IMG/VR virus record: IMGVR_UViG_3300005260_000002
Coordinates: 1-43,507 of that record
Source: a virus
Strand: one strand, 5' to 3'
Length of the DNA: 43,507 nt
Shown: positions 1-43,507 of the stretch, in pieces
Numbering within the stretch: the first letter of the stretch is position 1
How the letters are laid out: every line of letters starts with the position of its first letter
Position numbers and translations under genes: made by a program
Notes under the pieces: generated by a model
What the model saw: the letters and a program-made list of their open reading frames with translations, nothing else
What the model was told of the DNA's origin: nothing
Databases searched by the model: none

Positions 1-99
1 CTTCCTCGCGCTCGTTGGCGTCCTGCTTGCGCAGGCGCACGATGGTGCGCAGCGCCTTGACGTCAAAGCCGTTGCCCTTGGCCTCGGCATAGACGTCGC
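1..99. repeat. Terminal direct repeat copy 1 (identical to 43409..43507): circular-assembly overlap or terminal redundancy
   Basis: cttcctcgcgctcgttggcg...agacgtcgc read identically at both window ends. Confidence 0.9.
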
Positions 100-187
100 G
101 GATGTCGTCGGAGATGGTCTTCTTTTCTTCTTCCAGCCGTTCGATGCGCTCGATGATCGCTTTAAGCTGCGCGTTGTTCGCCGACAT
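1..187 (-). CDS. gapR: GapR-like DUF2312/UPF0335 DNA-binding protein, 5' part (62 codons); continues at 43341..43507 across the circular junction
   Basis: ATG at 187. Translation [62 protein letters not shown] contains the conserved GapR core. The joined ORF is 84 aa. Confidence 0.85.
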
Positions 188-434
188 GTCCCCGCCCCCT
201 TGCTACGTTCTCGATGTCCCGCAGCGAAAGGTTCGCTTTCTTGCAGGCCCGCCCCAGTTCAATGATTGTTCCGAACGCGCTCCGCGTGCGCCGCTTCTTC
301 GGCAGCGACAGCCGCTTGCGAAACGCGACCATGCCGACTTGGCAGGTCCTACAATTCAGGTGCTTTGCGATCTGCGTCGCGGACCACGTTGGGTTCTTTC
401 TGTGAACCTCGATCACCTGCTCCTGAGTGATCAT
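162..434 (-). CDS. Small HTH-containing protein (90 aa)
   Basis: ORF track 162..434. N-terminus [28 protein letters not shown] is HTH-like. ATGA overlap with the upstream gene at 431-434. Confidence 0.6.
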
Positions 435-982
435 CGGCGCGGCCTCGCGGCTTGAGCCACGGTGCGATGAACAGCGCCGTTGCCGTCCGCCAGAAGAACG
501 CCCAAGGCAGCTTCTTTTCCGGATCGGGCGGTAGTGAGCTTCCGGTCTGCATCAACGATCCCCTTGGCCTTGCGTCGTGTTGGAATTTCGAGCGGCGCAC
601 TTTCCAGCTTGAGCACTTGCTGGCGTGCAAGTTCCTGATGGTGCCGCGCGCGGGCAATCGTCATCGTCTGTTCGATGGTGGTCCACCACCACGGCTTCGC
701 CTGCTCCATCAGCAGTTCGAGAACCTGATATCCATCATCGGACTGCAAAAGCGTCCGGAGTTCGTCCACTGTGTACGAACGCTTTCCAGCCATCCGGTAT
801 TTTGCAGCACGCTCGGAAAGCCCAAGCAGATCGGCCACAACTGCCCATGTTTTGGCAGGATAGATCGACCTCAGCAGGCTCGAAATTTGGGCCGACGTGG
901 TGCACAAAACCGACGCTGGGGTGGCGGATCGTGCACCCCCCAGATTTGCGTTTCCGCGGCCGATGGTCGACGCTGAACTCAT
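431..982 (-). CDS. HTH-containing early protein (183 aa)
   Basis: First ATG (MSSASTIG...) of ORF 431..1162. The part upstream is R-rich antisense junk. WAVVADLLGLSERAAKYRMAGKRSYTVDEL is HTH-like. Confidence 0.6.
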   Translation of the reverse strand: MSSASTIGRGNANLGGARSATPASVLCTTSAQISSLLRSIYPAKTWAVVADLLGLSERAAKYRMAGKRSYTVDELRTLLQSDDGYQVLELLMEQAKPWWWTTIEQTMTIARARHHQELARQQVLKLESAPLEIPTRRKAKGIVDADRKLTTARSGKEAALGVLLADGNGAVHRTVAQAARPRR

Positions 983-1000
983 GAGAACACCGGGGTTGAA

Positions 1001-1270
1001 ATGACGGACGACGGAATCGACGGCTTGAAGGAAGAAATCGACAACCTGCACGCGCGGCTTGATGCACAGCGCGCGGTCTTCACGGTGTTGATAACGGCGA
1101 TGGGCGACACGAAGCCCGGCGCGCTGGACCACATCATCGCGGGCCTCGCGTCTTTCGAGCACGCTTTGCGGATGACGAACGAACGGGCCGTGGTTTTGAA
1201 AGAGTTGCGAGATGTCCGCGAGATTGCAGAGCGGGTTGGAAAGCCCGAAGGCCGGGAGGAAGGCTCGTGA
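1001..1270 (+). CDS. Hypothetical coiled-coil protein (89 aa), antisense-embedded in the early-right operon
   Basis: High GC3 and a natural composition (MTDDGIDGLKEEIDNLHARLDAQRAVF...). The minus-strand frames here are S/R/P-rich junk. Confidence 0.65.
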   Translation: MTDDGIDGLKEEIDNLHARLDAQRAVFTVLITAMGDTKPGALDHIIAGLASFEHALRMTNERAVVLKELRDVREIAERVGKPEGREEGS

Positions 1271-1461
1271 AACGGCGCGCTATATCGTCCCACGACTTCA
1301 TGGCGTCACCTGTTTCATTTTCGAACATGGCGCGACGCGGAATCGAAAGTTTCGCGAGGCGAAAGATAGATATATTCCAGATGCCGCATTCATGGTTTGA
1401 TGCGCCCCAACGAAAAGCTGGGAAAAACCATCATGGGTACGGTGATCTGCTTCTCGGTTCG

Positions 1462-1704
1462 TCATGCGCGGTCCTCCGCGTCTGCAACGGGTTCGCGCGC
1501 AGCCAAGCGCGTCAGAAGGTCCGACGTCGCACCGCCGCTCATCGCTTTTTCATTGGAAAGTATTGCAGCCCACCACTCGGCCGGGATGCTGTCGCGCTGC
1601 CACCATTTCGAGACGGCGGACGCATTGGCTCGAAGGTCGGCGCCCATGGCTTCTTTCGAAGGCCAGAGCTCGATCACGTCTCGGAAAGATCGCAATTCGG
1701 TCAT
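1462..1704 (-). CDS. Cro-like / YdaS-type HTH regulator (80 aa), first gene of the early-right operon
   Basis: WPSKEAMGADLRANASAVSKWWQRDSIPAEWWAAIL pattern. Divergent from the XRE repressor across an operator-rich 85-bp spacer. Confidence 0.75.
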   Translation of the reverse strand: MTELRSFRDVIELWPSKEAMGADLRANASAVSKWWQRDSIPAEWWAAILSNEKAMSGGATSDLLTRLAAREPVADAEDRA

Positions 1705-1711
1705 GCCAAAT

Positions 1712-1740
1712 CACTTAGGACAATCCGTCCTTAATTTCAA
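1712..1740 (-). promoter_or_regulatory. Candidate early-right promoter (TTGAAA-17-TAAGTG), 7 nt before the Cro-like ATG (leaderless geometry)
   Basis: Minus strand reads TTGAAA ttaaggacggattgtcc TAAGTG atttggc ATG. Operator O1 fills the spacer. Confidence 0.4.
1717..1731. promoter_or_regulatory. Operator O1 AGGAC-AATCC-GTCCT
   Basis: Inverted repeat with 5-bp arms. The core is the reverse complement of the sites at 2301 and 2324. Confidence 0.65.
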
Positions 1741-1754
1741 GGACAAATTGGCCT
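1740..1754. promoter_or_regulatory. Degenerate operator O2 AGGAC-AAATT-GGCCT
   Basis: Same 5-N5-5 layout, one arm mismatch, 23 bp centre-to-centre from O1. Confidence 0.4.
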
Positions 1755-1783
1755 GTGACTGTGGAAAGCCTTTAGGACATAAT
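1755..1783 (+). promoter_or_regulatory. Candidate repressor-maintenance promoter (GTGACT-17-CATAAT), 6 nt before the XRE ATG (leaderless geometry)
   Basis: The -10 CATAAT at 1778-1783 is overlapped by operator O3. There is no SD before ATG 1790. Confidence 0.4.
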
Positions 1784-1788
1784 GTCCC
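1774..1788. promoter_or_regulatory. Operator O3 AGGAC-ATAAT-GTCCC
   Basis: 5-N5-5 inverted repeat with one arm mismatch, abutting the repressor start codon. Confidence 0.45.
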
Positions 1789-1789
1789 C

Positions 1790-2110
1790 ATGACCGAACA
1801 AGAGACAGAAGCCCAGTTTAAACAAAGCTTTACCAAGCGCGTGAAGGAAGCGCGGAAGGCGCTTGGCTGGAAGCAATGGGAGATGGCCGAAGCGCTCGAT
1901 ATGCAGCAGGACAAGTACAAGCAGTACGAGGGCCGCAGCATGCTTCCCCATCACCTCCTTGGACGGTTCTGCTTGATTACCCACGTCAATCCTGAATGGT
2001 TGCTCACGGGCCACGGAAAGAAGCTCCTGAAGCCCTTGGAGATCGTGGAGAGCGAGGCGCCGGCCAAGCCGCGCGCGGCTCGCAAAGCGAAGTCGAGCCG
2101 GGCCGCGTAA
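1790..2110 (+). CDS. XRE-family HTH repressor (cI-like), 106 aa
   Basis: Internal ATG of ORF 1397..2110. FTKRVKEARKALGWKQWEMAEALDMQQDKYKQYEGRSMLP...PEWLLTGHG is a classic XRE HTH. Confidence 0.85.
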   Translation: MTEQETEAQFKQSFTKRVKEARKALGWKQWEMAEALDMQQDKYKQYEGRSMLPHHLLGRFCLITHVNPEWLLTGHGKKLLKPLEIVESEAPAKPRAARKAKSSRAA

Positions 2111-2277
2111 TGGTCGGGTTCCTGCGCAGGAACCTACTTCTCATCCTATTTTCAGTGCTGATCGTCTGCCAGGTGCTCACCTGGCGGGCCATCGTTTCAT
2201 TGCAGCAATCGGTCGAGTGGGGACCGTGCGGTCACGAATCGCATCCGTGCTACGTCAGGATCAAGCCGCCTAGGTAA
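2110..2277 (+). CDS. Small membrane protein (55 aa) co-transcribed with the repressor; possible superinfection-exclusion factor
   Basis: TAATG overlap with the repressor stop. MVGFLRRNLLLILFSVLIVCQVLTW has one TM helix. The C-terminus is Cys/His-containing. Confidence 0.5.
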   Translation: MVGFLRRNLLLILFSVLIVCQVLTWRAIVSLQQSVEWGPCGHESHPCYVRIKPPR

Positions 2278-2300
2278 CTGACATCGCGCCATATTTTTAT

Positions 2301-2315
2301 AGGACGGATTGTCCT
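2301..2315. promoter_or_regulatory. Operator O4 AGGAC-GGATT-GTCCT
   Basis: Perfect 5-bp arms. TAGGACGGATTGTCCTT is repeated exactly 23 bp downstream. Confidence 0.65.
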
Positions 2316-2344
2316 TGACAACTAGGACGGATTGTCCTTAGATT
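2315..2344 (+). promoter_or_regulatory. Candidate early-left promoter: consensus -35 TTGACA, 17-18 nt spacer, TTAGAT/TAGATT
   Basis: TTGACA at 2315-2320. O5 occupies the spacer and O4 overlaps the -35. An AAGGAG SD and ATG 2367 follow. Confidence 0.55.
2324..2338. promoter_or_regulatory. Operator O5 AGGAC-GGATT-GTCCT
   Basis: Identical to O4. Confidence 0.65.
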
Positions 2345-2366
2345 GCTCCCACAAAGGAGCGATCAC

Positions 2367-2630
2367 ATGTCCTCACCCGCGAACGACAACCGCCAAATCC
2401 TCCTCCCCTCAATCGATCGGGCCATCCCCGGTCAAGCGTTGACGATCACCCAGCCACATCGCCGGTTTGGCCGCTCCTACGCTGAATTCGTGCGTCACGC
2501 TGGTGACGGCAAGCACGTCTATGTGCGCAAGCTCATCAGCAGCATGTATCGCGGCCGTTGGACCAAGCCGCTCAAGATCGAGCGCGCAATCATCATCGCG
2601 GTTCACACCAACATCGCGAGGGCCGCATGA
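2367..2630 (+). CDS. Hypothetical early protein (87 aa), first gene of the early-left operon
   Basis: ATG 2367 is preceded by AAGGAG (2354-2359). In frame with ORF 2343..2630. Confidence 0.65.
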   Translation: MSSPANDNRQILLPSIDRAIPGQALTITQPHRRFGRSYAEFVRHAGDGKHVYVRKLISSMYRGRWTKPLKIERAIIIAVHTNIARAA

Positions 2631-2893
2631 CCCTCCCAACCGCCTCCGAATACTTCGCGGCCCGGCTCGACGGCCATCTCCGCACCCTCAACTCGGACCA
2701 CGCCAAGCGCGTTTTCCTGACCGCTGAGGCCGCCAAATGGCAGGCCCGCTACCGTGAGTTCGTCGCGACCGAGGGCGAACGCCACGGCCTCCCCAGCCCG
2801 CATTACAGCCAGCCGCAGGCCACCGACTTCCTGATCGTGCAAGGCGACATCACCGCGCGGTTGTCCGCCCTCCGGCAGAAGGAAGCTGCGTGA
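2627..2893 (+). CDS. Hypothetical protein (88 aa)
   Basis: ATGA overlap at 2627-2630. MTLPTASEYFAARLDGHL... Confidence 0.6.
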   Translation: MTLPTASEYFAARLDGHLRTLNSDHAKRVFLTAEAAKWQARYREFVATEGERHGLPSPHYSQPQATDFLIVQGDITARLSALRQKEAA

Positions 2894-3108
2894 TGACCAG
2901 CCAGACCACAGCAGCAGGCGCGCGGATTAAGAAGGTGACAGTTCGCAAAAGTCCGAACGGTCGGCACCTGTATTATGCGTCCGAAGTTCGCGGTAATGGC
3001 ACCTACGGTTGGGGTAACACTCCAGCGGAGGCGCGCGCAAAGCTTACTGAGCGCAACGCCATGATCGAAGCCGAACGCGCTGCCCTCGCCAAGACAGGCG
3101 GTGCGTGA
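2893..3108 (+). CDS. Hypothetical protein (71 aa)
   Basis: TGATG overlap. ORF track 2890..3108 (GTG at 2890 is an alternative start). Confidence 0.6.
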   Translation: MTSQTTAAGARIKKVTVRKSPNGRHLYYASEVRGNGTYGWGNTPAEARAKLTERNAMIEAERAALAKTGGA

Positions 3109-3338
3109 TGAGCGACGTTCTCGACATCAAGCAGTATTTGCGGCCGGACCCACGACGGTCCGATCAGCATCTGTCAGTGGCCCAGCGCTACGCCGTCGCC
3201 GCGTTGCTCGGATACTGCGAAGCAATCATCTCGGTCGGCGGCCTTAGCGAAACCCATGAGATGGAGCTTCGCCTGCGGGTCAACACCACCTGCACAGTGT
3301 TCGGTCTGCCGACCAAAGCCGAGCGGGTGCCCACATGA
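3108..3338 (+). CDS. Hypothetical protein (76 aa)
   Basis: TGATG overlap. ORF track 3105..3338. Confidence 0.6.
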   Translation: MSDVLDIKQYLRPDPRRSDQHLSVAQRYAVAALLGYCEAIISVGGLSETHEMELRLRVNTTCTVFGLPTKAERVPT

Positions 3339-3457
3339 ACGAGCGCGTGGAAGAAGCGGCGCACGTCGCGGTGATCGTCGGTCTGGCCGAACTGGTGGCT
3401 GTGTTTCTGTTCTGCGCGCTGCTTGCGGTGGGCGCAGCGCTGAGGTGCGGCGCATGA
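3335..3457 (+). CDS. Micro membrane protein (40 aa)
   Basis: ATGA-coupled at both ends. MNERVEEAAHVAVIVGLAELVAVFLFCALLAVGAALRCGA has one TM helix. High GC3. Confidence 0.45.
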   Translation: MNERVEEAAHVAVIVGLAELVAVFLFCALLAVGAALRCGA

Positions 3458-3558
3458 CCGTGTGGGATTTTCTAAATCAGAACGGCTTTGGCTTGTTCCT
3501 CACCGTCGTCGTCATCGGATATTTCACCGCCGTTTGTTTTCGAGGGTGGGACTCATGA
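3454..3558 (+). CDS. Micro membrane protein (34 aa)
   Basis: ATGA-coupled at both ends. MTVWDFLNQNGFGLFLTVVVIGYFTAVCFRGWDS. Confidence 0.45.
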   Translation: MTVWDFLNQNGFGLFLTVVVIGYFTAVCFRGWDS

Positions 3559-4487
3559 AGCCCGGCATCTATCGAGACTTCGATGGCGCGTCATATTTCG
3601 ATGATCCATGCCCGCAGCCATCCCTCACCCAATCGATCGCCAAGGTGATCGTCGAGAAGTCGGTCCTGCACGCCATGTGGGAGCATCCACGGCTGGTCCC
3701 GGCGACGACTGAGGACGACGAAGCCGAGAAGTACGTCAAGGCGCAGGCCATCGGGAACGCCGCCCATAAGCTCGTTCTGGGGCGCGGTAAGGATATCGCC
3801 GTTCTCGACTTCAAGGACTTCAAGACGAAGGATGCTCAGGCCGCACGCGACGAGGCCAACGCAGCCGGGAACGTGCCGATCCTCGCGAAGCACATGGCGC
3901 GCGCCGAACTGATGGCGCTGTCGTGCCGCAAGCAGCTTGACGTCCACCAGGATGCCGATGCCTTCACCGGCGGCGCTGGCGAGGTCATGATCTGCTGGCA
4001 GGAGGACGGTCTGTGGTTCCGGTCGCTGATCGACTGGCTGCACGACGATCTGCGCACCGTGGATGATTTCAAGACGACCGGCATGTCCGTCGCACCTCAT
4101 GTTCTCGGCGCGCGCGCGGAAGCTGCGGGCTGGCACATTCAGGCAGCCATGATCGAGCGCGGGCTCGACATCCTCGCCCCCGAAACTGCCGGACGCCGCC
4201 GATTCCGCTTCATCGGCCAAGAGAACGAGCAGCCGTTCGCGCTCTCCGTCATGCACATGAACGAGCACTGGCTCACCATGGGACGGAAGCAACTCGACTA
4301 TGCCGTCAATGTGTGGCGACAGGCGATGCAGTCCGGCGTGTGGGAAGGTTATCCGACGCGCGGAATCGCCCCCGACTTCCCGAGCTATCGCGAGAACGTC
4401 TGGATCGAGCGCGAAATCCAATACCTCGAAGAAAACGAACGGCGCGCAACGCAGCCGAAGATGCTCACCAGCTTGGCCGGAGGCTAG
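3555..4487 (+). CDS. PD-(D/E)XK exonuclease, RecE/DUF3799-like (310 aa)
   Basis: MKPGIYRDFDGASYFDDPCPQPSLTQS N-terminus and a VDDFKTT nuclease-type motif. Sits next to a recombinase ATPase. Confidence 0.75.
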   Translation: MKPGIYRDFDGASYFDDPCPQPSLTQSIAKVIVEKSVLHAMWEHPRLVPATTEDDEAEKYVKAQAIGNAAHKLVLGRGKDIAVLDFKDFKTKDAQAARDEANAAGNVPILAKHMARAELMALSCRKQLDVHQDADAFTGGAGEVMICWQEDGLWFRSLIDWLHDDLRTVDDFKTTGMSVAPHVLGARAEAAGWHIQAAMIERGLDILAPETAGRRRFRFIGQENEQPFALSVMHMNEHWLTMGRKQLDYAVNVWRQAMQSGVWEGYPTRGIAPDFPSYRENVWIEREIQYLEENERRATQPKMLTSLAGG

Positions 4488-4490
4488 ATC

Positions 4491-5420
4491 ATGACGTTTC
4501 AATTTGCACCCGCAGTCCGTGAGCAGGTTTCGCTGCTGATTGCGCTGGCAGGGGCAAGTGGGTCTGGCAAGACCTACAGCGCATTGCGTCTCGCCAAGGG
4601 CATGTCACCGAACGGCAAGATCGCCTTCATCGACACCGAGGCACGGCGCGGCCTGCACTACGCCGAGGATTTCAAGTTCATTCATGCTGACATGCGGCCA
4701 CCGTTCGCACCATCCGCCTTCATTGAAGGCATCCGTGCGGCTGAAAATTCCGGCGCCGAAGTTGTCATCATTGACAGCTTCTCGATGGAATACGATGGCG
4801 AGGGCGGCATCGTCGATATGGCCGACGAACTCGAATCCTCCGGGACAAAGAGCCCCGGTAACTGGAAAGTGCCGAAACGCGAACACAAGAAGATGATGAA
4901 CGCCCTGCTCCAATGCCGCGCGTCGATCATCTTCTGCCTGCGCGCCGACGAGAAGATCAAGATTGAACGCCAGAACGGAAAAACGGTTGTCGTGCCGCTC
5001 GGCTGGATGCCGATCTGCGAAAAGCGCTTCATGTTCGAGATGACGGCCAGCTTCACGCTCACGCCGGATCGCCCAGGTATTCCAAACTTCGATCTGCCGC
5101 ACAAGCTGCAGCGCCAACACCGCGGCATGTTCTCGGACACGCAGCCGATTGGCGAGGAATCCGGCCGCGCGCTCGCATCATGGGCTGCCGGCGGAAATCC
5201 CGTACCAGCAATCGACCAGCCGGACGACAAGACCGCCGCCGAGTGGGATGTCGACCTCGGTGAAGCGGCGAAGAAGGGCACGAAGGCGCTGCAAGCCTTG
5301 TGGGTCACGATCCCGCGCGAACACAAGGAAATCCTCGAAGCGGCGAAAAACAATCGCCACAAGCCGACCGCACAAGAGGCTGACGAATCCTTCCGCGCTT
5401 CTGTGGAGGTGGGATCGTGA
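4491..5420 (+). CDS. Sak4-like AAA/RecA-fold recombination ATPase (309 aa)
   Basis: Walker A GASGSGKT, Walker B VVIIDSF, GGAGG SD upstream. Confidence 0.75.
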   Translation: MTFQFAPAVREQVSLLIALAGASGSGKTYSALRLAKGMSPNGKIAFIDTEARRGLHYAEDFKFIHADMRPPFAPSAFIEGIRAAENSGAEVVIIDSFSMEYDGEGGIVDMADELESSGTKSPGNWKVPKREHKKMMNALLQCRASIIFCLRADEKIKIERQNGKTVVVPLGWMPICEKRFMFEMTASFTLTPDRPGIPNFDLPHKLQRQHRGMFSDTQPIGEESGRALASWAAGGNPVPAIDQPDDKTAAEWDVDLGEAAKKGTKALQALWVTIPREHKEILEAAKNNRHKPTAQEADESFRASVEVGS

Positions 5421-5683
5421 GCAACGCAGCAGTGGGCGCACGGACGGTGGGGGTTATGCGAGCCAAAGATCGAAAGTGGCTCGAACACATCGAAACATCT
5501 AGCCGCATCGGTAGCGGTATGTATCCGGGCACTCCTTGCGATTTTGTCCCAAATGGCCCGGCGAACCGCCTCTACCGCCTCGGTTATATCTCGACGTTTC
5601 TTCCTCATAACCCTGTCCACAAAGAGCGCTGGATTATATCGGATGAAGGCCGCGCTGCCCTCTCCCATGGAGCCTCATCATGA
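5417..5683 (+). CDS. Hypothetical protein (88 aa; GTG start, alternative ATG at 5456)
   Basis: GTGA overlap with the upstream stop. ORF track 5417..5683. Confidence 0.5.
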   Translation: MSNAAVGARTVGVMRAKDRKWLEHIETSSRIGSGMYPGTPCDFVPNGPANRLYRLGYISTFLPHNPVHKERWIISDEGRAALSHGASS

Positions 5684-6114
5684 CTTCCGGGGAGCATACG
5701 AAGGGGCATACACACGAGGATTTCATCGCGGATGTTACGGCGCACCGCCAGTTTATGGGTGAGTCGGTTACTCAGACTATATCCAGAAAGGAGCGACAGT
5801 TCTCATTCGAGAAGGACGAAAGTTCGTCCGGTCCAATGTTCACCGTGTTCAACGAACATGGAACGCGCGTGACATATCCTTACATCAGCCAAGCCGATGC
5901 GGCATTGATTCACACTGCCGTCAACACCTACCCTGCCGTAGAAAAACTAATTCGAACTTTGGAATTCTATGCTGACCCGGCCGCGTGGAAGAAGAAAAAC
6001 GACCATGAGAATTTGGTCGCGATTCCGGATTTCTACTTTGAATTAGATTTTGGAATGGAGGCAAAAGACGCCCTCACCCGTTTTCGCGAGGCTCAGGCCG
6101 GGGGTGAGCGATGA
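5680..6114 (+). CDS. Hypothetical protein (144 aa), Ead/Ea22-like flavour
   Basis: ATGA overlap. ...LEFYADPAAWKKKNDHENL... Confidence 0.6.
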   Translation: MTSGEHTKGHTHEDFIADVTAHRQFMGESVTQTISRKERQFSFEKDESSSGPMFTVFNEHGTRVTYPYISQADAALIHTAVNTYPAVEKLIRTLEFYADPAAWKKKNDHENLVAIPDFYFELDFGMEAKDALTRFREAQAGGER

Positions 6115-7436
6115 CAACAGCCCCGACGAACGAGATGATGGCCGAGGCGGCGAAGCAATTGCGTGATGCTTGTGTAGGTCCGCACGCAAAAATAGCTTGG
6201 CCGCATCGCATATTGCACGAAACCGCAGACTTGCTGGATCGATGCCGCCTCGCCGCTACTCCAGCGCGGGATGTGCGGGAAGCATTGGAAGCGCTGATTG
6301 CGGCATCGAAAAAATATCTCGCGGAAGCTAGACGACGCCTCGATGCCGACATTCCCAAGGATGCGCCAGTTCATCCCGTATCCGCTTATTTGCTTGGGCT
6401 TGCTATCGAAATCGGTGACGCGCAGCACGCCCTCTCCAACCTCGACGCGGCTGCACCGGCAGCGGGTGGGGATGAACGAGGTCACGATTGGGACGGCCAA
6501 TATACTGCTGCGGAATTTATTGAGATTGCCAACGAGAAATACAATCTTGCGAAGAATGGTCTAGGCGACGACTCAAGCACTGATGCGCGAGCATTAATGG
6601 CCTGCTCACTCGCACTACGCTACGCCGCCGAGCATATGTTCGCCGCCCCACCCCTACAGGCCCCGGCCTTCGATCTGCCAAAGCGTCCTTTTGCCTTTGC
6701 TGTTCGCCGCGCGCCCGAGAACGGCCCGGACCAGTGGCGGCTTTTCATGGATGAAGGCGAAGCCCGTGCAGAAGCCGAACAACTCGACGGCGATTACGAG
6801 GCGCTGTTCCGCGTTGGTGACAGACGATCTGCGATTGCCGCCCTACAGGCCCCGGCACATAGCGATGCTGTGCGGGAGGCGTTGGAGCGCATCAAGACGA
6901 TTGGTCGCAAGATTACAGACCCTAACAATCTGTACGGCCTTCAAATGGCAAACATCGCATCGAAGGCCCTCACCGCTCCGGCAGCTAAGGCCCCAGCAGT
7001 CAGCGAGGCAGACGTGGGGCGGGTCATCTATGAAGTATATCCACACTACGAGCCCGGCGAATACGTTGAAGGATTCTCCGTTTCACCTGGCGGTTATCTA
7101 TCGTGGGATCAGGCTTGCGCTCGGGATGCCGAGTTTGGAAGCGATCAGGGCTTCACAAAAATTACAGAAGCGCCAATCAAAACGGCCAATAAAATTCTCG
7201 CACTCATCCAATCCGCAGCCCAAGGCGGCGGACACCAATCTGACGGCGGCGTGGAAGGACACGCGGCTGTGTCACCTGAAATCCCCACACAAAGGTCAGG
7301 CGCAAGCCGCGATCCACTTGGTGATGGGTCAGTAAAGGTGAGTCCGCATCGTGAAGATGCAGCCGGTATCAAGCCCGGCCCGTCAGACCCACCATCACAG
7401 GAAGCCAGCGCGCCTCCTATCGCAGGAGGACGGTGA
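6111..7436 (+). CDS. Large hypothetical early protein (441 aa)
   Basis: ATGA overlap. Long ORF with sensible composition, an internal LQAPA repeat and a disordered P/S/G tail. Confidence 0.7.
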   Translation: MTTAPTNEMMAEAAKQLRDACVGPHAKIAWPHRILHETADLLDRCRLAATPARDVREALEALIAASKKYLAEARRRLDADIPKDAPVHPVSAYLLGLAIEIGDAQHALSNLDAAAPAAGGDERGHDWDGQYTAAEFIEIANEKYNLAKNGLGDDSSTDARALMACSLALRYAAEHMFAAPPLQAPAFDLPKRPFAFAVRRAPENGPDQWRLFMDEGEARAEAEQLDGDYEALFRVGDRRSAIAALQAPAHSDAVREALERIKTIGRKITDPNNLYGLQMANIASKALTAPAAKAPAVSEADVGRVIYEVYPHYEPGEYVEGFSVSPGGYLSWDQACARDAEFGSDQGFTKITEAPIKTANKILALIQSAAQGGGHQSDGGVEGHAAVSPEIPTQRSGASRDPLGDGSVKVSPHREDAAGIKPGPSDPPSQEASAPPIAGGR

Positions 7437-7657
7437 TGGCTGATCCGGTTTACATAGCACAGACAGCAGATCCAAAGTCACAAGCAGAACGTGAAGCGTG
7501 GTGGCAGTCCACTATGCAAGAGGGTCGGCAAAAGGGCGCAACGTTCTTTCGAGTGTCCGTTCATCCGGCGATTGATCATTTAATTCTTACAGAAGGATGG
7601 GAACGACGCCCTACTGATCAAGGACTCCCGCGCTTCGCTTTGGAGTCCCGCCCATGA
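7436..7657 (+). CDS. Hypothetical protein (73 aa)
   Basis: TGATG overlap. ORF track 7433..7657. Confidence 0.55.
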   Translation: MADPVYIAQTADPKSQAEREAWWQSTMQEGRQKGATFFRVSVHPAIDHLILTEGWERRPTDQGLPRFALESRP

Positions 7658-7705
7658 CCTTCAACGCCGGGATAGAAGCTGCGGCGCTACGGATAGGTCG
7701 TCCCG

Positions 7706-7798
7706 ATGATTAAAAAGTTGCTGTCCGGTAGCGCCATCATCGGGGGAACAATTCTCGTTATCTATTTCTATTTTTATGTGATCCAGACTCTGAGGTGA
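7706..7798 (+). CDS. Possible micro membrane peptide (30 aa)
   Basis: MIKKLLSGSAIIGGTILVIYFYFYVIQTLR. Fills the 7658-7801 gap. Weak SD. Confidence 0.3.
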   Translation: MIKKLLSGSAIIGGTILVIYFYFYVIQTLR

Positions 7799-7801
7799 GG
7801 A

Positions 7802-8482
7802 ATGATCCAGAAACAAGAGTCTATTGACGCGGCCCTTAACGCCATGCCGGAAGGCGGTGGAGACGTGAACCAGGCAACGTGGGACGTTGACCAAATTTCA
7901 CTGGATGCGGCGACTGCGATTTGCGCGCTGCCGGAAAGCATGCATCCCACACAGCATAAAGCCAAAATTCAGTGCATCATCGCGCAGGCATACCTCGGTT
8001 GTGAGCATCTGCGAGAGCCTTCAACCCCGTGGCGCGAACGCTGGTACGGGTCCGAGCCACAACGCGGCTGGTCGATCATGCAAGGCCGCGAACTGATTGC
8101 ACACATCGGCGGCGATGAGTCTATGTCTCAGGCGGTTTCAGATATCGTCATGAAGCACAATGGCGATGATAAGTCTGATGGAGCCAAGCGTGAACTCACC
8201 CGCCCGTCATCCAGCGCCCCGGTAGAGCGAAGGGAGGCAGTGAGACAGGCCGTTCGCAAAGTTGTTAACGCGCCGATGCTTGAGGGTCAGCCACGCAAAT
8301 CACTTGCTGACCGTATTGCCGACGCCATCCTATCCCTCCCCGGCTCATCTAGGGATGAGGTGCTGGAGAAACTTCACACATTCGTTGTCGAGCATTACGC
8401 CAATCAGGACCTGAACCACATGGACTTCCGCGTGGAAGCATATGTGATCGCCGCCGCGCTCGAACAGTCCAAGGAGAAGTGA
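7802..8482 (+). CDS. Hypothetical protein (226 aa)
   Basis: GAGG SD 4 nt before the ATG. ORF track 7802..8482. Confidence 0.7.
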   Translation: MIQKQESIDAALNAMPEGGGDVNQATWDVDQISLDAATAICALPESMHPTQHKAKIQCIIAQAYLGCEHLREPSTPWRERWYGSEPQRGWSIMQGRELIAHIGGDESMSQAVSDIVMKHNGDDKSDGAKRELTRPSSSAPVERREAVRQAVRKVVNAPMLEGQPRKSLADRIADAILSLPGSSRDEVLEKLHTFVVEHYANQDLNHMDFRVEAYVIAAALEQSKEK

Positions 8483-8589
8483 TGGACAGAGGTGAAGCTT
8501 TTGCTCTGCGCATCCTGATGATCGCCTGTTTGGCAAATGGCGTCATTCTTGGATGGGTTGCCAATAATGCGTGGAGGGCTTTGCCATGA
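8482..8589 (+). CDS. Possible micro membrane protein (35 aa)
   Basis: TGATG and ATGA coupling at its two ends. MDRGEAFALRILMIACLANGVILGWVANNAWRALP. Confidence 0.4.
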   Translation: MDRGEAFALRILMIACLANGVILGWVANNAWRALP

Positions 8590-9020
8590 CCGCGCACCAA
8601 GGCGCTGCCGGGGTGGTGGAGAGGTTGCGGACGCGATCACGCGTTCTCAACGGACCAGATATTGGGCCAGCGGAATATCGCCAGAACGACGCCGCGCTGG
8701 ATAACGAAGCCGCCATCCTCATCGAAGCCCTATCCAAGGCCCTGAGCGAGGCGGAGGCGAGCGCCAGCGTTTCATTCAAGTGCGGTGTTGCTCATCAAGA
8801 GCGCGCCAACGAAATGGAAGCACGCGCACTCGCCGCCGAATCCCGCCTTGCAGAGGCGATGAAGGTGATCGAGCCGTTTGCGCTGATTGCAGAACATGAC
8901 ATCGGATCAGATGAAACTGATGCCGATACTTATCAGCCAATAACTTACAACACGGTCCCGCGCATTTCTGTCGGTCATCTCCGCGCCGCCCGTCGCTTTC
9001 TCAATGCAGGGAAGGAATAA
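8586..9020 (+). CDS. Hypothetical coiled-coil protein (144 aa)
   Basis: First ATG of ORF 8571..9020. Confidence 0.6.
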   Translation: MTAHQGAAGVVERLRTRSRVLNGPDIGPAEYRQNDAALDNEAAILIEALSKALSEAEASASVSFKCGVAHQERANEMEARALAAESRLAEAMKVIEPFALIAEHDIGSDETDADTYQPITYNTVPRISVGHLRAARRFLNAGKE

Positions 9021-9024
9021 GAGG

Positions 9025-9390
9025 ATGGCCGAACAACTCATTGAGTGCGAGAAGCCGGAATCCTGTCCAACCTGCAATCGGTATACAGAGCGTGGGCGAC
9101 AGCAGCTTGCGGTTCAAAATCGGTCACGGCCAATTTACGGCACCAACCTGTCTCTCCCGCTCAGTGAACTTGTTAGCGATATTCGCAGCCAGCTAGTCCG
9201 CGCTCGGGGTCAACTAGGTGACATTGGCAGTGGTTTCCCGGGTTGGAAGGAACATGTCGAAAGCGTGGAGGGACTTCTAACGTGCGGTCTAGTGTCTTTG
9301 CATCGCGTCAAAGAGGAAATGGAAGAACACGAACGACGATATCCGAAGTCAATTCCAGCCAGTGCCAAGGACTCATCCGATGCCAGCTAA
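9025..9390 (+). CDS. Hypothetical protein (121 aa)
   Basis: ATG 9025 follows AGGAATAAGAGG. Internal start of ORF 9004..9390. Confidence 0.6.
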   Translation: MAEQLIECEKPESCPTCNRYTERGRQQLAVQNRSRPIYGTNLSLPLSELVSDIRSQLVRARGQLGDIGSGFPGWKEHVESVEGLLTCGLVSLHRVKEEMEEHERRYPKSIPASAKDSSDAS

Positions 9391-9709
9391 CCCTCAAGTG
9401 ACGGATGAGACGCCAGAACAAATCGCTTCGCGCATTGTGGAAGGACTTTCGTTCTCATCCAATCGCATGGTCAACGGTCGCCTTGTTGGCGAGCAGTATT
9501 TCGCAGCCATGGCGATTGCAGAGGCTATCCGCCTTGAGCGTGAGAGACTAGCGCCCGCTGGTTACGTTCTTATGCCGAAGGAGCCGACGCATGAAATTGT
9601 TACCGCATACATCGCGGCTGACAGGCGTCGCAAGCGCTATGTAGCAACGGCAAAGCGTGACTACCGCGCCATGATCTCCGCCGCTCCCCTCCCGCAGAAG
9701 GAGGGGTAG
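9380..9709 (+). CDS. Hypothetical protein, Ead/Ea22-like C-terminus (109 aa)
   Basis: GYVLMPKEPTHEIVTAY motif typical of ead/Ea22-type prophage proteins. ATG 9380 (GTG 9362 is an alternative start). Confidence 0.55.
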   Translation: MPANPQVTDETPEQIASRIVEGLSFSSNRMVNGRLVGEQYFAAMAIAEAIRLERERLAPAGYVLMPKEPTHEIVTAYIAADRRRKRYVATAKRDYRAMISAAPLPQKEG

Positions 9710-9940
9710 ATGGCAACAACATTTCAGGTTTGGGGAAAGCCGCCACCATCAGTTTGGGATACACTGACACCCCGGCAGCGCCGATCGCTTGATGAATATA
9801 TTAACCGCAGGATTGCCGGCCCCTGCTATCGCATTGCCTACGACTGCGGCTATGCCGATGGATTGAACTCACAGAATAAGAAGTTGAAAAGATCAAAGTC
9901 TCGCCACTCCACCCACAACCGGGAGGACGCGGGAACGTGA
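9710..9940 (+). CDS. Hypothetical protein (76 aa)
   Basis: GAAGGAGGGG SD directly upstream. Confidence 0.65.
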   Translation: MATTFQVWGKPPPSVWDTLTPRQRRSLDEYINRRIAGPCYRIAYDCGYADGLNSQNKKLKRSKSRHSTHNREDAGT

Positions 9941-10239
9941 GCAAGCCTGTTCGCATTCAACGAAAGCGCACCAAGGGCTGGAAGATGCCGCCGAACACGG
10001 TGAGCGTCACCCGTCCCGGCAAGTGGGGGAACCCGTTTCTGAAAGGTATGGGCGCTGTCAGCGCGGCCCACGCTGTTGAGGTCTACCGAGACTGGCTGAA
10101 TGGCCCCGGGGCGCCTGTCAAAGCAGCAGCCGCATCAGAACTTCGCGGGAAGAACCTTGCGTGCTTTTGCAAGGTTGGCTCCCCCTGCCATGCCGACGTA
10201 CTGCTCGACCTCGCCAATTCTGAGGACGCGGGAGCATGA
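9937..10239 (+). CDS. DUF4326 domain protein (100 aa)
   Basis: RKRTKGWKMPPNTVSVTRPGKWGNPF ... LRGKNLACFC..PCHADVLLDLAN matches my memory of the DUF4326 signature. GTGA coupling. Confidence 0.7.
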   Translation: MSKPVRIQRKRTKGWKMPPNTVSVTRPGKWGNPFLKGMGAVSAAHAVEVYRDWLNGPGAPVKAAAASELRGKNLACFCKVGSPCHADVLLDLANSEDAGA

Positions 10240-10511
10240 CGCGGGCGTTGGAAGTCGAGCACCTCTACGTGTCGGACGATGAGATTCGGAAACGGCTCGG
10301 CGTCGGTGAGGACACCTTGCGCGTCGCGATCAAACAGCTTGAGCGCAATGGCTTTCCGAAGAAGGACCCGCTGTTCGGAAAAAAACGCTACTGGCCGGCC
10401 GTGCAGGCTTTCCTCGATCGCCGCAGCGGCCTTAGCATCAAGTCGCCGTCCGTGGTGGACGGACAGGAGAACGTGAATGGGACGAAAAATTACGGATCAA
10501 GGAGCCGTTAA
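10236..10511 (+). CDS. Small DNA-binding protein upstream of the integrase; candidate excisionase/recombination directionality factor (91 aa)
   Basis: ATGA coupling and position immediately 5' of int. IRKRLGVGEDTLRVAIKQLERNGFPKKDPLFGKKRYW looks winged-helix-like. Confidence 0.5.
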   Translation: MTRALEVEHLYVSDDEIRKRLGVGEDTLRVAIKQLERNGFPKKDPLFGKKRYWPAVQAFLDRRSGLSIKSPSVVDGQENVNGTKNYGSRSR

Positions 10512-11829
10512 GCGCGCCAAGCGCTACATCGCGGCATACGATCCACCACAGCGCAAACAATTAGATCACCCAAACATAGCCGATGCACCGGGATTGGCTT
10601 GGCGCCAACGCGCTGACGGCTGGATAGCGATCTGGATCGCTCGTGCAGATATTGTCAAAAAAGGATATTCGCCCTCCACGCAACGGCTGCGGTTGTTCAC
10701 CGATCAGCCAACCGTTGATGACGTCACCTATATCCAGAGCGAATGTCAGCGTCTGCAGGATGAGATGCTGGCGTTCGGCCGCGATGGTGCAGTTGTTGTT
10801 CAGACTTTCACCGGCACGGTGCAGGGCTTGATCGACGCCTATTTGCGTGATCCGGATTCGGGTTATCACAGCGCCCGGTTCACCACGCGGCAGAACTACG
10901 ACAAGGCGTTGAAGCTCCTCTCGCGAGATAAGGGTGAACGCGCTCTCCATGCCTTGAAGGGTCGCGACTTCAAGCGCTGGTACGAAGAATGGCGCTGGCC
11001 CGATGGAAAGGGCGGCATCGACAAGGTTTACACCGCCTACGGCCAGATCGCGGTGATCCGTGTTCTTCTCAGCTATGGCGTCGCGTTCGAGATCGAGGAC
11101 GTGGGGCCAAATCAGGTGTCGCATTGCTTGCGCTTGAAGACGGCGCTGGCCGAGCAGACCTTCGAGAATGGCAATGCGCGAACGGAAGAACTGACACACG
11201 CGCAATGCTCCGCCTTCATCCGCACGGCCAATGCTGGCGGCGAGGACTGGATGGCGCTCGCGCAAGCCTTCCAGTTCGAGCTTTCGCTCCGGCAAAAGGA
11301 CGTGATCGGCCAGTGGGTGCCCGTGTCGGAACCGGGCATATCCGACCTCACCCGCGGCGGGAAAAAATGGCTGTATGGCCTCCGCTGGGAGGAGATCGAC
11401 CAGAACCTGATCCTGACCCATCAGATGACCAAATCCAGGAAGCGAAAAATCCTCGAATTCGACCTGAAGCTCTACCCGATGGTCATGGCCGAGATCGCCA
11501 AGATTCCTGCAGAGAGGCGTGTCGGTCCGATCATCCTGAACCCGAGGACGGGCCAGCCGCCGGTCGCCGTGGCCTTCCGGTTTACGTGGCGGAAGCTGGC
11601 TACCAAGGCGGGCATCCCGCCCGAGGTGAAGAACATGGACAGCCGCGCTGGGGCCATCACAGAGACGCTGGAAGCCACCGGGGACAACATTGAGGCTGCC
11701 CGCAAGCAGGCGGGGCATAGCAACGCCCAGACCACCCAGCGCTACAGCCGCGGGCTACAGCGCAGCAACAGCAAGGTGGCTGTCCTGCGGGTCGCTTCCC
11801 GGACGAAAACGAAGCCTGAACAGGCATAG
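10477..11829 (+). CDS. int: Tyrosine integrase (450 aa)
   Basis: C-terminal catalytic region ...MDSRAGAITE...AGHSNAQTTQRYSRG (R, H-x-x-R, Y). Last gene of the early-left operon. Confidence 0.9.
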   Translation: MGRKITDQGAVKRAKRYIAAYDPPQRKQLDHPNIADAPGLAWRQRADGWIAIWIARADIVKKGYSPSTQRLRLFTDQPTVDDVTYIQSECQRLQDEMLAFGRDGAVVVQTFTGTVQGLIDAYLRDPDSGYHSARFTTRQNYDKALKLLSRDKGERALHALKGRDFKRWYEEWRWPDGKGGIDKVYTAYGQIAVIRVLLSYGVAFEIEDVGPNQVSHCLRLKTALAEQTFENGNARTEELTHAQCSAFIRTANAGGEDWMALAQAFQFELSLRQKDVIGQWVPVSEPGISDLTRGGKKWLYGLRWEEIDQNLILTHQMTKSRKRKILEFDLKLYPMVMAEIAKIPAERRVGPIILNPRTGQPPVAVAFRFTWRKLATKAGIPPEVKNMDSRAGAITETLEATGDNIEAARKQAGHSNAQTTQRYSRGLQRSNSKVAVLRVASRTKTKPEQA

Positions 11830-11934
11830 TGAACGGTAGTAAACTGCCGCTAATGATATCAGCCGCTTAGGTGGCAAAAACGCTCCTATAGAATCACCAT
11901 CGGAGCGTTGATATCATTGGTTGACGTTCACTAT
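11826..11934. repeat. Three nested inverted repeats between the convergent int and late operons: attP and/or bidirectional terminator candidate
   Basis: ATAGTGAACG 11826-35 pairs with CGTTCACTAT 11925-34. AATGATATCA 11852-61 pairs with TGATATCATT 11909-18. AACGCTCC 11879-86 pairs with GGAGCGTT 11902-09. Confidence 0.6.
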
Positions 11935-12056
11935 CGAAGCCGGGTTTTTCCGGTTGTCTCCGCGTATCGGCTGGCTGTGTTCATGGGCCAGCCGAGCAGC
12001 GCGATGGCGACCAAAGCACCGCCAGCAGCGAGCAGGCATTGCGCCAGATCGCTCAC
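11931..12056 (-). CDS. Possible small membrane protein (41 aa, GTG start)
   Basis: GTGA overlap with the CHAP stop. VSDLAQCLLAAGGALVAIALLGWPMN... has one TM helix. GC3 about 70%. Confidence 0.35.
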   Translation of the reverse strand: MSDLAQCLLAAGGALVAIALLGWPMNTASRYAETTGKTRLR

Positions 12057-12628
12057 GACGCGCTCACATAGGCGATGACGCGATGGGCGGAATAGACGCC
12101 CTCCCCGACGCGCCGGCCGTGGTTCCCGCTGACGAGGATCGGGTTGCCGCGCGGATCGAAGCCCGAGACGATTCCGACATGGTGCCGCATGACCGCGATG
12201 GCGCCGACGTGGGCGGTGGTGCGCGGCTGGCTCAGCCATGAGATGGCGCGATCATCCACGCCGCGAGCGTTCGTCAGGTGGCGCAGGAAGGCCGAGCACC
12301 ATAGCGTCCGGCGCAGGCCGATCTGGGAGGCCGTCTGGCCCATGTAGGCGCGCGCACGAGTGACGAGCCCGGATGATCCGGCCCATTGCACCGGCCGCTC
12401 TACGGCCCGCCGGTAGGTCTTCTGTGCCTTGCCGAAGGGCATGGCACGCTCGATCTGCTGGCCGCGCTGGCTGACGGTCACGCCCTCGCATGGAAACAGG
12501 ATGTTGCAGCCGGGATCGGCGACGCTGGTGACGACATGCCGATGATGCTTGTGGTGATGCCGTGGGCGGGCCTGCGCGGCGGTGACGGTGAGCACGAGCG
12601 CGGCGAGAATGGCGATGAACCGAACCAT
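12053..12628 (-). CDS. Secreted CHAP/NlpC-P60-like (TIGR02594-type) peptidoglycan peptidase with a His-rich linker (191 aa)
   Basis: Signal peptide MVRFIAILAALVLTVTAAQA, then RPRHHHKHHRH. The Cys (WCSAFLRHL) and His (HVGIVSG) catalytic pair has CHAP-like spacing. GGGGGA SD. Confidence 0.7.
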   Translation of the reverse strand: MVRFIAILAALVLTVTAAQARPRHHHKHHRHVVTSVADPGCNILFPCEGVTVSQRGQQIERAMPFGKAQKTYRRAVERPVQWAGSSGLVTRARAYMGQTASQIGLRRTLWCSAFLRHLTNARGVDDRAISWLSQPRTTAHVGAIAVMRHHVGIVSGFDPRGNPILVSGNHGRRVGEGVYSAHRVIAYVSAS

Positions 12629-12676
12629 GGATTGTCCCCCAATGATGGGGACAAAAGACCGGTCACGGCCTAGAGC

Positions 12677-12688
12677 GGCAACGCACTC
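12677..12688 (-). promoter_or_regulatory. Late-strand motif copy 1 (coding strand GA-GTGCGTTG-CC)
   Basis: Overlaps the stop of 12687..12962. 50 nt upstream of the CHAP ATG. Followed by hairpin GTCCCC/GGGGAC at 12634-12652. Confidence 0.5.
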
Positions 12689-12962
12689 AGGCGAACTCGC
12701 GGTCGATCCCGCGAGGGCCACGAATGAACCCCTCGCCGTGCTTAAGTTCTCGCAAGTCCTGCTCGATATTGAGGATGCGTTGGTCCTGCACCGCCTGCTT
12801 GGTGATGACCTCGTTCAGCTTCTTGATGTCGGTCTTGATTGTGTCGACGTCCTTGACAAGCTGTTTGACGATAGTTCGGAGCGTGGCGATTGCGCCGATT
12901 GCTCCGAACAGAAACATTCCGGCCTCGATGAGGTTTCCGGCAGTGATGGTGCTATCGAACAT
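12687..12962 (-). CDS. Membrane-anchored coiled-coil protein (91 aa), spanin-like?
   Basis: N-terminal TM (LIEAGMFLFGAIGAIATL) followed by a heptad-like K/D/I/L region. Lies in the lysis cassette. Confidence 0.6.
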   Translation of the reverse strand: MFDSTITAGNLIEAGMFLFGAIGAIATLRTIVKQLVKDVDTIKTDIKKLNEVITKQAVQDQRILNIEQDLRELKHGEGFIRGPRGIDREFA

Positions 12963-12990
12963 TTCCGGAAACCTATCGGGGCAAGCGTGG

Positions 12991-13290
12991 TCAGGTTCCG
13001 GTCACGGGCGCGGCGTCTTGTGCCTTAGCTGCGGCCAGTGCGGCTTGAAACTCCGAATCGTACTGCGCGGACATGACATCCAGCGCATCCCACTGCGCGT
13101 CCGTGATGTCGTCGCTGGATTGCAGGACCGAGATGATGTTCTGCACGATCGGCAGCAGGTCCTTGTATTCCTGCACCAGCACCGGGATGAGCGCCGCGAG
13201 GAGCTCGATCACCTTTGCAATCGTCGCAGCGGTCGCTCCGGGCGCAACGATCTGAAGGAGCGAGAGAAGTGTCGTGATAATCGCTTGCAT
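12991..13290 (-). CDS. Hydrophobic small protein (99 aa) in the lysis cassette
   Basis: GAGGGA SD. MQAIITTLLSLLQIVAPGATAATIAKVIELLAALIPVLV... Confidence 0.6.
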   Translation of the reverse strand: MQAIITTLLSLLQIVAPGATAATIAKVIELLAALIPVLVQEYKDLLPIVQNIISVLQSSDDITDAQWDALDVMSAQYDSEFQAALAAAKAQDAAPVTGT

Positions 13291-13300
13291 GTCCGTTCCC

Positions 13301-13732
13301 TCAGTTCTTGATGCCGTACTGATCCATGATCTTCTGCAGCGTCGCCGTTGCCGAAGTCAGGGTGTTGTAGAGGCCCGCGTCCCCCAGCGTTCCGGGGTTG
13401 GCTTTCATGAACGCCCGCAGATCGTTTCGGGCAGTGATGCCGGAATTGAATGGAGCTTCGACGGCCGCCGCAAAACCCAGCGGGCGGCACAGCGATGAAC
13501 CGCCGGTAACGCACGGCTGCAACCGCAGGACATTCGTCACAGAGCGTTCGGCGCCATTGAAGACGTTGATCGCAATGTAAACGTCACGGCTGTTGACCTT
13601 GGTGTTCGCAACCGCGCCGACGAAGTTCTTGACCGAGGTTTCGAACTTATCGAACGTGGCACAGCCACCAGCCAAGGGGCCGACTGCGAGGATGGCGAGA
13701 AGCGTTACTGCAATGCGAAGATGGCGGTTCAT
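13301..13732 (-). CDS. Lipoprotein (143 aa)
   Basis: MNRHLRIAVTLLAILAVGPLAGGC carries a lipobox (LAGG-C). Internal ATG of ORF 13301..13909. Confidence 0.7.
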   Translation of the reverse strand: MNRHLRIAVTLLAILAVGPLAGGCATFDKFETSVKNFVGAVANTKVNSRDVYIAINVFNGAERSVTNVLRLQPCVTGGSSLCRPLGFAAAVEAPFNSGITARNDLRAFMKANPGTLGDAGLYNTLTSATATLQKIMDQYGIKN

Positions 13733-13740
13733 GGCCCTGC

Positions 13741-14007
13741 TCACTTCTTGAGTTCGATGCCGGCCGATGCGGCAAGCGCAGGGTCGGTCGTGGTAACGGT
13801 GGTCGACTCCACGGCGTCGGTCGCCGCAACGATGCTCGACGTCTTGGTGGCGTTGGCCGCGATGACGGTACCGATGAGGCCGAGCACGCCGCCGATGATG
13901 GTCGCCCATGTCTGGGCATCCCAGCCGAACACGCCCTTGCCCGCCAGAAGGCCAGCGAAGAACGTGACGAGAGGGGCGAGCGTGGTGGTGAGCTGCGTCT
14001 TGTTCAT
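13741..14007 (-). CDS. Holin candidate (88 aa)
   Basis: Two predicted TM helices (LAPLVTFFAGLLAGKGVF and WATIIGGVLGLIGTVIAA). Immediately downstream of the endolysin. AGGGGA SD. Confidence 0.7.
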   Translation of the reverse strand: MNKTQLTTTLAPLVTFFAGLLAGKGVFGWDAQTWATIIGGVLGLIGTVIAANATKTSSIVAATDAVESTTVTTTDPALAASAGIELKK

Positions 14008-14017
14008 TGTCAGTCCC

Positions 14018-14509
14018 CTATTGATGCGCCAACACGAGCGCGTCGTGAATTTTCCCGGTGAACATCAAGCCCTCGCCTTTGCGGCGGCGGGTCAGGCCCG
14101 CGACGACCTTGCCGTTGTCGCGATTCCAGCGGGCCAGTTCGGCGGGCACCGCAGCCTTGTTCCCGGCGTTCAGCTTCTTCCACAGCGTGGCAGTCGCCGG
14201 GCCGCCGGTGTTGAAAGCCCACGACACCAGCGCGTCGAACTCGTTCTGGGTGATATCGACCTTGGTGTGGTTCTCGACCCAGCGCTCAAAGGTCGCCATG
14301 TCCCCCGCCAGCGCGGAATCGCAGTCCGCCACGGTCCACACGGTCTTGCCGTCGAAGCGCGGCAGGTGATGATTGGTGTGTCCCCAGCCGATGGTCAGCT
14401 CGCCGCCGCCGTCGAGGTACGGCTTGAAGAAGCCGGGGCGCGACTTCACCGCCGCCATGCAGCTTTCAAAGGCCTTGATGTATTCGAGTCCTGCCGGGCT
14501 GGTTCGCAT
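14018..14509 (-). CDS. GH24 lysozyme (endolysin), 163 aa
   Basis: GLEYIKAFESC...PYLDGGGELTIGWGHT has the E-D-T catalytic pattern of T4/lambda-type lysozymes. Confidence 0.9.
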   Translation of the reverse strand: MRTSPAGLEYIKAFESCMAAVKSRPGFFKPYLDGGGELTIGWGHTNHHLPRFDGKTVWTVADCDSALAGDMATFERWVENHTKVDITQNEFDALVSWAFNTGGPATATLWKKLNAGNKAAVPAELARWNRDNGKVVAGLTRRRKGEGLMFTGKIHDALVLAHQ

Positions 14510-14653
14510 GCCCCATGTCTAGGGCTGCCACCCGGCGGCTGCACCGCACCGAAGACACCGCTCATCGGCACGCTGTGAGCGGGTTGAGCCTTGACGGATT
14601 CTGCCGGGAAAGGCACGGTCTTGCGGCCCCAGCAAAGACAGGACACCTGCTTA

Positions 14654-15748
14654 ATGCCCCGAGTTTCCGTTCTAATGCCCACGTTCTGCCGAAACTCGTC
14701 TGGACATCTTGCCAAGGCAATTCGCAGCGTCTGCGCGCAGACCTTCACTGACTTTGAATTCTTCATCGTTGATGACGGCTCGTCCGATGGGAGCGCCGAC
14801 ACCATCCAGTCGTTTGCCGCCAAAGACAGCCGAATAAAGCATATTCGATTTGAAAAGAACGTCGGCTTGCCAGCGATCACGACTGCCACCGCGGTCAAGC
14901 AAAGCAGCGGTGAATTCATCGCCTGGATATTCGATGATTGCGAATGGGAACCGACGTACCTTCAGGAGATGGTCAAGGCTCTGGATTCCAACCCGGATGC
15001 AAGTCTCGCATACTGCATGTGCGAGGCAATTCAGAACTCAGACAAGCCGGTAATTTATGGCCGACCGCCGGATTACAAACTCCTCCGCAGCGGCGTGAAT
15101 TACATTGCAAACTGTGCGACGTTCTTCCGGCGAGCGCTCGTTGATAAAATCGGCTGGTACGATCCTAGAATTATTTTCGTGCGAACGTGCGATTGGGATT
15201 TCTTGTCGCGCGCCAGCTACGTCACGCCATTTATTTACGTGCGAAAGCTTTTGACCTGCGAGCACGGCCAAAGCCTCTCGAACTCACTCGGAAACACCTA
15301 CAGCGTCGATTTCAACTTGATGCATGAATCATCGCTGTGCGCTCGCCCTGAGCTTGCGCTCGATAGGATTCAGGGGCTTGATATTTTGTCTATCCCCAGC
15401 GCGATCGAAATCACGGACCAGCTTCTCGAATCTCACCTGCGGCTGTGCATTGAGTTTGCGCTTATCAGGTCGCGAAGCGAGATGTTTTTAGACATCGCGC
15501 GCATGCCGCACTTCAAGAAATTCGTCACCGACGCGCCGTCGCCGTCTTTCGGGCTGATGTTTCAGTGGTGGGTGAGGTCAATAAAAGAAGCCTCGGAGAC
15601 GGAAATTCGCAAGCGCGACCTCGTGATACAGGACATGATAAAGCACAAGCCCATCACGTCGAAGATCATTCGGGAAATCAAGAAGGGCCTGAAAAAGTTC
15701 TGGCGGCTATTAACGGGCACACCGAGCCACAAGGAGGCACGACCATGA
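14654..15748 (+). CDS. Family-2 glycosyltransferase (364 aa), opposite-strand moron
   Basis: VSVLMPTFCRNSSGHLAKAIRSVCAQTFTDFEFFIVDDGSSDGS is a GT2 N-terminal signature. Lower GC than its flanks. Confidence 0.8.
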   Translation: MPRVSVLMPTFCRNSSGHLAKAIRSVCAQTFTDFEFFIVDDGSSDGSADTIQSFAAKDSRIKHIRFEKNVGLPAITTATAVKQSSGEFIAWIFDDCEWEPTYLQEMVKALDSNPDASLAYCMCEAIQNSDKPVIYGRPPDYKLLRSGVNYIANCATFFRRALVDKIGWYDPRIIFVRTCDWDFLSRASYVTPFIYVRKLLTCEHGQSLSNSLGNTYSVDFNLMHESSLCARPELALDRIQGLDILSIPSAIEITDQLLESHLRLCIEFALIRSRSEMFLDIARMPHFKKFVTDAPSPSFGLMFQWWVRSIKEASETEIRKRDLVIQDMIKHKPITSKIIREIKKGLKKFWRLLTGTPSHKEARP

Positions 15749-15987
15749 TTGCAAACAGAGATGAATTGTTGGCATTGGCCGAATTTGTTAGATCAATGCC
15801 GGAGGACAAGAGATGTGGACGCATCGCCGACATTCTCGAATCGTTCGCCGGACCAACTCCGCCTCCGGTATTCGTTGAACTGAAGCCATGGCGTGCCGTC
15901 ATTGTTGACGGCGTCGAAGGGGCTATCGAACTGGATGACCCGAGGGTGGTTGGGCCAGTATGCCGGCAATTACGTGATGGCATATAA
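15745..15987 (+). CDS. Hypothetical protein (80 aa) coupled to the GT2 gene
   Basis: ATGA overlap at 15745-15748. MIANRDELLALAEFVRSMPEDKR... Confidence 0.55.
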   Translation: MIANRDELLALAEFVRSMPEDKRCGRIADILESFAGPTPPPVFVELKPWRAVIVDGVEGAIELDDPRVVGPVCRQLRDGI

Positions 15988-16001
15988 TATTTCTCAAATT
16001 T

Positions 16002-17588
16002 TCAGTTGCAGTACGGCACCGTCGGAGGCGTGAAGTTTGCGCTCCATCTGGCGATGCCGACGCTGAACCTAAATTCGTCAATGTATCCGGTAAATGGCGA
16101 TGCTGTCACACTGCCTGTCTGACCAATACCCAAAACAGTGGAACTGTCAAAAACAGCCGAAGAACTTGTGCCGGGGAACGCCCCAGCTACGCCATCCACG
16201 TACAGCGTAAAAGTAGACCCGTTCCTTACCAGCGCAACGTGATGCCAAGCGGTGCCGTTTATGTTCGTTGCTGATTGCGCCAGTATGGATGCAAACGGGT
16301 TCATCTGCATTGAAGCGGAAAGTTGTCCAGCGGCGCTTACAGAGATAATCCAAGAGGCCGTACTAGTGGCTACACTTGTCTGTCCTGCGATATTCTCCCC
16401 GGCCGCAACACCATTGCGGTTTAGCCAAAAATCGACAGTGAAATTCCCTGAACCGACGGTCCAGTCTGTGCTGTCTGGTGTAGTAATCCAGCCACCGCCC
16501 CCGAGCATCGACGCAGTACCAAATTTTATTTGGCCTGTTGATGTCGTGCCGGGTGACGTGACTGTCCATGTATGCGCGCTTCCTCCTGCATTTACGTCAG
16601 GAAACGACGTGCCGCCGTTTGCTCCGTCCATGTGGAGCAGGATTTTCGTGAAACTATCGTTTCCAGCGATGCAGTTAGGAGGGAACGTGCTGTTGATCGA
16701 ATAGGCGACAATGACTACGCCAGAACCACCCGCACCGCCGGTTGAATTGCCAGCCGCCGGCGGATTGCCACCGCCACCGCCGCCGCCGCCTGTGTTCGCG
16801 GTTGCCGACGTTCCAGTAGCTGCGCCCGCCGCACCGGCGCCGCCGCCGCCAAGACCGCCAGCACCCACGACGCCAGCGCCGACGGCGCCACCACCACCGC
16901 CGCCCGCGTAAGTAGTGGGCGTGCCGCTAATCGACGACGCACTACCAGTACCACCAGCGCCGGCGCCGCCCGCAGCCGCGTTCGCTCCGACAGCCCCGGC
17001 ACCACCGCCACCGCCGCCACCGAATGGAGAAGTTGTAAGTCCGTTACCGCCGTTATTTCCCTGCCCCGCGGTGCCAGAGCTTCCTAGACCTGTACCGAAT
17101 CCGCCAAGCCCACCGCCGCCGCTTGCGCCAGTTACAGGTGTAGTGGTGCAACCGCCGCCGCCTGCGCCGCCGATGGACGTGACACCGAGCGCGCTGGAGG
17201 AAACGCCGCTGCCGCCTACCGCAGCGGCCGCAGCAGTGCCACCTGCGCCAACAAGAATTGAGTTCGAACCGGAGATAAAGAGTGTCCCCTGTTGGAAACC
17301 TCCGCTACCGCCGCCACCAGATGATCCGCCTGTAAAACAACCGCCGCCGCCTGCGCCGCCTCCGCCAACGATGAGATAATTTGCAGAACCAGCATTTACG
17401 CAGCTTAAGGTTCCACTCGACGTGAATGTGTGGACGCGCGTACTGCCGACAGTCGTGACCGTGCCGCCGGTACAGCTTAGGCGCTGCGCCATCCGCAAGG
17501 CATTGTTGATACCGGGTACGTTCTGCGCCTGAGCGACAGGCGCAAGAACAAGAAATAGCGCGAGTGCGAAGCGGAATAGTTTTTTCAT
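16002..17588 (-). CDS. Signal-peptide-bearing glycine-rich-domain protein with a C-terminal LamG/concanavalin-like domain (528 aa); fibre/receptor-binding-like
   Basis: MKKLFRFALALFLVLAPVAQA-QN. YLIVGGGGAGGGG ... GGSGVVIVAY glycine-rich domain. WHHVALVRNGSTFTLYVDG ... IDEFRFS is LamG-like. Confidence 0.7.
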   Translation of the reverse strand: MKKLFRFALALFLVLAPVAQAQNVPGINNALRMAQRLSCTGGTVTTVGSTRVHTFTSSGTLSCVNAGSANYLIVGGGGAGGGGCFTGGSSGGGGSGGFQQGTLFISGSNSILVGAGGTAAAAAVGGSGVSSSALGVTSIGGAGGGGCTTTPVTGASGGGGLGGFGTGLGSSGTAGQGNNGGNGLTTSPFGGGGGGGAGAVGANAAAGGAGAGGTGSASSISGTPTTYAGGGGGGAVGAGVVGAGGLGGGGAGAAGAATGTSATANTGGGGGGGGNPPAAGNSTGGAGGSGVVIVAYSINSTFPPNCIAGNDSFTKILLHMDGANGGTSFPDVNAGGSAHTWTVTSPGTTSTGQIKFGTASMLGGGGWITTPDSTDWTVGSGNFTVDFWLNRNGVAAGENIAGQTSVATSTASWIISVSAAGQLSASMQMNPFASILAQSATNINGTAWHHVALVRNGSTFTLYVDGVAGAFPGTSSSAVFDSSTVLGIGQTGSVTASPFTGYIDEFRFSVGIARWSANFTPPTVPYCN

Positions 17589-17589
17589 G

Positions 17590-18672
17590 TCAGTGCGCCA
17601 CCGCGTTCGCGATGCCGAACCAAATCTCTGACGTGGAGACGACGAAGTAACAGAGCGCATCCTGCGCGCTTAGCGTTGGCGTCAGTATTTGCGTCGAACT
17701 GCCACCGGTCGCAAACCACAGCGTGCCGTAAGCGATCGTCACGACTGTGCCAGACGCGGGCTGGCTGAAGAATATGCAACCCTGCCGCCCAACCATAGCA
17801 CTCGTAAGCGTCGGATTGGCGAGAGTGAAATTCGTTGCGGTTACAAGTTGGCAGGAAAAATTCATTCCGGCCGTGAGCGATGGCGTCACCGTAGCCGTGC
17901 CGCAACCAGTCGGTGAGATGAGTCCGGCAGCGCTCCCGAAAACATTGTCGGAGGTCAGAACCTTGTTCGACGCAGCGCCCCAGATATCGGAATTCGCTGC
18001 CTTGTCCACGTTGACGGTGATGGCGCCGGTAGTCGTTACGGGAGAACCGGATTGCGTGATGCCTGTACCTGCGGTGACACTGACGCTGGTGACAGTGCCC
18101 GTCGCCGTAGTGTTGCATCCGAACGCATGGGTGGATGTGTTGTAGGTCAGAGCTTTCGTCGCGCCCGAACAACTTCCAATTGCCGTAGCGATAGGAGGTC
18201 CTGACGAGCCTGTGGAGTTCGCCAAAAGATTATCGGCAGCGATGTTTGCGAGAGAATACGAAAACGCGCCAGAGCCGGTGATCGGAGATGATGTGCCAGA
18301 GAGCGAAAGACCGGTGCCCGCCGAATATCCAACGCTTGTGACGGTACCGGTCCCGCCAGTCGTGATCGAAACGCACTGCATGCCGGTGCCGTTGACGTAC
18401 ACCAGCGCATGGGTCCCATCATTCGCGCAAGCCGGGATAGTGTTGAAAATCGGGGCCGTCGTCGTGCCTGTCCAATTTCCGTACACAGTATTGGCTGCAG
18501 CCGTCGTCGTGCCACCGAGAAGCGATTTCAGGGTGGTGAATGGGATGGCCTGCGCTGGACCGGGACTAATGCCGGTGCGCCCCAACACAGAGTTCGCTGG
18601 CAGGGTCTGCGCGAGCGCCAATGACGGCAGGAGCGCGGCGAGGAATCCGAGGACTTTGGCTATCTGTTTCAT
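17590..18672 (-). CDS. Tail-fibre-like protein with an N-terminal signal-peptide-like segment (360 aa)
   Basis: MKQIAKVLGFLAALLPSLALA-QT, then LPANSVLGRTG...AQAIPF. Two GTVTSV..AGTG(L/I)..G.P(I/V)T..GA repeats. Confidence 0.7.
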   Translation of the reverse strand: MKQIAKVLGFLAALLPSLALAQTLPANSVLGRTGISPGPAQAIPFTTLKSLLGGTTTAAANTVYGNWTGTTTAPIFNTIPACANDGTHALVYVNGTGMQCVSITTGGTGTVTSVGYSAGTGLSLSGTSSPITGSGAFSYSLANIAADNLLANSTGSSGPPIATAIGSCSGATKALTYNTSTHAFGCNTTATGTVTSVSVTAGTGITQSGSPVTTTGAITVNVDKAANSDIWGAASNKVLTSDNVFGSAAGLISPTGCGTATVTPSLTAGMNFSCQLVTATNFTLANPTLTSAMVGRQGCIFFSQPASGTVVTIAYGTLWFATGGSSTQILTPTLSAQDALCYFVVSTSEIWFGIANAVAH

Positions 18673-18695
18673 GCCCCGACGCTAGAATTCGGGGC
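18673..18695 (-). promoter_or_regulatory. Hairpin GCCCCGA/TCGGGGC abutting the fibre-gene ATG
   Basis: 7-bp stem and 9-nt loop. The arm adjacent to the ATG contains the only G-rich SD-like run. Confidence 0.5.
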
Positions 18696-18701
18696 ATCAT
18701 C

Positions 18702-18713
18702 GGCAACGCACCG
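18702..18713 (-). promoter_or_regulatory. Late-strand motif copy 2 (coding strand CG-GTGCGTTG-CC), 31 nt before ATG 18672
   Basis: Exact 8-mer at 18704-18711 in the 44-nt gap between the AP2/HNH-like gene and the fibre gene. Confidence 0.55.
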
Positions 18714-18716
18714 AGC

Positions 18717-19235
18717 CTATGGCTGGGGGCGATGTTCCACGGCTCGCCGGACGCGCGGTCGCTTATTCATTCTCTGCTCGTGGTCAGTCGCCCAGCGGCA
18801 GTTGGCGGGCTCATAGTTTCCGTCGACATTGATCCTATCAATACTGTGCTTTGCGGACGGTTTCCTTCCCATATCCGCCAGAAAGTTCTCGTAGCTGTTC
18901 AGCCAGCGATCACAGACCTTTATTCCGCGACCGCCATAGCTTGGATACCGTTCCGTGTTGGGGTTATTGCAGCGCGATTTTATGTGACACCAAGCGATGT
19001 ATTCGCGCGCCCTTGCCGACTCCTTCCCGTCACCGTGCCGTGAAATTATGGAGTGCCAATTCTTCTTTTTCTCGCAACCGCAATTCGATGATTTCCCATA
19101 AGTGAGATTGAAGCCATCAACCACTTTTGTAGTACCGCAGTCGCATCGGCACAGATATTGCGGCTTTGATTTCACGACATCCGAAAGTTTAAGGACAGAC
19201 CACCTCCCGAACTTAACGCCGATTTCGAGTCGCAT
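18717..19235 (-). CDS. Free-standing AP2/HNH-endonuclease-associated DNA-binding-domain protein (172 aa)
   Basis: FGRWSVL...YLCRCDCGTTKVV...CGC and YIAWCHIKSRCNNPNTERYPSYGGRGIKVCDRWLNSYENFLADMGRKP...IDRINVDGNYEPANCRWAT. Low GC. ATG 19268 is an alternative start. Confidence 0.7.
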   Translation of the reverse strand: MRLEIGVKFGRWSVLKLSDVVKSKPQYLCRCDCGTTKVVDGFNLTYGKSSNCGCEKKKNWHSIISRHGDGKESARAREYIAWCHIKSRCNNPNTERYPSYGGRGIKVCDRWLNSYENFLADMGRKPSAKHSIDRINVDGNYEPANCRWATDHEQRMNKRPRVRRAVEHRPQP

Positions 19236-22200
19236 TTTCCATTCTCCGCTTCTGTTCATCTGTAGCATATTGATAGAAATCGCGCAGCCCCTTGGTGCTG
19301 AGCCGGGTGGCCGGGTTCAGCGTGGTGCGCACATAGAACCGCTGCAAGCCGGACGGGACGCCGAGTTCCGTCATGCGCGCTTGCGCGCCAGGAATATCGC
19401 CCCGCTGAATTTGCTTTCGGATGTCCGGCATGGCGTTCTGCACCGCAAAATCATGCTGCGTTCGAGCCGCGTACATCTCGCCCACGGCGGGCCCGCCCGG
19501 CGCACCCTTGGAGAAGGTGACCCCGAGGAACGGGCCGAAAGCCTGCGCCTCGTTCACTGTCTTGTCGCCCTGCCCCTTCACCAAGTCCCATGCCGCGCCG
19601 ATCTGGCCGGTCGGAAACTGCGACCCCGCGATGTGCGCCGCGATGCGAGCCACGTTCTTGAGGTAGCCCGCCGTGGTGTCTGCATTCGGGTCATAGACCT
19701 TGCGGCCGAAACCGGCATCGTTCGATAGGATTTGCCATGCCGGCCGAAAGATCGTCCCCTGCTTCTTGCGCATCATATCCAGCGGGCCGGTCATGTAGCC
19801 GGTGAATTCTTCGCCGATCTTGCCGACCGGGTTGCGCATGTAGATTGCAGTCCCATCCTTGGTTTGGCCGATCTTGAGGCGGTCACCGCGGCCCGGCTCA
19901 TTCTCGCTGGTCGAACTGAGTTGCTCGAGGAAATGGAACGGCTGCAACAGCGACAGCGGATGCTCCTGCACCTTCTGCAGCGCGTGCGACATTCGCTCAG
20001 CATAGCCGCGCAGTTCGTCGCTCAGCGTGTTGTCGCCGCGCATGACGTTGATGCCGCTTTGCAGCAGCGAGTTGCCGACGTACATCATTGCGATGTCGAG
20101 CCCGATGACAGCAGCAGCCTTCCGGCGCGCGAGGCTCTTGGCATATCCCACGGCCTCGGGATTGACCTTTCCGGTGTCGCGCTCGATCTGCGCGAGAACG
20201 TCTTTCGGCAGGCCAGTCGCCATGTCCTTGAGGACGCCGAGGTTGCCGAGCGTGAAGGACCGCGAGAACAGGAGCATGTTCGCGACCTTGGTCGCCCCGT
20301 CCGACATCGCCTCTTTCGGCAGCGCGCCCGCATATCGGTTCGCCCAGTGCGCCGCCATGCGAGATGAGGTCGTGCGGTCGATGCCCTTCGCCATGGCGTC
20401 GTCCATGAAGTTCTTGTACAGACCCACCTGCAAATCGGCGATGCGGTCCCACAGCAGCGTGTTGTGCCAGAAGTCGCCCGCCTTATCGACCGCGCGCTTG
20501 ACGGCCACACCAGCCGCCTCATCGAACAGCCCCGGCACCGCCGCGAGAACCTTCGAGGTCCACGACCGGCCCGGCGTCAGGTCCGGAGCTTCCATGATCG
20601 AGGTGATGTCCTGATTAAAGAATCGATGACCGATCGGCACTAGGCCGTTGTCGATCGCTTCCCGCATCAGCGGCACGTTGTTCTTCGCGCGGTTGCCCTC
20701 GAAATAGACCTTGAACGACGCCACCTTCCCCGGCATCGCGGGCATGGCGCGGCCCCACTCCACCGCGTTGTGGATCATCGGAGAGTTCATGATGAGGCTC
20801 ATGGTCTTGCCCTTGAGCGACATCATCGCGCCATATAGCGGGCCGCTTTGATGCGTCAGCACCGCGCGCAACGGCCCCTCGAAATCGCCGTGGACGTAAA
20901 TCGGTGCCTGCTCGAATACCGGATGACCTTCGGCATCCAGCACGGCCTTGCCTTGGTCGAACCTTGGCCGCCATGTGCGGAATGACGGATGGTCCATCGT
21001 GAACCACTTCGTGTCCGACCCGACGGGAATCGCACCCTCGACAACGGTGTCGGTGCCGGTATGTGCGCCGTAATCCTTGATGTTGTTGATGAGCGTGCGG
21101 CCAGCGATGGCGTCTTCCAGCTTCGATGTCGCCAGCGGCAGCACGCGAATATCGCGTGCCAGCATCGCCTCATCGCCAAACTTGGCCTTGGCCGCCGCTT
21201 CTGTCTCGCCAGATTCCAGATAGTTGCGCCTGAGCATGTTCGCCGTGCGCGTCTTGAGGTTCGACCCGATGCCGTTCAGCGACAGCGCCGCGTCACCACT
21301 GCCGGCCGATGCCGTGTTGATGACCATGCGGGGGGTGTACGACGGCAGTCCCTCGCCCTCGACCATCCCGATGTCGCGGGCGCGGAGCCATGCATTCTGG
21401 GCGCGGGTCTGCATCTCATCGACGGCGGCGCGCTCGGCAGGATCGAGGGTGGCAAGACCCTGGTGCTCGCGGAAGTGCGCCGGTTCGCCAAGCTGGCGCG
21501 ACACGCTTTCCTCGTCAGCGGCATTCCACATGCGCGTGCGCTGCTCGGGCGTGAACCGCTTTGCGATATCGTCGTCAATGCGGGACCAATCCCATCGGTT
21601 GCGCCGGAGCGCATTGGCGAAGTCCTTCACCATTGCGGTGCTGTCTCGTGTGCCCGTAGCCATCGGAGCGACGAGTTTTTGCGCGTCCCGGCCGATGTCG
21701 AGCAGCGTATCCCCGGCTTCCTGGAACGCCGCTGCCAGCCGTCCTGCGGGCTGTGCAGGCTGCACGTCGAGCGGCACGTCAATCGGGGGATCGGTTGCGG
21801 CCGCACCAAGGTTGCCCGGCTTGCCGCCGGTTTCGGTCAGCACCAGTTCATCGGCTGGGTCGAGCTTGACCTCGTGCGGCTTGGCGGTGATCTCGTTTTT
21901 GATAAAGGCGTCCGTCTGCGCGTCATGGATCGCCTCGGCCGGGTGGATGCCATCCTCGCTCCACATGCGCTTGAGGTTTCCCTCGGCGTGCGGAGATTCC
22001 ATAATCTTGCCGCCATTGGTGAAATCCTGCGGGCGCGGCAGTCCGCCGACAGGCTGATCGGCAATGCCAGCATCGGTCATAGCGGGACGCGAGAACCGGC
22101 CCATGCCGCCCTCGATCATCGCCCAGTTGCCCGCGTTGATGACCTCGTTCTTGGCGCGGTTCGCGGTGCCCTGCGAGCCACCGAATTCCTCGACGATCTG

Positions 22201-22617
22201 GCCCATCGCGCCGCCCGCGCCATGGATGCCCGCATTCACTGCGGTGGTGATCGCCTGCCATGCCTGCGCGGCCGGAAGCACGACCGACTCGTTCATGAAC
22301 TGAAGCGGTGTTGCTCGGCCTTTCGCCGGGTCGTGGAAAATCCCGGTGTCCACAAGATCGGACATCGTTTCGTTTGAAAGGCCGGTCGGCGTGGTGCCGG
22401 AGATGCCTTCCTTGCCCTCCTTCATCGCGCTGTCGAATATCCGGCTCAGCGCCTGCCCCGCGCGCACGCGGTCGAGGAACGCCTCAGGGATCGCCTGATT
22501 CTCAAGGTTTCCCTCTTGCGGCGCTGGCTTGCTGACCGGCTCCCAATCATCCTGTTCGGCGACTGCTGGCGCTTTCGCTACCGGCTCCCAGTCGTCTTGC
22601 GGAGCGGCCGCGCTCAT
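19213..22617 (-). CDS. Large internal virion / DNA-ejection protein, gp16-position (1134 aa)
   Basis: ATGA overlap with the upstream gene. Size and position after the tubular and core genes in T7 order. N-terminal tandem DDWEPV(A/S)K. Confidence 0.65.
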   Translation of the reverse strand: MSAAAPQDDWEPVAKAPAVAEQDDWEPVSKPAPQEGNLENQAIPEAFLDRVRAGQALSRIFDSAMKEGKEGISGTTPTGLSNETMSDLVDTGIFHDPAKGRATPLQFMNESVVLPAAQAWQAITTAVNAGIHGAGGAMGQIVEEFGGSQGTANRAKNEVINAGNWAMIEGGMGRFSRPAMTDAGIADQPVGGLPRPQDFTNGGKIMESPHAEGNLKRMWSEDGIHPAEAIHDAQTDAFIKNEITAKPHEVKLDPADELVLTETGGKPGNLGAAATDPPIDVPLDVQPAQPAGRLAAAFQEAGDTLLDIGRDAQKLVAPMATGTRDSTAMVKDFANALRRNRWDWSRIDDDIAKRFTPEQRTRMWNAADEESVSRQLGEPAHFREHQGLATLDPAERAAVDEMQTRAQNAWLRARDIGMVEGEGLPSYTPRMVINTASAGSGDAALSLNGIGSNLKTRTANMLRRNYLESGETEAAAKAKFGDEAMLARDIRVLPLATSKLEDAIAGRTLINNIKDYGAHTGTDTVVEGAIPVGSDTKWFTMDHPSFRTWRPRFDQGKAVLDAEGHPVFEQAPIYVHGDFEGPLRAVLTHQSGPLYGAMMSLKGKTMSLIMNSPMIHNAVEWGRAMPAMPGKVASFKVYFEGNRAKNNVPLMREAIDNGLVPIGHRFFNQDITSIMEAPDLTPGRSWTSKVLAAVPGLFDEAAGVAVKRAVDKAGDFWHNTLLWDRIADLQVGLYKNFMDDAMAKGIDRTTSSRMAAHWANRYAGALPKEAMSDGATKVANMLLFSRSFTLGNLGVLKDMATGLPKDVLAQIERDTGKVNPEAVGYAKSLARRKAAAVIGLDIAMMYVGNSLLQSGINVMRGDNTLSDELRGYAERMSHALQKVQEHPLSLLQPFHFLEQLSSTSENEPGRGDRLKIGQTKDGTAIYMRNPVGKIGEEFTGYMTGPLDMMRKKQGTIFRPAWQILSNDAGFGRKVYDPNADTTAGYLKNVARIAAHIAGSQFPTGQIGAAWDLVKGQGDKTVNEAQAFGPFLGVTFSKGAPGGPAVGEMYAARTQHDFAVQNAMPDIRKQIQRGDIPGAQARMTELGVPSGLQRFYVRTTLNPATRLSTKGLRDFYQYATDEQKRRMENATRNRR

Positions 22618-24290
22618 GGCTTCACCATTTCGCCGTTCGCATTGTAGACCTTGCCTGTCGATCCATCCCGGTACATCTGCCGCTTCGGCGACCACTGAAG
22701 GTCAGCGATTCCGCGAAGGCTTGGCGGTGGTTCTGGCCGTTGCGCGGCTGTCTGCGGCGCCAGCGGTGCAGGCTTCTCGGGCTGGGCCGGTGCTGCTGCC
22801 TTCGCGTTCAAATCCTCCTGCATCGAACTCTGATACTTGCGCAGGTTCGCGGGCTTGCCGATGAAATATTCCGACGACGGATCGTAAATCAGGTGGGGGT
22901 CGAGCCCCTTGCGTTGGAGATCAGCCTCCCGGCGGCGTGCATCCATCTCGGCCGCATACATCTTCGGCGAGCCCTGAATGGGATCATACAGGCCGCCAGT
23001 GATCGCGCCCGCATACTGCTTGAAGAACGTGGTGCGGTCGCGGTTCAGCGCCTGCCCTTCCGGCGTGCGGATGTTGGCGTATTCCTTTTGCAGGAAATTG
23101 AAATCCCCTGTGTTCAGCTTGCCGTCGCCGTAAGCCTGATAAATGGCATCGTTGCTCGTCAGGCGGCTTGCGTCGGTCGAGCGAATCTTCGCCAGCAAAT
23201 CCATGGTGGCGGCGTGCGACACCGGCCCGAGGGGTTCCGGCTTATCGAGCCGCGCGGTGATCCGTTCGCCATTGTCGACCATCTGCTTGAGGCGTGACGG
23301 TTCGAGCATCGCGCCCGGCATCTGGCCGATCTCGCGGACCTTCTGCCAGTAATCTTTCGGCAGCGTCGGACGGCCCGTTGCATCTGCGGGGATCGTCGAG
23401 AGTTCGAGGTCGTTCGCAGCTTTGTGGAAATCCTGCTTTGCGGTGTAGTCGGCCATCACGCGGGCATTGGTCTGCTCTGAACGTGCCAACCGCGCATTGG
23501 TGCGCGCGTATCCGATGATGGTCTTTGCCTCGTCGCCCTTGATGAAGTCGGAATACTTGCCGCTCTCAAGCTGCTTCACCGCCTCGTCGGGGTTCTTCTC
23601 CGCGACTCCCATGAACCATGACTTGACGATCTGCTCCTTCGCGTTTTGCAGGAGCGGCCCGGAAACTTTCGCGGCTGCGGTCGCATCGAGGTTCGGGCTT
23701 GAACTTGCCAGCGCGCCGACGGACGATTCCGCAGTCTTCAATGCGAAGTCGAGTGATGCCGGATCGCTGCGCACCGTGCTCGAAAGCTTGTTGACGGTCG
23801 TCGAATAATTCTGCTGAACCGCGATCCCCGCCAGCGTCGACATATCCGCGCTGGTGGTCTTGAACATCTGCTGACGCAGCGAGTCGATATGCTGCTCGGC
23901 ATATTTCTGGCCGCCCTCGGTGTTAAAGCTGCCGGTGAATTTTTCGAGGCTCGGGTTTACGATGTCGTCGATGAACTTGCCAGCCGTCGATGGGTCGTTC
24001 GGATCGGCGTTCTTGGCCGTCTCATTCCATTGCGTGAGCAGATTGTTCTGCAATGTCGCGAAGCCAGCAGCGCCTTTGCTGATTTCGTCATGTTCCATGT
24101 ATTTCACGGCGACATCGCCAGCGGTCTTAATCGCCGAGCCAAATTCCGCTCCCGTCTGCCGGAGCGAATCCGCAGCCTGATTGAAGAACGCACCTCCACG
24201 GCGTGCAGCACCAGCGACCGCCTCAACGCCGGTTTGAGATGGCTGAAGCCCAATCCCCGCTGGCGCATCATAAGAGCGAATATTAGGCAT
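22614..24290 (-). CDS. Internal virion protein, gp15-position (558 aa)
   Basis: Long ORF with good composition; synteny. Confidence 0.6.
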   Translation of the reverse strand: MPNIRSYDAPAGIGLQPSQTGVEAVAGAARRGGAFFNQAADSLRQTGAEFGSAIKTAGDVAVKYMEHDEISKGAAGFATLQNNLLTQWNETAKNADPNDPSTAGKFIDDIVNPSLEKFTGSFNTEGGQKYAEQHIDSLRQQMFKTTSADMSTLAGIAVQQNYSTTVNKLSSTVRSDPASLDFALKTAESSVGALASSSPNLDATAAAKVSGPLLQNAKEQIVKSWFMGVAEKNPDEAVKQLESGKYSDFIKGDEAKTIIGYARTNARLARSEQTNARVMADYTAKQDFHKAANDLELSTIPADATGRPTLPKDYWQKVREIGQMPGAMLEPSRLKQMVDNGERITARLDKPEPLGPVSHAATMDLLAKIRSTDASRLTSNDAIYQAYGDGKLNTGDFNFLQKEYANIRTPEGQALNRDRTTFFKQYAGAITGGLYDPIQGSPKMYAAEMDARRREADLQRKGLDPHLIYDPSSEYFIGKPANLRKYQSSMQEDLNAKAAAPAQPEKPAPLAPQTAAQRPEPPPSLRGIADLQWSPKRQMYRDGSTGKVYNANGEMVKP

Positions 24291-24299
24291 GTTCCATCC

Positions 24300-24788
24300 T
24301 CAAGCCAGCGTTGCTAGCGCGGCAATTCCCTTAAGCCCGCTGGAAATAAAAGAGCCGATCCCTGCATTATCCGCAGCATCGGCGGCAGCGCGCGCCGCCT
24401 CCGCCATCGTGGCGTAGGATTGCGCCTGCTCCTTGTATCCAGCCTCGGTGATCTCGCCCTGTTGCTCCGTAACGGATTTGACGAGGCTGCCTTGCGAGGC
24501 TGCGTCACGCATCACGTCGAGCGCCGATCCGGACGCGGCAAATCCTGCACCGGCCACGTCTGCCGACGTGCGCCCCATGGATTGGTAAATCGTGCGCTCG
24601 TTCTGCGCCTGCTTGATGCCGGTGGACTGCTCGGTGTATTCGGCGTTCTGCGTAGCAAGTTTCGACGCGAGGTCATAGTTCTCTGCTTCGAACAGATCGC
24701 CCTTCGCCTTGGCCTGATTGCCAAACCCAGCGAACAGGTCAGAGACCGCGCCGCCTGCTGCCGAGAATGTGTCTTTTCCAAATGCCAT
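24300..24788 (-). CDS. Small internal virion protein, gp14-position (162 aa)
   Basis: Internal ATG (MAFGKDTFSAAGGAVSDLFAGFG...) of ORF 24300..24974; synteny. Confidence 0.6.
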   Translation of the reverse strand: MAFGKDTFSAAGGAVSDLFAGFGNQAKAKGDLFEAENYDLASKLATQNAEYTEQSTGIKQAQNERTIYQSMGRTSADVAGAGFAASGSALDVMRDAASQGSLVKSVTEQQGEITEAGYKEQAQSYATMAEAARAAADAADNAGIGSFISSGLKGIAALATLA

Positions 24789-24790
24789 GG

Positions 24791-27700
24791 CTATTGATCG
24801 TGCGTTTCGATGTTGCCGCCGATTGCCACCACGTTCACGGGATACGGTCGTGAGACGCGCCAGCAGATCATGCCGTCGTAGGTCGTGTCGTCTTCGATGG
24901 TGTCTTGGTAGATGCCGCTGAACATATCGAGTGGAGCTAATGCTGTTTCGCCGTCGACCAGCTTGAACAGGCACGGCTGTAAATTGTCGAACGTGGTACC
25001 GATCGACAGACCCTTGGTGTTCACGATCTGAATGCTGTAGCGATGGTTGCGCTTGAGCTTGCCAAATGCAGGGCCGTTGCGCGCACCGGTTTCTGCCATC
25101 GCAACCGGACGCACAAGCTGGCCGTCGGAATTGTAGGTGAATCCGACCACGATGGTTGCGCCGGAATTGATCAGATCAGCAGTGAACAGCCCCTGCCCGC
25201 ATCCGGCGGAAATGCTGTCGCCGAACGGCACGAAGCACGATCCATTCGTCACCAGAAAATCGGTGAAGGTGCTGGCGGCGTTCTGCGGGTCGTCACCGCG
25301 GTTGCCGCAGTCCAGCCCACCAGCGAATACCTGAACGGTCTTGCCGTTGAGATGCCACAGGCCGTTGAGCGTCGCGCCGCCGTATGGCGCACCATCAACA
25401 GCCGTCGTCGATACGACAACCGTGCTTGGCGTGACGGCGCTGTCGAGGTAGCAGGCAGCATCGAGCGGTGCGAGTTCGTCCAACGCATCGGTAATGATCT
25501 CGACATGACGCACGTTGGTGGTGTCGTCATTCGTCACCATTGTCAGCGAGTCGAGGTTGCCATTGATCGACGGACCCGAGCAGATGCTTTCCACCATACG
25601 GCCCGATCCCAGCCCGTGACGATGCCAGCCGTTGAATGTCGGACCCTGCGCCGTCGTCAGCGTGTCGCGCTTGTAGGTCGATCCGAACAGACTGCCATCC
25701 GATCCACGTCCCCAAATGATCGGCGTGACCGCCTGCTGATAGGCGAGTTCGGCGATACCGGCGCTGGTGATGTGTTGCGCCTTGTCAGCAAGATTTGGAG
25801 CGCTGAACTTGCCGGAGTAAACGTCCGCGAAATACTCCATCAATTTCTTGCTGTAACGCTGAGCGAACACCAGCGTGTGGTCGGTCCGGCGTGGCTCGAC
25901 GTTGGCCCCGCCGATGGTGGTCACGCGACGCGCGGCAATGTTCGTCGGCGACATCGGGCCGTTGGTCGGTGCCTGAAGAAGTACCTCGCCAGCCTGCGTG
26001 CCGATGATGATGCCCTGCAAATCAGGCACCATCCACAAGATCGGATTCACGCTGTCGCTATTCAGCACTTCGGTTATCGCGTTCGCATCCGACACGGCAC
26101 CATCCGGCCCAGTCGGGGCAAAATTGATAACGCTTCCGTCGATGCCGTTCGACACGCTCGCATCGAAGCGATTGGAGATGGCGCCGCCCAGCCAGAGCCG
26201 CCCCTCATTGTAGCAGCCGCATGTCGGATAGCCTGTCGTGTCGCTGTACGCACCGAGCCGCCATGTGGTGATGAGGTTCGTATTCGGCAGCGGAGGTCCT
26301 GACAACTGAACTGACACGACCGTTCCAGGTGCAGCCGACGAATTGTAAAATTCGATCTGGCTAAAATAGAAGTTCATCGTTAGCTGAGCGCGATACCCAG
26401 TCGTGTCGACGCGGAGAGTGATCCAGACATAGCGAAATGTCGTCACGCTATCGGAGGAGACTAATGTAATGGGAGTCGTCTGGTTTGAAGAAATCGTAAT
26501 CGATTTTGTGGCAAGAACCGTGCCCTCATTTCCAGTAACTGGCGCCGTGTTGCTTGCATGCAGGGAAACTGAGATCGGCGTAAAATATCCCCACCCATCG
26601 CCGAAGGTCTGCGCGAATTTGAAAATTCCGAGATCGGTCGATGGGGTATAGATCGCCGTCAGAATTGCCTTCGGCGACGCGCCATAATCCTTTCCGACAA
26701 ATGCTCGCGAGTTGATCGTGACGGGAAATGACGTAGCTTGCAGATTATAGCTTTGAATAAACGCCGTCGAATGCGCCGCGTCCTGACCAACCACGCTATC
26801 GAACGACGCAGCGAGACCGCCGCCGGACACCGGACCGGCCTGATCCGCAGCGCCCATGATGGTGCCCAGCGTGCGATCAATCAGGCCAACATCCGACATC
26901 GCCAGAATCTTGCCCCACGTCCATCCTGGCGATTGAACATCCCAGAACGACGACGAGGCCGACGGGGTGTTGTTCAAGTTGTCGCCGATGAGCGAAACAA
27001 AACCAGTGCTGCTGTTCGTGACGAGATCACCTTCTGCGTAGGTCGTCGCGCTGCTCCATGCTGGACCCGCAGATGAATTCAGAAGGCGAATGTGGCGACC
27101 TATATCGGTCGGAACAAATCCATTCGGGCCAATCGCATCACCAAACGACACCACCTGCCAGAATGTCGGAGATGATGCCGGGGCATTGCCAACGTTTTCG
27201 TTGGCGAGTGACTTATATCCGACGCCCGAAGCTGACGCATACTCGCCCTTATTGTAGGCATGCGCGGCGCTGTACGGCTGAAAACCCAACGTGAGATTGA
27301 TAATTCCAGTTGTGCCAGACGGGCTCACCGTCGACCCGTCAACGGGATCGAGGTACGGACCGTCCAAGAACGTCACATCTTCTATAGAAAATATTGCGTC
27401 CGTCGTTGATGACGGAAGCGATGCCACGCTGACAGCTTGCGGAATGATTGAACTGTTGAGCAAGATCGCGGTCGTCTCAGCCTGAACTGCGCGCATCTGA
27501 GCCCATGCGCCGCCAGCGTAAGGCGATGCGAGTTCTTGCACCCGATTAATGATTCCGGGTCCTGACGCATTGAGGATTGCGCCATCTATGTTCGCTCCGG
27601 TGATTTCGTCCTGCAACGAGAAATGCGTCGTGTCGACTACAGTGATCTTGAAGCGGCGGTTTTCGAGCAATGGAGAAGGCGCTGGAGCGGAAAACTGCAC

Positions 27701-28084
27701 CGAGTTTCCGGTCAACCAGCCGCTGGCTTGGTTTGTCTCGACCACAGCCGGATTGGCAGTTGACACAGAATCTGCGGATTGAAGGTCGTTGGTGGTCGCA
27801 ATGTTTGCCCCGCTGCGAAAGCGGATGAAGCCGTCGGTAAACTCCATCGTGTACGGGTTCGACTGCTCAAAGTCGAAGCGGATCACACGACCGGGAGAAC
27901 CCGCGCGCGTCGCCCCGCCGAACCGCGTACCGGGGCGGCGAATCCACGTTCCGATTTCGGTCGGGAAACCGTTGAAGCAGACGTTGAGCGAGACGCGATA
28001 GTCCGGCTTGTCGAACCGGCCCTGCGCGAATTTGGAGAGCTCACCGCCCAAGAAATTCGGCTGAACGTATGACGCCATCGCCAT
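24791..28084 (-). CDS. Tail tubular protein B-like / nozzle protein (1097 aa)
   Basis: N-terminus YVQPNFLGGELSKFAQGRFDKPDYRVSLNVCFNGFPTEIGTWIRRPGTRF recalls podovirus nozzle/stabilisation proteins; size and synteny. Confidence 0.65.
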   Translation of the reverse strand: MAMASYVQPNFLGGELSKFAQGRFDKPDYRVSLNVCFNGFPTEIGTWIRRPGTRFGGATRAGSPGRVIRFDFEQSNPYTMEFTDGFIRFRSGANIATTNDLQSADSVSTANPAVVETNQASGWLTGNSVQFSAPAPSPLLENRRFKITVVDTTHFSLQDEITGANIDGAILNASGPGIINRVQELASPYAGGAWAQMRAVQAETTAILLNSSIIPQAVSVASLPSSTTDAIFSIEDVTFLDGPYLDPVDGSTVSPSGTTGIINLTLGFQPYSAAHAYNKGEYASASGVGYKSLANENVGNAPASSPTFWQVVSFGDAIGPNGFVPTDIGRHIRLLNSSAGPAWSSATTYAEGDLVTNSSTGFVSLIGDNLNNTPSASSSFWDVQSPGWTWGKILAMSDVGLIDRTLGTIMGAADQAGPVSGGGLAASFDSVVGQDAAHSTAFIQSYNLQATSFPVTINSRAFVGKDYGASPKAILTAIYTPSTDLGIFKFAQTFGDGWGYFTPISVSLHASNTAPVTGNEGTVLATKSITISSNQTTPITLVSSDSVTTFRYVWITLRVDTTGYRAQLTMNFYFSQIEFYNSSAAPGTVVSVQLSGPPLPNTNLITTWRLGAYSDTTGYPTCGCYNEGRLWLGGAISNRFDASVSNGIDGSVINFAPTGPDGAVSDANAITEVLNSDSVNPILWMVPDLQGIIIGTQAGEVLLQAPTNGPMSPTNIAARRVTTIGGANVEPRRTDHTLVFAQRYSKKLMEYFADVYSGKFSAPNLADKAQHITSAGIAELAYQQAVTPIIWGRGSDGSLFGSTYKRDTLTTAQGPTFNGWHRHGLGSGRMVESICSGPSINGNLDSLTMVTNDDTTNVRHVEIITDALDELAPLDAACYLDSAVTPSTVVVSTTAVDGAPYGGATLNGLWHLNGKTVQVFAGGLDCGNRGDDPQNAASTFTDFLVTNGSCFVPFGDSISAGCGQGLFTADLINSGATIVVGFTYNSDGQLVRPVAMAETGARNGPAFGKLKRNHRYSIQIVNTKGLSIGTTFDNLQPCLFKLVDGETALAPLDMFSGIYQDTIEDDTTYDGMICWRVSRPYPVNVVAIGGNIETHDQ

Positions 28085-28085
28085 G

Positions 28086-29378
28086 TCACAACCTCACGGT
28101 GAGGTATGGGTCGTCCGGCGGTTCGTCCGATCCGGTTTGAATTCCGTTGACCGTGCGCGCGTCGTCGATGGCGAGCTTGTACATTCCGGCGATGGTGTGG
28201 ATCTGTGAATCCGACTGCGTGAGCGGTTCGCACACCTCCAAACCGATGCGCGCGGCAAGCCCTTCGCAGAACATGTCGTCCATCAACGTCACGTCGGAGA
28301 TGTCGGCCGCGAAGCGATACGGGATCACATCACCATAGCGGGAGATGAGGTATCCGTTCTCATAAGCCCAATCGTTGAGGAATGGCCCGGCAGGCGCACC
28401 GAGCCACGATAGGCCATTATTGTTCGGGTCCTGCTGCGCCTCGCGCAGCCAGTTCGCAGGCAGCTTGAAGATGTTGCGCGTGGTGGCCTGCGATGATGGT
28501 CCGCATCCGATCGGATAGATCAGGTTCAGCGTCTGCAACGCCACGCCATTCGGGAATTCGGCGCCGCCGATCTGCAGCCATTTGATCGATCCGACACCGC
28601 CAACGAACACGGTGGTCCACGGATTGAGGACGCCGGTATTCGCCCAATGCACACCAGCATCGCTGACAGGATCGTTGCCGAGGTTTCCGCCAGCCAACGA
28701 CTCGTAGATCACGCCATCCGAAGCGCCCACCTTGTCGCCCGAGGCATAGGTGGTTGCGATATCGAATAGCGCCGGCGCAAGGTCCGGCTGATTGTTCGTG
28801 TTCAGGTCGATCAGGCTCATGTACGAAACGAGCCCGAACGAAACCACCTGATTTTTGAAATAGACCGCCGTGGCATCGTAGACCGTCGGCGCTGACGGTG
28901 AGTCCGAATTGCCGTCGATCAGCGACAGGTAGACGCGGTAGGTGCCATCGCCGACCGCCGTGTAGACGACCTCGCCGGGATAATAGGAAGCGGCGGAGTT
29001 CCACAACGACGCGGTGAGCCCGCCGAAATACTGCTGCCAGACGGCCGTGCTGAGCGGATCGTTGTTGAGATTGAATGGCGCCTGCGAAATCCAGATCGTG
29101 CCGAACTGGTCGGTGACGATCGATCCCACGAAATAGGTCACGCTCGGCGACCACAGCGTCGGCACTACAAGCATGGTGCTGATATCGACCGGCCGCAGCA
29201 CCGTCCGGCGGATCGAGAACGACCACACGTTGCGGCGAAGTTCAGCCCGGCGCAGCTTGTCGTAGCAGAACGCGACTTCCTTGGCGTTCTTGCTGATCTC
29301 GGTGAAGCTGGAAATGCGTGTGACGCCGCAATGCTGCAGCGCGCGGTTGGCAATGTCGATTGGCGTTCGAAACCCCAT
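28086..29378 (-). CDS. Tail tubular protein A-like / adaptor with an inserted repeat domain (430 aa)
   Basis: IDIANRALQHCGVTRISSFTEISKNAKEVAFCYDKLRRAELRRNVWSF N-terminal pattern, plus four ~40-aa aromatic repeats. Confidence 0.6.
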   Translation of the reverse strand: MGFRTPIDIANRALQHCGVTRISSFTEISKNAKEVAFCYDKLRRAELRRNVWSFSIRRTVLRPVDISTMLVVPTLWSPSVTYFVGSIVTDQFGTIWISQAPFNLNNDPLSTAVWQQYFGGLTASLWNSAASYYPGEVVYTAVGDGTYRVYLSLIDGNSDSPSAPTVYDATAVYFKNQVVSFGLVSYMSLIDLNTNNQPDLAPALFDIATTYASGDKVGASDGVIYESLAGGNLGNDPVSDAGVHWANTGVLNPWTTVFVGGVGSIKWLQIGGAEFPNGVALQTLNLIYPIGCGPSSQATTRNIFKLPANWLREAQQDPNNNGLSWLGAPAGPFLNDWAYENGYLISRYGDVIPYRFAADISDVTLMDDMFCEGLAARIGLEVCEPLTQSDSQIHTIAGMYKLAIDDARTVNGIQTGSDEPPDDPYLTVRL

Positions 29379-29407
29379 GCCTGACCATCTGTCAGGCTGT
29401 CAGGGTG

Positions 29408-29419
29408 GACAACGCACCG
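29408..29419 (-). promoter_or_regulatory. Late-strand motif copy 3 (coding strand CG-GTGCGTTG-TC), 31 nt before ATG 29378
   Basis: Exact 8-mer at 29410-29417. The CCTGAC/GTCAGG hairpin 29380-29396 lies between the motif and the ATG. Confidence 0.55.
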
Positions 29420-29422
29420 CCC

Positions 29423-29851
29423 CTATCGCTGGTAGCCCCAGGCGCTGACGGAGGCGTTCGTGTTGCCAGCCCCGAGGGTCGGCAGCGTCACAACGACGGC
29501 GGTGTTCGGCGCGGACGCTGAGATGCATGGCGTGAACGGGACAACCAGAGACGGGTTGCTCAGGGTCGCACCCGCGACGCTGGCATAGGTGAAAGTGAGC
29601 GTCCCGGTGACCGTGCCGGTGACCGTCGGATTGACAATCGCAGCACCTGTCGAGCCGGACGAGGTGATGGCGAAGCCGCAGATGTAGGTGACGCGGCCAG
29701 TGGCGGCGGCAAGAGTGGCGACCGCAGCACCGGCGGCAACATTGCCCGACGAGGCCGTGATCCCGACGCCCTGCAAGGGCAGCGGCGATTGCGCGAAGGC
29801 CGGAAAACCCGACAGGAAAACGAAGGCAAGTGCGGCAAGGTGCTTGCGCAT
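29423..29851 (-). CDS. Signal-peptide-bearing beta-rich protein (142 aa) within the structural module
   Basis: MRKHLAALAFVFLSGFPAFA-QSP, then a T/S/G/A/V-rich sequence. Confidence 0.7.
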   Translation of the reverse strand: MRKHLAALAFVFLSGFPAFAQSPLPLQGVGITASSGNVAAGAAVATLAAATGRVTYICGFAITSSGSTGAAIVNPTVTGTVTGTLTFTYASVAGATLSNPSLVVPFTPCISASAPNTAVVVTLPTLGAGNTNASVSAWGYQR

Positions 29852-29852
29852 G

Positions 29853-30074
29853 CTACCCCGCCACGTCGAAGCCGGCAGCGGATACCTGCTGCGCGTTCTC
29901 GAAGAACCGCTCGATGGCTTCCAGCGCCTTGAGAACTTCGACCTTCTTCGGCGTCACGCCGTCGAGGACACGAAATTCAAACTGCGCCGTCGCCGCCGAG
30001 GACGTGCCCACGGTGAAGTCGGAATACTTGCTTCCTTCCACACCGCGAGCGATTGCTACGAAATGGTCTGACAT
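29853..30074 (-). CDS. Hypothetical structural-module protein (73 aa)
   Basis: ORF track 29853..30074; tight packing with its neighbours. Confidence 0.6.
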   Translation of the reverse strand: MSDHFVAIARGVEGSKYSDFTVGTSSAATAQFEFRVLDGVTPKKVEVLKALEAIERFFENAQQVSAAGFDVAG

Positions 30075-30082
30075 GGCTTACC

Positions 30083-30616
30083 TCAGTCGGTGTAGTCGAC
30101 AGTCATGCCCATCTTGCCGGTGCCGGTGGTGATCGCGGTCGTGAGCGTGCCCACGATGTCGATGTATCCGCCGGGATCGGACGAGAGGCCAAGTGCCTGC
30201 CAAAGCGGCATGTTGCGCTTCGCAGGGGTGTTGGTGCCACTTTCATTGATGACGTTCGTCGGCTGCGACGCAGAGGTCAGCGCGATGGCAGAGGCGAAGA
30301 AGGCCTGATTGATGGCATTGGCTGCCAGCAACGAGGTCGGCTTTCCACCCTCGCCGTCGGTCGCGTAATAGGCGCCGATATCGATGGCACCCGCCGCCTG
30401 CGCTTCCGACTCGAAGTCCATGCGCTTGAGCTTGGCGTTCGAGGGGACACGGACGAACTGATAGGTGGCATTGATCGAAGACGAAGCGACGCCGACGACA
30501 TCGCCGGACGAGATCGACTTGAGCGGCGCGGGGCCACCCTCGCCGGCCGTGTTCTGCACGACCGGGGAAGCGTCGAGGTTTGTGATCGGGGTGGATTTGA
30601 CGTGATCGACTGACAT
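30083..30616 (-). CDS. Putative capsid decoration/cement protein (177 aa)
   Basis: Immediately downstream of the capsid gene. AGGGAG SD. Confidence 0.5.
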   Translation of the reverse strand: MSVDHVKSTPITNLDASPVVQNTAGEGGPAPLKSISSGDVVGVASSSINATYQFVRVPSNAKLKRMDFESEAQAAGAIDIGAYYATDGEGGKPTSLLAANAINQAFFASAIALTSASQPTNVINESGTNTPAKRNMPLWQALGLSSDPGGYIDIVGTLTTAITTGTGKMGMTVDYTD

Positions 30617-30629
30617 GTTCGTTGCTCCC

Positions 30630-31553
30630 TTACGGCGTTACGTCGGCGGCGGCCGAGGTATCGGCGCAGTCGCATTCCAGCAGTCGGCCGGGTTCGAGAC
30701 GCGTCGCACCCGAGGACATCATCGTATAAATCTGGTACGGCAGCCCGCTCAGGTCCTTGCGGCGATCGACATCGTTCTCGGTGTCTTTCCAGACGCCGAG
30801 GTAGAGGCCAGACTTCGCGAAGGGGATGTTCTGGCGGACGTTCGAAGCGGACGGAAGCCGCTCCGAATAAACGATGTCCCAGCCCAGCAGGCGCGTGACC
30901 TTGCCGTCGGTGAGCACGGGGCGCTCCGAAAACTCGGTGGAGACAACCTGAACCTGATTGAGCAGATCGGATTCGCCCTGCGAGTTGGTCACCCAGGTGA
31001 GGGTTTCCTCCTCCATGTCGACCTGAGCCTTGCGCATGATGCGCTTGGCTTCGATCATCTTGGCGACCGTGAGGCCCGATGCAGCCGCCGAGCCGAACGT
31101 CGATGAGACGGTCCAGCTTGACGAGATCGAGGCCCACGTTTCCGTGGTGAAGGATGCACCGTCGGTGCCCAGCAGCGCGCTACCGAAGGCGGCGCTGATG
31201 AGGCGGTCGTCCCATTCACGGGCGACAGCCGCAGCCGCACCGGCGACTTCCTGCGAAGTCGGATCGATGGCGGTCTTGAGCTTGTCGAAGGTGTCGATGA
31301 GCTGGTTGCAATCGCGATCGACCGGGGTGACCCAGCGCCGCGTGAAGCTGGCGTCCTGTCGGCCAATCGGTGCAAATCGGCCCGCAACGGGCTTCATCTG
31401 CACAGCGCCGTAGTACTGGATCGGCGAGGCTTGCTTGCCGACGTGATAGCCCTCCATGACCCGGCCGCGCAGCTTGGAAGTCTTCTGCTGCAGCTTGAGC
31501 GCGAGCATCGTGGAGAATTCGGTCGTGAATAGCGAAGGGAGGTTCTCGGACAT
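30630..31553 (-). CDS. Major capsid protein (307 aa)
   Basis: Position after the scaffold gene, size, and N-terminus MSENLPSLFTTEFSTMLALKLQQKTSKLRGRV typical of podovirus coat proteins. Confidence 0.75.
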   Translation of the reverse strand: MSENLPSLFTTEFSTMLALKLQQKTSKLRGRVMEGYHVGKQASPIQYYGAVQMKPVAGRFAPIGRQDASFTRRWVTPVDRDCNQLIDTFDKLKTAIDPTSQEVAGAAAAVAREWDDRLISAAFGSALLGTDGASFTTETWASISSSWTVSSTFGSAAASGLTVAKMIEAKRIMRKAQVDMEEETLTWVTNSQGESDLLNQVQVVSTEFSERPVLTDGKVTRLLGWDIVYSERLPSASNVRQNIPFAKSGLYLGVWKDTENDVDRRKDLSGLPYQIYTMMSSGATRLEPGRLLECDCADTSAAADVTP

Positions 31554-31590
31554 GGCTTTCCCGCCTAAAAAGGATTGTTGAACGTCAGCG

Positions 31591-31681
31591 GTCTTGTCCG
31601 TGCGGATGCACAGGGACCATCAATGCTCAGCCTTGTCCTTGCGGGGGCCGTCACTTACCCCAGTGGCCTTGTCCTTGCGGG
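31591..31681 (-). repeat. Three direct repeats in the capsid-gene leader (coding strand CGCAAGGACAAGGC x2 plus CGCACGGACAAGAC)
   Basis: Top strand gccttgtccttgcggg at 31630-45 and 31666-81 (36-bp period). Degenerate copy gtcttgtccgtgcgg at 31591-605. Confidence 0.6.
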
Positions 31682-31704
31682 AGCCATTTACGCGGGGTGT
31701 CTAT

Positions 31705-31727
31705 GGGCGGGGAAAATGCCCCCGCCC
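31705..31727 (-). terminator. GC-rich hairpin GGGCGGGG/CCCCGCCC after the Cys-rich gene
   Basis: 8-bp G/C stem and 7-nt loop, with no clear U-run. Confidence 0.4.
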
Positions 31728-31736
31728 TAGAATTTC

Positions 31737-31748
31737 AACAACGCACTC
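31737..31748 (-). promoter_or_regulatory. Late-strand motif copy 4 (coding strand GA-GTGCGTTG-TT)
   Basis: Exact 8-mer at 31739-31746, next to the stop codon at 31747. Heads the 193-nt capsid leader. Confidence 0.5.
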
Positions 31749-32082
31749 ACTTGAAGCGGTCGGGATCGATCCGCACGCCGATCTGTGCACGGGCGGATTC
31801 TATGCGCTTCAAAGCCGCGGTATCGCTCAGTTCGGAAGACCGAAGCGCGCCCTTGCAGGGGTGCGCGCAGTAATCCTTGCCGCTGATCGCGCAGCCCTTG
31901 ATGTTGCAGGAATCGGCACACGCCGTCCGCGTCATGCCGGGAAATGGCACGTTCGATTTCGGTTCGGCTTTGACCTTGGCGACAGTCCGCTTCTTGGCCT
32001 TCGACTTCTTCACCGGCTTGGCGAGCTTCGGCTTCTCGACCGGCGCATCGAAAATGACCTCGGGTGCATCGCTCATGCTCAT
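31747..32082 (-). CDS. Lys-rich / Cys-cluster protein (111 aa)
   Basis: ATGA overlap with the scaffold stop. KPKLAKPVKKSKAKKR, then C-x3-C-x4-C-x7-C-x3-C. Confidence 0.6.
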   Translation of the reverse strand: MSMSDAPEVIFDAPVEKPKLAKPVKKSKAKKRTVAKVKAEPKSNVPFPGMTRTACADSCNIKGCAISGKDYCAHPCKGALRSSELSDTAALKRIESARAQIGVRIDPDRFK

Positions 32083-32972
32083 GCTCCCGTGATCATCTGG
32101 TTAAGACGGGTCATTTCACGACGTGCCGCAGGATCGCCCGCGTTGTATTTCGTGACCCACGCATTATCGGCCATGAGTTCGGTCTTGCGGGCCTGCGCGC
32201 CTTCGAGGGTGGTGACCTCTCCCGTCGGTCCGCCGAGGCCACGTTCGATGAAGGTATCCTCGCGAGTGTTCGCGCCGATCTTGCGCATGGCCTCCATCAC
32301 CTGATCGTAGCCGATGGTGCCTTCCAGCGCCTTCACGCCATCGGGCGAAATGCCGAGGCGGCGCGCGCCTTCGATGGCCTGCAGGTGGTTGTAGGCGAAC
32401 TTGTCGCCCCAATTTTTCTGCAGATTGTCCTTCTGCTCCTGCAGCTTCGCCGTGGTGACGGCGTTGTCCTGCGTCGTCTTGGATTCGAGCGCCTTGGCGA
32501 TTGTCGCGGCGACCGCAGATGCAGCCTCCTTCGGCACACCCTTGTCGTACATGGTCGCGCGCATGGCATCCGCGAGCGAGGTGTCCTTCACTGACGAAAG
32601 GTCGTAATCCTTCGCCTCTTTCGGTGCGCCGATCTGTTCGTAATAGGCGCGGACATCCGCCGGCGCGGCGTCCGCCTTAGGGCGCTTGATGACCTGATCA
32701 GGCGACACGCCGATCAGCTTTTCCGCGCCGCGGTACATCTCGGTGAGCTTCAGCCCGAATTCCTTCGGGTCGTTCAGCGGAAGGCCCTTGTTCTCCCAGA
32801 AGCCCTTGACCTCGGGAGCAATGCCGTCGTGCCAAGCAGGAGTCGGCGGTGGTGCCGGAGGGGGTGCGGGCGGCGGCGCATTCTCATCGAAATGATTGCG
32901 TGGGCGGCCGGTCTTCCAGTTTTTTGCGTGTTGGTGATAGGCGGGATTATTCTTTGGTGCTGTCGTCGTCAT
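32079..32972 (-). CDS. Scaffolding protein (297 aa)
   Basis: Sits between portal and capsid. Charged, helical, Pro-rich N-terminus (PPPAPPPAPPPTP). Confidence 0.65.
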   Translation of the reverse strand: MTTTAPKNNPAYHQHAKNWKTGRPRNHFDENAPPPAPPPAPPPTPAWHDGIAPEVKGFWENKGLPLNDPKEFGLKLTEMYRGAEKLIGVSPDQVIKRPKADAAPADVRAYYEQIGAPKEAKDYDLSSVKDTSLADAMRATMYDKGVPKEAASAVAATIAKALESKTTQDNAVTTAKLQEQKDNLQKNWGDKFAYNHLQAIEGARRLGISPDGVKALEGTIGYDQVMEAMRKIGANTREDTFIERGLGGPTGEVTTLEGAQARKTELMADNAWVTKYNAGDPAARREMTRLNQMITGA

Positions 32973-33243
32973 GGCTTATCGCTCCTTTAGCGGGCCGGGT
33001 GTACTTTTCCATCAACTGCTCGACCGTCAGGTCAAGCTGGTCACGAATGCGCAGGTAGACTTCGCGTCGACCTTCCAGCACATACGTCTTGTCGCGGTCG
33101 CCGGGGACGACGCACGTTTCGTTCGCGCGGCAGAACACCGCGAGATCATCGAGAACCGTTTTCCCCGCCACATCGGCGAACGCGAGCATGTAAGCCCGCT
33201 GCCGATCGACGAGGATTTGCTTCACCTTTTCCGCGTCGCTCAT
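32947..33243 (-). CDS. Bbp19-like protein (98 aa)
   Basis: AFADVAGKTVLDDLAVFCRANETCVVPGDRDKTYVLEGRREVYLRI matches the Bbp19-family pattern as I recall it. ATGA overlap with the portal gene. Confidence 0.6.
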   Translation of the reverse strand: MSDAEKVKQILVDRQRAYMLAFADVAGKTVLDDLAVFCRANETCVVPGDRDKTYVLEGRREVYLRIRDQLDLTVEQLMEKYTRPAKGAISHDDDSTKE

Positions 33244-34991
33244 ACGGGCATCGCTCCGCCCGACCCTTCAAGCGCGCCTGTTTTGGCGGCGACGGCGCGA
33301 GCTTTGATCATCGCGGCCTGCGCCGGCGCTGCCTGGATCGCCTGCTGCTTGGCCTGCTGCTGCGCGCGAGCCTTCCGCTTGTTCGCAATGGCCTGCCCGT
33401 CGGACATCCACCGCTCCGGCACATTGTTGATCTGGGCGATTTCCGGGGTGGCCGTGTCGAAATCGAATGGATCCAGCAGGCTCTGGTCCTGCGTCACGTT
33501 CACCAGTTCGCGAACCTGTTCGATGGTGCGCAGGAAGCCGGCCGCATTGCCCGCGCGCGCGGCGAGCGACAGCGGCGACGTGTCGGTGACCTCGTACTCG
33601 CCCATGGCCTCGCGCAGGCGCGGCGGCATCGGGTCCAGCATGCGCATCTCGGTCAACAGGTCGAGCTCGCGCTCGACGAGGCTGCCGACGTATTCCGTGT
33701 GCTGGCGGCCGAGCGTCGGGGCGACGAGCATGCCCTTTTCGTTGACGAGTTCGATCACCTGCGTCGCGGTCATGTTCGGATGCTCGGACAGCACCTTGAA
33801 CAGCGATACAAGGAACACGTCGTCGATGATGCTGCGCTCCTCGCCCATCATCTTTTCGCTGATCTGGATATCGCCGGTCGGTAGCGTGTGAACAAGCGCC
33901 TTGCCGTCGGACGTGACGCCGCCCTTGTTCATCGCGCCCGGACGCATGTTCATGTTCACAAGGCCGTCGTCGGCGATCAGCAAAATCGGATCGGCGGCGC
34001 GGTGACCTTGCTTGAGGAAAGTCACCTTCTGGGCGTTCAGCGTCTTGAGCGACGGCAGGACGATGTTGCCGGGGCCACGGCCCTCGACCTCGCCCGGCGC
34101 CTGATCGTATCGGCTGACGGCATACGGGAAGACACGGAAGCCGCCCTCCTCCTGCATCAGGCAACTGCCTTCGAGCGAGATGTAATGCGAGCAGAACGGC
34201 ATCGAGCGCGCATCAAGCGCCTCGGGATCGTAGTCGTCGTCGCGCGGCTTAACGCAGTGGACGAAATTGAAAAGCGCGGTCTGATCCTTGTCGAGCGCGG
34301 CAACGAGGTTTTCCGGCAGCGTGCCGCGGCCCCACTTCTGCTCCGCCTGGTACGCCGTGAGGCGAAACCAGCGATACATCCGGTCGACCTTGCCTTGATG
34401 GTTTTCGCCGAAGAACGTCTCGCCGAGCGGCACCGCCTTGTAGCGCAAGCCCTGCCCGCCGCCGTGCCAGCGGTTGTCGTATTTGTCGACGAACATCGTC
34501 GAGTTGCCGAATGCGCCGAGCGACTGCCAGTTGTTGTAATTTTGCGCCGCGAAATTTGCGTTGGAATCGTAGCGCTGGCGGAACAGCATGCGTGTCGTGC
34601 TCTCGAACCACATCCGCGAGGCGCGGTCCTTCATCACGTAATCGTTGCCCTGCAACCCATGCCACTGCATGTTGCGCGGAGTGACGAGGGAATCGGCGAT
34701 CGCACAGAAGCGATGCAGCGCAACCATGCCGGTGGCGTCCACCTGCTGCTGCGTTTTTTTCTGGCCGGGCGAATTGTACGAACCGAAATAGAACGTATTG
34801 CGCGCAGTCGGCAGGATCAGTTCGGCGATTTCTTCCCACTGTCCGGCGAACATCGACCGGCGCGTCTGGTACTGGCCGAATTCGCGAAGGCAATCGGCGA
34901 CGATCTTCTCCTCGCGCTGCGACATCTCGCGGCCACCGGTGGCGGTCGGGGCATCCTTGGTCTTGTCAGTTGATGGTGAGGCGCTTGGCAT
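33240..34991 (-). CDS. Portal protein, podovirus head-to-tail connector type (583 aa; start uncertain, alternative ATG 34925)
   Basis: Size and position after the terminase. ...FGQYQTRRSMFAGQWEEIAELILPTARNTFYF... Confidence 0.8.
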   Translation of the reverse strand: MPSASPSTDKTKDAPTATGGREMSQREEKIVADCLREFGQYQTRRSMFAGQWEEIAELILPTARNTFYFGSYNSPGQKKTQQQVDATGMVALHRFCAIADSLVTPRNMQWHGLQGNDYVMKDRASRMWFESTTRMLFRQRYDSNANFAAQNYNNWQSLGAFGNSTMFVDKYDNRWHGGGQGLRYKAVPLGETFFGENHQGKVDRMYRWFRLTAYQAEQKWGRGTLPENLVAALDKDQTALFNFVHCVKPRDDDYDPEALDARSMPFCSHYISLEGSCLMQEEGGFRVFPYAVSRYDQAPGEVEGRGPGNIVLPSLKTLNAQKVTFLKQGHRAADPILLIADDGLVNMNMRPGAMNKGGVTSDGKALVHTLPTGDIQISEKMMGEERSIIDDVFLVSLFKVLSEHPNMTATQVIELVNEKGMLVAPTLGRQHTEYVGSLVERELDLLTEMRMLDPMPPRLREAMGEYEVTDTSPLSLAARAGNAAGFLRTIEQVRELVNVTQDQSLLDPFDFDTATPEIAQINNVPERWMSDGQAIANKRKARAQQQAKQQAIQAAPAQAAMIKARAVAAKTGALEGSGGAMPV

Positions 34992-35430
34992 CCGGGTCTT
35001 TCGGGTCAAAAGTCGGGTCAAGCCGGCGGTCGGCGACCACCCAGCGCTGCACGCACTTGAACATCTCGATGCGGTCTTCGTCGTTCAGTTGCAGGCGATC
35101 CGCGAGACGGCGGAAATCGTCCTGCATGGCCTTCTCGGACTGATAGATCACAGCCTCCTTGACGACGTGGTGGTCCTTGCGGATCACGTCGGCGACGACG
35201 GCGCCGGTCTTTGCAACCTTCGCAGCGCTTGCAAGGCACGGCAGGGACGGCTCGATGTATCCGGGGAACACAAGCGGCAGGATCACGATGAGCGCGGCGT
35301 CGTAGGTGTGCGAAAGAACGGACAGCAGAACCATCGCCGTCTGCCCCTTCGCTTCCTTCAGCGCGCGGGCTTGCCAGCTTCCGCGAAGATCGAAAGCAAG
35401 CGAGTTCTCAAATCGCTCAGAGTCCAGCAC
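34966..35430 (-). CDS. Membrane-associated hypothetical protein (154 aa from GTG 35430; alternative ATG 35334)
   Basis: ORF track 34966..35430. Hydrophobic MVLLSVLSHTYDAALIVILPLVFPGY. Confidence 0.5.
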   Translation of the reverse strand: MLDSERFENSLAFDLRGSWQARALKEAKGQTAMVLLSVLSHTYDAALIVILPLVFPGYIEPSLPCLASAAKVAKTGAVVADVIRKDHHVVKEAVIYQSEKAMQDDFRRLADRLQLNDEDRIEMFKCVQRWVVADRRLDPTFDPKDPDAKRLTIN

Positions 35431-35626
35431 GCGGCGCGCCTCCGGTTGGACCGAACAACGACGTCACGGCATAGGACCCGGCCTCACCAAGCTGCTGTTG
35501 CTGCTGGATTTGGCCGAGCCGCCTTTTGCGCTGCTCCTCCGTCTCCTCGGACACCTGCTGGCTCAGCGCATCGCCGAGCCCGAGGGCATCGCTTGCAGAC
35601 GGAAAGCCGATGCTATTCGCCGGCAT
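35417..35626 (-). CDS. Hypothetical protein (69 aa)
   Basis: Internal ATG (MPANSIGFPSASDALG...) of ORF 35417..35704. Confidence 0.45.
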   Translation of the reverse strand: MPANSIGFPSASDALGLGDALSQQVSEETEEQRKRRLGQIQQQQQLGEAGSYAVTSLFGPTGGAPRAGL

Positions 35627-35966
35627 GGGGCGCCTCGGGCGCATCCACGGCGGCGAGCGCGTCATTGTAGGCGTTCTCGGCGTTGACCAGATTGGCCTTG
35701 GCATCAGCGAGGACCTGTTCGGCCTCAGCCAGCTTTTCGAGCTTGAGGTAGTGCGCGTGCTTTTCGTTCGAGAGGGTCATGAACTTCGAACCGAAACCAC
35801 GCTCGACGCGGCCATTGATGCGCACAGCATCCTCGCCGAGTTCGCGGTCTTCGAATTCACGGATGCGCTCTGCGGCAGTCAGCGTTTCGGCCGGCGCGTC
35901 GGTATGCACAGCTTCGACTTCGGGGGCGGTGTTCGCGGCGGTGTCGGAATGGGTTTCGTCTGACAT
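35613..35966 (-). CDS. Acidic coiled-coil protein (117 aa)
   Basis: ATG 35966 with a CCGGAG SD. MSDETHSDTAANTAPEVEAVH... Confidence 0.6.
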   Translation of the reverse strand: MSDETHSDTAANTAPEVEAVHTDAPAETLTAAERIREFEDRELGEDAVRINGRVERGFGSKFMTLSNEKHAHYLKLEKLAEAEQVLADAKANLVNAENAYNDALAAVDAPEAPHAGE

Positions 35967-35975
35967 GGGAAAACT

Positions 35976-35995
35976 CCGGTCATGTTGATGACCGG
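35976..35995 (-). terminator. Hairpin CCGGTCAT/ATGACCGG followed by AGUUUUCCC on the late strand, directly before ATG 35966
   Basis: 8-bp stem and 4-nt loop. The 3' arm contains the SD-like CCGGAG. Confidence 0.5.
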
Positions 35996-36018
35996 AACAT
36001 GCGCCGCCGCACGGAAGC

Positions 36019-36030
36019 GGCAACGCACCC
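36019..36030 (-). promoter_or_regulatory. Late-strand motif copy 5 (coding strand GG-GTGCGTTG-CC)
   Basis: Exact 8-mer at 36021-36028, in the gap between the terL stop (36035) and the next gene. Confidence 0.5.
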
Positions 36031-36034
36031 GCCG

Positions 36035-37507
36035 TCAGGTGCCGGAGAAAACGTCGAAATCCAGGCCCGTTGCGAGGCTTTCCACCTCGCCGGAATATCG
36101 CTGCGCGGCCCCGCCGCCGAGCGCCACGGCCTTGCTCGATCGCTTCTGCATGATCGCGATGCGGCAGGCCGACATCAGGTCGTCCTTGATCTTGACGATC
36201 TTGCCGTCCTTGCGGTGATAGAACCGCCGCTCCTCAAGGTAATCCGACAGGTGCGCGGCGACTTTCAGTCGGCCGGAACGCTCGCGCTCGTCCATTTCCA
36301 GGACGCCGGCCTCGGTCGACACGCTGCCGTCCGGCCATGTGGCGTGCCCGGCAAGCATCAGCAGGCCGTTGCGTTTGTAGTGGTCCGACAACGGCTTGCC
36401 GTCGTCGCGGCGGTTCGTGCCGTCGAGTGGCCATGCCACCGGGACGGCGGCACCGATAGGCTTCATGGCGGCCGCGTGCTGGATCGGCAAGGCATCGGCG
36501 ATGCGGATGCAATGGTGAACGTGAATCACGTCATTGTCGCGGTCCCACAGGAGCAGCACAGCTGCGAACGGATGGCCGATGCCGAAGTCCACGCCCCATA
36601 TTTTCGTCCAGTAGGCGGGGATGTATTCGATCGGTGATTCGAGGATCGTTTCCTCCGGCGCCATGAAAATGCGGCCCTCGCCGAGCGTCGGCACACCACG
36701 CGCGCGCGCCTCCCGCTCATGGGGCAGGAAGGCGGCGATGATCTTCGTCCGCTCCTCCGGCGAGATGTGCAGCGCATCCTCGATGGTCATACTGACCACG
36801 CCGCGGTCCGGCGATGGTTCGTCCAGGAACCGCAGCACCACCGCCGAGCGGCCTTTCAGCGGGGTGAACGTCACCCACACCATGCCGCCGGTGGCGACCG
36901 TGCGCGTCAGAAACTCGGCGTAGACATCCTCCGGCGGTTCTTCGTCCGCCCAGCCCCAGTCGATGCTTTCGCCCTGAAACTTCGTCCGGCCCTGCTCGTA
37001 GGATTTAAAGCGGGCCACCGAGATGCCGCCGGACGCATGCCGGACCTGGATCGTGTCATAGGCGTCTGTGACGCCGCGCGCGAGCGACGGTTTGTCGACA
37101 AAAAGCTCCTTCGGGATCATCCCGGTGCCGAACGCTTCCTCCACGCCCGGCTCACCGCATAGCTTTTTCTGCTGCACGTCGCGCACCACCAGAGACGTCT
37201 CACCGGCGATCCAGCCTTTCGTCGGCCGATCCCACCGCCGGCCCTTCCAGTTCGCAGGGTAAATTCCGGTCAGATGGCACGCCGCCTCATAGGCACCGAT
37301 GTGCGTCTTGCCGTTCTGGTTGCCCGCGATCAGCAGCCGCTCGCGCACCTTCGCGCCGAGGTCGAGAAAGTCCTGCTGCTTTGGGTACGGCTTGAAATCG
37401 TAGAACTGCTGATAGGTCCGGCGATAGTCGAGCGCCTGCAGCCCGGCGAGGATTTCCTTGAGGTCTGGTGCGGGCTCGGTCATTCGCAGATCAATCGCTG
37501 GCACCAT
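36035..37507 (-). CDS. terL: Terminase large subunit (490 aa from the first ATG; TTG 37570 or ATG 37483 also possible)
   Basis: Walker A AGNQNGKT, DWGWADEEP Walker B-like motif, C-terminal nuclease region. Confidence 0.9.
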   Translation of the reverse strand: MVPAIDLRMTEPAPDLKEILAGLQALDYRRTYQQFYDFKPYPKQQDFLDLGAKVRERLLIAGNQNGKTHIGAYEAACHLTGIYPANWKGRRWDRPTKGWIAGETSLVVRDVQQKKLCGEPGVEEAFGTGMIPKELFVDKPSLARGVTDAYDTIQVRHASGGISVARFKSYEQGRTKFQGESIDWGWADEEPPEDVYAEFLTRTVATGGMVWVTFTPLKGRSAVVLRFLDEPSPDRGVVSMTIEDALHISPEERTKIIAAFLPHEREARARGVPTLGEGRIFMAPEETILESPIEYIPAYWTKIWGVDFGIGHPFAAVLLLWDRDNDVIHVHHCIRIADALPIQHAAAMKPIGAAVPVAWPLDGTNRRDDGKPLSDHYKRNGLLMLAGHATWPDGSVSTEAGVLEMDERERSGRLKVAAHLSDYLEERRFYHRKDGKIVKIKDDLMSACRIAIMQKRSSKAVALGGGAAQRYSGEVESLATGLDFDVFSGT

Positions 37508-37592
37508 GGGCAGCGCGGAGTTCGTCCGCTCGGCAACCGGCCGCGCCAGTGGCACCCGGGAAACTTGCAAACGATGATCGGGCAGACAGCGG

Positions 37593-38129
37593 TCATGTCT
37601 TTGCCTCGGAGAACTCGCCCTCGATCACCGGCGCAGCCGGTCCGCCGAGCAATGCGTTCATCGGCACGCCGAGCTTGTCAGCAAGCCGCTTGATCTCCTC
37701 CATGATCGCCTTGCCCGACTGATCGCGGACGGTCTGGTTCACGTTGATGTTCTGCTCGACCGTGAAGCCCGCGAGCCCCACCAGCGTCTGTGCGGCCTTG
37801 AGTTGGTCCTTGTGCAAATCGTTGCGGACGATTTTCTTGATGGTCGCGATACCGAGCATCGCCGATCCGCGAATTTCCTTGTCCGCGCATTCCTTGATCG
37901 CGGCCAGCACGCCCTCGTCGTGAAACAGCCGATGCGCCGTCACCCGCAACGCGCCGTGGCTGCGATCCGAATATCCCGCCGCCTTCGCGATCTGGAAGTC
38001 CTTCGCTAGCGGATACGTTACAGCCGCCAGCGCAAACCGTCGCTGTGCCGGATTTAACGCCAGCATCGCGGGCCCGAGGCCGCTCACATCAGGGTCAGGA
38101 ATGGTCGGAGTGCCGGTCGCATCGTTCAT
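37593..38129 (-). CDS. terS: Terminase small subunit (178 aa)
   Basis: LNPAQRRFALAAV...QIAKAAGYSDRSHGALRVTAHRLFHDEGVLAAI is the Terminase_2-like HTH pattern. Immediately upstream of terL. Confidence 0.75.
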   Translation of the reverse strand: MNDATGTPTIPDPDVSGLGPAMLALNPAQRRFALAAVTYPLAKDFQIAKAAGYSDRSHGALRVTAHRLFHDEGVLAAIKECADKEIRGSAMLGIATIKKIVRNDLHKDQLKAAQTLVGLAGFTVEQNINVNQTVRDQSGKAIMEEIKRLADKLGVPMNALLGGPAAPVIEGEFSEAKT

Positions 38130-38158
38130 GCTAACAAATTACGAAACCGGACCTATCG

Positions 38159-38170
38159 GACAACGCACCC
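38159..38170 (-). promoter_or_regulatory. Late-strand motif copy 6 (coding strand GG-GTGCGTTG-TC), 31 nt before the terS ATG
   Basis: TTGTCC +16 nt + TAATTT + 6 nt + ATG 38129. No SD upstream of terS. Confidence 0.55.
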
Positions 38171-38282
38171 GAACTTTCCAAAACAGGCCGCCCAAAATTT
38201 CAGAAGGCCGATCCGAATTCTGGCAGAAAGGCGCGTGCGAGAAGGGGCAGTTGTAATATACCGCGTGGTTTTGATTTGCCGG

Positions 38283-38300
38283 CCACCCCCACCCCACCCC
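38283..38300. repeat. C-rich tract CCACCCCCACCCCACCCC (G-runs on the late strand), flanked by TTTTGAT direct repeats
   Basis: Read directly in the low-GC region upstream of terS. Confidence 0.6.
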
Positions 38301-38482
38301 GGTCTTTTGATGGCGCCGAGCCCTGGTATTGCTGCATTTCATCGACGTTTCATGCGCACCCGTCATACCGCATGACTGACGTTTCGCCGCTAAGTCATTG
38401 GTAATACTACGATGCGTTCATGATGGGTGATGATGAACACCTGCATCAGGCCATTCGTACATGCGAATGACACGCAACTGCG

Positions 38483-38671
38483 TTATCGCGCATGATGCCG
38501 CAACGAGGTCATTCCCTCACTTGTGCATTGATACAGCACAGCCTCATGCGTTGGGACATTCCATCGGAAGTGTCGAATGCGATCCAGCCAGATGGCAAGT
38601 CGGCTGCGTGGGCATTTCGCCATGACTTCATCATTCGGGAAATAGATGCGGGTTGGCGTCCAGTCATTCAT
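38483..38671 (-). CDS. Possible small protein (62 aa)
   Basis: GAGGAAG SD 5 nt before ATG 38671. MNDWTPTRIYFPNDEVMAKCPRSRLAIWLDRIRHFRW... A plus-strand ORF overlaps it in the same codon phase, so the call is ambiguous. Confidence 0.35.
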   Translation of the reverse strand: MNDWTPTRIYFPNDEVMAKCPRSRLAIWLDRIRHFRWNVPTHEAVLYQCTSEGMTSLRHHAR

Positions 38672-38820
38672 CTCGGCTTCCTCAATGACATTGAGACGGA
38701 TGATAGCACATCCTCGGCTATTCGCCTTCGTCGTGGTCCTCGCTCGCAGTACTCGCTGTGGAAGGAAGCAGGCGCACGCGGGGCCAACGCGCGAGACGAT
38801 GCGCTCGGTGATGCCGAAGT

Positions 38821-38832
38821 CACAACGCACCG
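38821..38832 (-). promoter_or_regulatory. Late-strand motif copy 7 (coding strand CG-GTGCGTTG-TG)
   Basis: Exact 8-mer at 38823-38830, in ambiguous coding/non-coding sequence upstream of the terS region. Confidence 0.35.
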
Positions 38833-38938
38833 TGGCTATGTTGTTGATTGGATTGATGCGAGCGGTGATGCTCATCAGGGTGGTGCGGTCGTCAGTACGT
38901 TGCGGCGCGAATATGAACGTTTACACCTTGTGGCAACC

Positions 38939-39238
38939 ATGCCAGCGCGTCGTCACCCTCTCCGCTCGTACATCGTGGCGCTGTTCAAGCGTGGCGAACT
39001 GGTGTCGGTTCGGGAGGCTGAACTGATCTGCGATGCGTCGCGCCAGGCGATTACGAAATGGCTGCGACGCGAGCACATCGACATCGGTGTTCGTCGGCTT
39101 GATCGGATCGGTCGGCTGCGAGCCAAGGCCATGACCGATCTGGACGACATGCCGGTCAAGCGCCTGTCGAAGGCGGAACTGCGCAAACAGACGGAAAAGG
39201 CCATTTCCGAGTTCAATCGCCGGAATCGGAGCCAATAG
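38939..39238 (+). CDS. HTH DNA-binding protein (99 aa)
   Basis: High-GC3 C-terminal part of ORF 38492..39238. ELVSVREAELICDASRQAITKWLRREHID. Confidence 0.55.
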   Translation: MPARRHPLRSYIVALFKRGELVSVREAELICDASRQAITKWLRREHIDIGVRRLDRIGRLRAKAMTDLDDMPVKRLSKAELRKQTEKAISEFNRRNRSQ

Positions 39239-39291
39239 GAAGGCCACCGGTTCGATATTCCGACTCGCCCGCTACCTCGGTATCCCTGAAT

Positions 39292-39326
39292 TTGAATACC
39301 CAAGGCGATCGTGTAGAATCCCTACA
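39292..39326 (+). promoter_or_regulatory. Near-consensus sigma70-type promoter TTGAAT-16-TAGAAT, 6 nt before ATG 39326 (leaderless), overlapped by palindrome TGTAG-AATCC-CTACA (39312-39326)
   Basis: Hexamers at 39292-97 and 39314-19. No SD. The palindrome covers the -10 and the start codon. Confidence 0.55.
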
Positions 39327-39535
39327 TGGCAAAGCGCGGAAGACCATTAGGTTCTGGCAAGGGCGCAGGGATACCTGTGATGATGCGCGTTCATCCCGAT
39401 CTATTATCGAAATTAGATGCGTGGATTGCCCAGCAGGACGTGCCCATGTCACGTCCAGAGGCATTCCGGCGTCTGTTCTTTATGGGCGTTGCCTTGGGAA
39501 TCAAGCCTGTTTCGAAGACCGTTCGCGCGCGATGA
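39326..39535 (+). CDS. Ribbon-helix-helix (Arc/MetJ/CopG-like) DNA-binding protein (69 aa)
   Basis: KRGRPLGSGKGAGIPVMMRVHPDLLSKLDAWIAQQDVPMSRPEAFRRLFFMG has a beta-alpha-alpha pattern. Confidence 0.7.
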   Translation: MAKRGRPLGSGKGAGIPVMMRVHPDLLSKLDAWIAQQDVPMSRPEAFRRLFFMGVALGIKPVSKTVRAR

Positions 39536-39812
39536 CACGCATCGCCTTCCAGCAATCCGGGCAGAAGTCCTTGTGATCTGACTCTCGGTCAGGATTATTG
39601 GTCAACGACGTCTTCGATGTCACAATTTCAGCCGAAGCCCAGCCCTTCATGTTGTCGTCTGGCATGACGATACCGCAGCCATCGCACTCAATCTGAAACC
39701 GTGACGCCACATGACACCTATTTGCGATCTGATGCCGACGCCTAATCGCGGTCGGTACCTGATCGTAGGACAGCCATACACCCTTCGCAACGGCAGGGAA
39801 TGTCAAAATCAT
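39501..39812 (-). CDS. Zinc-finger-like small protein (103 aa), last gene of the early-right operon
   Basis: CDGC ... CPDC cysteine pairs. 35-bp convergent overlap with the RHH gene. Confidence 0.6.
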   Translation of the reverse strand: MILTFPAVAKGVWLSYDQVPTAIRRRHQIANRCHVASRFQIECDGCGIVMPDDNMKGWASAEIVTSKTSLTNNPDRESDHKDFCPDCWKAMRVIARERSSKQA

Positions 39813-39817
39813 CGTGA

Positions 39818-40234
39818 TTAATCCACCAGAGCAAGGGTTCTCACAAAACCAGGCTTGCCAGCCTTCCAGTCGGAAGGACCAACAACGCCATGAAGCAAAC
39901 TTTCAATCCCCTGCAGAGCGTCGGCAATTCTCGAATTTTGATCCGTGATGTCCTGCAAATGCTGAGATATCGACGTCAATATGTGCTTCTGCGTTTCCTC
40001 CGCATTATCGAGAATGTGCGATTCATCGATCGCTTTTTTACTCGAATGAGACGTCCTACTCTCCTGCCAGCGTCTATTTTCGCCAACCGTGACACCCTTT
40101 CGGCGTTCAGACAGTTTGAGAAAATTCGGACCGCCGCCTGCTGCGATGATCCTCTGGCCGGTCGCCCTCGAAAATGAATTGATCGCGCACCATTCGGCAA
40201 ATGTAAGAACTTTTTCGTCGTTCGAATCGCTCAT
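39818..40234 (-). CDS. HTH (AlpA/MerR-like) protein (138 aa)
   Basis: LTFAEWCAINSFSRATGQRIIAAGGGPNFLKLSERRKGVTVGENRRW. ATGA coupling at 40231-40234. Confidence 0.65.
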   Translation of the reverse strand: MSDSNDEKVLTFAEWCAINSFSRATGQRIIAAGGGPNFLKLSERRKGVTVGENRRWQESRTSHSSKKAIDESHILDNAEETQKHILTSISQHLQDITDQNSRIADALQGIESLLHGVVGPSDWKAGKPGFVRTLALVD

Positions 40235-40737
40235 GCGCGATTTTCCTTCTGCCACCGAATCCGCGCCGCATGAGCAGCCGCACGTTGCCGAGCGCGCTTT
40301 CCCATCGACTTGAGACGACGTTTGCCACCCAATTTACCTATCGATTTCATGAATTCCGAATCCCTCAGTTTGCGTTGCAGTTCAGGCGTTATTACGATTT
40401 CAGCAGGCACTTGATTTTCGATGCTAAGCGGCGTGCTAAGCGGCGGCAAAAGTTTCGGGGTTCGCAGCGGCCTTTCCCGCTTCGTCCACCGTCCTTCCAC
40501 GCGCTTGACCTGTTCCGGGTCCTCAACCACCACCACGGCGACACCGAGCGCACCGAGCAGCGCCTGAAACGAGATCGGCCCCAGGTTCTTGATCGGCTTC
40601 GGTGCCAACAGCTTGCTCGTATAGCCATCCTGCAGCCCCGCAATGCCGTCCACGGTCGAATGCGTGAGTTGCAACTCCACCAGTCGAGCCCGCAGCGCCG
40701 CGATCAATTCGTCCATGGAGCGGATCGGTGTGGTCAT
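40231..40737 (-). CDS. HTH-like hypothetical protein (168 aa)
   Basis: Internal ATG (MTTPIRSMDELIAALRARL...) of ORF 40231..40827; ATGA coupling. Confidence 0.6.
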   Translation of the reverse strand: MTTPIRSMDELIAALRARLVELQLTHSTVDGIAGLQDGYTSKLLAPKPIKNLGPISFQALLGALGVAVVVVEDPEQVKRVEGRWTKRERPLRTPKLLPPLSTPLSIENQVPAEIVITPELQRKLRDSEFMKSIGKLGGKRRLKSMGKRARQRAAAHAARIRWQKENRA

Positions 40738-40916
40738 GCTGCTGAGTTTCGTTCGTTGTCGTTGTTGTGCGCAGGTGGTGGAACGAATAGCCCAATCGGA
40801 ATGGCCGTGTGTCCGAAGATCAGCCAATGGCGACGGTGGCCACGCTCCCTAATCCAGATCAGGAAGCTCGTCATCTGCTTGCGCCACCCTGCATTGATCT
40901 CTGGTGCACGATCCAT
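40734..40916 (-). CDS. Hypothetical protein (60 aa)
   Basis: ORF track 40734..40919; coupled at both ends. Confidence 0.45.
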   Translation of the reverse strand: MDRAPEINAGWRKQMTSFLIWIRERGHRRHWLIFGHTAIPIGLFVPPPAHNNDNERNSAA

Positions 40917-41089
40917 CACGCCGCATCCTCCTTCACCACCGCCCGGCCGCGCTTCACCTCTGGGTGCTTGTGCCGGAACATCACGCCGGACACCGCGCTC
41001 CGGCTCATGCCAAGCCGTTCAGCAATGGCCGAATAAGCGTGCTTCTCGGCCGCCAGCTTGATGATCTTCTCGTCACGCTCCTTGTTCAT
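40916..41089 (-). CDS. Small HTH protein (57 aa), below the ORF-track size cut-off
   Basis: My translation: MNKERDEKIIKLAAEKHAYSAIAERLGMSRSAVSGVMFRHKHPEVKRGRAVVKEDAA. ATGA coupling at 41086-89. Confidence 0.55.
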   Translation of the reverse strand: MNKERDEKIIKLAAEKHAYSAIAERLGMSRSAVSGVMFRHKHPEVKRGRAVVKEDAA

Positions 41090-41343
41090 GCCACCTGCTC
41101 CTGCTCGGGTTGTGGAATCGGATAGCCAAGCTCTCGGCGGGCCGTGATGCTGAGCGCCAGTTCATGCGGCTGCTCGATGCCAGCGATCGCGTATTCCCAC
41201 CGCACGCGCTCCACAGCGGCCTTGCGCGCGGTCTGGTTCGCGTCCTCGATCTTCTTCGGGTCTGCCTCGGTGTCCGCGCGCAGCAGCGCAGAAAGCTCCT
41301 TGAAGCCCTCGACAACGCGATCCCGTGTGTCTGTGGCGTTCAT
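41086..41343 (-). CDS. Hypothetical protein (85 aa)
   Basis: ORF track 41086..41343; coupled at both ends. Confidence 0.6.
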   Translation of the reverse strand: MNATDTRDRVVEGFKELSALLRADTEADPKKIEDANQTARKAAVERVRWEYAIAGIEQPHELALSITARRELGYPIPQPEQEQVA

Positions 41344-42002
41344 GCGATTTTCTTCAGCGGGATTTCAACGTGCTGGCCGCGCTGTCCGTCAATTCTCAGA
41401 ACTTCAGCCTTCATCGGAGCGGGATCCATTGCGCGTTCAATTGGCACGGCAGCGAGGATGCGTTTTAACTTCGCCACCTGCACTTCGAGAGGCGACAATT
41501 CGAGCTTGCAGAGTTTCCGCAGCACGGCCGGCGAAGGCGGAAAATTGTAGTTCATCACGCCCATGCCGATTCCTTCGCATTCGCCCTTGTTCCAGCGCTT
41601 GATCGCCTTCGCGATCGACCACGGCGGGACGTCATCGAGTGCATCGAGATACAGGTCGAGCCGCGCCGAGCTCTGCTCCTCAGTGGTGTTGGCCGCCATT
41701 GGCGAACCCATCGCCATCTTGGTCACAAGCGACAATTTCGCCTTCGAGGATGCGATGGAATCCAGGTTGGTCCCCTCGATCACCGCCCGAATCTCTTTGA
41801 GGAGTGATGTCGATTGCTCCCGTTCCTCCTCGGTCAATTCCATTCCCAGAGGAAAATTCAGCCGCGTGGCTTGCCCCGGCCAGTTCACCGTTCCCAGCGA
41901 GTTGCTCAGCTTTTCGAGACGCGGCGGCAAGGAACGCAGAGTGTCCAGTTTTGCTTTGATTTCCAGTTCCGTTGCCATTACCGCCTCCGGGTTGAATTTC
42001 AT
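41340..42002 (-). CDS. Replication-module protein of unknown function (220 aa; alternative ATG 41978)
   Basis: High GC3 and natural composition throughout, including the 323 nt shared with the rep ORF. Confidence 0.65.
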   Translation of the reverse strand: MKFNPEAVMATELEIKAKLDTLRSLPPRLEKLSNSLGTVNWPGQATRLNFPLGMELTEEEREQSTSLLKEIRAVIEGTNLDSIASSKAKLSLVTKMAMGSPMAANTTEEQSSARLDLYLDALDDVPPWSIAKAIKRWNKGECEGIGMGVMNYNFPPSPAVLRKLCKLELSPLEVQVAKLKRILAAVPIERAMDPAPMKAEVLRIDGQRGQHVEIPLKKIA

Positions 42003-42618
42003 CGGCCCAGCACCCGGCGTTCAGCCATGTGGTGGGTTGTTTGATATATTTCGGATCGCTGTTGGTGACGGCGGCGGCGTATCGCTTCGCACCCGCCATC
42101 AGGTCGGCAAACGTGACGATGCCCGACTTGCGCAGCGTCACGAGTTTCTTCATCGCTGAAAGTTTTTCGGTCTTGCGTGGGTAAGCTGCCCAGAATTGAT
42201 CGCCATGATCGTCAGGCCAATCATCGACGCGCAGCGGAGATTTCTTCTCTCCCTCTGCTCTACTCTCCTCTGTCTCTTCTCTCTCTCTAGACAAGCGCTT
42301 TGGTAGCGGTGTGCTAGCAAGTTGCTCCGCTTTGTGTAGCTGTTGATCTACAACGATAAATCCACGCTGAGCCAAAAGGTCTAAATCAACCTTCGAATTG
42401 GCGTTGATGCGCCTTGCTACCCATGTTGGGTCATAGGGGATTTTGTTTTCGGAGCGACTTGCTAGCAACCAGATAGCAACAAGGTGCAGCTTCGTGGCGT
42501 CCGGCAGCAGCCCAAAATCGTAGTCGTCGAGAAGTTCGTTATAGAGCTTGATCCACGGCGGTGACCGATCCTTGTAGTGCTGGAATTTCTCGAAATTCTT
42601 GACGCTGAAGGTGTTCAT
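41680..42618 (-). CDS. Putative replication initiator / replisome organiser (312-aa ORF; the last ~100 codons overlap the next gene and look non-coding by codon bias)
   Basis: MNTFSVKNFEKFQHYKDRSPPWIKLYNELLDDYDFGLLPDATKLHLVAIWLLASR and C-terminal FWAAYPRK...KQPTTWLNAGCWADE are typical of prophage replication proteins. Internal iteron-like repeats. Confidence 0.6.
   Translation of the reverse strand: MNTFSVKNFEKFQHYKDRSPPWIKLYNELLDDYDFGLLPDATKLHLVAIWLLASRSENKIPYDPTWVARRINANSKVDLDLLAQRGFIVVDQQLHKAEQLASTPLPKRLSREREETEESRAEGEKKSPLRVDDWPDDHGDQFWAAYPRKTEKLSAMKKLVTLRKSGIVTFADLMAGAKRYAAAVTNSDPKYIKQPTTWLNAGCWADEIQPGGGNGNGTGNQSKTGHSAFLAAASRKAEQLAGNGELAGASHAAEFSSGNGIDRGGTGAIDITPQRDSGGDRGDQPGFHRILEGEIVACDQDGDGFANGGQHH
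42241..42480. other. Candidate origin of replication inside the rep gene: 48-nt polypyrimidine tract plus clustered AGCAAC/GCTAGCAA palindromes and TTGAT repeats
   Basis: Tract at 42241-42288. AGCAAGTTGCT at 42316-26. TGTAG-N8-CTACA at 42335-52. TTGCTAGCAA at 42459-68. TAGCAAC at 42474-80. Locally low GC. Confidence 0.4.
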
Positions 42619-42788
42619 GCATCCACCCCCAGGTATGGGCGCAGCGCCTCGGCGATGATCGTCTCGGGCTTCTGGTCCTGTTGGGCGGCATACCGTTCGA
42701 GAGCCACGGCGAGATCGCGCGCAAGCTGCACGCGGTACACGATCGGCCGGCTGGCGAGGTGCGCGACGGTTGCGGTGTTCTGCTTCAC
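42615..42788 (-). CDS. Ribbon-helix-helix-like small protein (57 aa, GTG start after GGAGGGAGG)
   Basis: IVYRVQLARDLAVALERYAAQQDQKPETIIAEALRPYL. GTGA and ATGA coupling at its two ends. Confidence 0.55.
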   Translation of the reverse strand: MKQNTATVAHLASRPIVYRVQLARDLAVALERYAAQQDQKPETIIAEALRPYLGVDA

Positions 42789-42988
42789 GCCTCCCTCCAA
42801 TACAGCCAAGCGAAATTATTGGAGCATCTGAGCTGCTGCTTGCGGCGCTTTACCAGCCCGGCCTCTGCCATCTCGTGGAGTTGACGCGAGACGTATGTCG
42901 GTCCGTACATGCCGAATGACTTCCAGATCGCCCGATATGGCTTCGCGTTCTGCGATCCGACCGGGATGTGCTGCATGAGGTCCGTCAT
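42785..42988 (-). CDS. Winged-helix-like small protein (67 aa)
   Basis: Internal ATG ([25 protein letters not shown]...) of ORF 42785..43015. ATGA overlap with the RusA stop. Confidence 0.55.
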   Translation of the reverse strand: MTDLMQHIPVGSQNAKPYRAIWKSFGMYGPTYVSRQLHEMAEAGLVKRRKQQLRCSNNFAWLYWREA

Positions 42989-43344
42989 GCCAGCGCCCTC
43001 AGCGTCAGCCGGCAACCGTGCGGCGCATCACCCCACTCGATGGTCAGGCGCTCGCAATGCTTGTCGTCGAGGATGATGTTGCGGCTTTGCGCCCAATCGA
43101 GCAGGCCCTTGACGCGGTTGTCGAGGTCACCTTGGCAACGCTTGACGACGATATCGGCTTCAAACTTGCCGACGATCATGCGGACGCCTTTGAAGGCGCC
43201 AAGCGACATCGCCAGCGCGTCGGCATTCTTCTTCCACCGGTCATATTCCGGGCTTATCGACACGCGCTTTGGACCCGCGCGATTGGCGCGCCAGATGCGA
43301 TTGACGGACGGTGGGACCGGCAGATCGAAGACGATTTCGGTCAT
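42985..43344 (-). CDS. rusA: RusA-family Holliday junction resolvase (119 aa)
   Basis: [11 protein letters not shown]...[26 protein letters not shown] is the RusA signature. Confidence 0.85.
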
Positions 43345-43507
43345 TTGCCGGCCTCGAACAGCGGCAGCATCCCGAGCGCCTGCATGTAGGTTTCGAGGAT
43401 GGTTTCGGCTTCCTCGCGCTCGTTGGCGTCCTGCTTGCGCAGGCGCACGATGGTGCGCAGCGCCTTGACGTCAAAGCCGTTGCCCTTGGCCTCGGCATAG
43501 ACGTCGC
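43341..43507 (-). CDS. gapR: GapR-like DUF2312 protein, 3' part (joins 1..187 through the 99-nt overlap)
   Basis: ...[23 protein letters not shown] stop. AAATGA overlap with the RusA start. Confidence 0.85.
43409..43507. repeat. Terminal direct repeat copy 2 (identical to 1..99)
   Basis: Exact 99-nt identity read from the sequence. Confidence 0.9.

Follow-up and report, generated by a model that had tools for sequence, protein, structure and literature searches.

A conserved octamer in the late intergenic gaps of an uncultivated temperate podovirus is probably an extended -35 element of phage-specific promoters

Results

A conserved octamer in the gaps of the late region

The window, i.e., the whole 43,507-nt stretch of DNA analysed here, derives from an uncultivated temperate podovirus. 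Its late genes lie on the - strand and include terS (37593-38129), terL, a 117-aa gene (35613-35966), the capsid gene (ATG 31553), a tubular-A-like tail gene (28086-29378), a fibre-region gene (17590-18672), an endolysin gene (14018-14509; Phage_lysozyme) and a gene for a hydrophobic protein (12053-12628), the product of which matched no family. The p40 gene (40231-40737 (-)) is located upstream of the late genes in the early (replication) operon, on the strand shared with them, and a small HTH gene (38939-39238) is transcribed divergently. The gene after the 12679 copy of the octamer described below was formerly taken as a CHAP gene, but Pfam gave no CHAP match, and the endolysin is encoded at 14018-14509.

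The octamer, or box, reads GTGCGTTG on the late coding strand and CAACGCAC on the + strand. The window contains seven exact copies of CAACGCAC, at 12679, 18704, 29410, 31739, 36021, 38161 and 38823, each on the + strand, and an exact-match count over the whole window found none in the opposite orientation and none in the early regions, in agreement with the original prediction. The chance level of about one copy per strand estimated there was close to that from dinucleotide shuffles (mean of 2.49 copies on both strands, about 1.25 per strand), and in this shuffled-sequence control, which it had also called for, at least seven copies were reached in only 2 of 100 shuffles. The copy count on its own is weak evidence, but the placement of the copies is not. 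All seven are inside the 1954 nt of non-coding DNA, as defined by our own gene model, that make up 7.3% of the 26.9-kb late region (P of about 1e-8). When the 8-mers of the late gaps were ranked, GTGCGTTG came first and all runners-up were shifted versions of it. One-mismatch variants of the box were not enriched in the window (53 found, 55 expected). Five copies begin 0-6 nt past the stop codon of the upstream ORF. The copy at 38823 falls within a 130-codon ORF (38483-38875), which we treated as non-coding because it has no homologues, has a low GC3 and overlaps a nucleotide-conserved non-coding element. The observation of a conserved box in the late gaps was confirmed as real. Conservation extends to the flanks, as had been noticed, but the bases listed for them need correction, as the family-wide flanks are sG-GTGCGTTG-CTG.

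Promoter geometry of the individual sites

In the proposed arrangement, the TTG of the box would be the TTG of a -35 hexamer, a YANNNT -10 would come 16-18 nt after it, and transcription would start about 7 nt past the -10. Late promoter 1 (38790-38830 (-)) has the box at 38830-38823, the -35 TTGTGA at 38825-38820, an 18-nt spacer and the -10 CATCGT at 38801-38796, and the site has homologues in L048, L050 and L092. Its predicted start near 38789-38790 would drive a conserved structured leader, a non-coding element of about 105 nt (38690-38795 (-)) lying directly downstream. This element shows 82-87% nucleotide identity to loci with proteins that are 50-80% identical, and compensatory pairs are present in its alignment. 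A covariance model built from it matches only 9-10 loci, and a search of Rfam matched no family. On the other side, the divergent HTH gene, with its ATG at 38939, has a variant box, GTACGTTG, 36 nt upstream at 38895-38902 (38895-38941 (+)); this variant box is homologous to an exact GTGCGTTG before the same gene in L066, L092, L128 and L068.

Late promoter 2 (38127-38168 (-)), before terS, has the box at 38168-38161, the -35 TTGTCC, a 16-nt spacer and the -10 TAATTT (38141-38136), which is followed by 6 nt and the terS ATG at 38129. An upstream tGAAAAttc tract is kept in relatives, and so is an inverted repeat, GTAAyTTGTTAc. A similar layout was found at late promoter 6 (18670-18711 (-)), which adjoins the end of an HNH endonuclease gene: the box at 18711-18704, the -35 TTGCCG, a 16-nt spacer, the -10 TAGCGT (18684-18679), 6 nt, and the ATG of the fibre-region gene at 18672, with a hairpin (18697-18671; z = -3.9) that contains this ATG. 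Late promoter 5 (29376-29417 (-)), before the tubular-A-like gene, has the box at 29417-29410, the -35 TTGTCC, a weak -10 (CAGATG/AGATGG) and a hairpin at about 29399-29377. In ten related loci (L001-L005, L026, L040, L041, L043 and L044) the box lies 39-51 nt ahead of the start of the tubular-A match, and 31-34 nt from the ATG of the gene. The spacing claimed originally is exact, with 31 nt between the box and each of the three ATGs (38129, 29378 and 18672). At these three genes (terS, with late promoter 2, among them) the predicted start of transcription is the A of the ATG, which would give leaderless mRNAs, and leaderless transcripts would explain why these genes have no SD and why the spacing is constant at 31 nt.

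The remaining copies would give leadered transcripts. Late promoter 3 (35989-36028 (-)), with the box at 36028-36021, 6 nt past the terL stop codon, the -35 TTGCCG and the -10 CATGTT (36001-35996), is predicted to start near 35989 and to produce a leadered mRNA of the 117-aa gene with GGAG as the SD; CAyGTTC at this offset is common to about 12 relatives. Late promoter 4 (31699-31746 (-)) stands at the head of a capsid leader of about 150 nt, which has an SD region, CCCGCAAGGACA. Here the box (31746-31739) is directly past a TGA stop codon, the -35 is TTGTTG, and the -10 CATTTT (31718-31713) forms most of the 7-nt loop GCATTTT of a hairpin (31727-31705), while CATAGAC is conserved at the predicted +1 (near 31704). 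Stem sequences of this hairpin differ among the phages, and its z is < -2 in 14 of 16 of them. Box 7 (12626-12686 (-)), at 12686-12679 directly past a TGA stop codon and with TTGCCG as the -35, is the least promoter-like copy of the window: YANNNT was looked for at promoter spacing and is absent, and the ATG at 12628, served by a GGGGGA SD, is 50 nt away from the box. A degenerate sequence, GTGCGGTG, at 14549-14542 (14507-14549 (-)), 32 nt before the endolysin ATG 14509, is an uncertain eighth site, as the TTG is lost and the -10 is not clear.

The -10 hexamers had been called poor; however, five of them (TAATTT, TAGCGT, CATGTT, CATTTT and CATCGT) fit YANNNT, and only the copies at 29410 and 12679 are without one. 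The promoter of the RHH gene is as claimed: it is close to the sigma70 consensus (TTGAAT-16-TAGAAT), and 6 nt separate its -10 from the ATG at 39326. The early promoters of the phage carry -35s of the TTGAAT/TTGACA type.

Conservation of the box and its spacing in relatives

About 130 related metagenomic and prophage loci were used for comparison. They contain 136 unique late-strand copies of the box and 32 on the opposite strand, several of which are located 31-36 nt ahead of divergently transcribed genes; in L040 and L044, back-to-back palindromic box pairs lie between divergent genes. In the syntenic gaps of these phages, where the original prediction had proposed to look for it, the box persists in relatives with protein identities as low as 44%. 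The first ATG that opens an ORF of 60 codons or more follows the box at 31, 32 or 33 nt at 15, 20 and 17 sites, respectively (52 of 136), and at 76 of the 136 sites the box starts 0-14 nt past the stop codon of the upstream gene. The family-wide -35 consensus is GTGCG-TTGCTG. YANNNT is found 16-19 nt past TTGNNN at 68% of the sites; at box positions 27-30 it occurs at 69% of the ATG-abutting and 68% of the long-leader sites, as compared with 8% at random positions and 8% at one-mismatch box variants. SD-like 4-mers precede the start at 2 of the 52 ATG-abutting sites, versus 41% of control starts. In relatives that have no box, the late genes are SD-coupled and tightly packed. A TANNNT some 12 nt ahead of the start codon is an accepted mark by which leaderless genes are recognised in silico (PMC3160421).

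Replacement of the box by TTGACA and concerted alleles

In the window, L048, L050 and L092, GTGCGTTG stands ahead of the structured leader. In L054, L066, L067 and L068, a canonical TTGACA (tTTGACA) precedes the same leader, with its TTG aligned on that of the box, and is located 25-26 nt before TCGCGCGT. These alignments show TTGACA as a natural replacement of the box at the same position. The box has three alleles, GTGCGTTG, GTGTGTTG and GTACGTTG, and their use is consistent within each genome. In L067, every site has changed together to GTGTGTTG (four late-strand copies and one divergent copy), and GTACGTTG occupies all sites jointly in L065 (four copies) and L080 (two copies).

A phage HTH protein that co-occurs with the box

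p40 has 168 aa, is identical to P0121 and matched no Pfam, PHROG or NCBIfam family. The model of its N-terminal domain is confident (block-mean pLDDT of about 87-96 at residues 11-80) and has an XRE-like HTH fold, with TM-scores of 0.83-0.86 against HipB; R-M controller C proteins and ClgR were matched as well, with modest Foldseek E-values (0.015). The C-terminus consists of Arg-rich helices (GGKRRxKxMGKRARQRIAxHAARxRW). Among loci with upstream coverage, which the contigs of the GTACGTTG phages stop short of, 13 of 13 box-bearing and 3 of 15 box-less loci encode a member of the p40 family (Fisher P = 1.5e-5), and the three p40-positive loci among the latter have a variant box or none. Loci anchored on full-length p40 homologues have 2-4 boxes downstream on the same strand, and in an unrelated integrase/SSB/Prim-Pol/D5 element a box lies within 8 nt after the p40 homologue.

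The helix-3 pattern GxxxK[LVI]L is found in most phages with the canonical box, and helix 3 is NQLQKCL in L067, and GNAAALL and GSAATVL in L059 and L079. Very different helices (GYTSKLL and GNAQKLL) accompany the same box. Because such dissimilar helix-3 subfamilies share one box, the covariation of helix and box is confined to three genomes. The norm for XRE-fold proteins is to bind, as dimers, to sites that are dyads or repeats; that the box is one asymmetric 8-mer counts against an XRE-fold reader. From its co-occurrence with the box, p40 is the best candidate activator of the box promoters, and a better one than the regulators encoded at 38939-39812 that were named originally.

Discussion

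We consider it quite probable that GTGCGTTG is the upstream-extended -35 of phage-specific promoters with sigma70 geometry, from which several genes would be expressed as leaderless mRNAs, with p40 as the likely activator. The spacing, including the 31-33 nt to the ATG, the YANNNT hexamers, the near absence of SDs and TTGACA at the position of the box TTG argue for this reading, and together with the synteny they support the late-promoter interpretation, with TTG as the -35, of the original prediction. The seven box promoters would divide the late region of 26 kb among several transcription units, of which those with leaders would cover the capsid gene and the post-terL gene, both with an SD, the 12053-12628 gene and the structured leader RNA. 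GTGCG, the five bases directly upstream of the -35 TTG, would most likely be read by a phage-encoded activator. Such a factor, in line with the dependence on an activator or special sigma factor suggested before, is favoured by the genome-wide concerted alleles and the co-occurring phage HTH protein. p40, made from the early operon, would recruit the host RNA polymerase like class II activators, e.g., lambda CII.

The ordinary sigma70 geometry, the interchangeability of TTGACA with the box and the lack of a sigma-factor or RNA-polymerase domain in any window protein scanned would also fit a box that is read by the host RNA polymerase alone, with a primary or alternative sigma factor of the Hyphomicrobiales hosts, p40 having an unrelated role. 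We regard this as rather unlikely, because eight invariant bases that tolerate no one-mismatch variant are unlike a housekeeping -35, the alleles of L067, L065 and L080 changed in concert, the early phage promoters use TTGAAT/TTGACA-type -35s instead, and the co-occurrence of p40 and the box is perfect, the unrelated element included. An operator, at which p40 or the divergent small HTH protein sits over the -35 and shuts otherwise active late promoters, is distinctly improbable, although box and -35 overlap, a protein with an XRE fold co-occurs with the box, and the box in the promoter of the small HTH gene itself could mean autoregulation. The box is strictly promoter-oriented and a single half-site, unlike dyad operators; TTGCTG without GTGCG is a poor -35, and the apparently factor-independent promoter has TTGACA instead of the box. 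The p40 gene closes the early lytic operon, as the gene of a late activator would, and is away from the immunity region near the CI-like gene (1397-2110). From these features we infer activation rather than repression.

Readings in which the box acts in RNA or marks transcript ends have very low probability. A boxA/nut-like antitermination or RNA-processing signal, the alternative mentioned originally, would draw on the hairpins after several copies as boxB-like elements, on the resemblance of the Arg-rich C-terminal helix of p40 to N-type ARM peptides, and on boxes that start directly past stop codons. However, an RNA signal would have no need of YANNNT at a constant promoter spacing or of an ATG where transcription is predicted to start, and could not be replaced by a TTGACA -35; the hairpin sequences vary by site and are weak overall (mean z = -0.47), the box is unlike boxA, and Rfam gave no match. 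It is just as hard to credit that box and hairpin are the ends of late units (terminators or 3'-end stabilisers) and not their starts. The box abuts the upstream stop codon at 76 of 136 sites and a strong covarying GC hairpin lies ahead of the capsid leader, but the hairpins have no T run, a terminator scan picked up zero sites, most sites have no hairpin, and the 31-33 nt spacing to the ATG, the missing SD and the copies at divergent genes are left unexplained. The capsid-leader hairpin may be an added terminator nested in the promoter, which is compatible with the extended -35 reading. As an invariant and strand-biased octamer, the box could also be likened to Chi, packaging or restriction-avoidance motifs that have no part in expression; such motifs are scattered in coding DNA, whereas here seven of seven copies lie between genes, at fixed distances from start codons and -10s, and this reading, to which we give practically no chance, is refuted by the placement statistics.

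The proposed promoters resemble several known systems in part. Structurally, the N-terminal domain of p40 is best matched by R-M controller C proteins, ClgR and HipB, and no family was matched at the sequence level. C proteins and ClgR activate transcription from sites adjoining the -35; all three bind dyad-symmetric boxes as dimers, whereas the box here is single. As with the class III promoters of the T7 group, conserved phage-specific promoters would occupy the gaps ahead of the capsid, tail and fibre genes, and the virion genes have the same order, but the conserved part here is 8-11 bp, not 23 bp, in a -35/-10 architecture. The window has no gene for a single-subunit RNA polymerase and no non-structural ORF of more than 450 aa. 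In the T4 MotA/AsiA middle promoters and the Mu C and P2 Ogr systems, many short phage-specific boxes replace or supplement the -35, the host-type -10 is retained, and the factor is made earlier in infection. The multi-copy box at the -35, the host-type -10 and a factor made earlier are similar here. The present box differs from theirs in sequence and position, since that of MotA is centred at -30 and those of Ogr and C are dyads located further upstream, and no homologue of MotA/AsiA, Mu C or Ogr was detected among the window proteins scanned.

At the lambda CII promoters (PRE, PI and PaQ), a small phage HTH protein recruits the host sigma70 polymerase, as proposed here for p40; its short TTGC-containing site coincides with or overlaps a weak -35 and has the orientation of the promoter. 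CII binds TTGC-N6-TTGC (PMC2629481), whereas here one contiguous 8-mer (GTGCG and TTG) is found instead of a split direct repeat, and no second conserved stretch exists 6 nt downstream of the box. Furthermore, CII serves the establishment of lysogeny while the box would control late structural genes, and p40 has a long Arg-rich C-terminal extension and no Phage_CII Pfam match. Leaderless middle and late transcripts occur in the Thermus phage phiYS40. The lambda cI mRNA from PRM (PMC10491246) is leaderless, as are those of TANNNT-led bacterial genes (PMC3160421). The present sites share with them a -10 located 6-7 nt before the ATG, no SD, and a start codon at the predicted 5' end. In contrast to the known cases, it is major virion and packaging genes of an apparently single late operon that would be leaderless here, each with a dedicated box promoter, while box-less close relatives have the same genes SD-coupled.

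Placement of the octamer in the phage genome

An exact search of the window bore out the seven reported copies of CAACGCAC, all on the + strand and starting at 12679, 18704, 29410, 31739, 36021, 38161 and 38823. The octamer reads GTGCGTTG on the coding strand of the late genes, and is designated the box. Shuffled sequences were expected to carry 2.5 copies on both strands together, in line with the earlier rough estimate of about one chance occurrence per strand, and because 2 of 100 shuffles reached seven copies, the count alone is weak evidence. One-mismatch variants were not enriched in the window (53 versus 55 expected). Placement, rather than copy number, is what matters for the box. GC3, PHROG and Pfam served to build a gene model of the late region (26.9 kb), in which the non-coding share is 7.3% and holds all seven boxes (P ~1e-8). 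GTGCGTTG is the commonest 8-mer of the late-region gaps, every runner-up being a shift of it, and five of the seven copies start 0-6 nt past the stop codon of the preceding gene. The claimed spacing of exactly 31 nt between the end of the box and the ATGs of terS (38129), the tubular-A-like gene (29378) and a fibre-region gene (18672) held when measured. The gene behind the last box (12053-12628, -) had been labelled CHAP, a label that was not confirmed, as its product is a hydrophobic protein without a CHAP domain or other family match. A one-mismatch box, GTGCGGTG, is located at 14542-14549 (-), 32 nt upstream of the endolysin ATG at 14509, and is possibly an eighth promoter in degenerate form.

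The late strand carries, in this order, terS, terL, a T7-type portal gene (phrog_332), a 297-aa gene (32079-32972), the major capsid protein gene (phrog_3437), genes for tubular tail and internal virion proteins, an HNH endonuclease gene and the fibre-region genes. The 297-aa gene has only a weak protease-family match (phrog_18242), and its position is that of the scaffold gene in T7-like phages. The HNH endonuclease gene (phrog_374; 18717-19268, -) lies between the internal-virion and fibre-region genes, with a box promoter directly 3' of it. A family-2 glycosyltransferase gene (14591-15748, +) stands on the opposite strand within the late region, between the endolysin gene (14018-14509) and the upstream late genes, in a stretch of lower GC (~0.56), and looks like a lysogenic-conversion moron. 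The + strand encodes a CI-like repressor, recombination genes and an integrase, and the - strand at the high-coordinate end encodes RusA, a replication protein and small unknown genes. A tRNA search of the window found none.

When the late region was compared with isolated phages by megablast, nothing matched, and the best tblastn matches of the capsid protein to isolated phages were just 26-42% identical (pelagiphage HTVC010P type and Ralstonia RpY1). Therefore, the phage has no characterised close relative. Metagenomic relatives are plentiful, and two prophage-like relatives were found in Hyphomicrobiales and Alphaproteobacteria MAGs by a GTDB scan with terL. Some homologues of one early protein were found in Bradyrhizobium genomes.

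Conservation of the box in related loci

For the comparison, 46 loci were fetched by the tubular-A protein, 80 by terL and five from GTDB genomes scanned with terL, two of which were useful, and the late strand was set as + in each. GTGCGTTG occurred 32 times on the + strand versus 16 on the - strand in the tubular-A-anchored set, and 102 versus 19 times in the terL-anchored set. After removal of duplicates, 136 sites remained on the late strand versus 32 on the opposite strand. The boxes of the relatives occupy the same syntenic positions as in the window, namely ahead of terS, directly behind terL, at the start of the capsid leader and ahead of tubular-A, and this synteny is kept down to 44% protein identity. 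Among the 136 sites, 76 start 0-14 nt past the end of the upstream ORF, and the first ATG to open an ORF of at least 60 codons lay 31 nt from the box at 15 sites, 32 nt at 20 and 33 nt at 17. As a de novo control, any 8-mer recurring at least three times in a box-type context was collected for each locus, and only the box, its shifts and two single-base alleles were recovered. Context-restricted counting alone recovers the box in this way, as k-mer enrichment over whole loci is swamped by codon-usage words and misses it. A literature search for the octamer returned primer coincidences only.

The opposite-strand boxes of the relatives point at divergent genes, in keeping with a promoter element that has a direction. 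A perfect palindrome, CAACGCAC-NNN-GTGCGTTG, is present between divergent genes at three loci (L040, 1552-1570; L041, 1928-1946; L044, 9942-9959), and consists of two boxes placed back to back, each serving one direction. The distant relative L046 carries another strand-specific repeat, AGCAATAATCTTG, in 8-10 copies across the locus, which may be a different promoter system in the same role.

Promoter geometry and predicted leaderless genes

Beyond the box, the informative alignment columns are a G/A directly before it, C-T-G directly after it and an A/T-rich block at positions 28-34. Positions 6-8 of the box are an invariant TTG, which in orthologous promoters lines up with the first three bases of TTGACA. 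When this TTG is read as the first half of a -35 hexamer (TTGCTG), a YANNNT hexamer follows 16-19 nt on at 69% of the sites that abut an ATG and 68% of those with a long leader (118 sites), versus 8% of random positions and 8% of one-mismatch box variants; typical hexamers are TAATTT, TAACTT, CATCGT, CATTTT and CACGTT, and five of the seven window sites have one. In the class with 31-33 nt between box and ATG, the hexamer ends 6-7 nt upstream of the ATG at 36 of 52 sites, and therefore the predicted transcription start is the A of the ATG. All 52 sites have an ATG at the predicted +1, and SD-like 4-mers precede two of them, versus 41% of control starts. A TANNNT sequence about 12 nt upstream of the start codon is the standard in-silico signature of leaderless genes (PMC3160421). 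In sister phages without the box, the same genes are closely packed and have ordinary SDs.

The RHH gene (39326-39535) is preceded by a near-consensus sigma70 promoter (39292-39328, +), TTGAAT-16-TAGAAT, with the same 6-nt gap to the ATG, as had been described. Since this promoter ends 6 nt before the ATG, the RHH gene, which is early or regulatory, is probably also expressed leaderless.

In the window and in three related loci (L048, L050 and L092), GTGCGTTG precedes a conserved non-coding element of about 105 nt, while tTTGACA precedes the same element in L054, L066, L067 and L068, with TTG on TTG and the first conserved base following the hexamer at 25-26 nt. Therefore, the box sits at the -35 position of a promoter that is also able to run on a canonical -35. 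The element lies at the 5' end of the first late transcript in the window (38690-38795, -), downstream of the box at 38830-38823, and shows 82-87% nucleotide identity to loci with far more diverged proteins. It is apparently structured, and has compensatory pairs, a variable hairpin and a UCCUUCC stretch paired with GAGGA. Rfam searches, with gathering thresholds on the whole window and in E-value mode on 38100-38960, returned nothing relevant, and the element matches no family. It is limited to loci that also have a divergent small HTH gene. In the window, this gene (38939-39238) has a promoter homologous to those of the relatives, with the variant box GTACGTTG at 38895-38902 where the relatives have the exact box.

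A second block conserved at the nucleotide level (38132-38308, -; 70-74% identity across loci) includes the terS promoter and the sequence upstream of it. Within this block are the A/T tract tGAAAAttc and, overlapping both the -10 and the start, the inverted repeat GTAAC-TTT-GTTAC; the block could be an operator or packaging-related site.

The promoter reading of the original prediction is thus supported by the YANNNT geometry, the syntenic conservation, the ATG spacing and the TTGACA swap, and we regard it as likely that the box is a promoter element. From the same kind of sequence comparison, terS, the tubular-A-like gene and the fibre-region gene are probably leaderless in this phage.

Hairpins at the capsid promoters

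In the promoters of the capsid class, the -10 hexamer forms the loop of a GC hairpin of 8-9 bp, whose stem varies between phages in a covarying manner. The hairpin of the window (31705-31727, -) has a 7-nt loop, GCATTTT, and 15 related loci share the structure. Per-sequence folding gave z < -2 in 14 of the 16 sequences, with a mean z of -3.4. RNAalifold predicted no pairs on the capsid-promoter alignment because of a 1-nt register shift in it. At the fibre and tubular-A sites of the window, z was -3.9 and -1.9, respectively, and the hairpin extends to the ATG. A general hairpin requirement was dropped, as the mean z was just -0.47 over 52 ATG-abutting sites, and the hairpin is strong in the capsid class only. 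It could belong to the upstream transcript, as an attenuator or 3'-end structure that is nested in the next promoter, or could silence the SD-less ATG in read-through RNA.

A candidate reader of the box

The box exists as alleles that change in concert within a genome. L067, whose terL is 78% identical to that of the window, has GTGTGTTG at four of four syntenic late sites and before the divergent HTH gene, and GTACGTTG is present at four sites in L065 and two in L080. For a co-occurrence test, all ORFs upstream of terS were clustered in 28 loci. One family, p40, was present in 13 of 13 box-bearing loci and in 3 of 15 non-box loci (Fisher P = 1.5e-5). Its member in the window is the ORF at 40231-40827, of which the true product is a 168-aa protein (40231-40737, -), identical to protein P0121. 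The three exceptions are L067, with its variant box, and L059 and L079, in which the single promoter before terS has TTGCAT without the GTGCG extension. Loci anchored on full-length p40 homologues have 2-4 boxes downstream on the same strand. A 39%-identical homologue was found in an unrelated integrase/SSB/Prim-Pol/D5-helicase element, with a box 8 nt past its stop (homologue then box, L133 7486-8030 and L134 7858-8400). This occurrence in a different mobile element suggests that the activator and the box form a portable module.

For the p40 sequence, Pfam gave nothing at E <= 1 except chance matches, and neither p40 nor 120 homologues contained a domain or matched the HTH_3/HTH_31-type models. 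PHROG and NCBIfam gave no match to p40, tblastn gave none in isolated phages, and PDB sequence searches with p40, its profile, the small HTH protein and a 145-aa neighbour found nothing. In the AlphaFold model, the N-terminal domain is a five-helix XRE/Cro-type HTH (block-mean pLDDT ~87-96, residues 11-80), which Foldseek superimposed on HipB with a TM-score of 0.83-0.86 and an rmsd of 1.8-2.0 A, and also matched to the restriction-modification controller C.Esp1396I, ClgR and P22 c2. The C-terminus is an arginine-rich helical region. In helix 3, most phages with the canonical box retain GxxxK[LVI]L; the variants are NQLQKCL in L067 and GNAAALL and GSAATVL in L059 and L079. This covariation of helix 3 with the box comes from three genomes, and the canonical-box subfamilies vary widely elsewhere in the helix, so that it is suggestive only. 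The divergent small HTH protein was dropped as box reader, since its detection was limited to about 10 loci, a smaller number than for p40. The chance that p40 is the reader of the box appears evenly balanced.

Proposed mechanism and alternative explanations

In the proposed mechanism, p40 would be made from the early/replication operon, bind GTGCG beside the -35 TTG and recruit the host polymerase by class II-type activation. The seven promoters would then fire along the late strand, yielding leaderless mRNAs for terS, tubular-A and the fibre-region gene, mRNAs with a leader and SD for capsid, the gene after terL and the gene at 12053-12628, and a structured leader RNA from the first promoter. 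Taken jointly, p40 may found an undescribed late-activator family, in which a protein with an XRE-fold head and an arginine-rich helical tail would redirect the host RNA polymerase to a box of 8 bp that is fused with the -35 TTG. The alleles GTGCGTTG, GTGTGTTG and GTACGTTG would be matched ones, produced by co-evolution of the box with its activator, and the SD-coupled late operon would have been converted to a string of separately fired, largely leaderless units, some of them nested in hairpins with the -10 in the loop. We put this joint reading forward tentatively, rating its prospects a little short of even.

A host factor could read the box instead, in agreement with the promoter geometry. 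The concerted alleles and the link with p40 are at odds with this, and together they point to a phage-encoded factor; moreover, eight invariant bases without functional-looking one-mismatch copies would be unlike a housekeeping -35. The box as an operator for a repressor is disfavoured by its strict orientation, its single half-site and the position of p40. An ECF/EcfG promoter (an upstream GGAAC-like element with CGTT as -10) was dropped, as its spacing varied inconsistently from 23 to 34 nt and nothing is conserved upstream of position -2. For a sigma54 promoter with TTGC as -12, inspection found no TGGCAC at the required spacing.

Action of the box in RNA had been offered as a fallback, either as a boxA/nut-like signal or in processing. 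The geometry places the box upstream of the transcription start, the hairpins are unconserved in sequence and weak overall, and Rfam gave no match, all of which speaks against the former; processing, like any RNA-level reading, leaves the -10 element, the ATG at +1 and the TTGACA swap unexplained. Against a role as terminators, 0 of 7 sites were found in a terminator scan and no T run follows the hairpins. A Chi-like or packaging motif is excluded by the placement of the box.

Significance and comparison with known systems

To our knowledge, how tailed phages that lack an RNA polymerase of their own control their late genes is understood mechanistically for a handful of models only, none of them from soil Alphaproteobacteria. 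The present hypothesis is complete, covering the box, the promoter geometry, the predicted starts, a candidate activator and natural specificity variants, and applies to a large group of uncultivated podoviruses that have relatives in Bradyrhizobium and Hyphomicrobiales genomes. Sister phages organise the same virion genes in two ways, as an SD-coupled single operon or as box-driven, leaderless units, which bears on the origin of leaderless translation and on the setting of gene dosage in late operons. Gene callers that require an SD will misplace the starts of box-driven genes. The matched box alleles are possible orthogonal expression parts, and the joint reading, if true, would provide Bradyrhizobium-type Alphaproteobacteria with an orthogonal promoter-activator set that is ready for use.

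No sigma, Q, N, CII, Ogr or MotA-like family was found among all the candidate regulators with Pfam, PHROG and NCBIfam. Family scans gave no match to a single-subunit RNA polymerase, and no ORF of suitable size exists beyond the virion genes. The ~23 bp conserved in T7-like promoters contrast with only ~11 bp at the box sites. Lambda CII acts at TTGC-N6-TTGC sites by class II-type activation (PMC2629481). These sites straddle the -35, whereas the box profile has no second TTGC 6 nt downstream, and position by position its information falls to background past position 10. The lambda activator belongs to the Phage_CII family, unlike p40, which is without a Pfam or NCBIfam match. Activator-dependent phage late promoters and leaderless genes are known kinds of system; no description is known of the box and its matched alleles, of the family of the candidate activator, or of leaderless late genes used wholesale.
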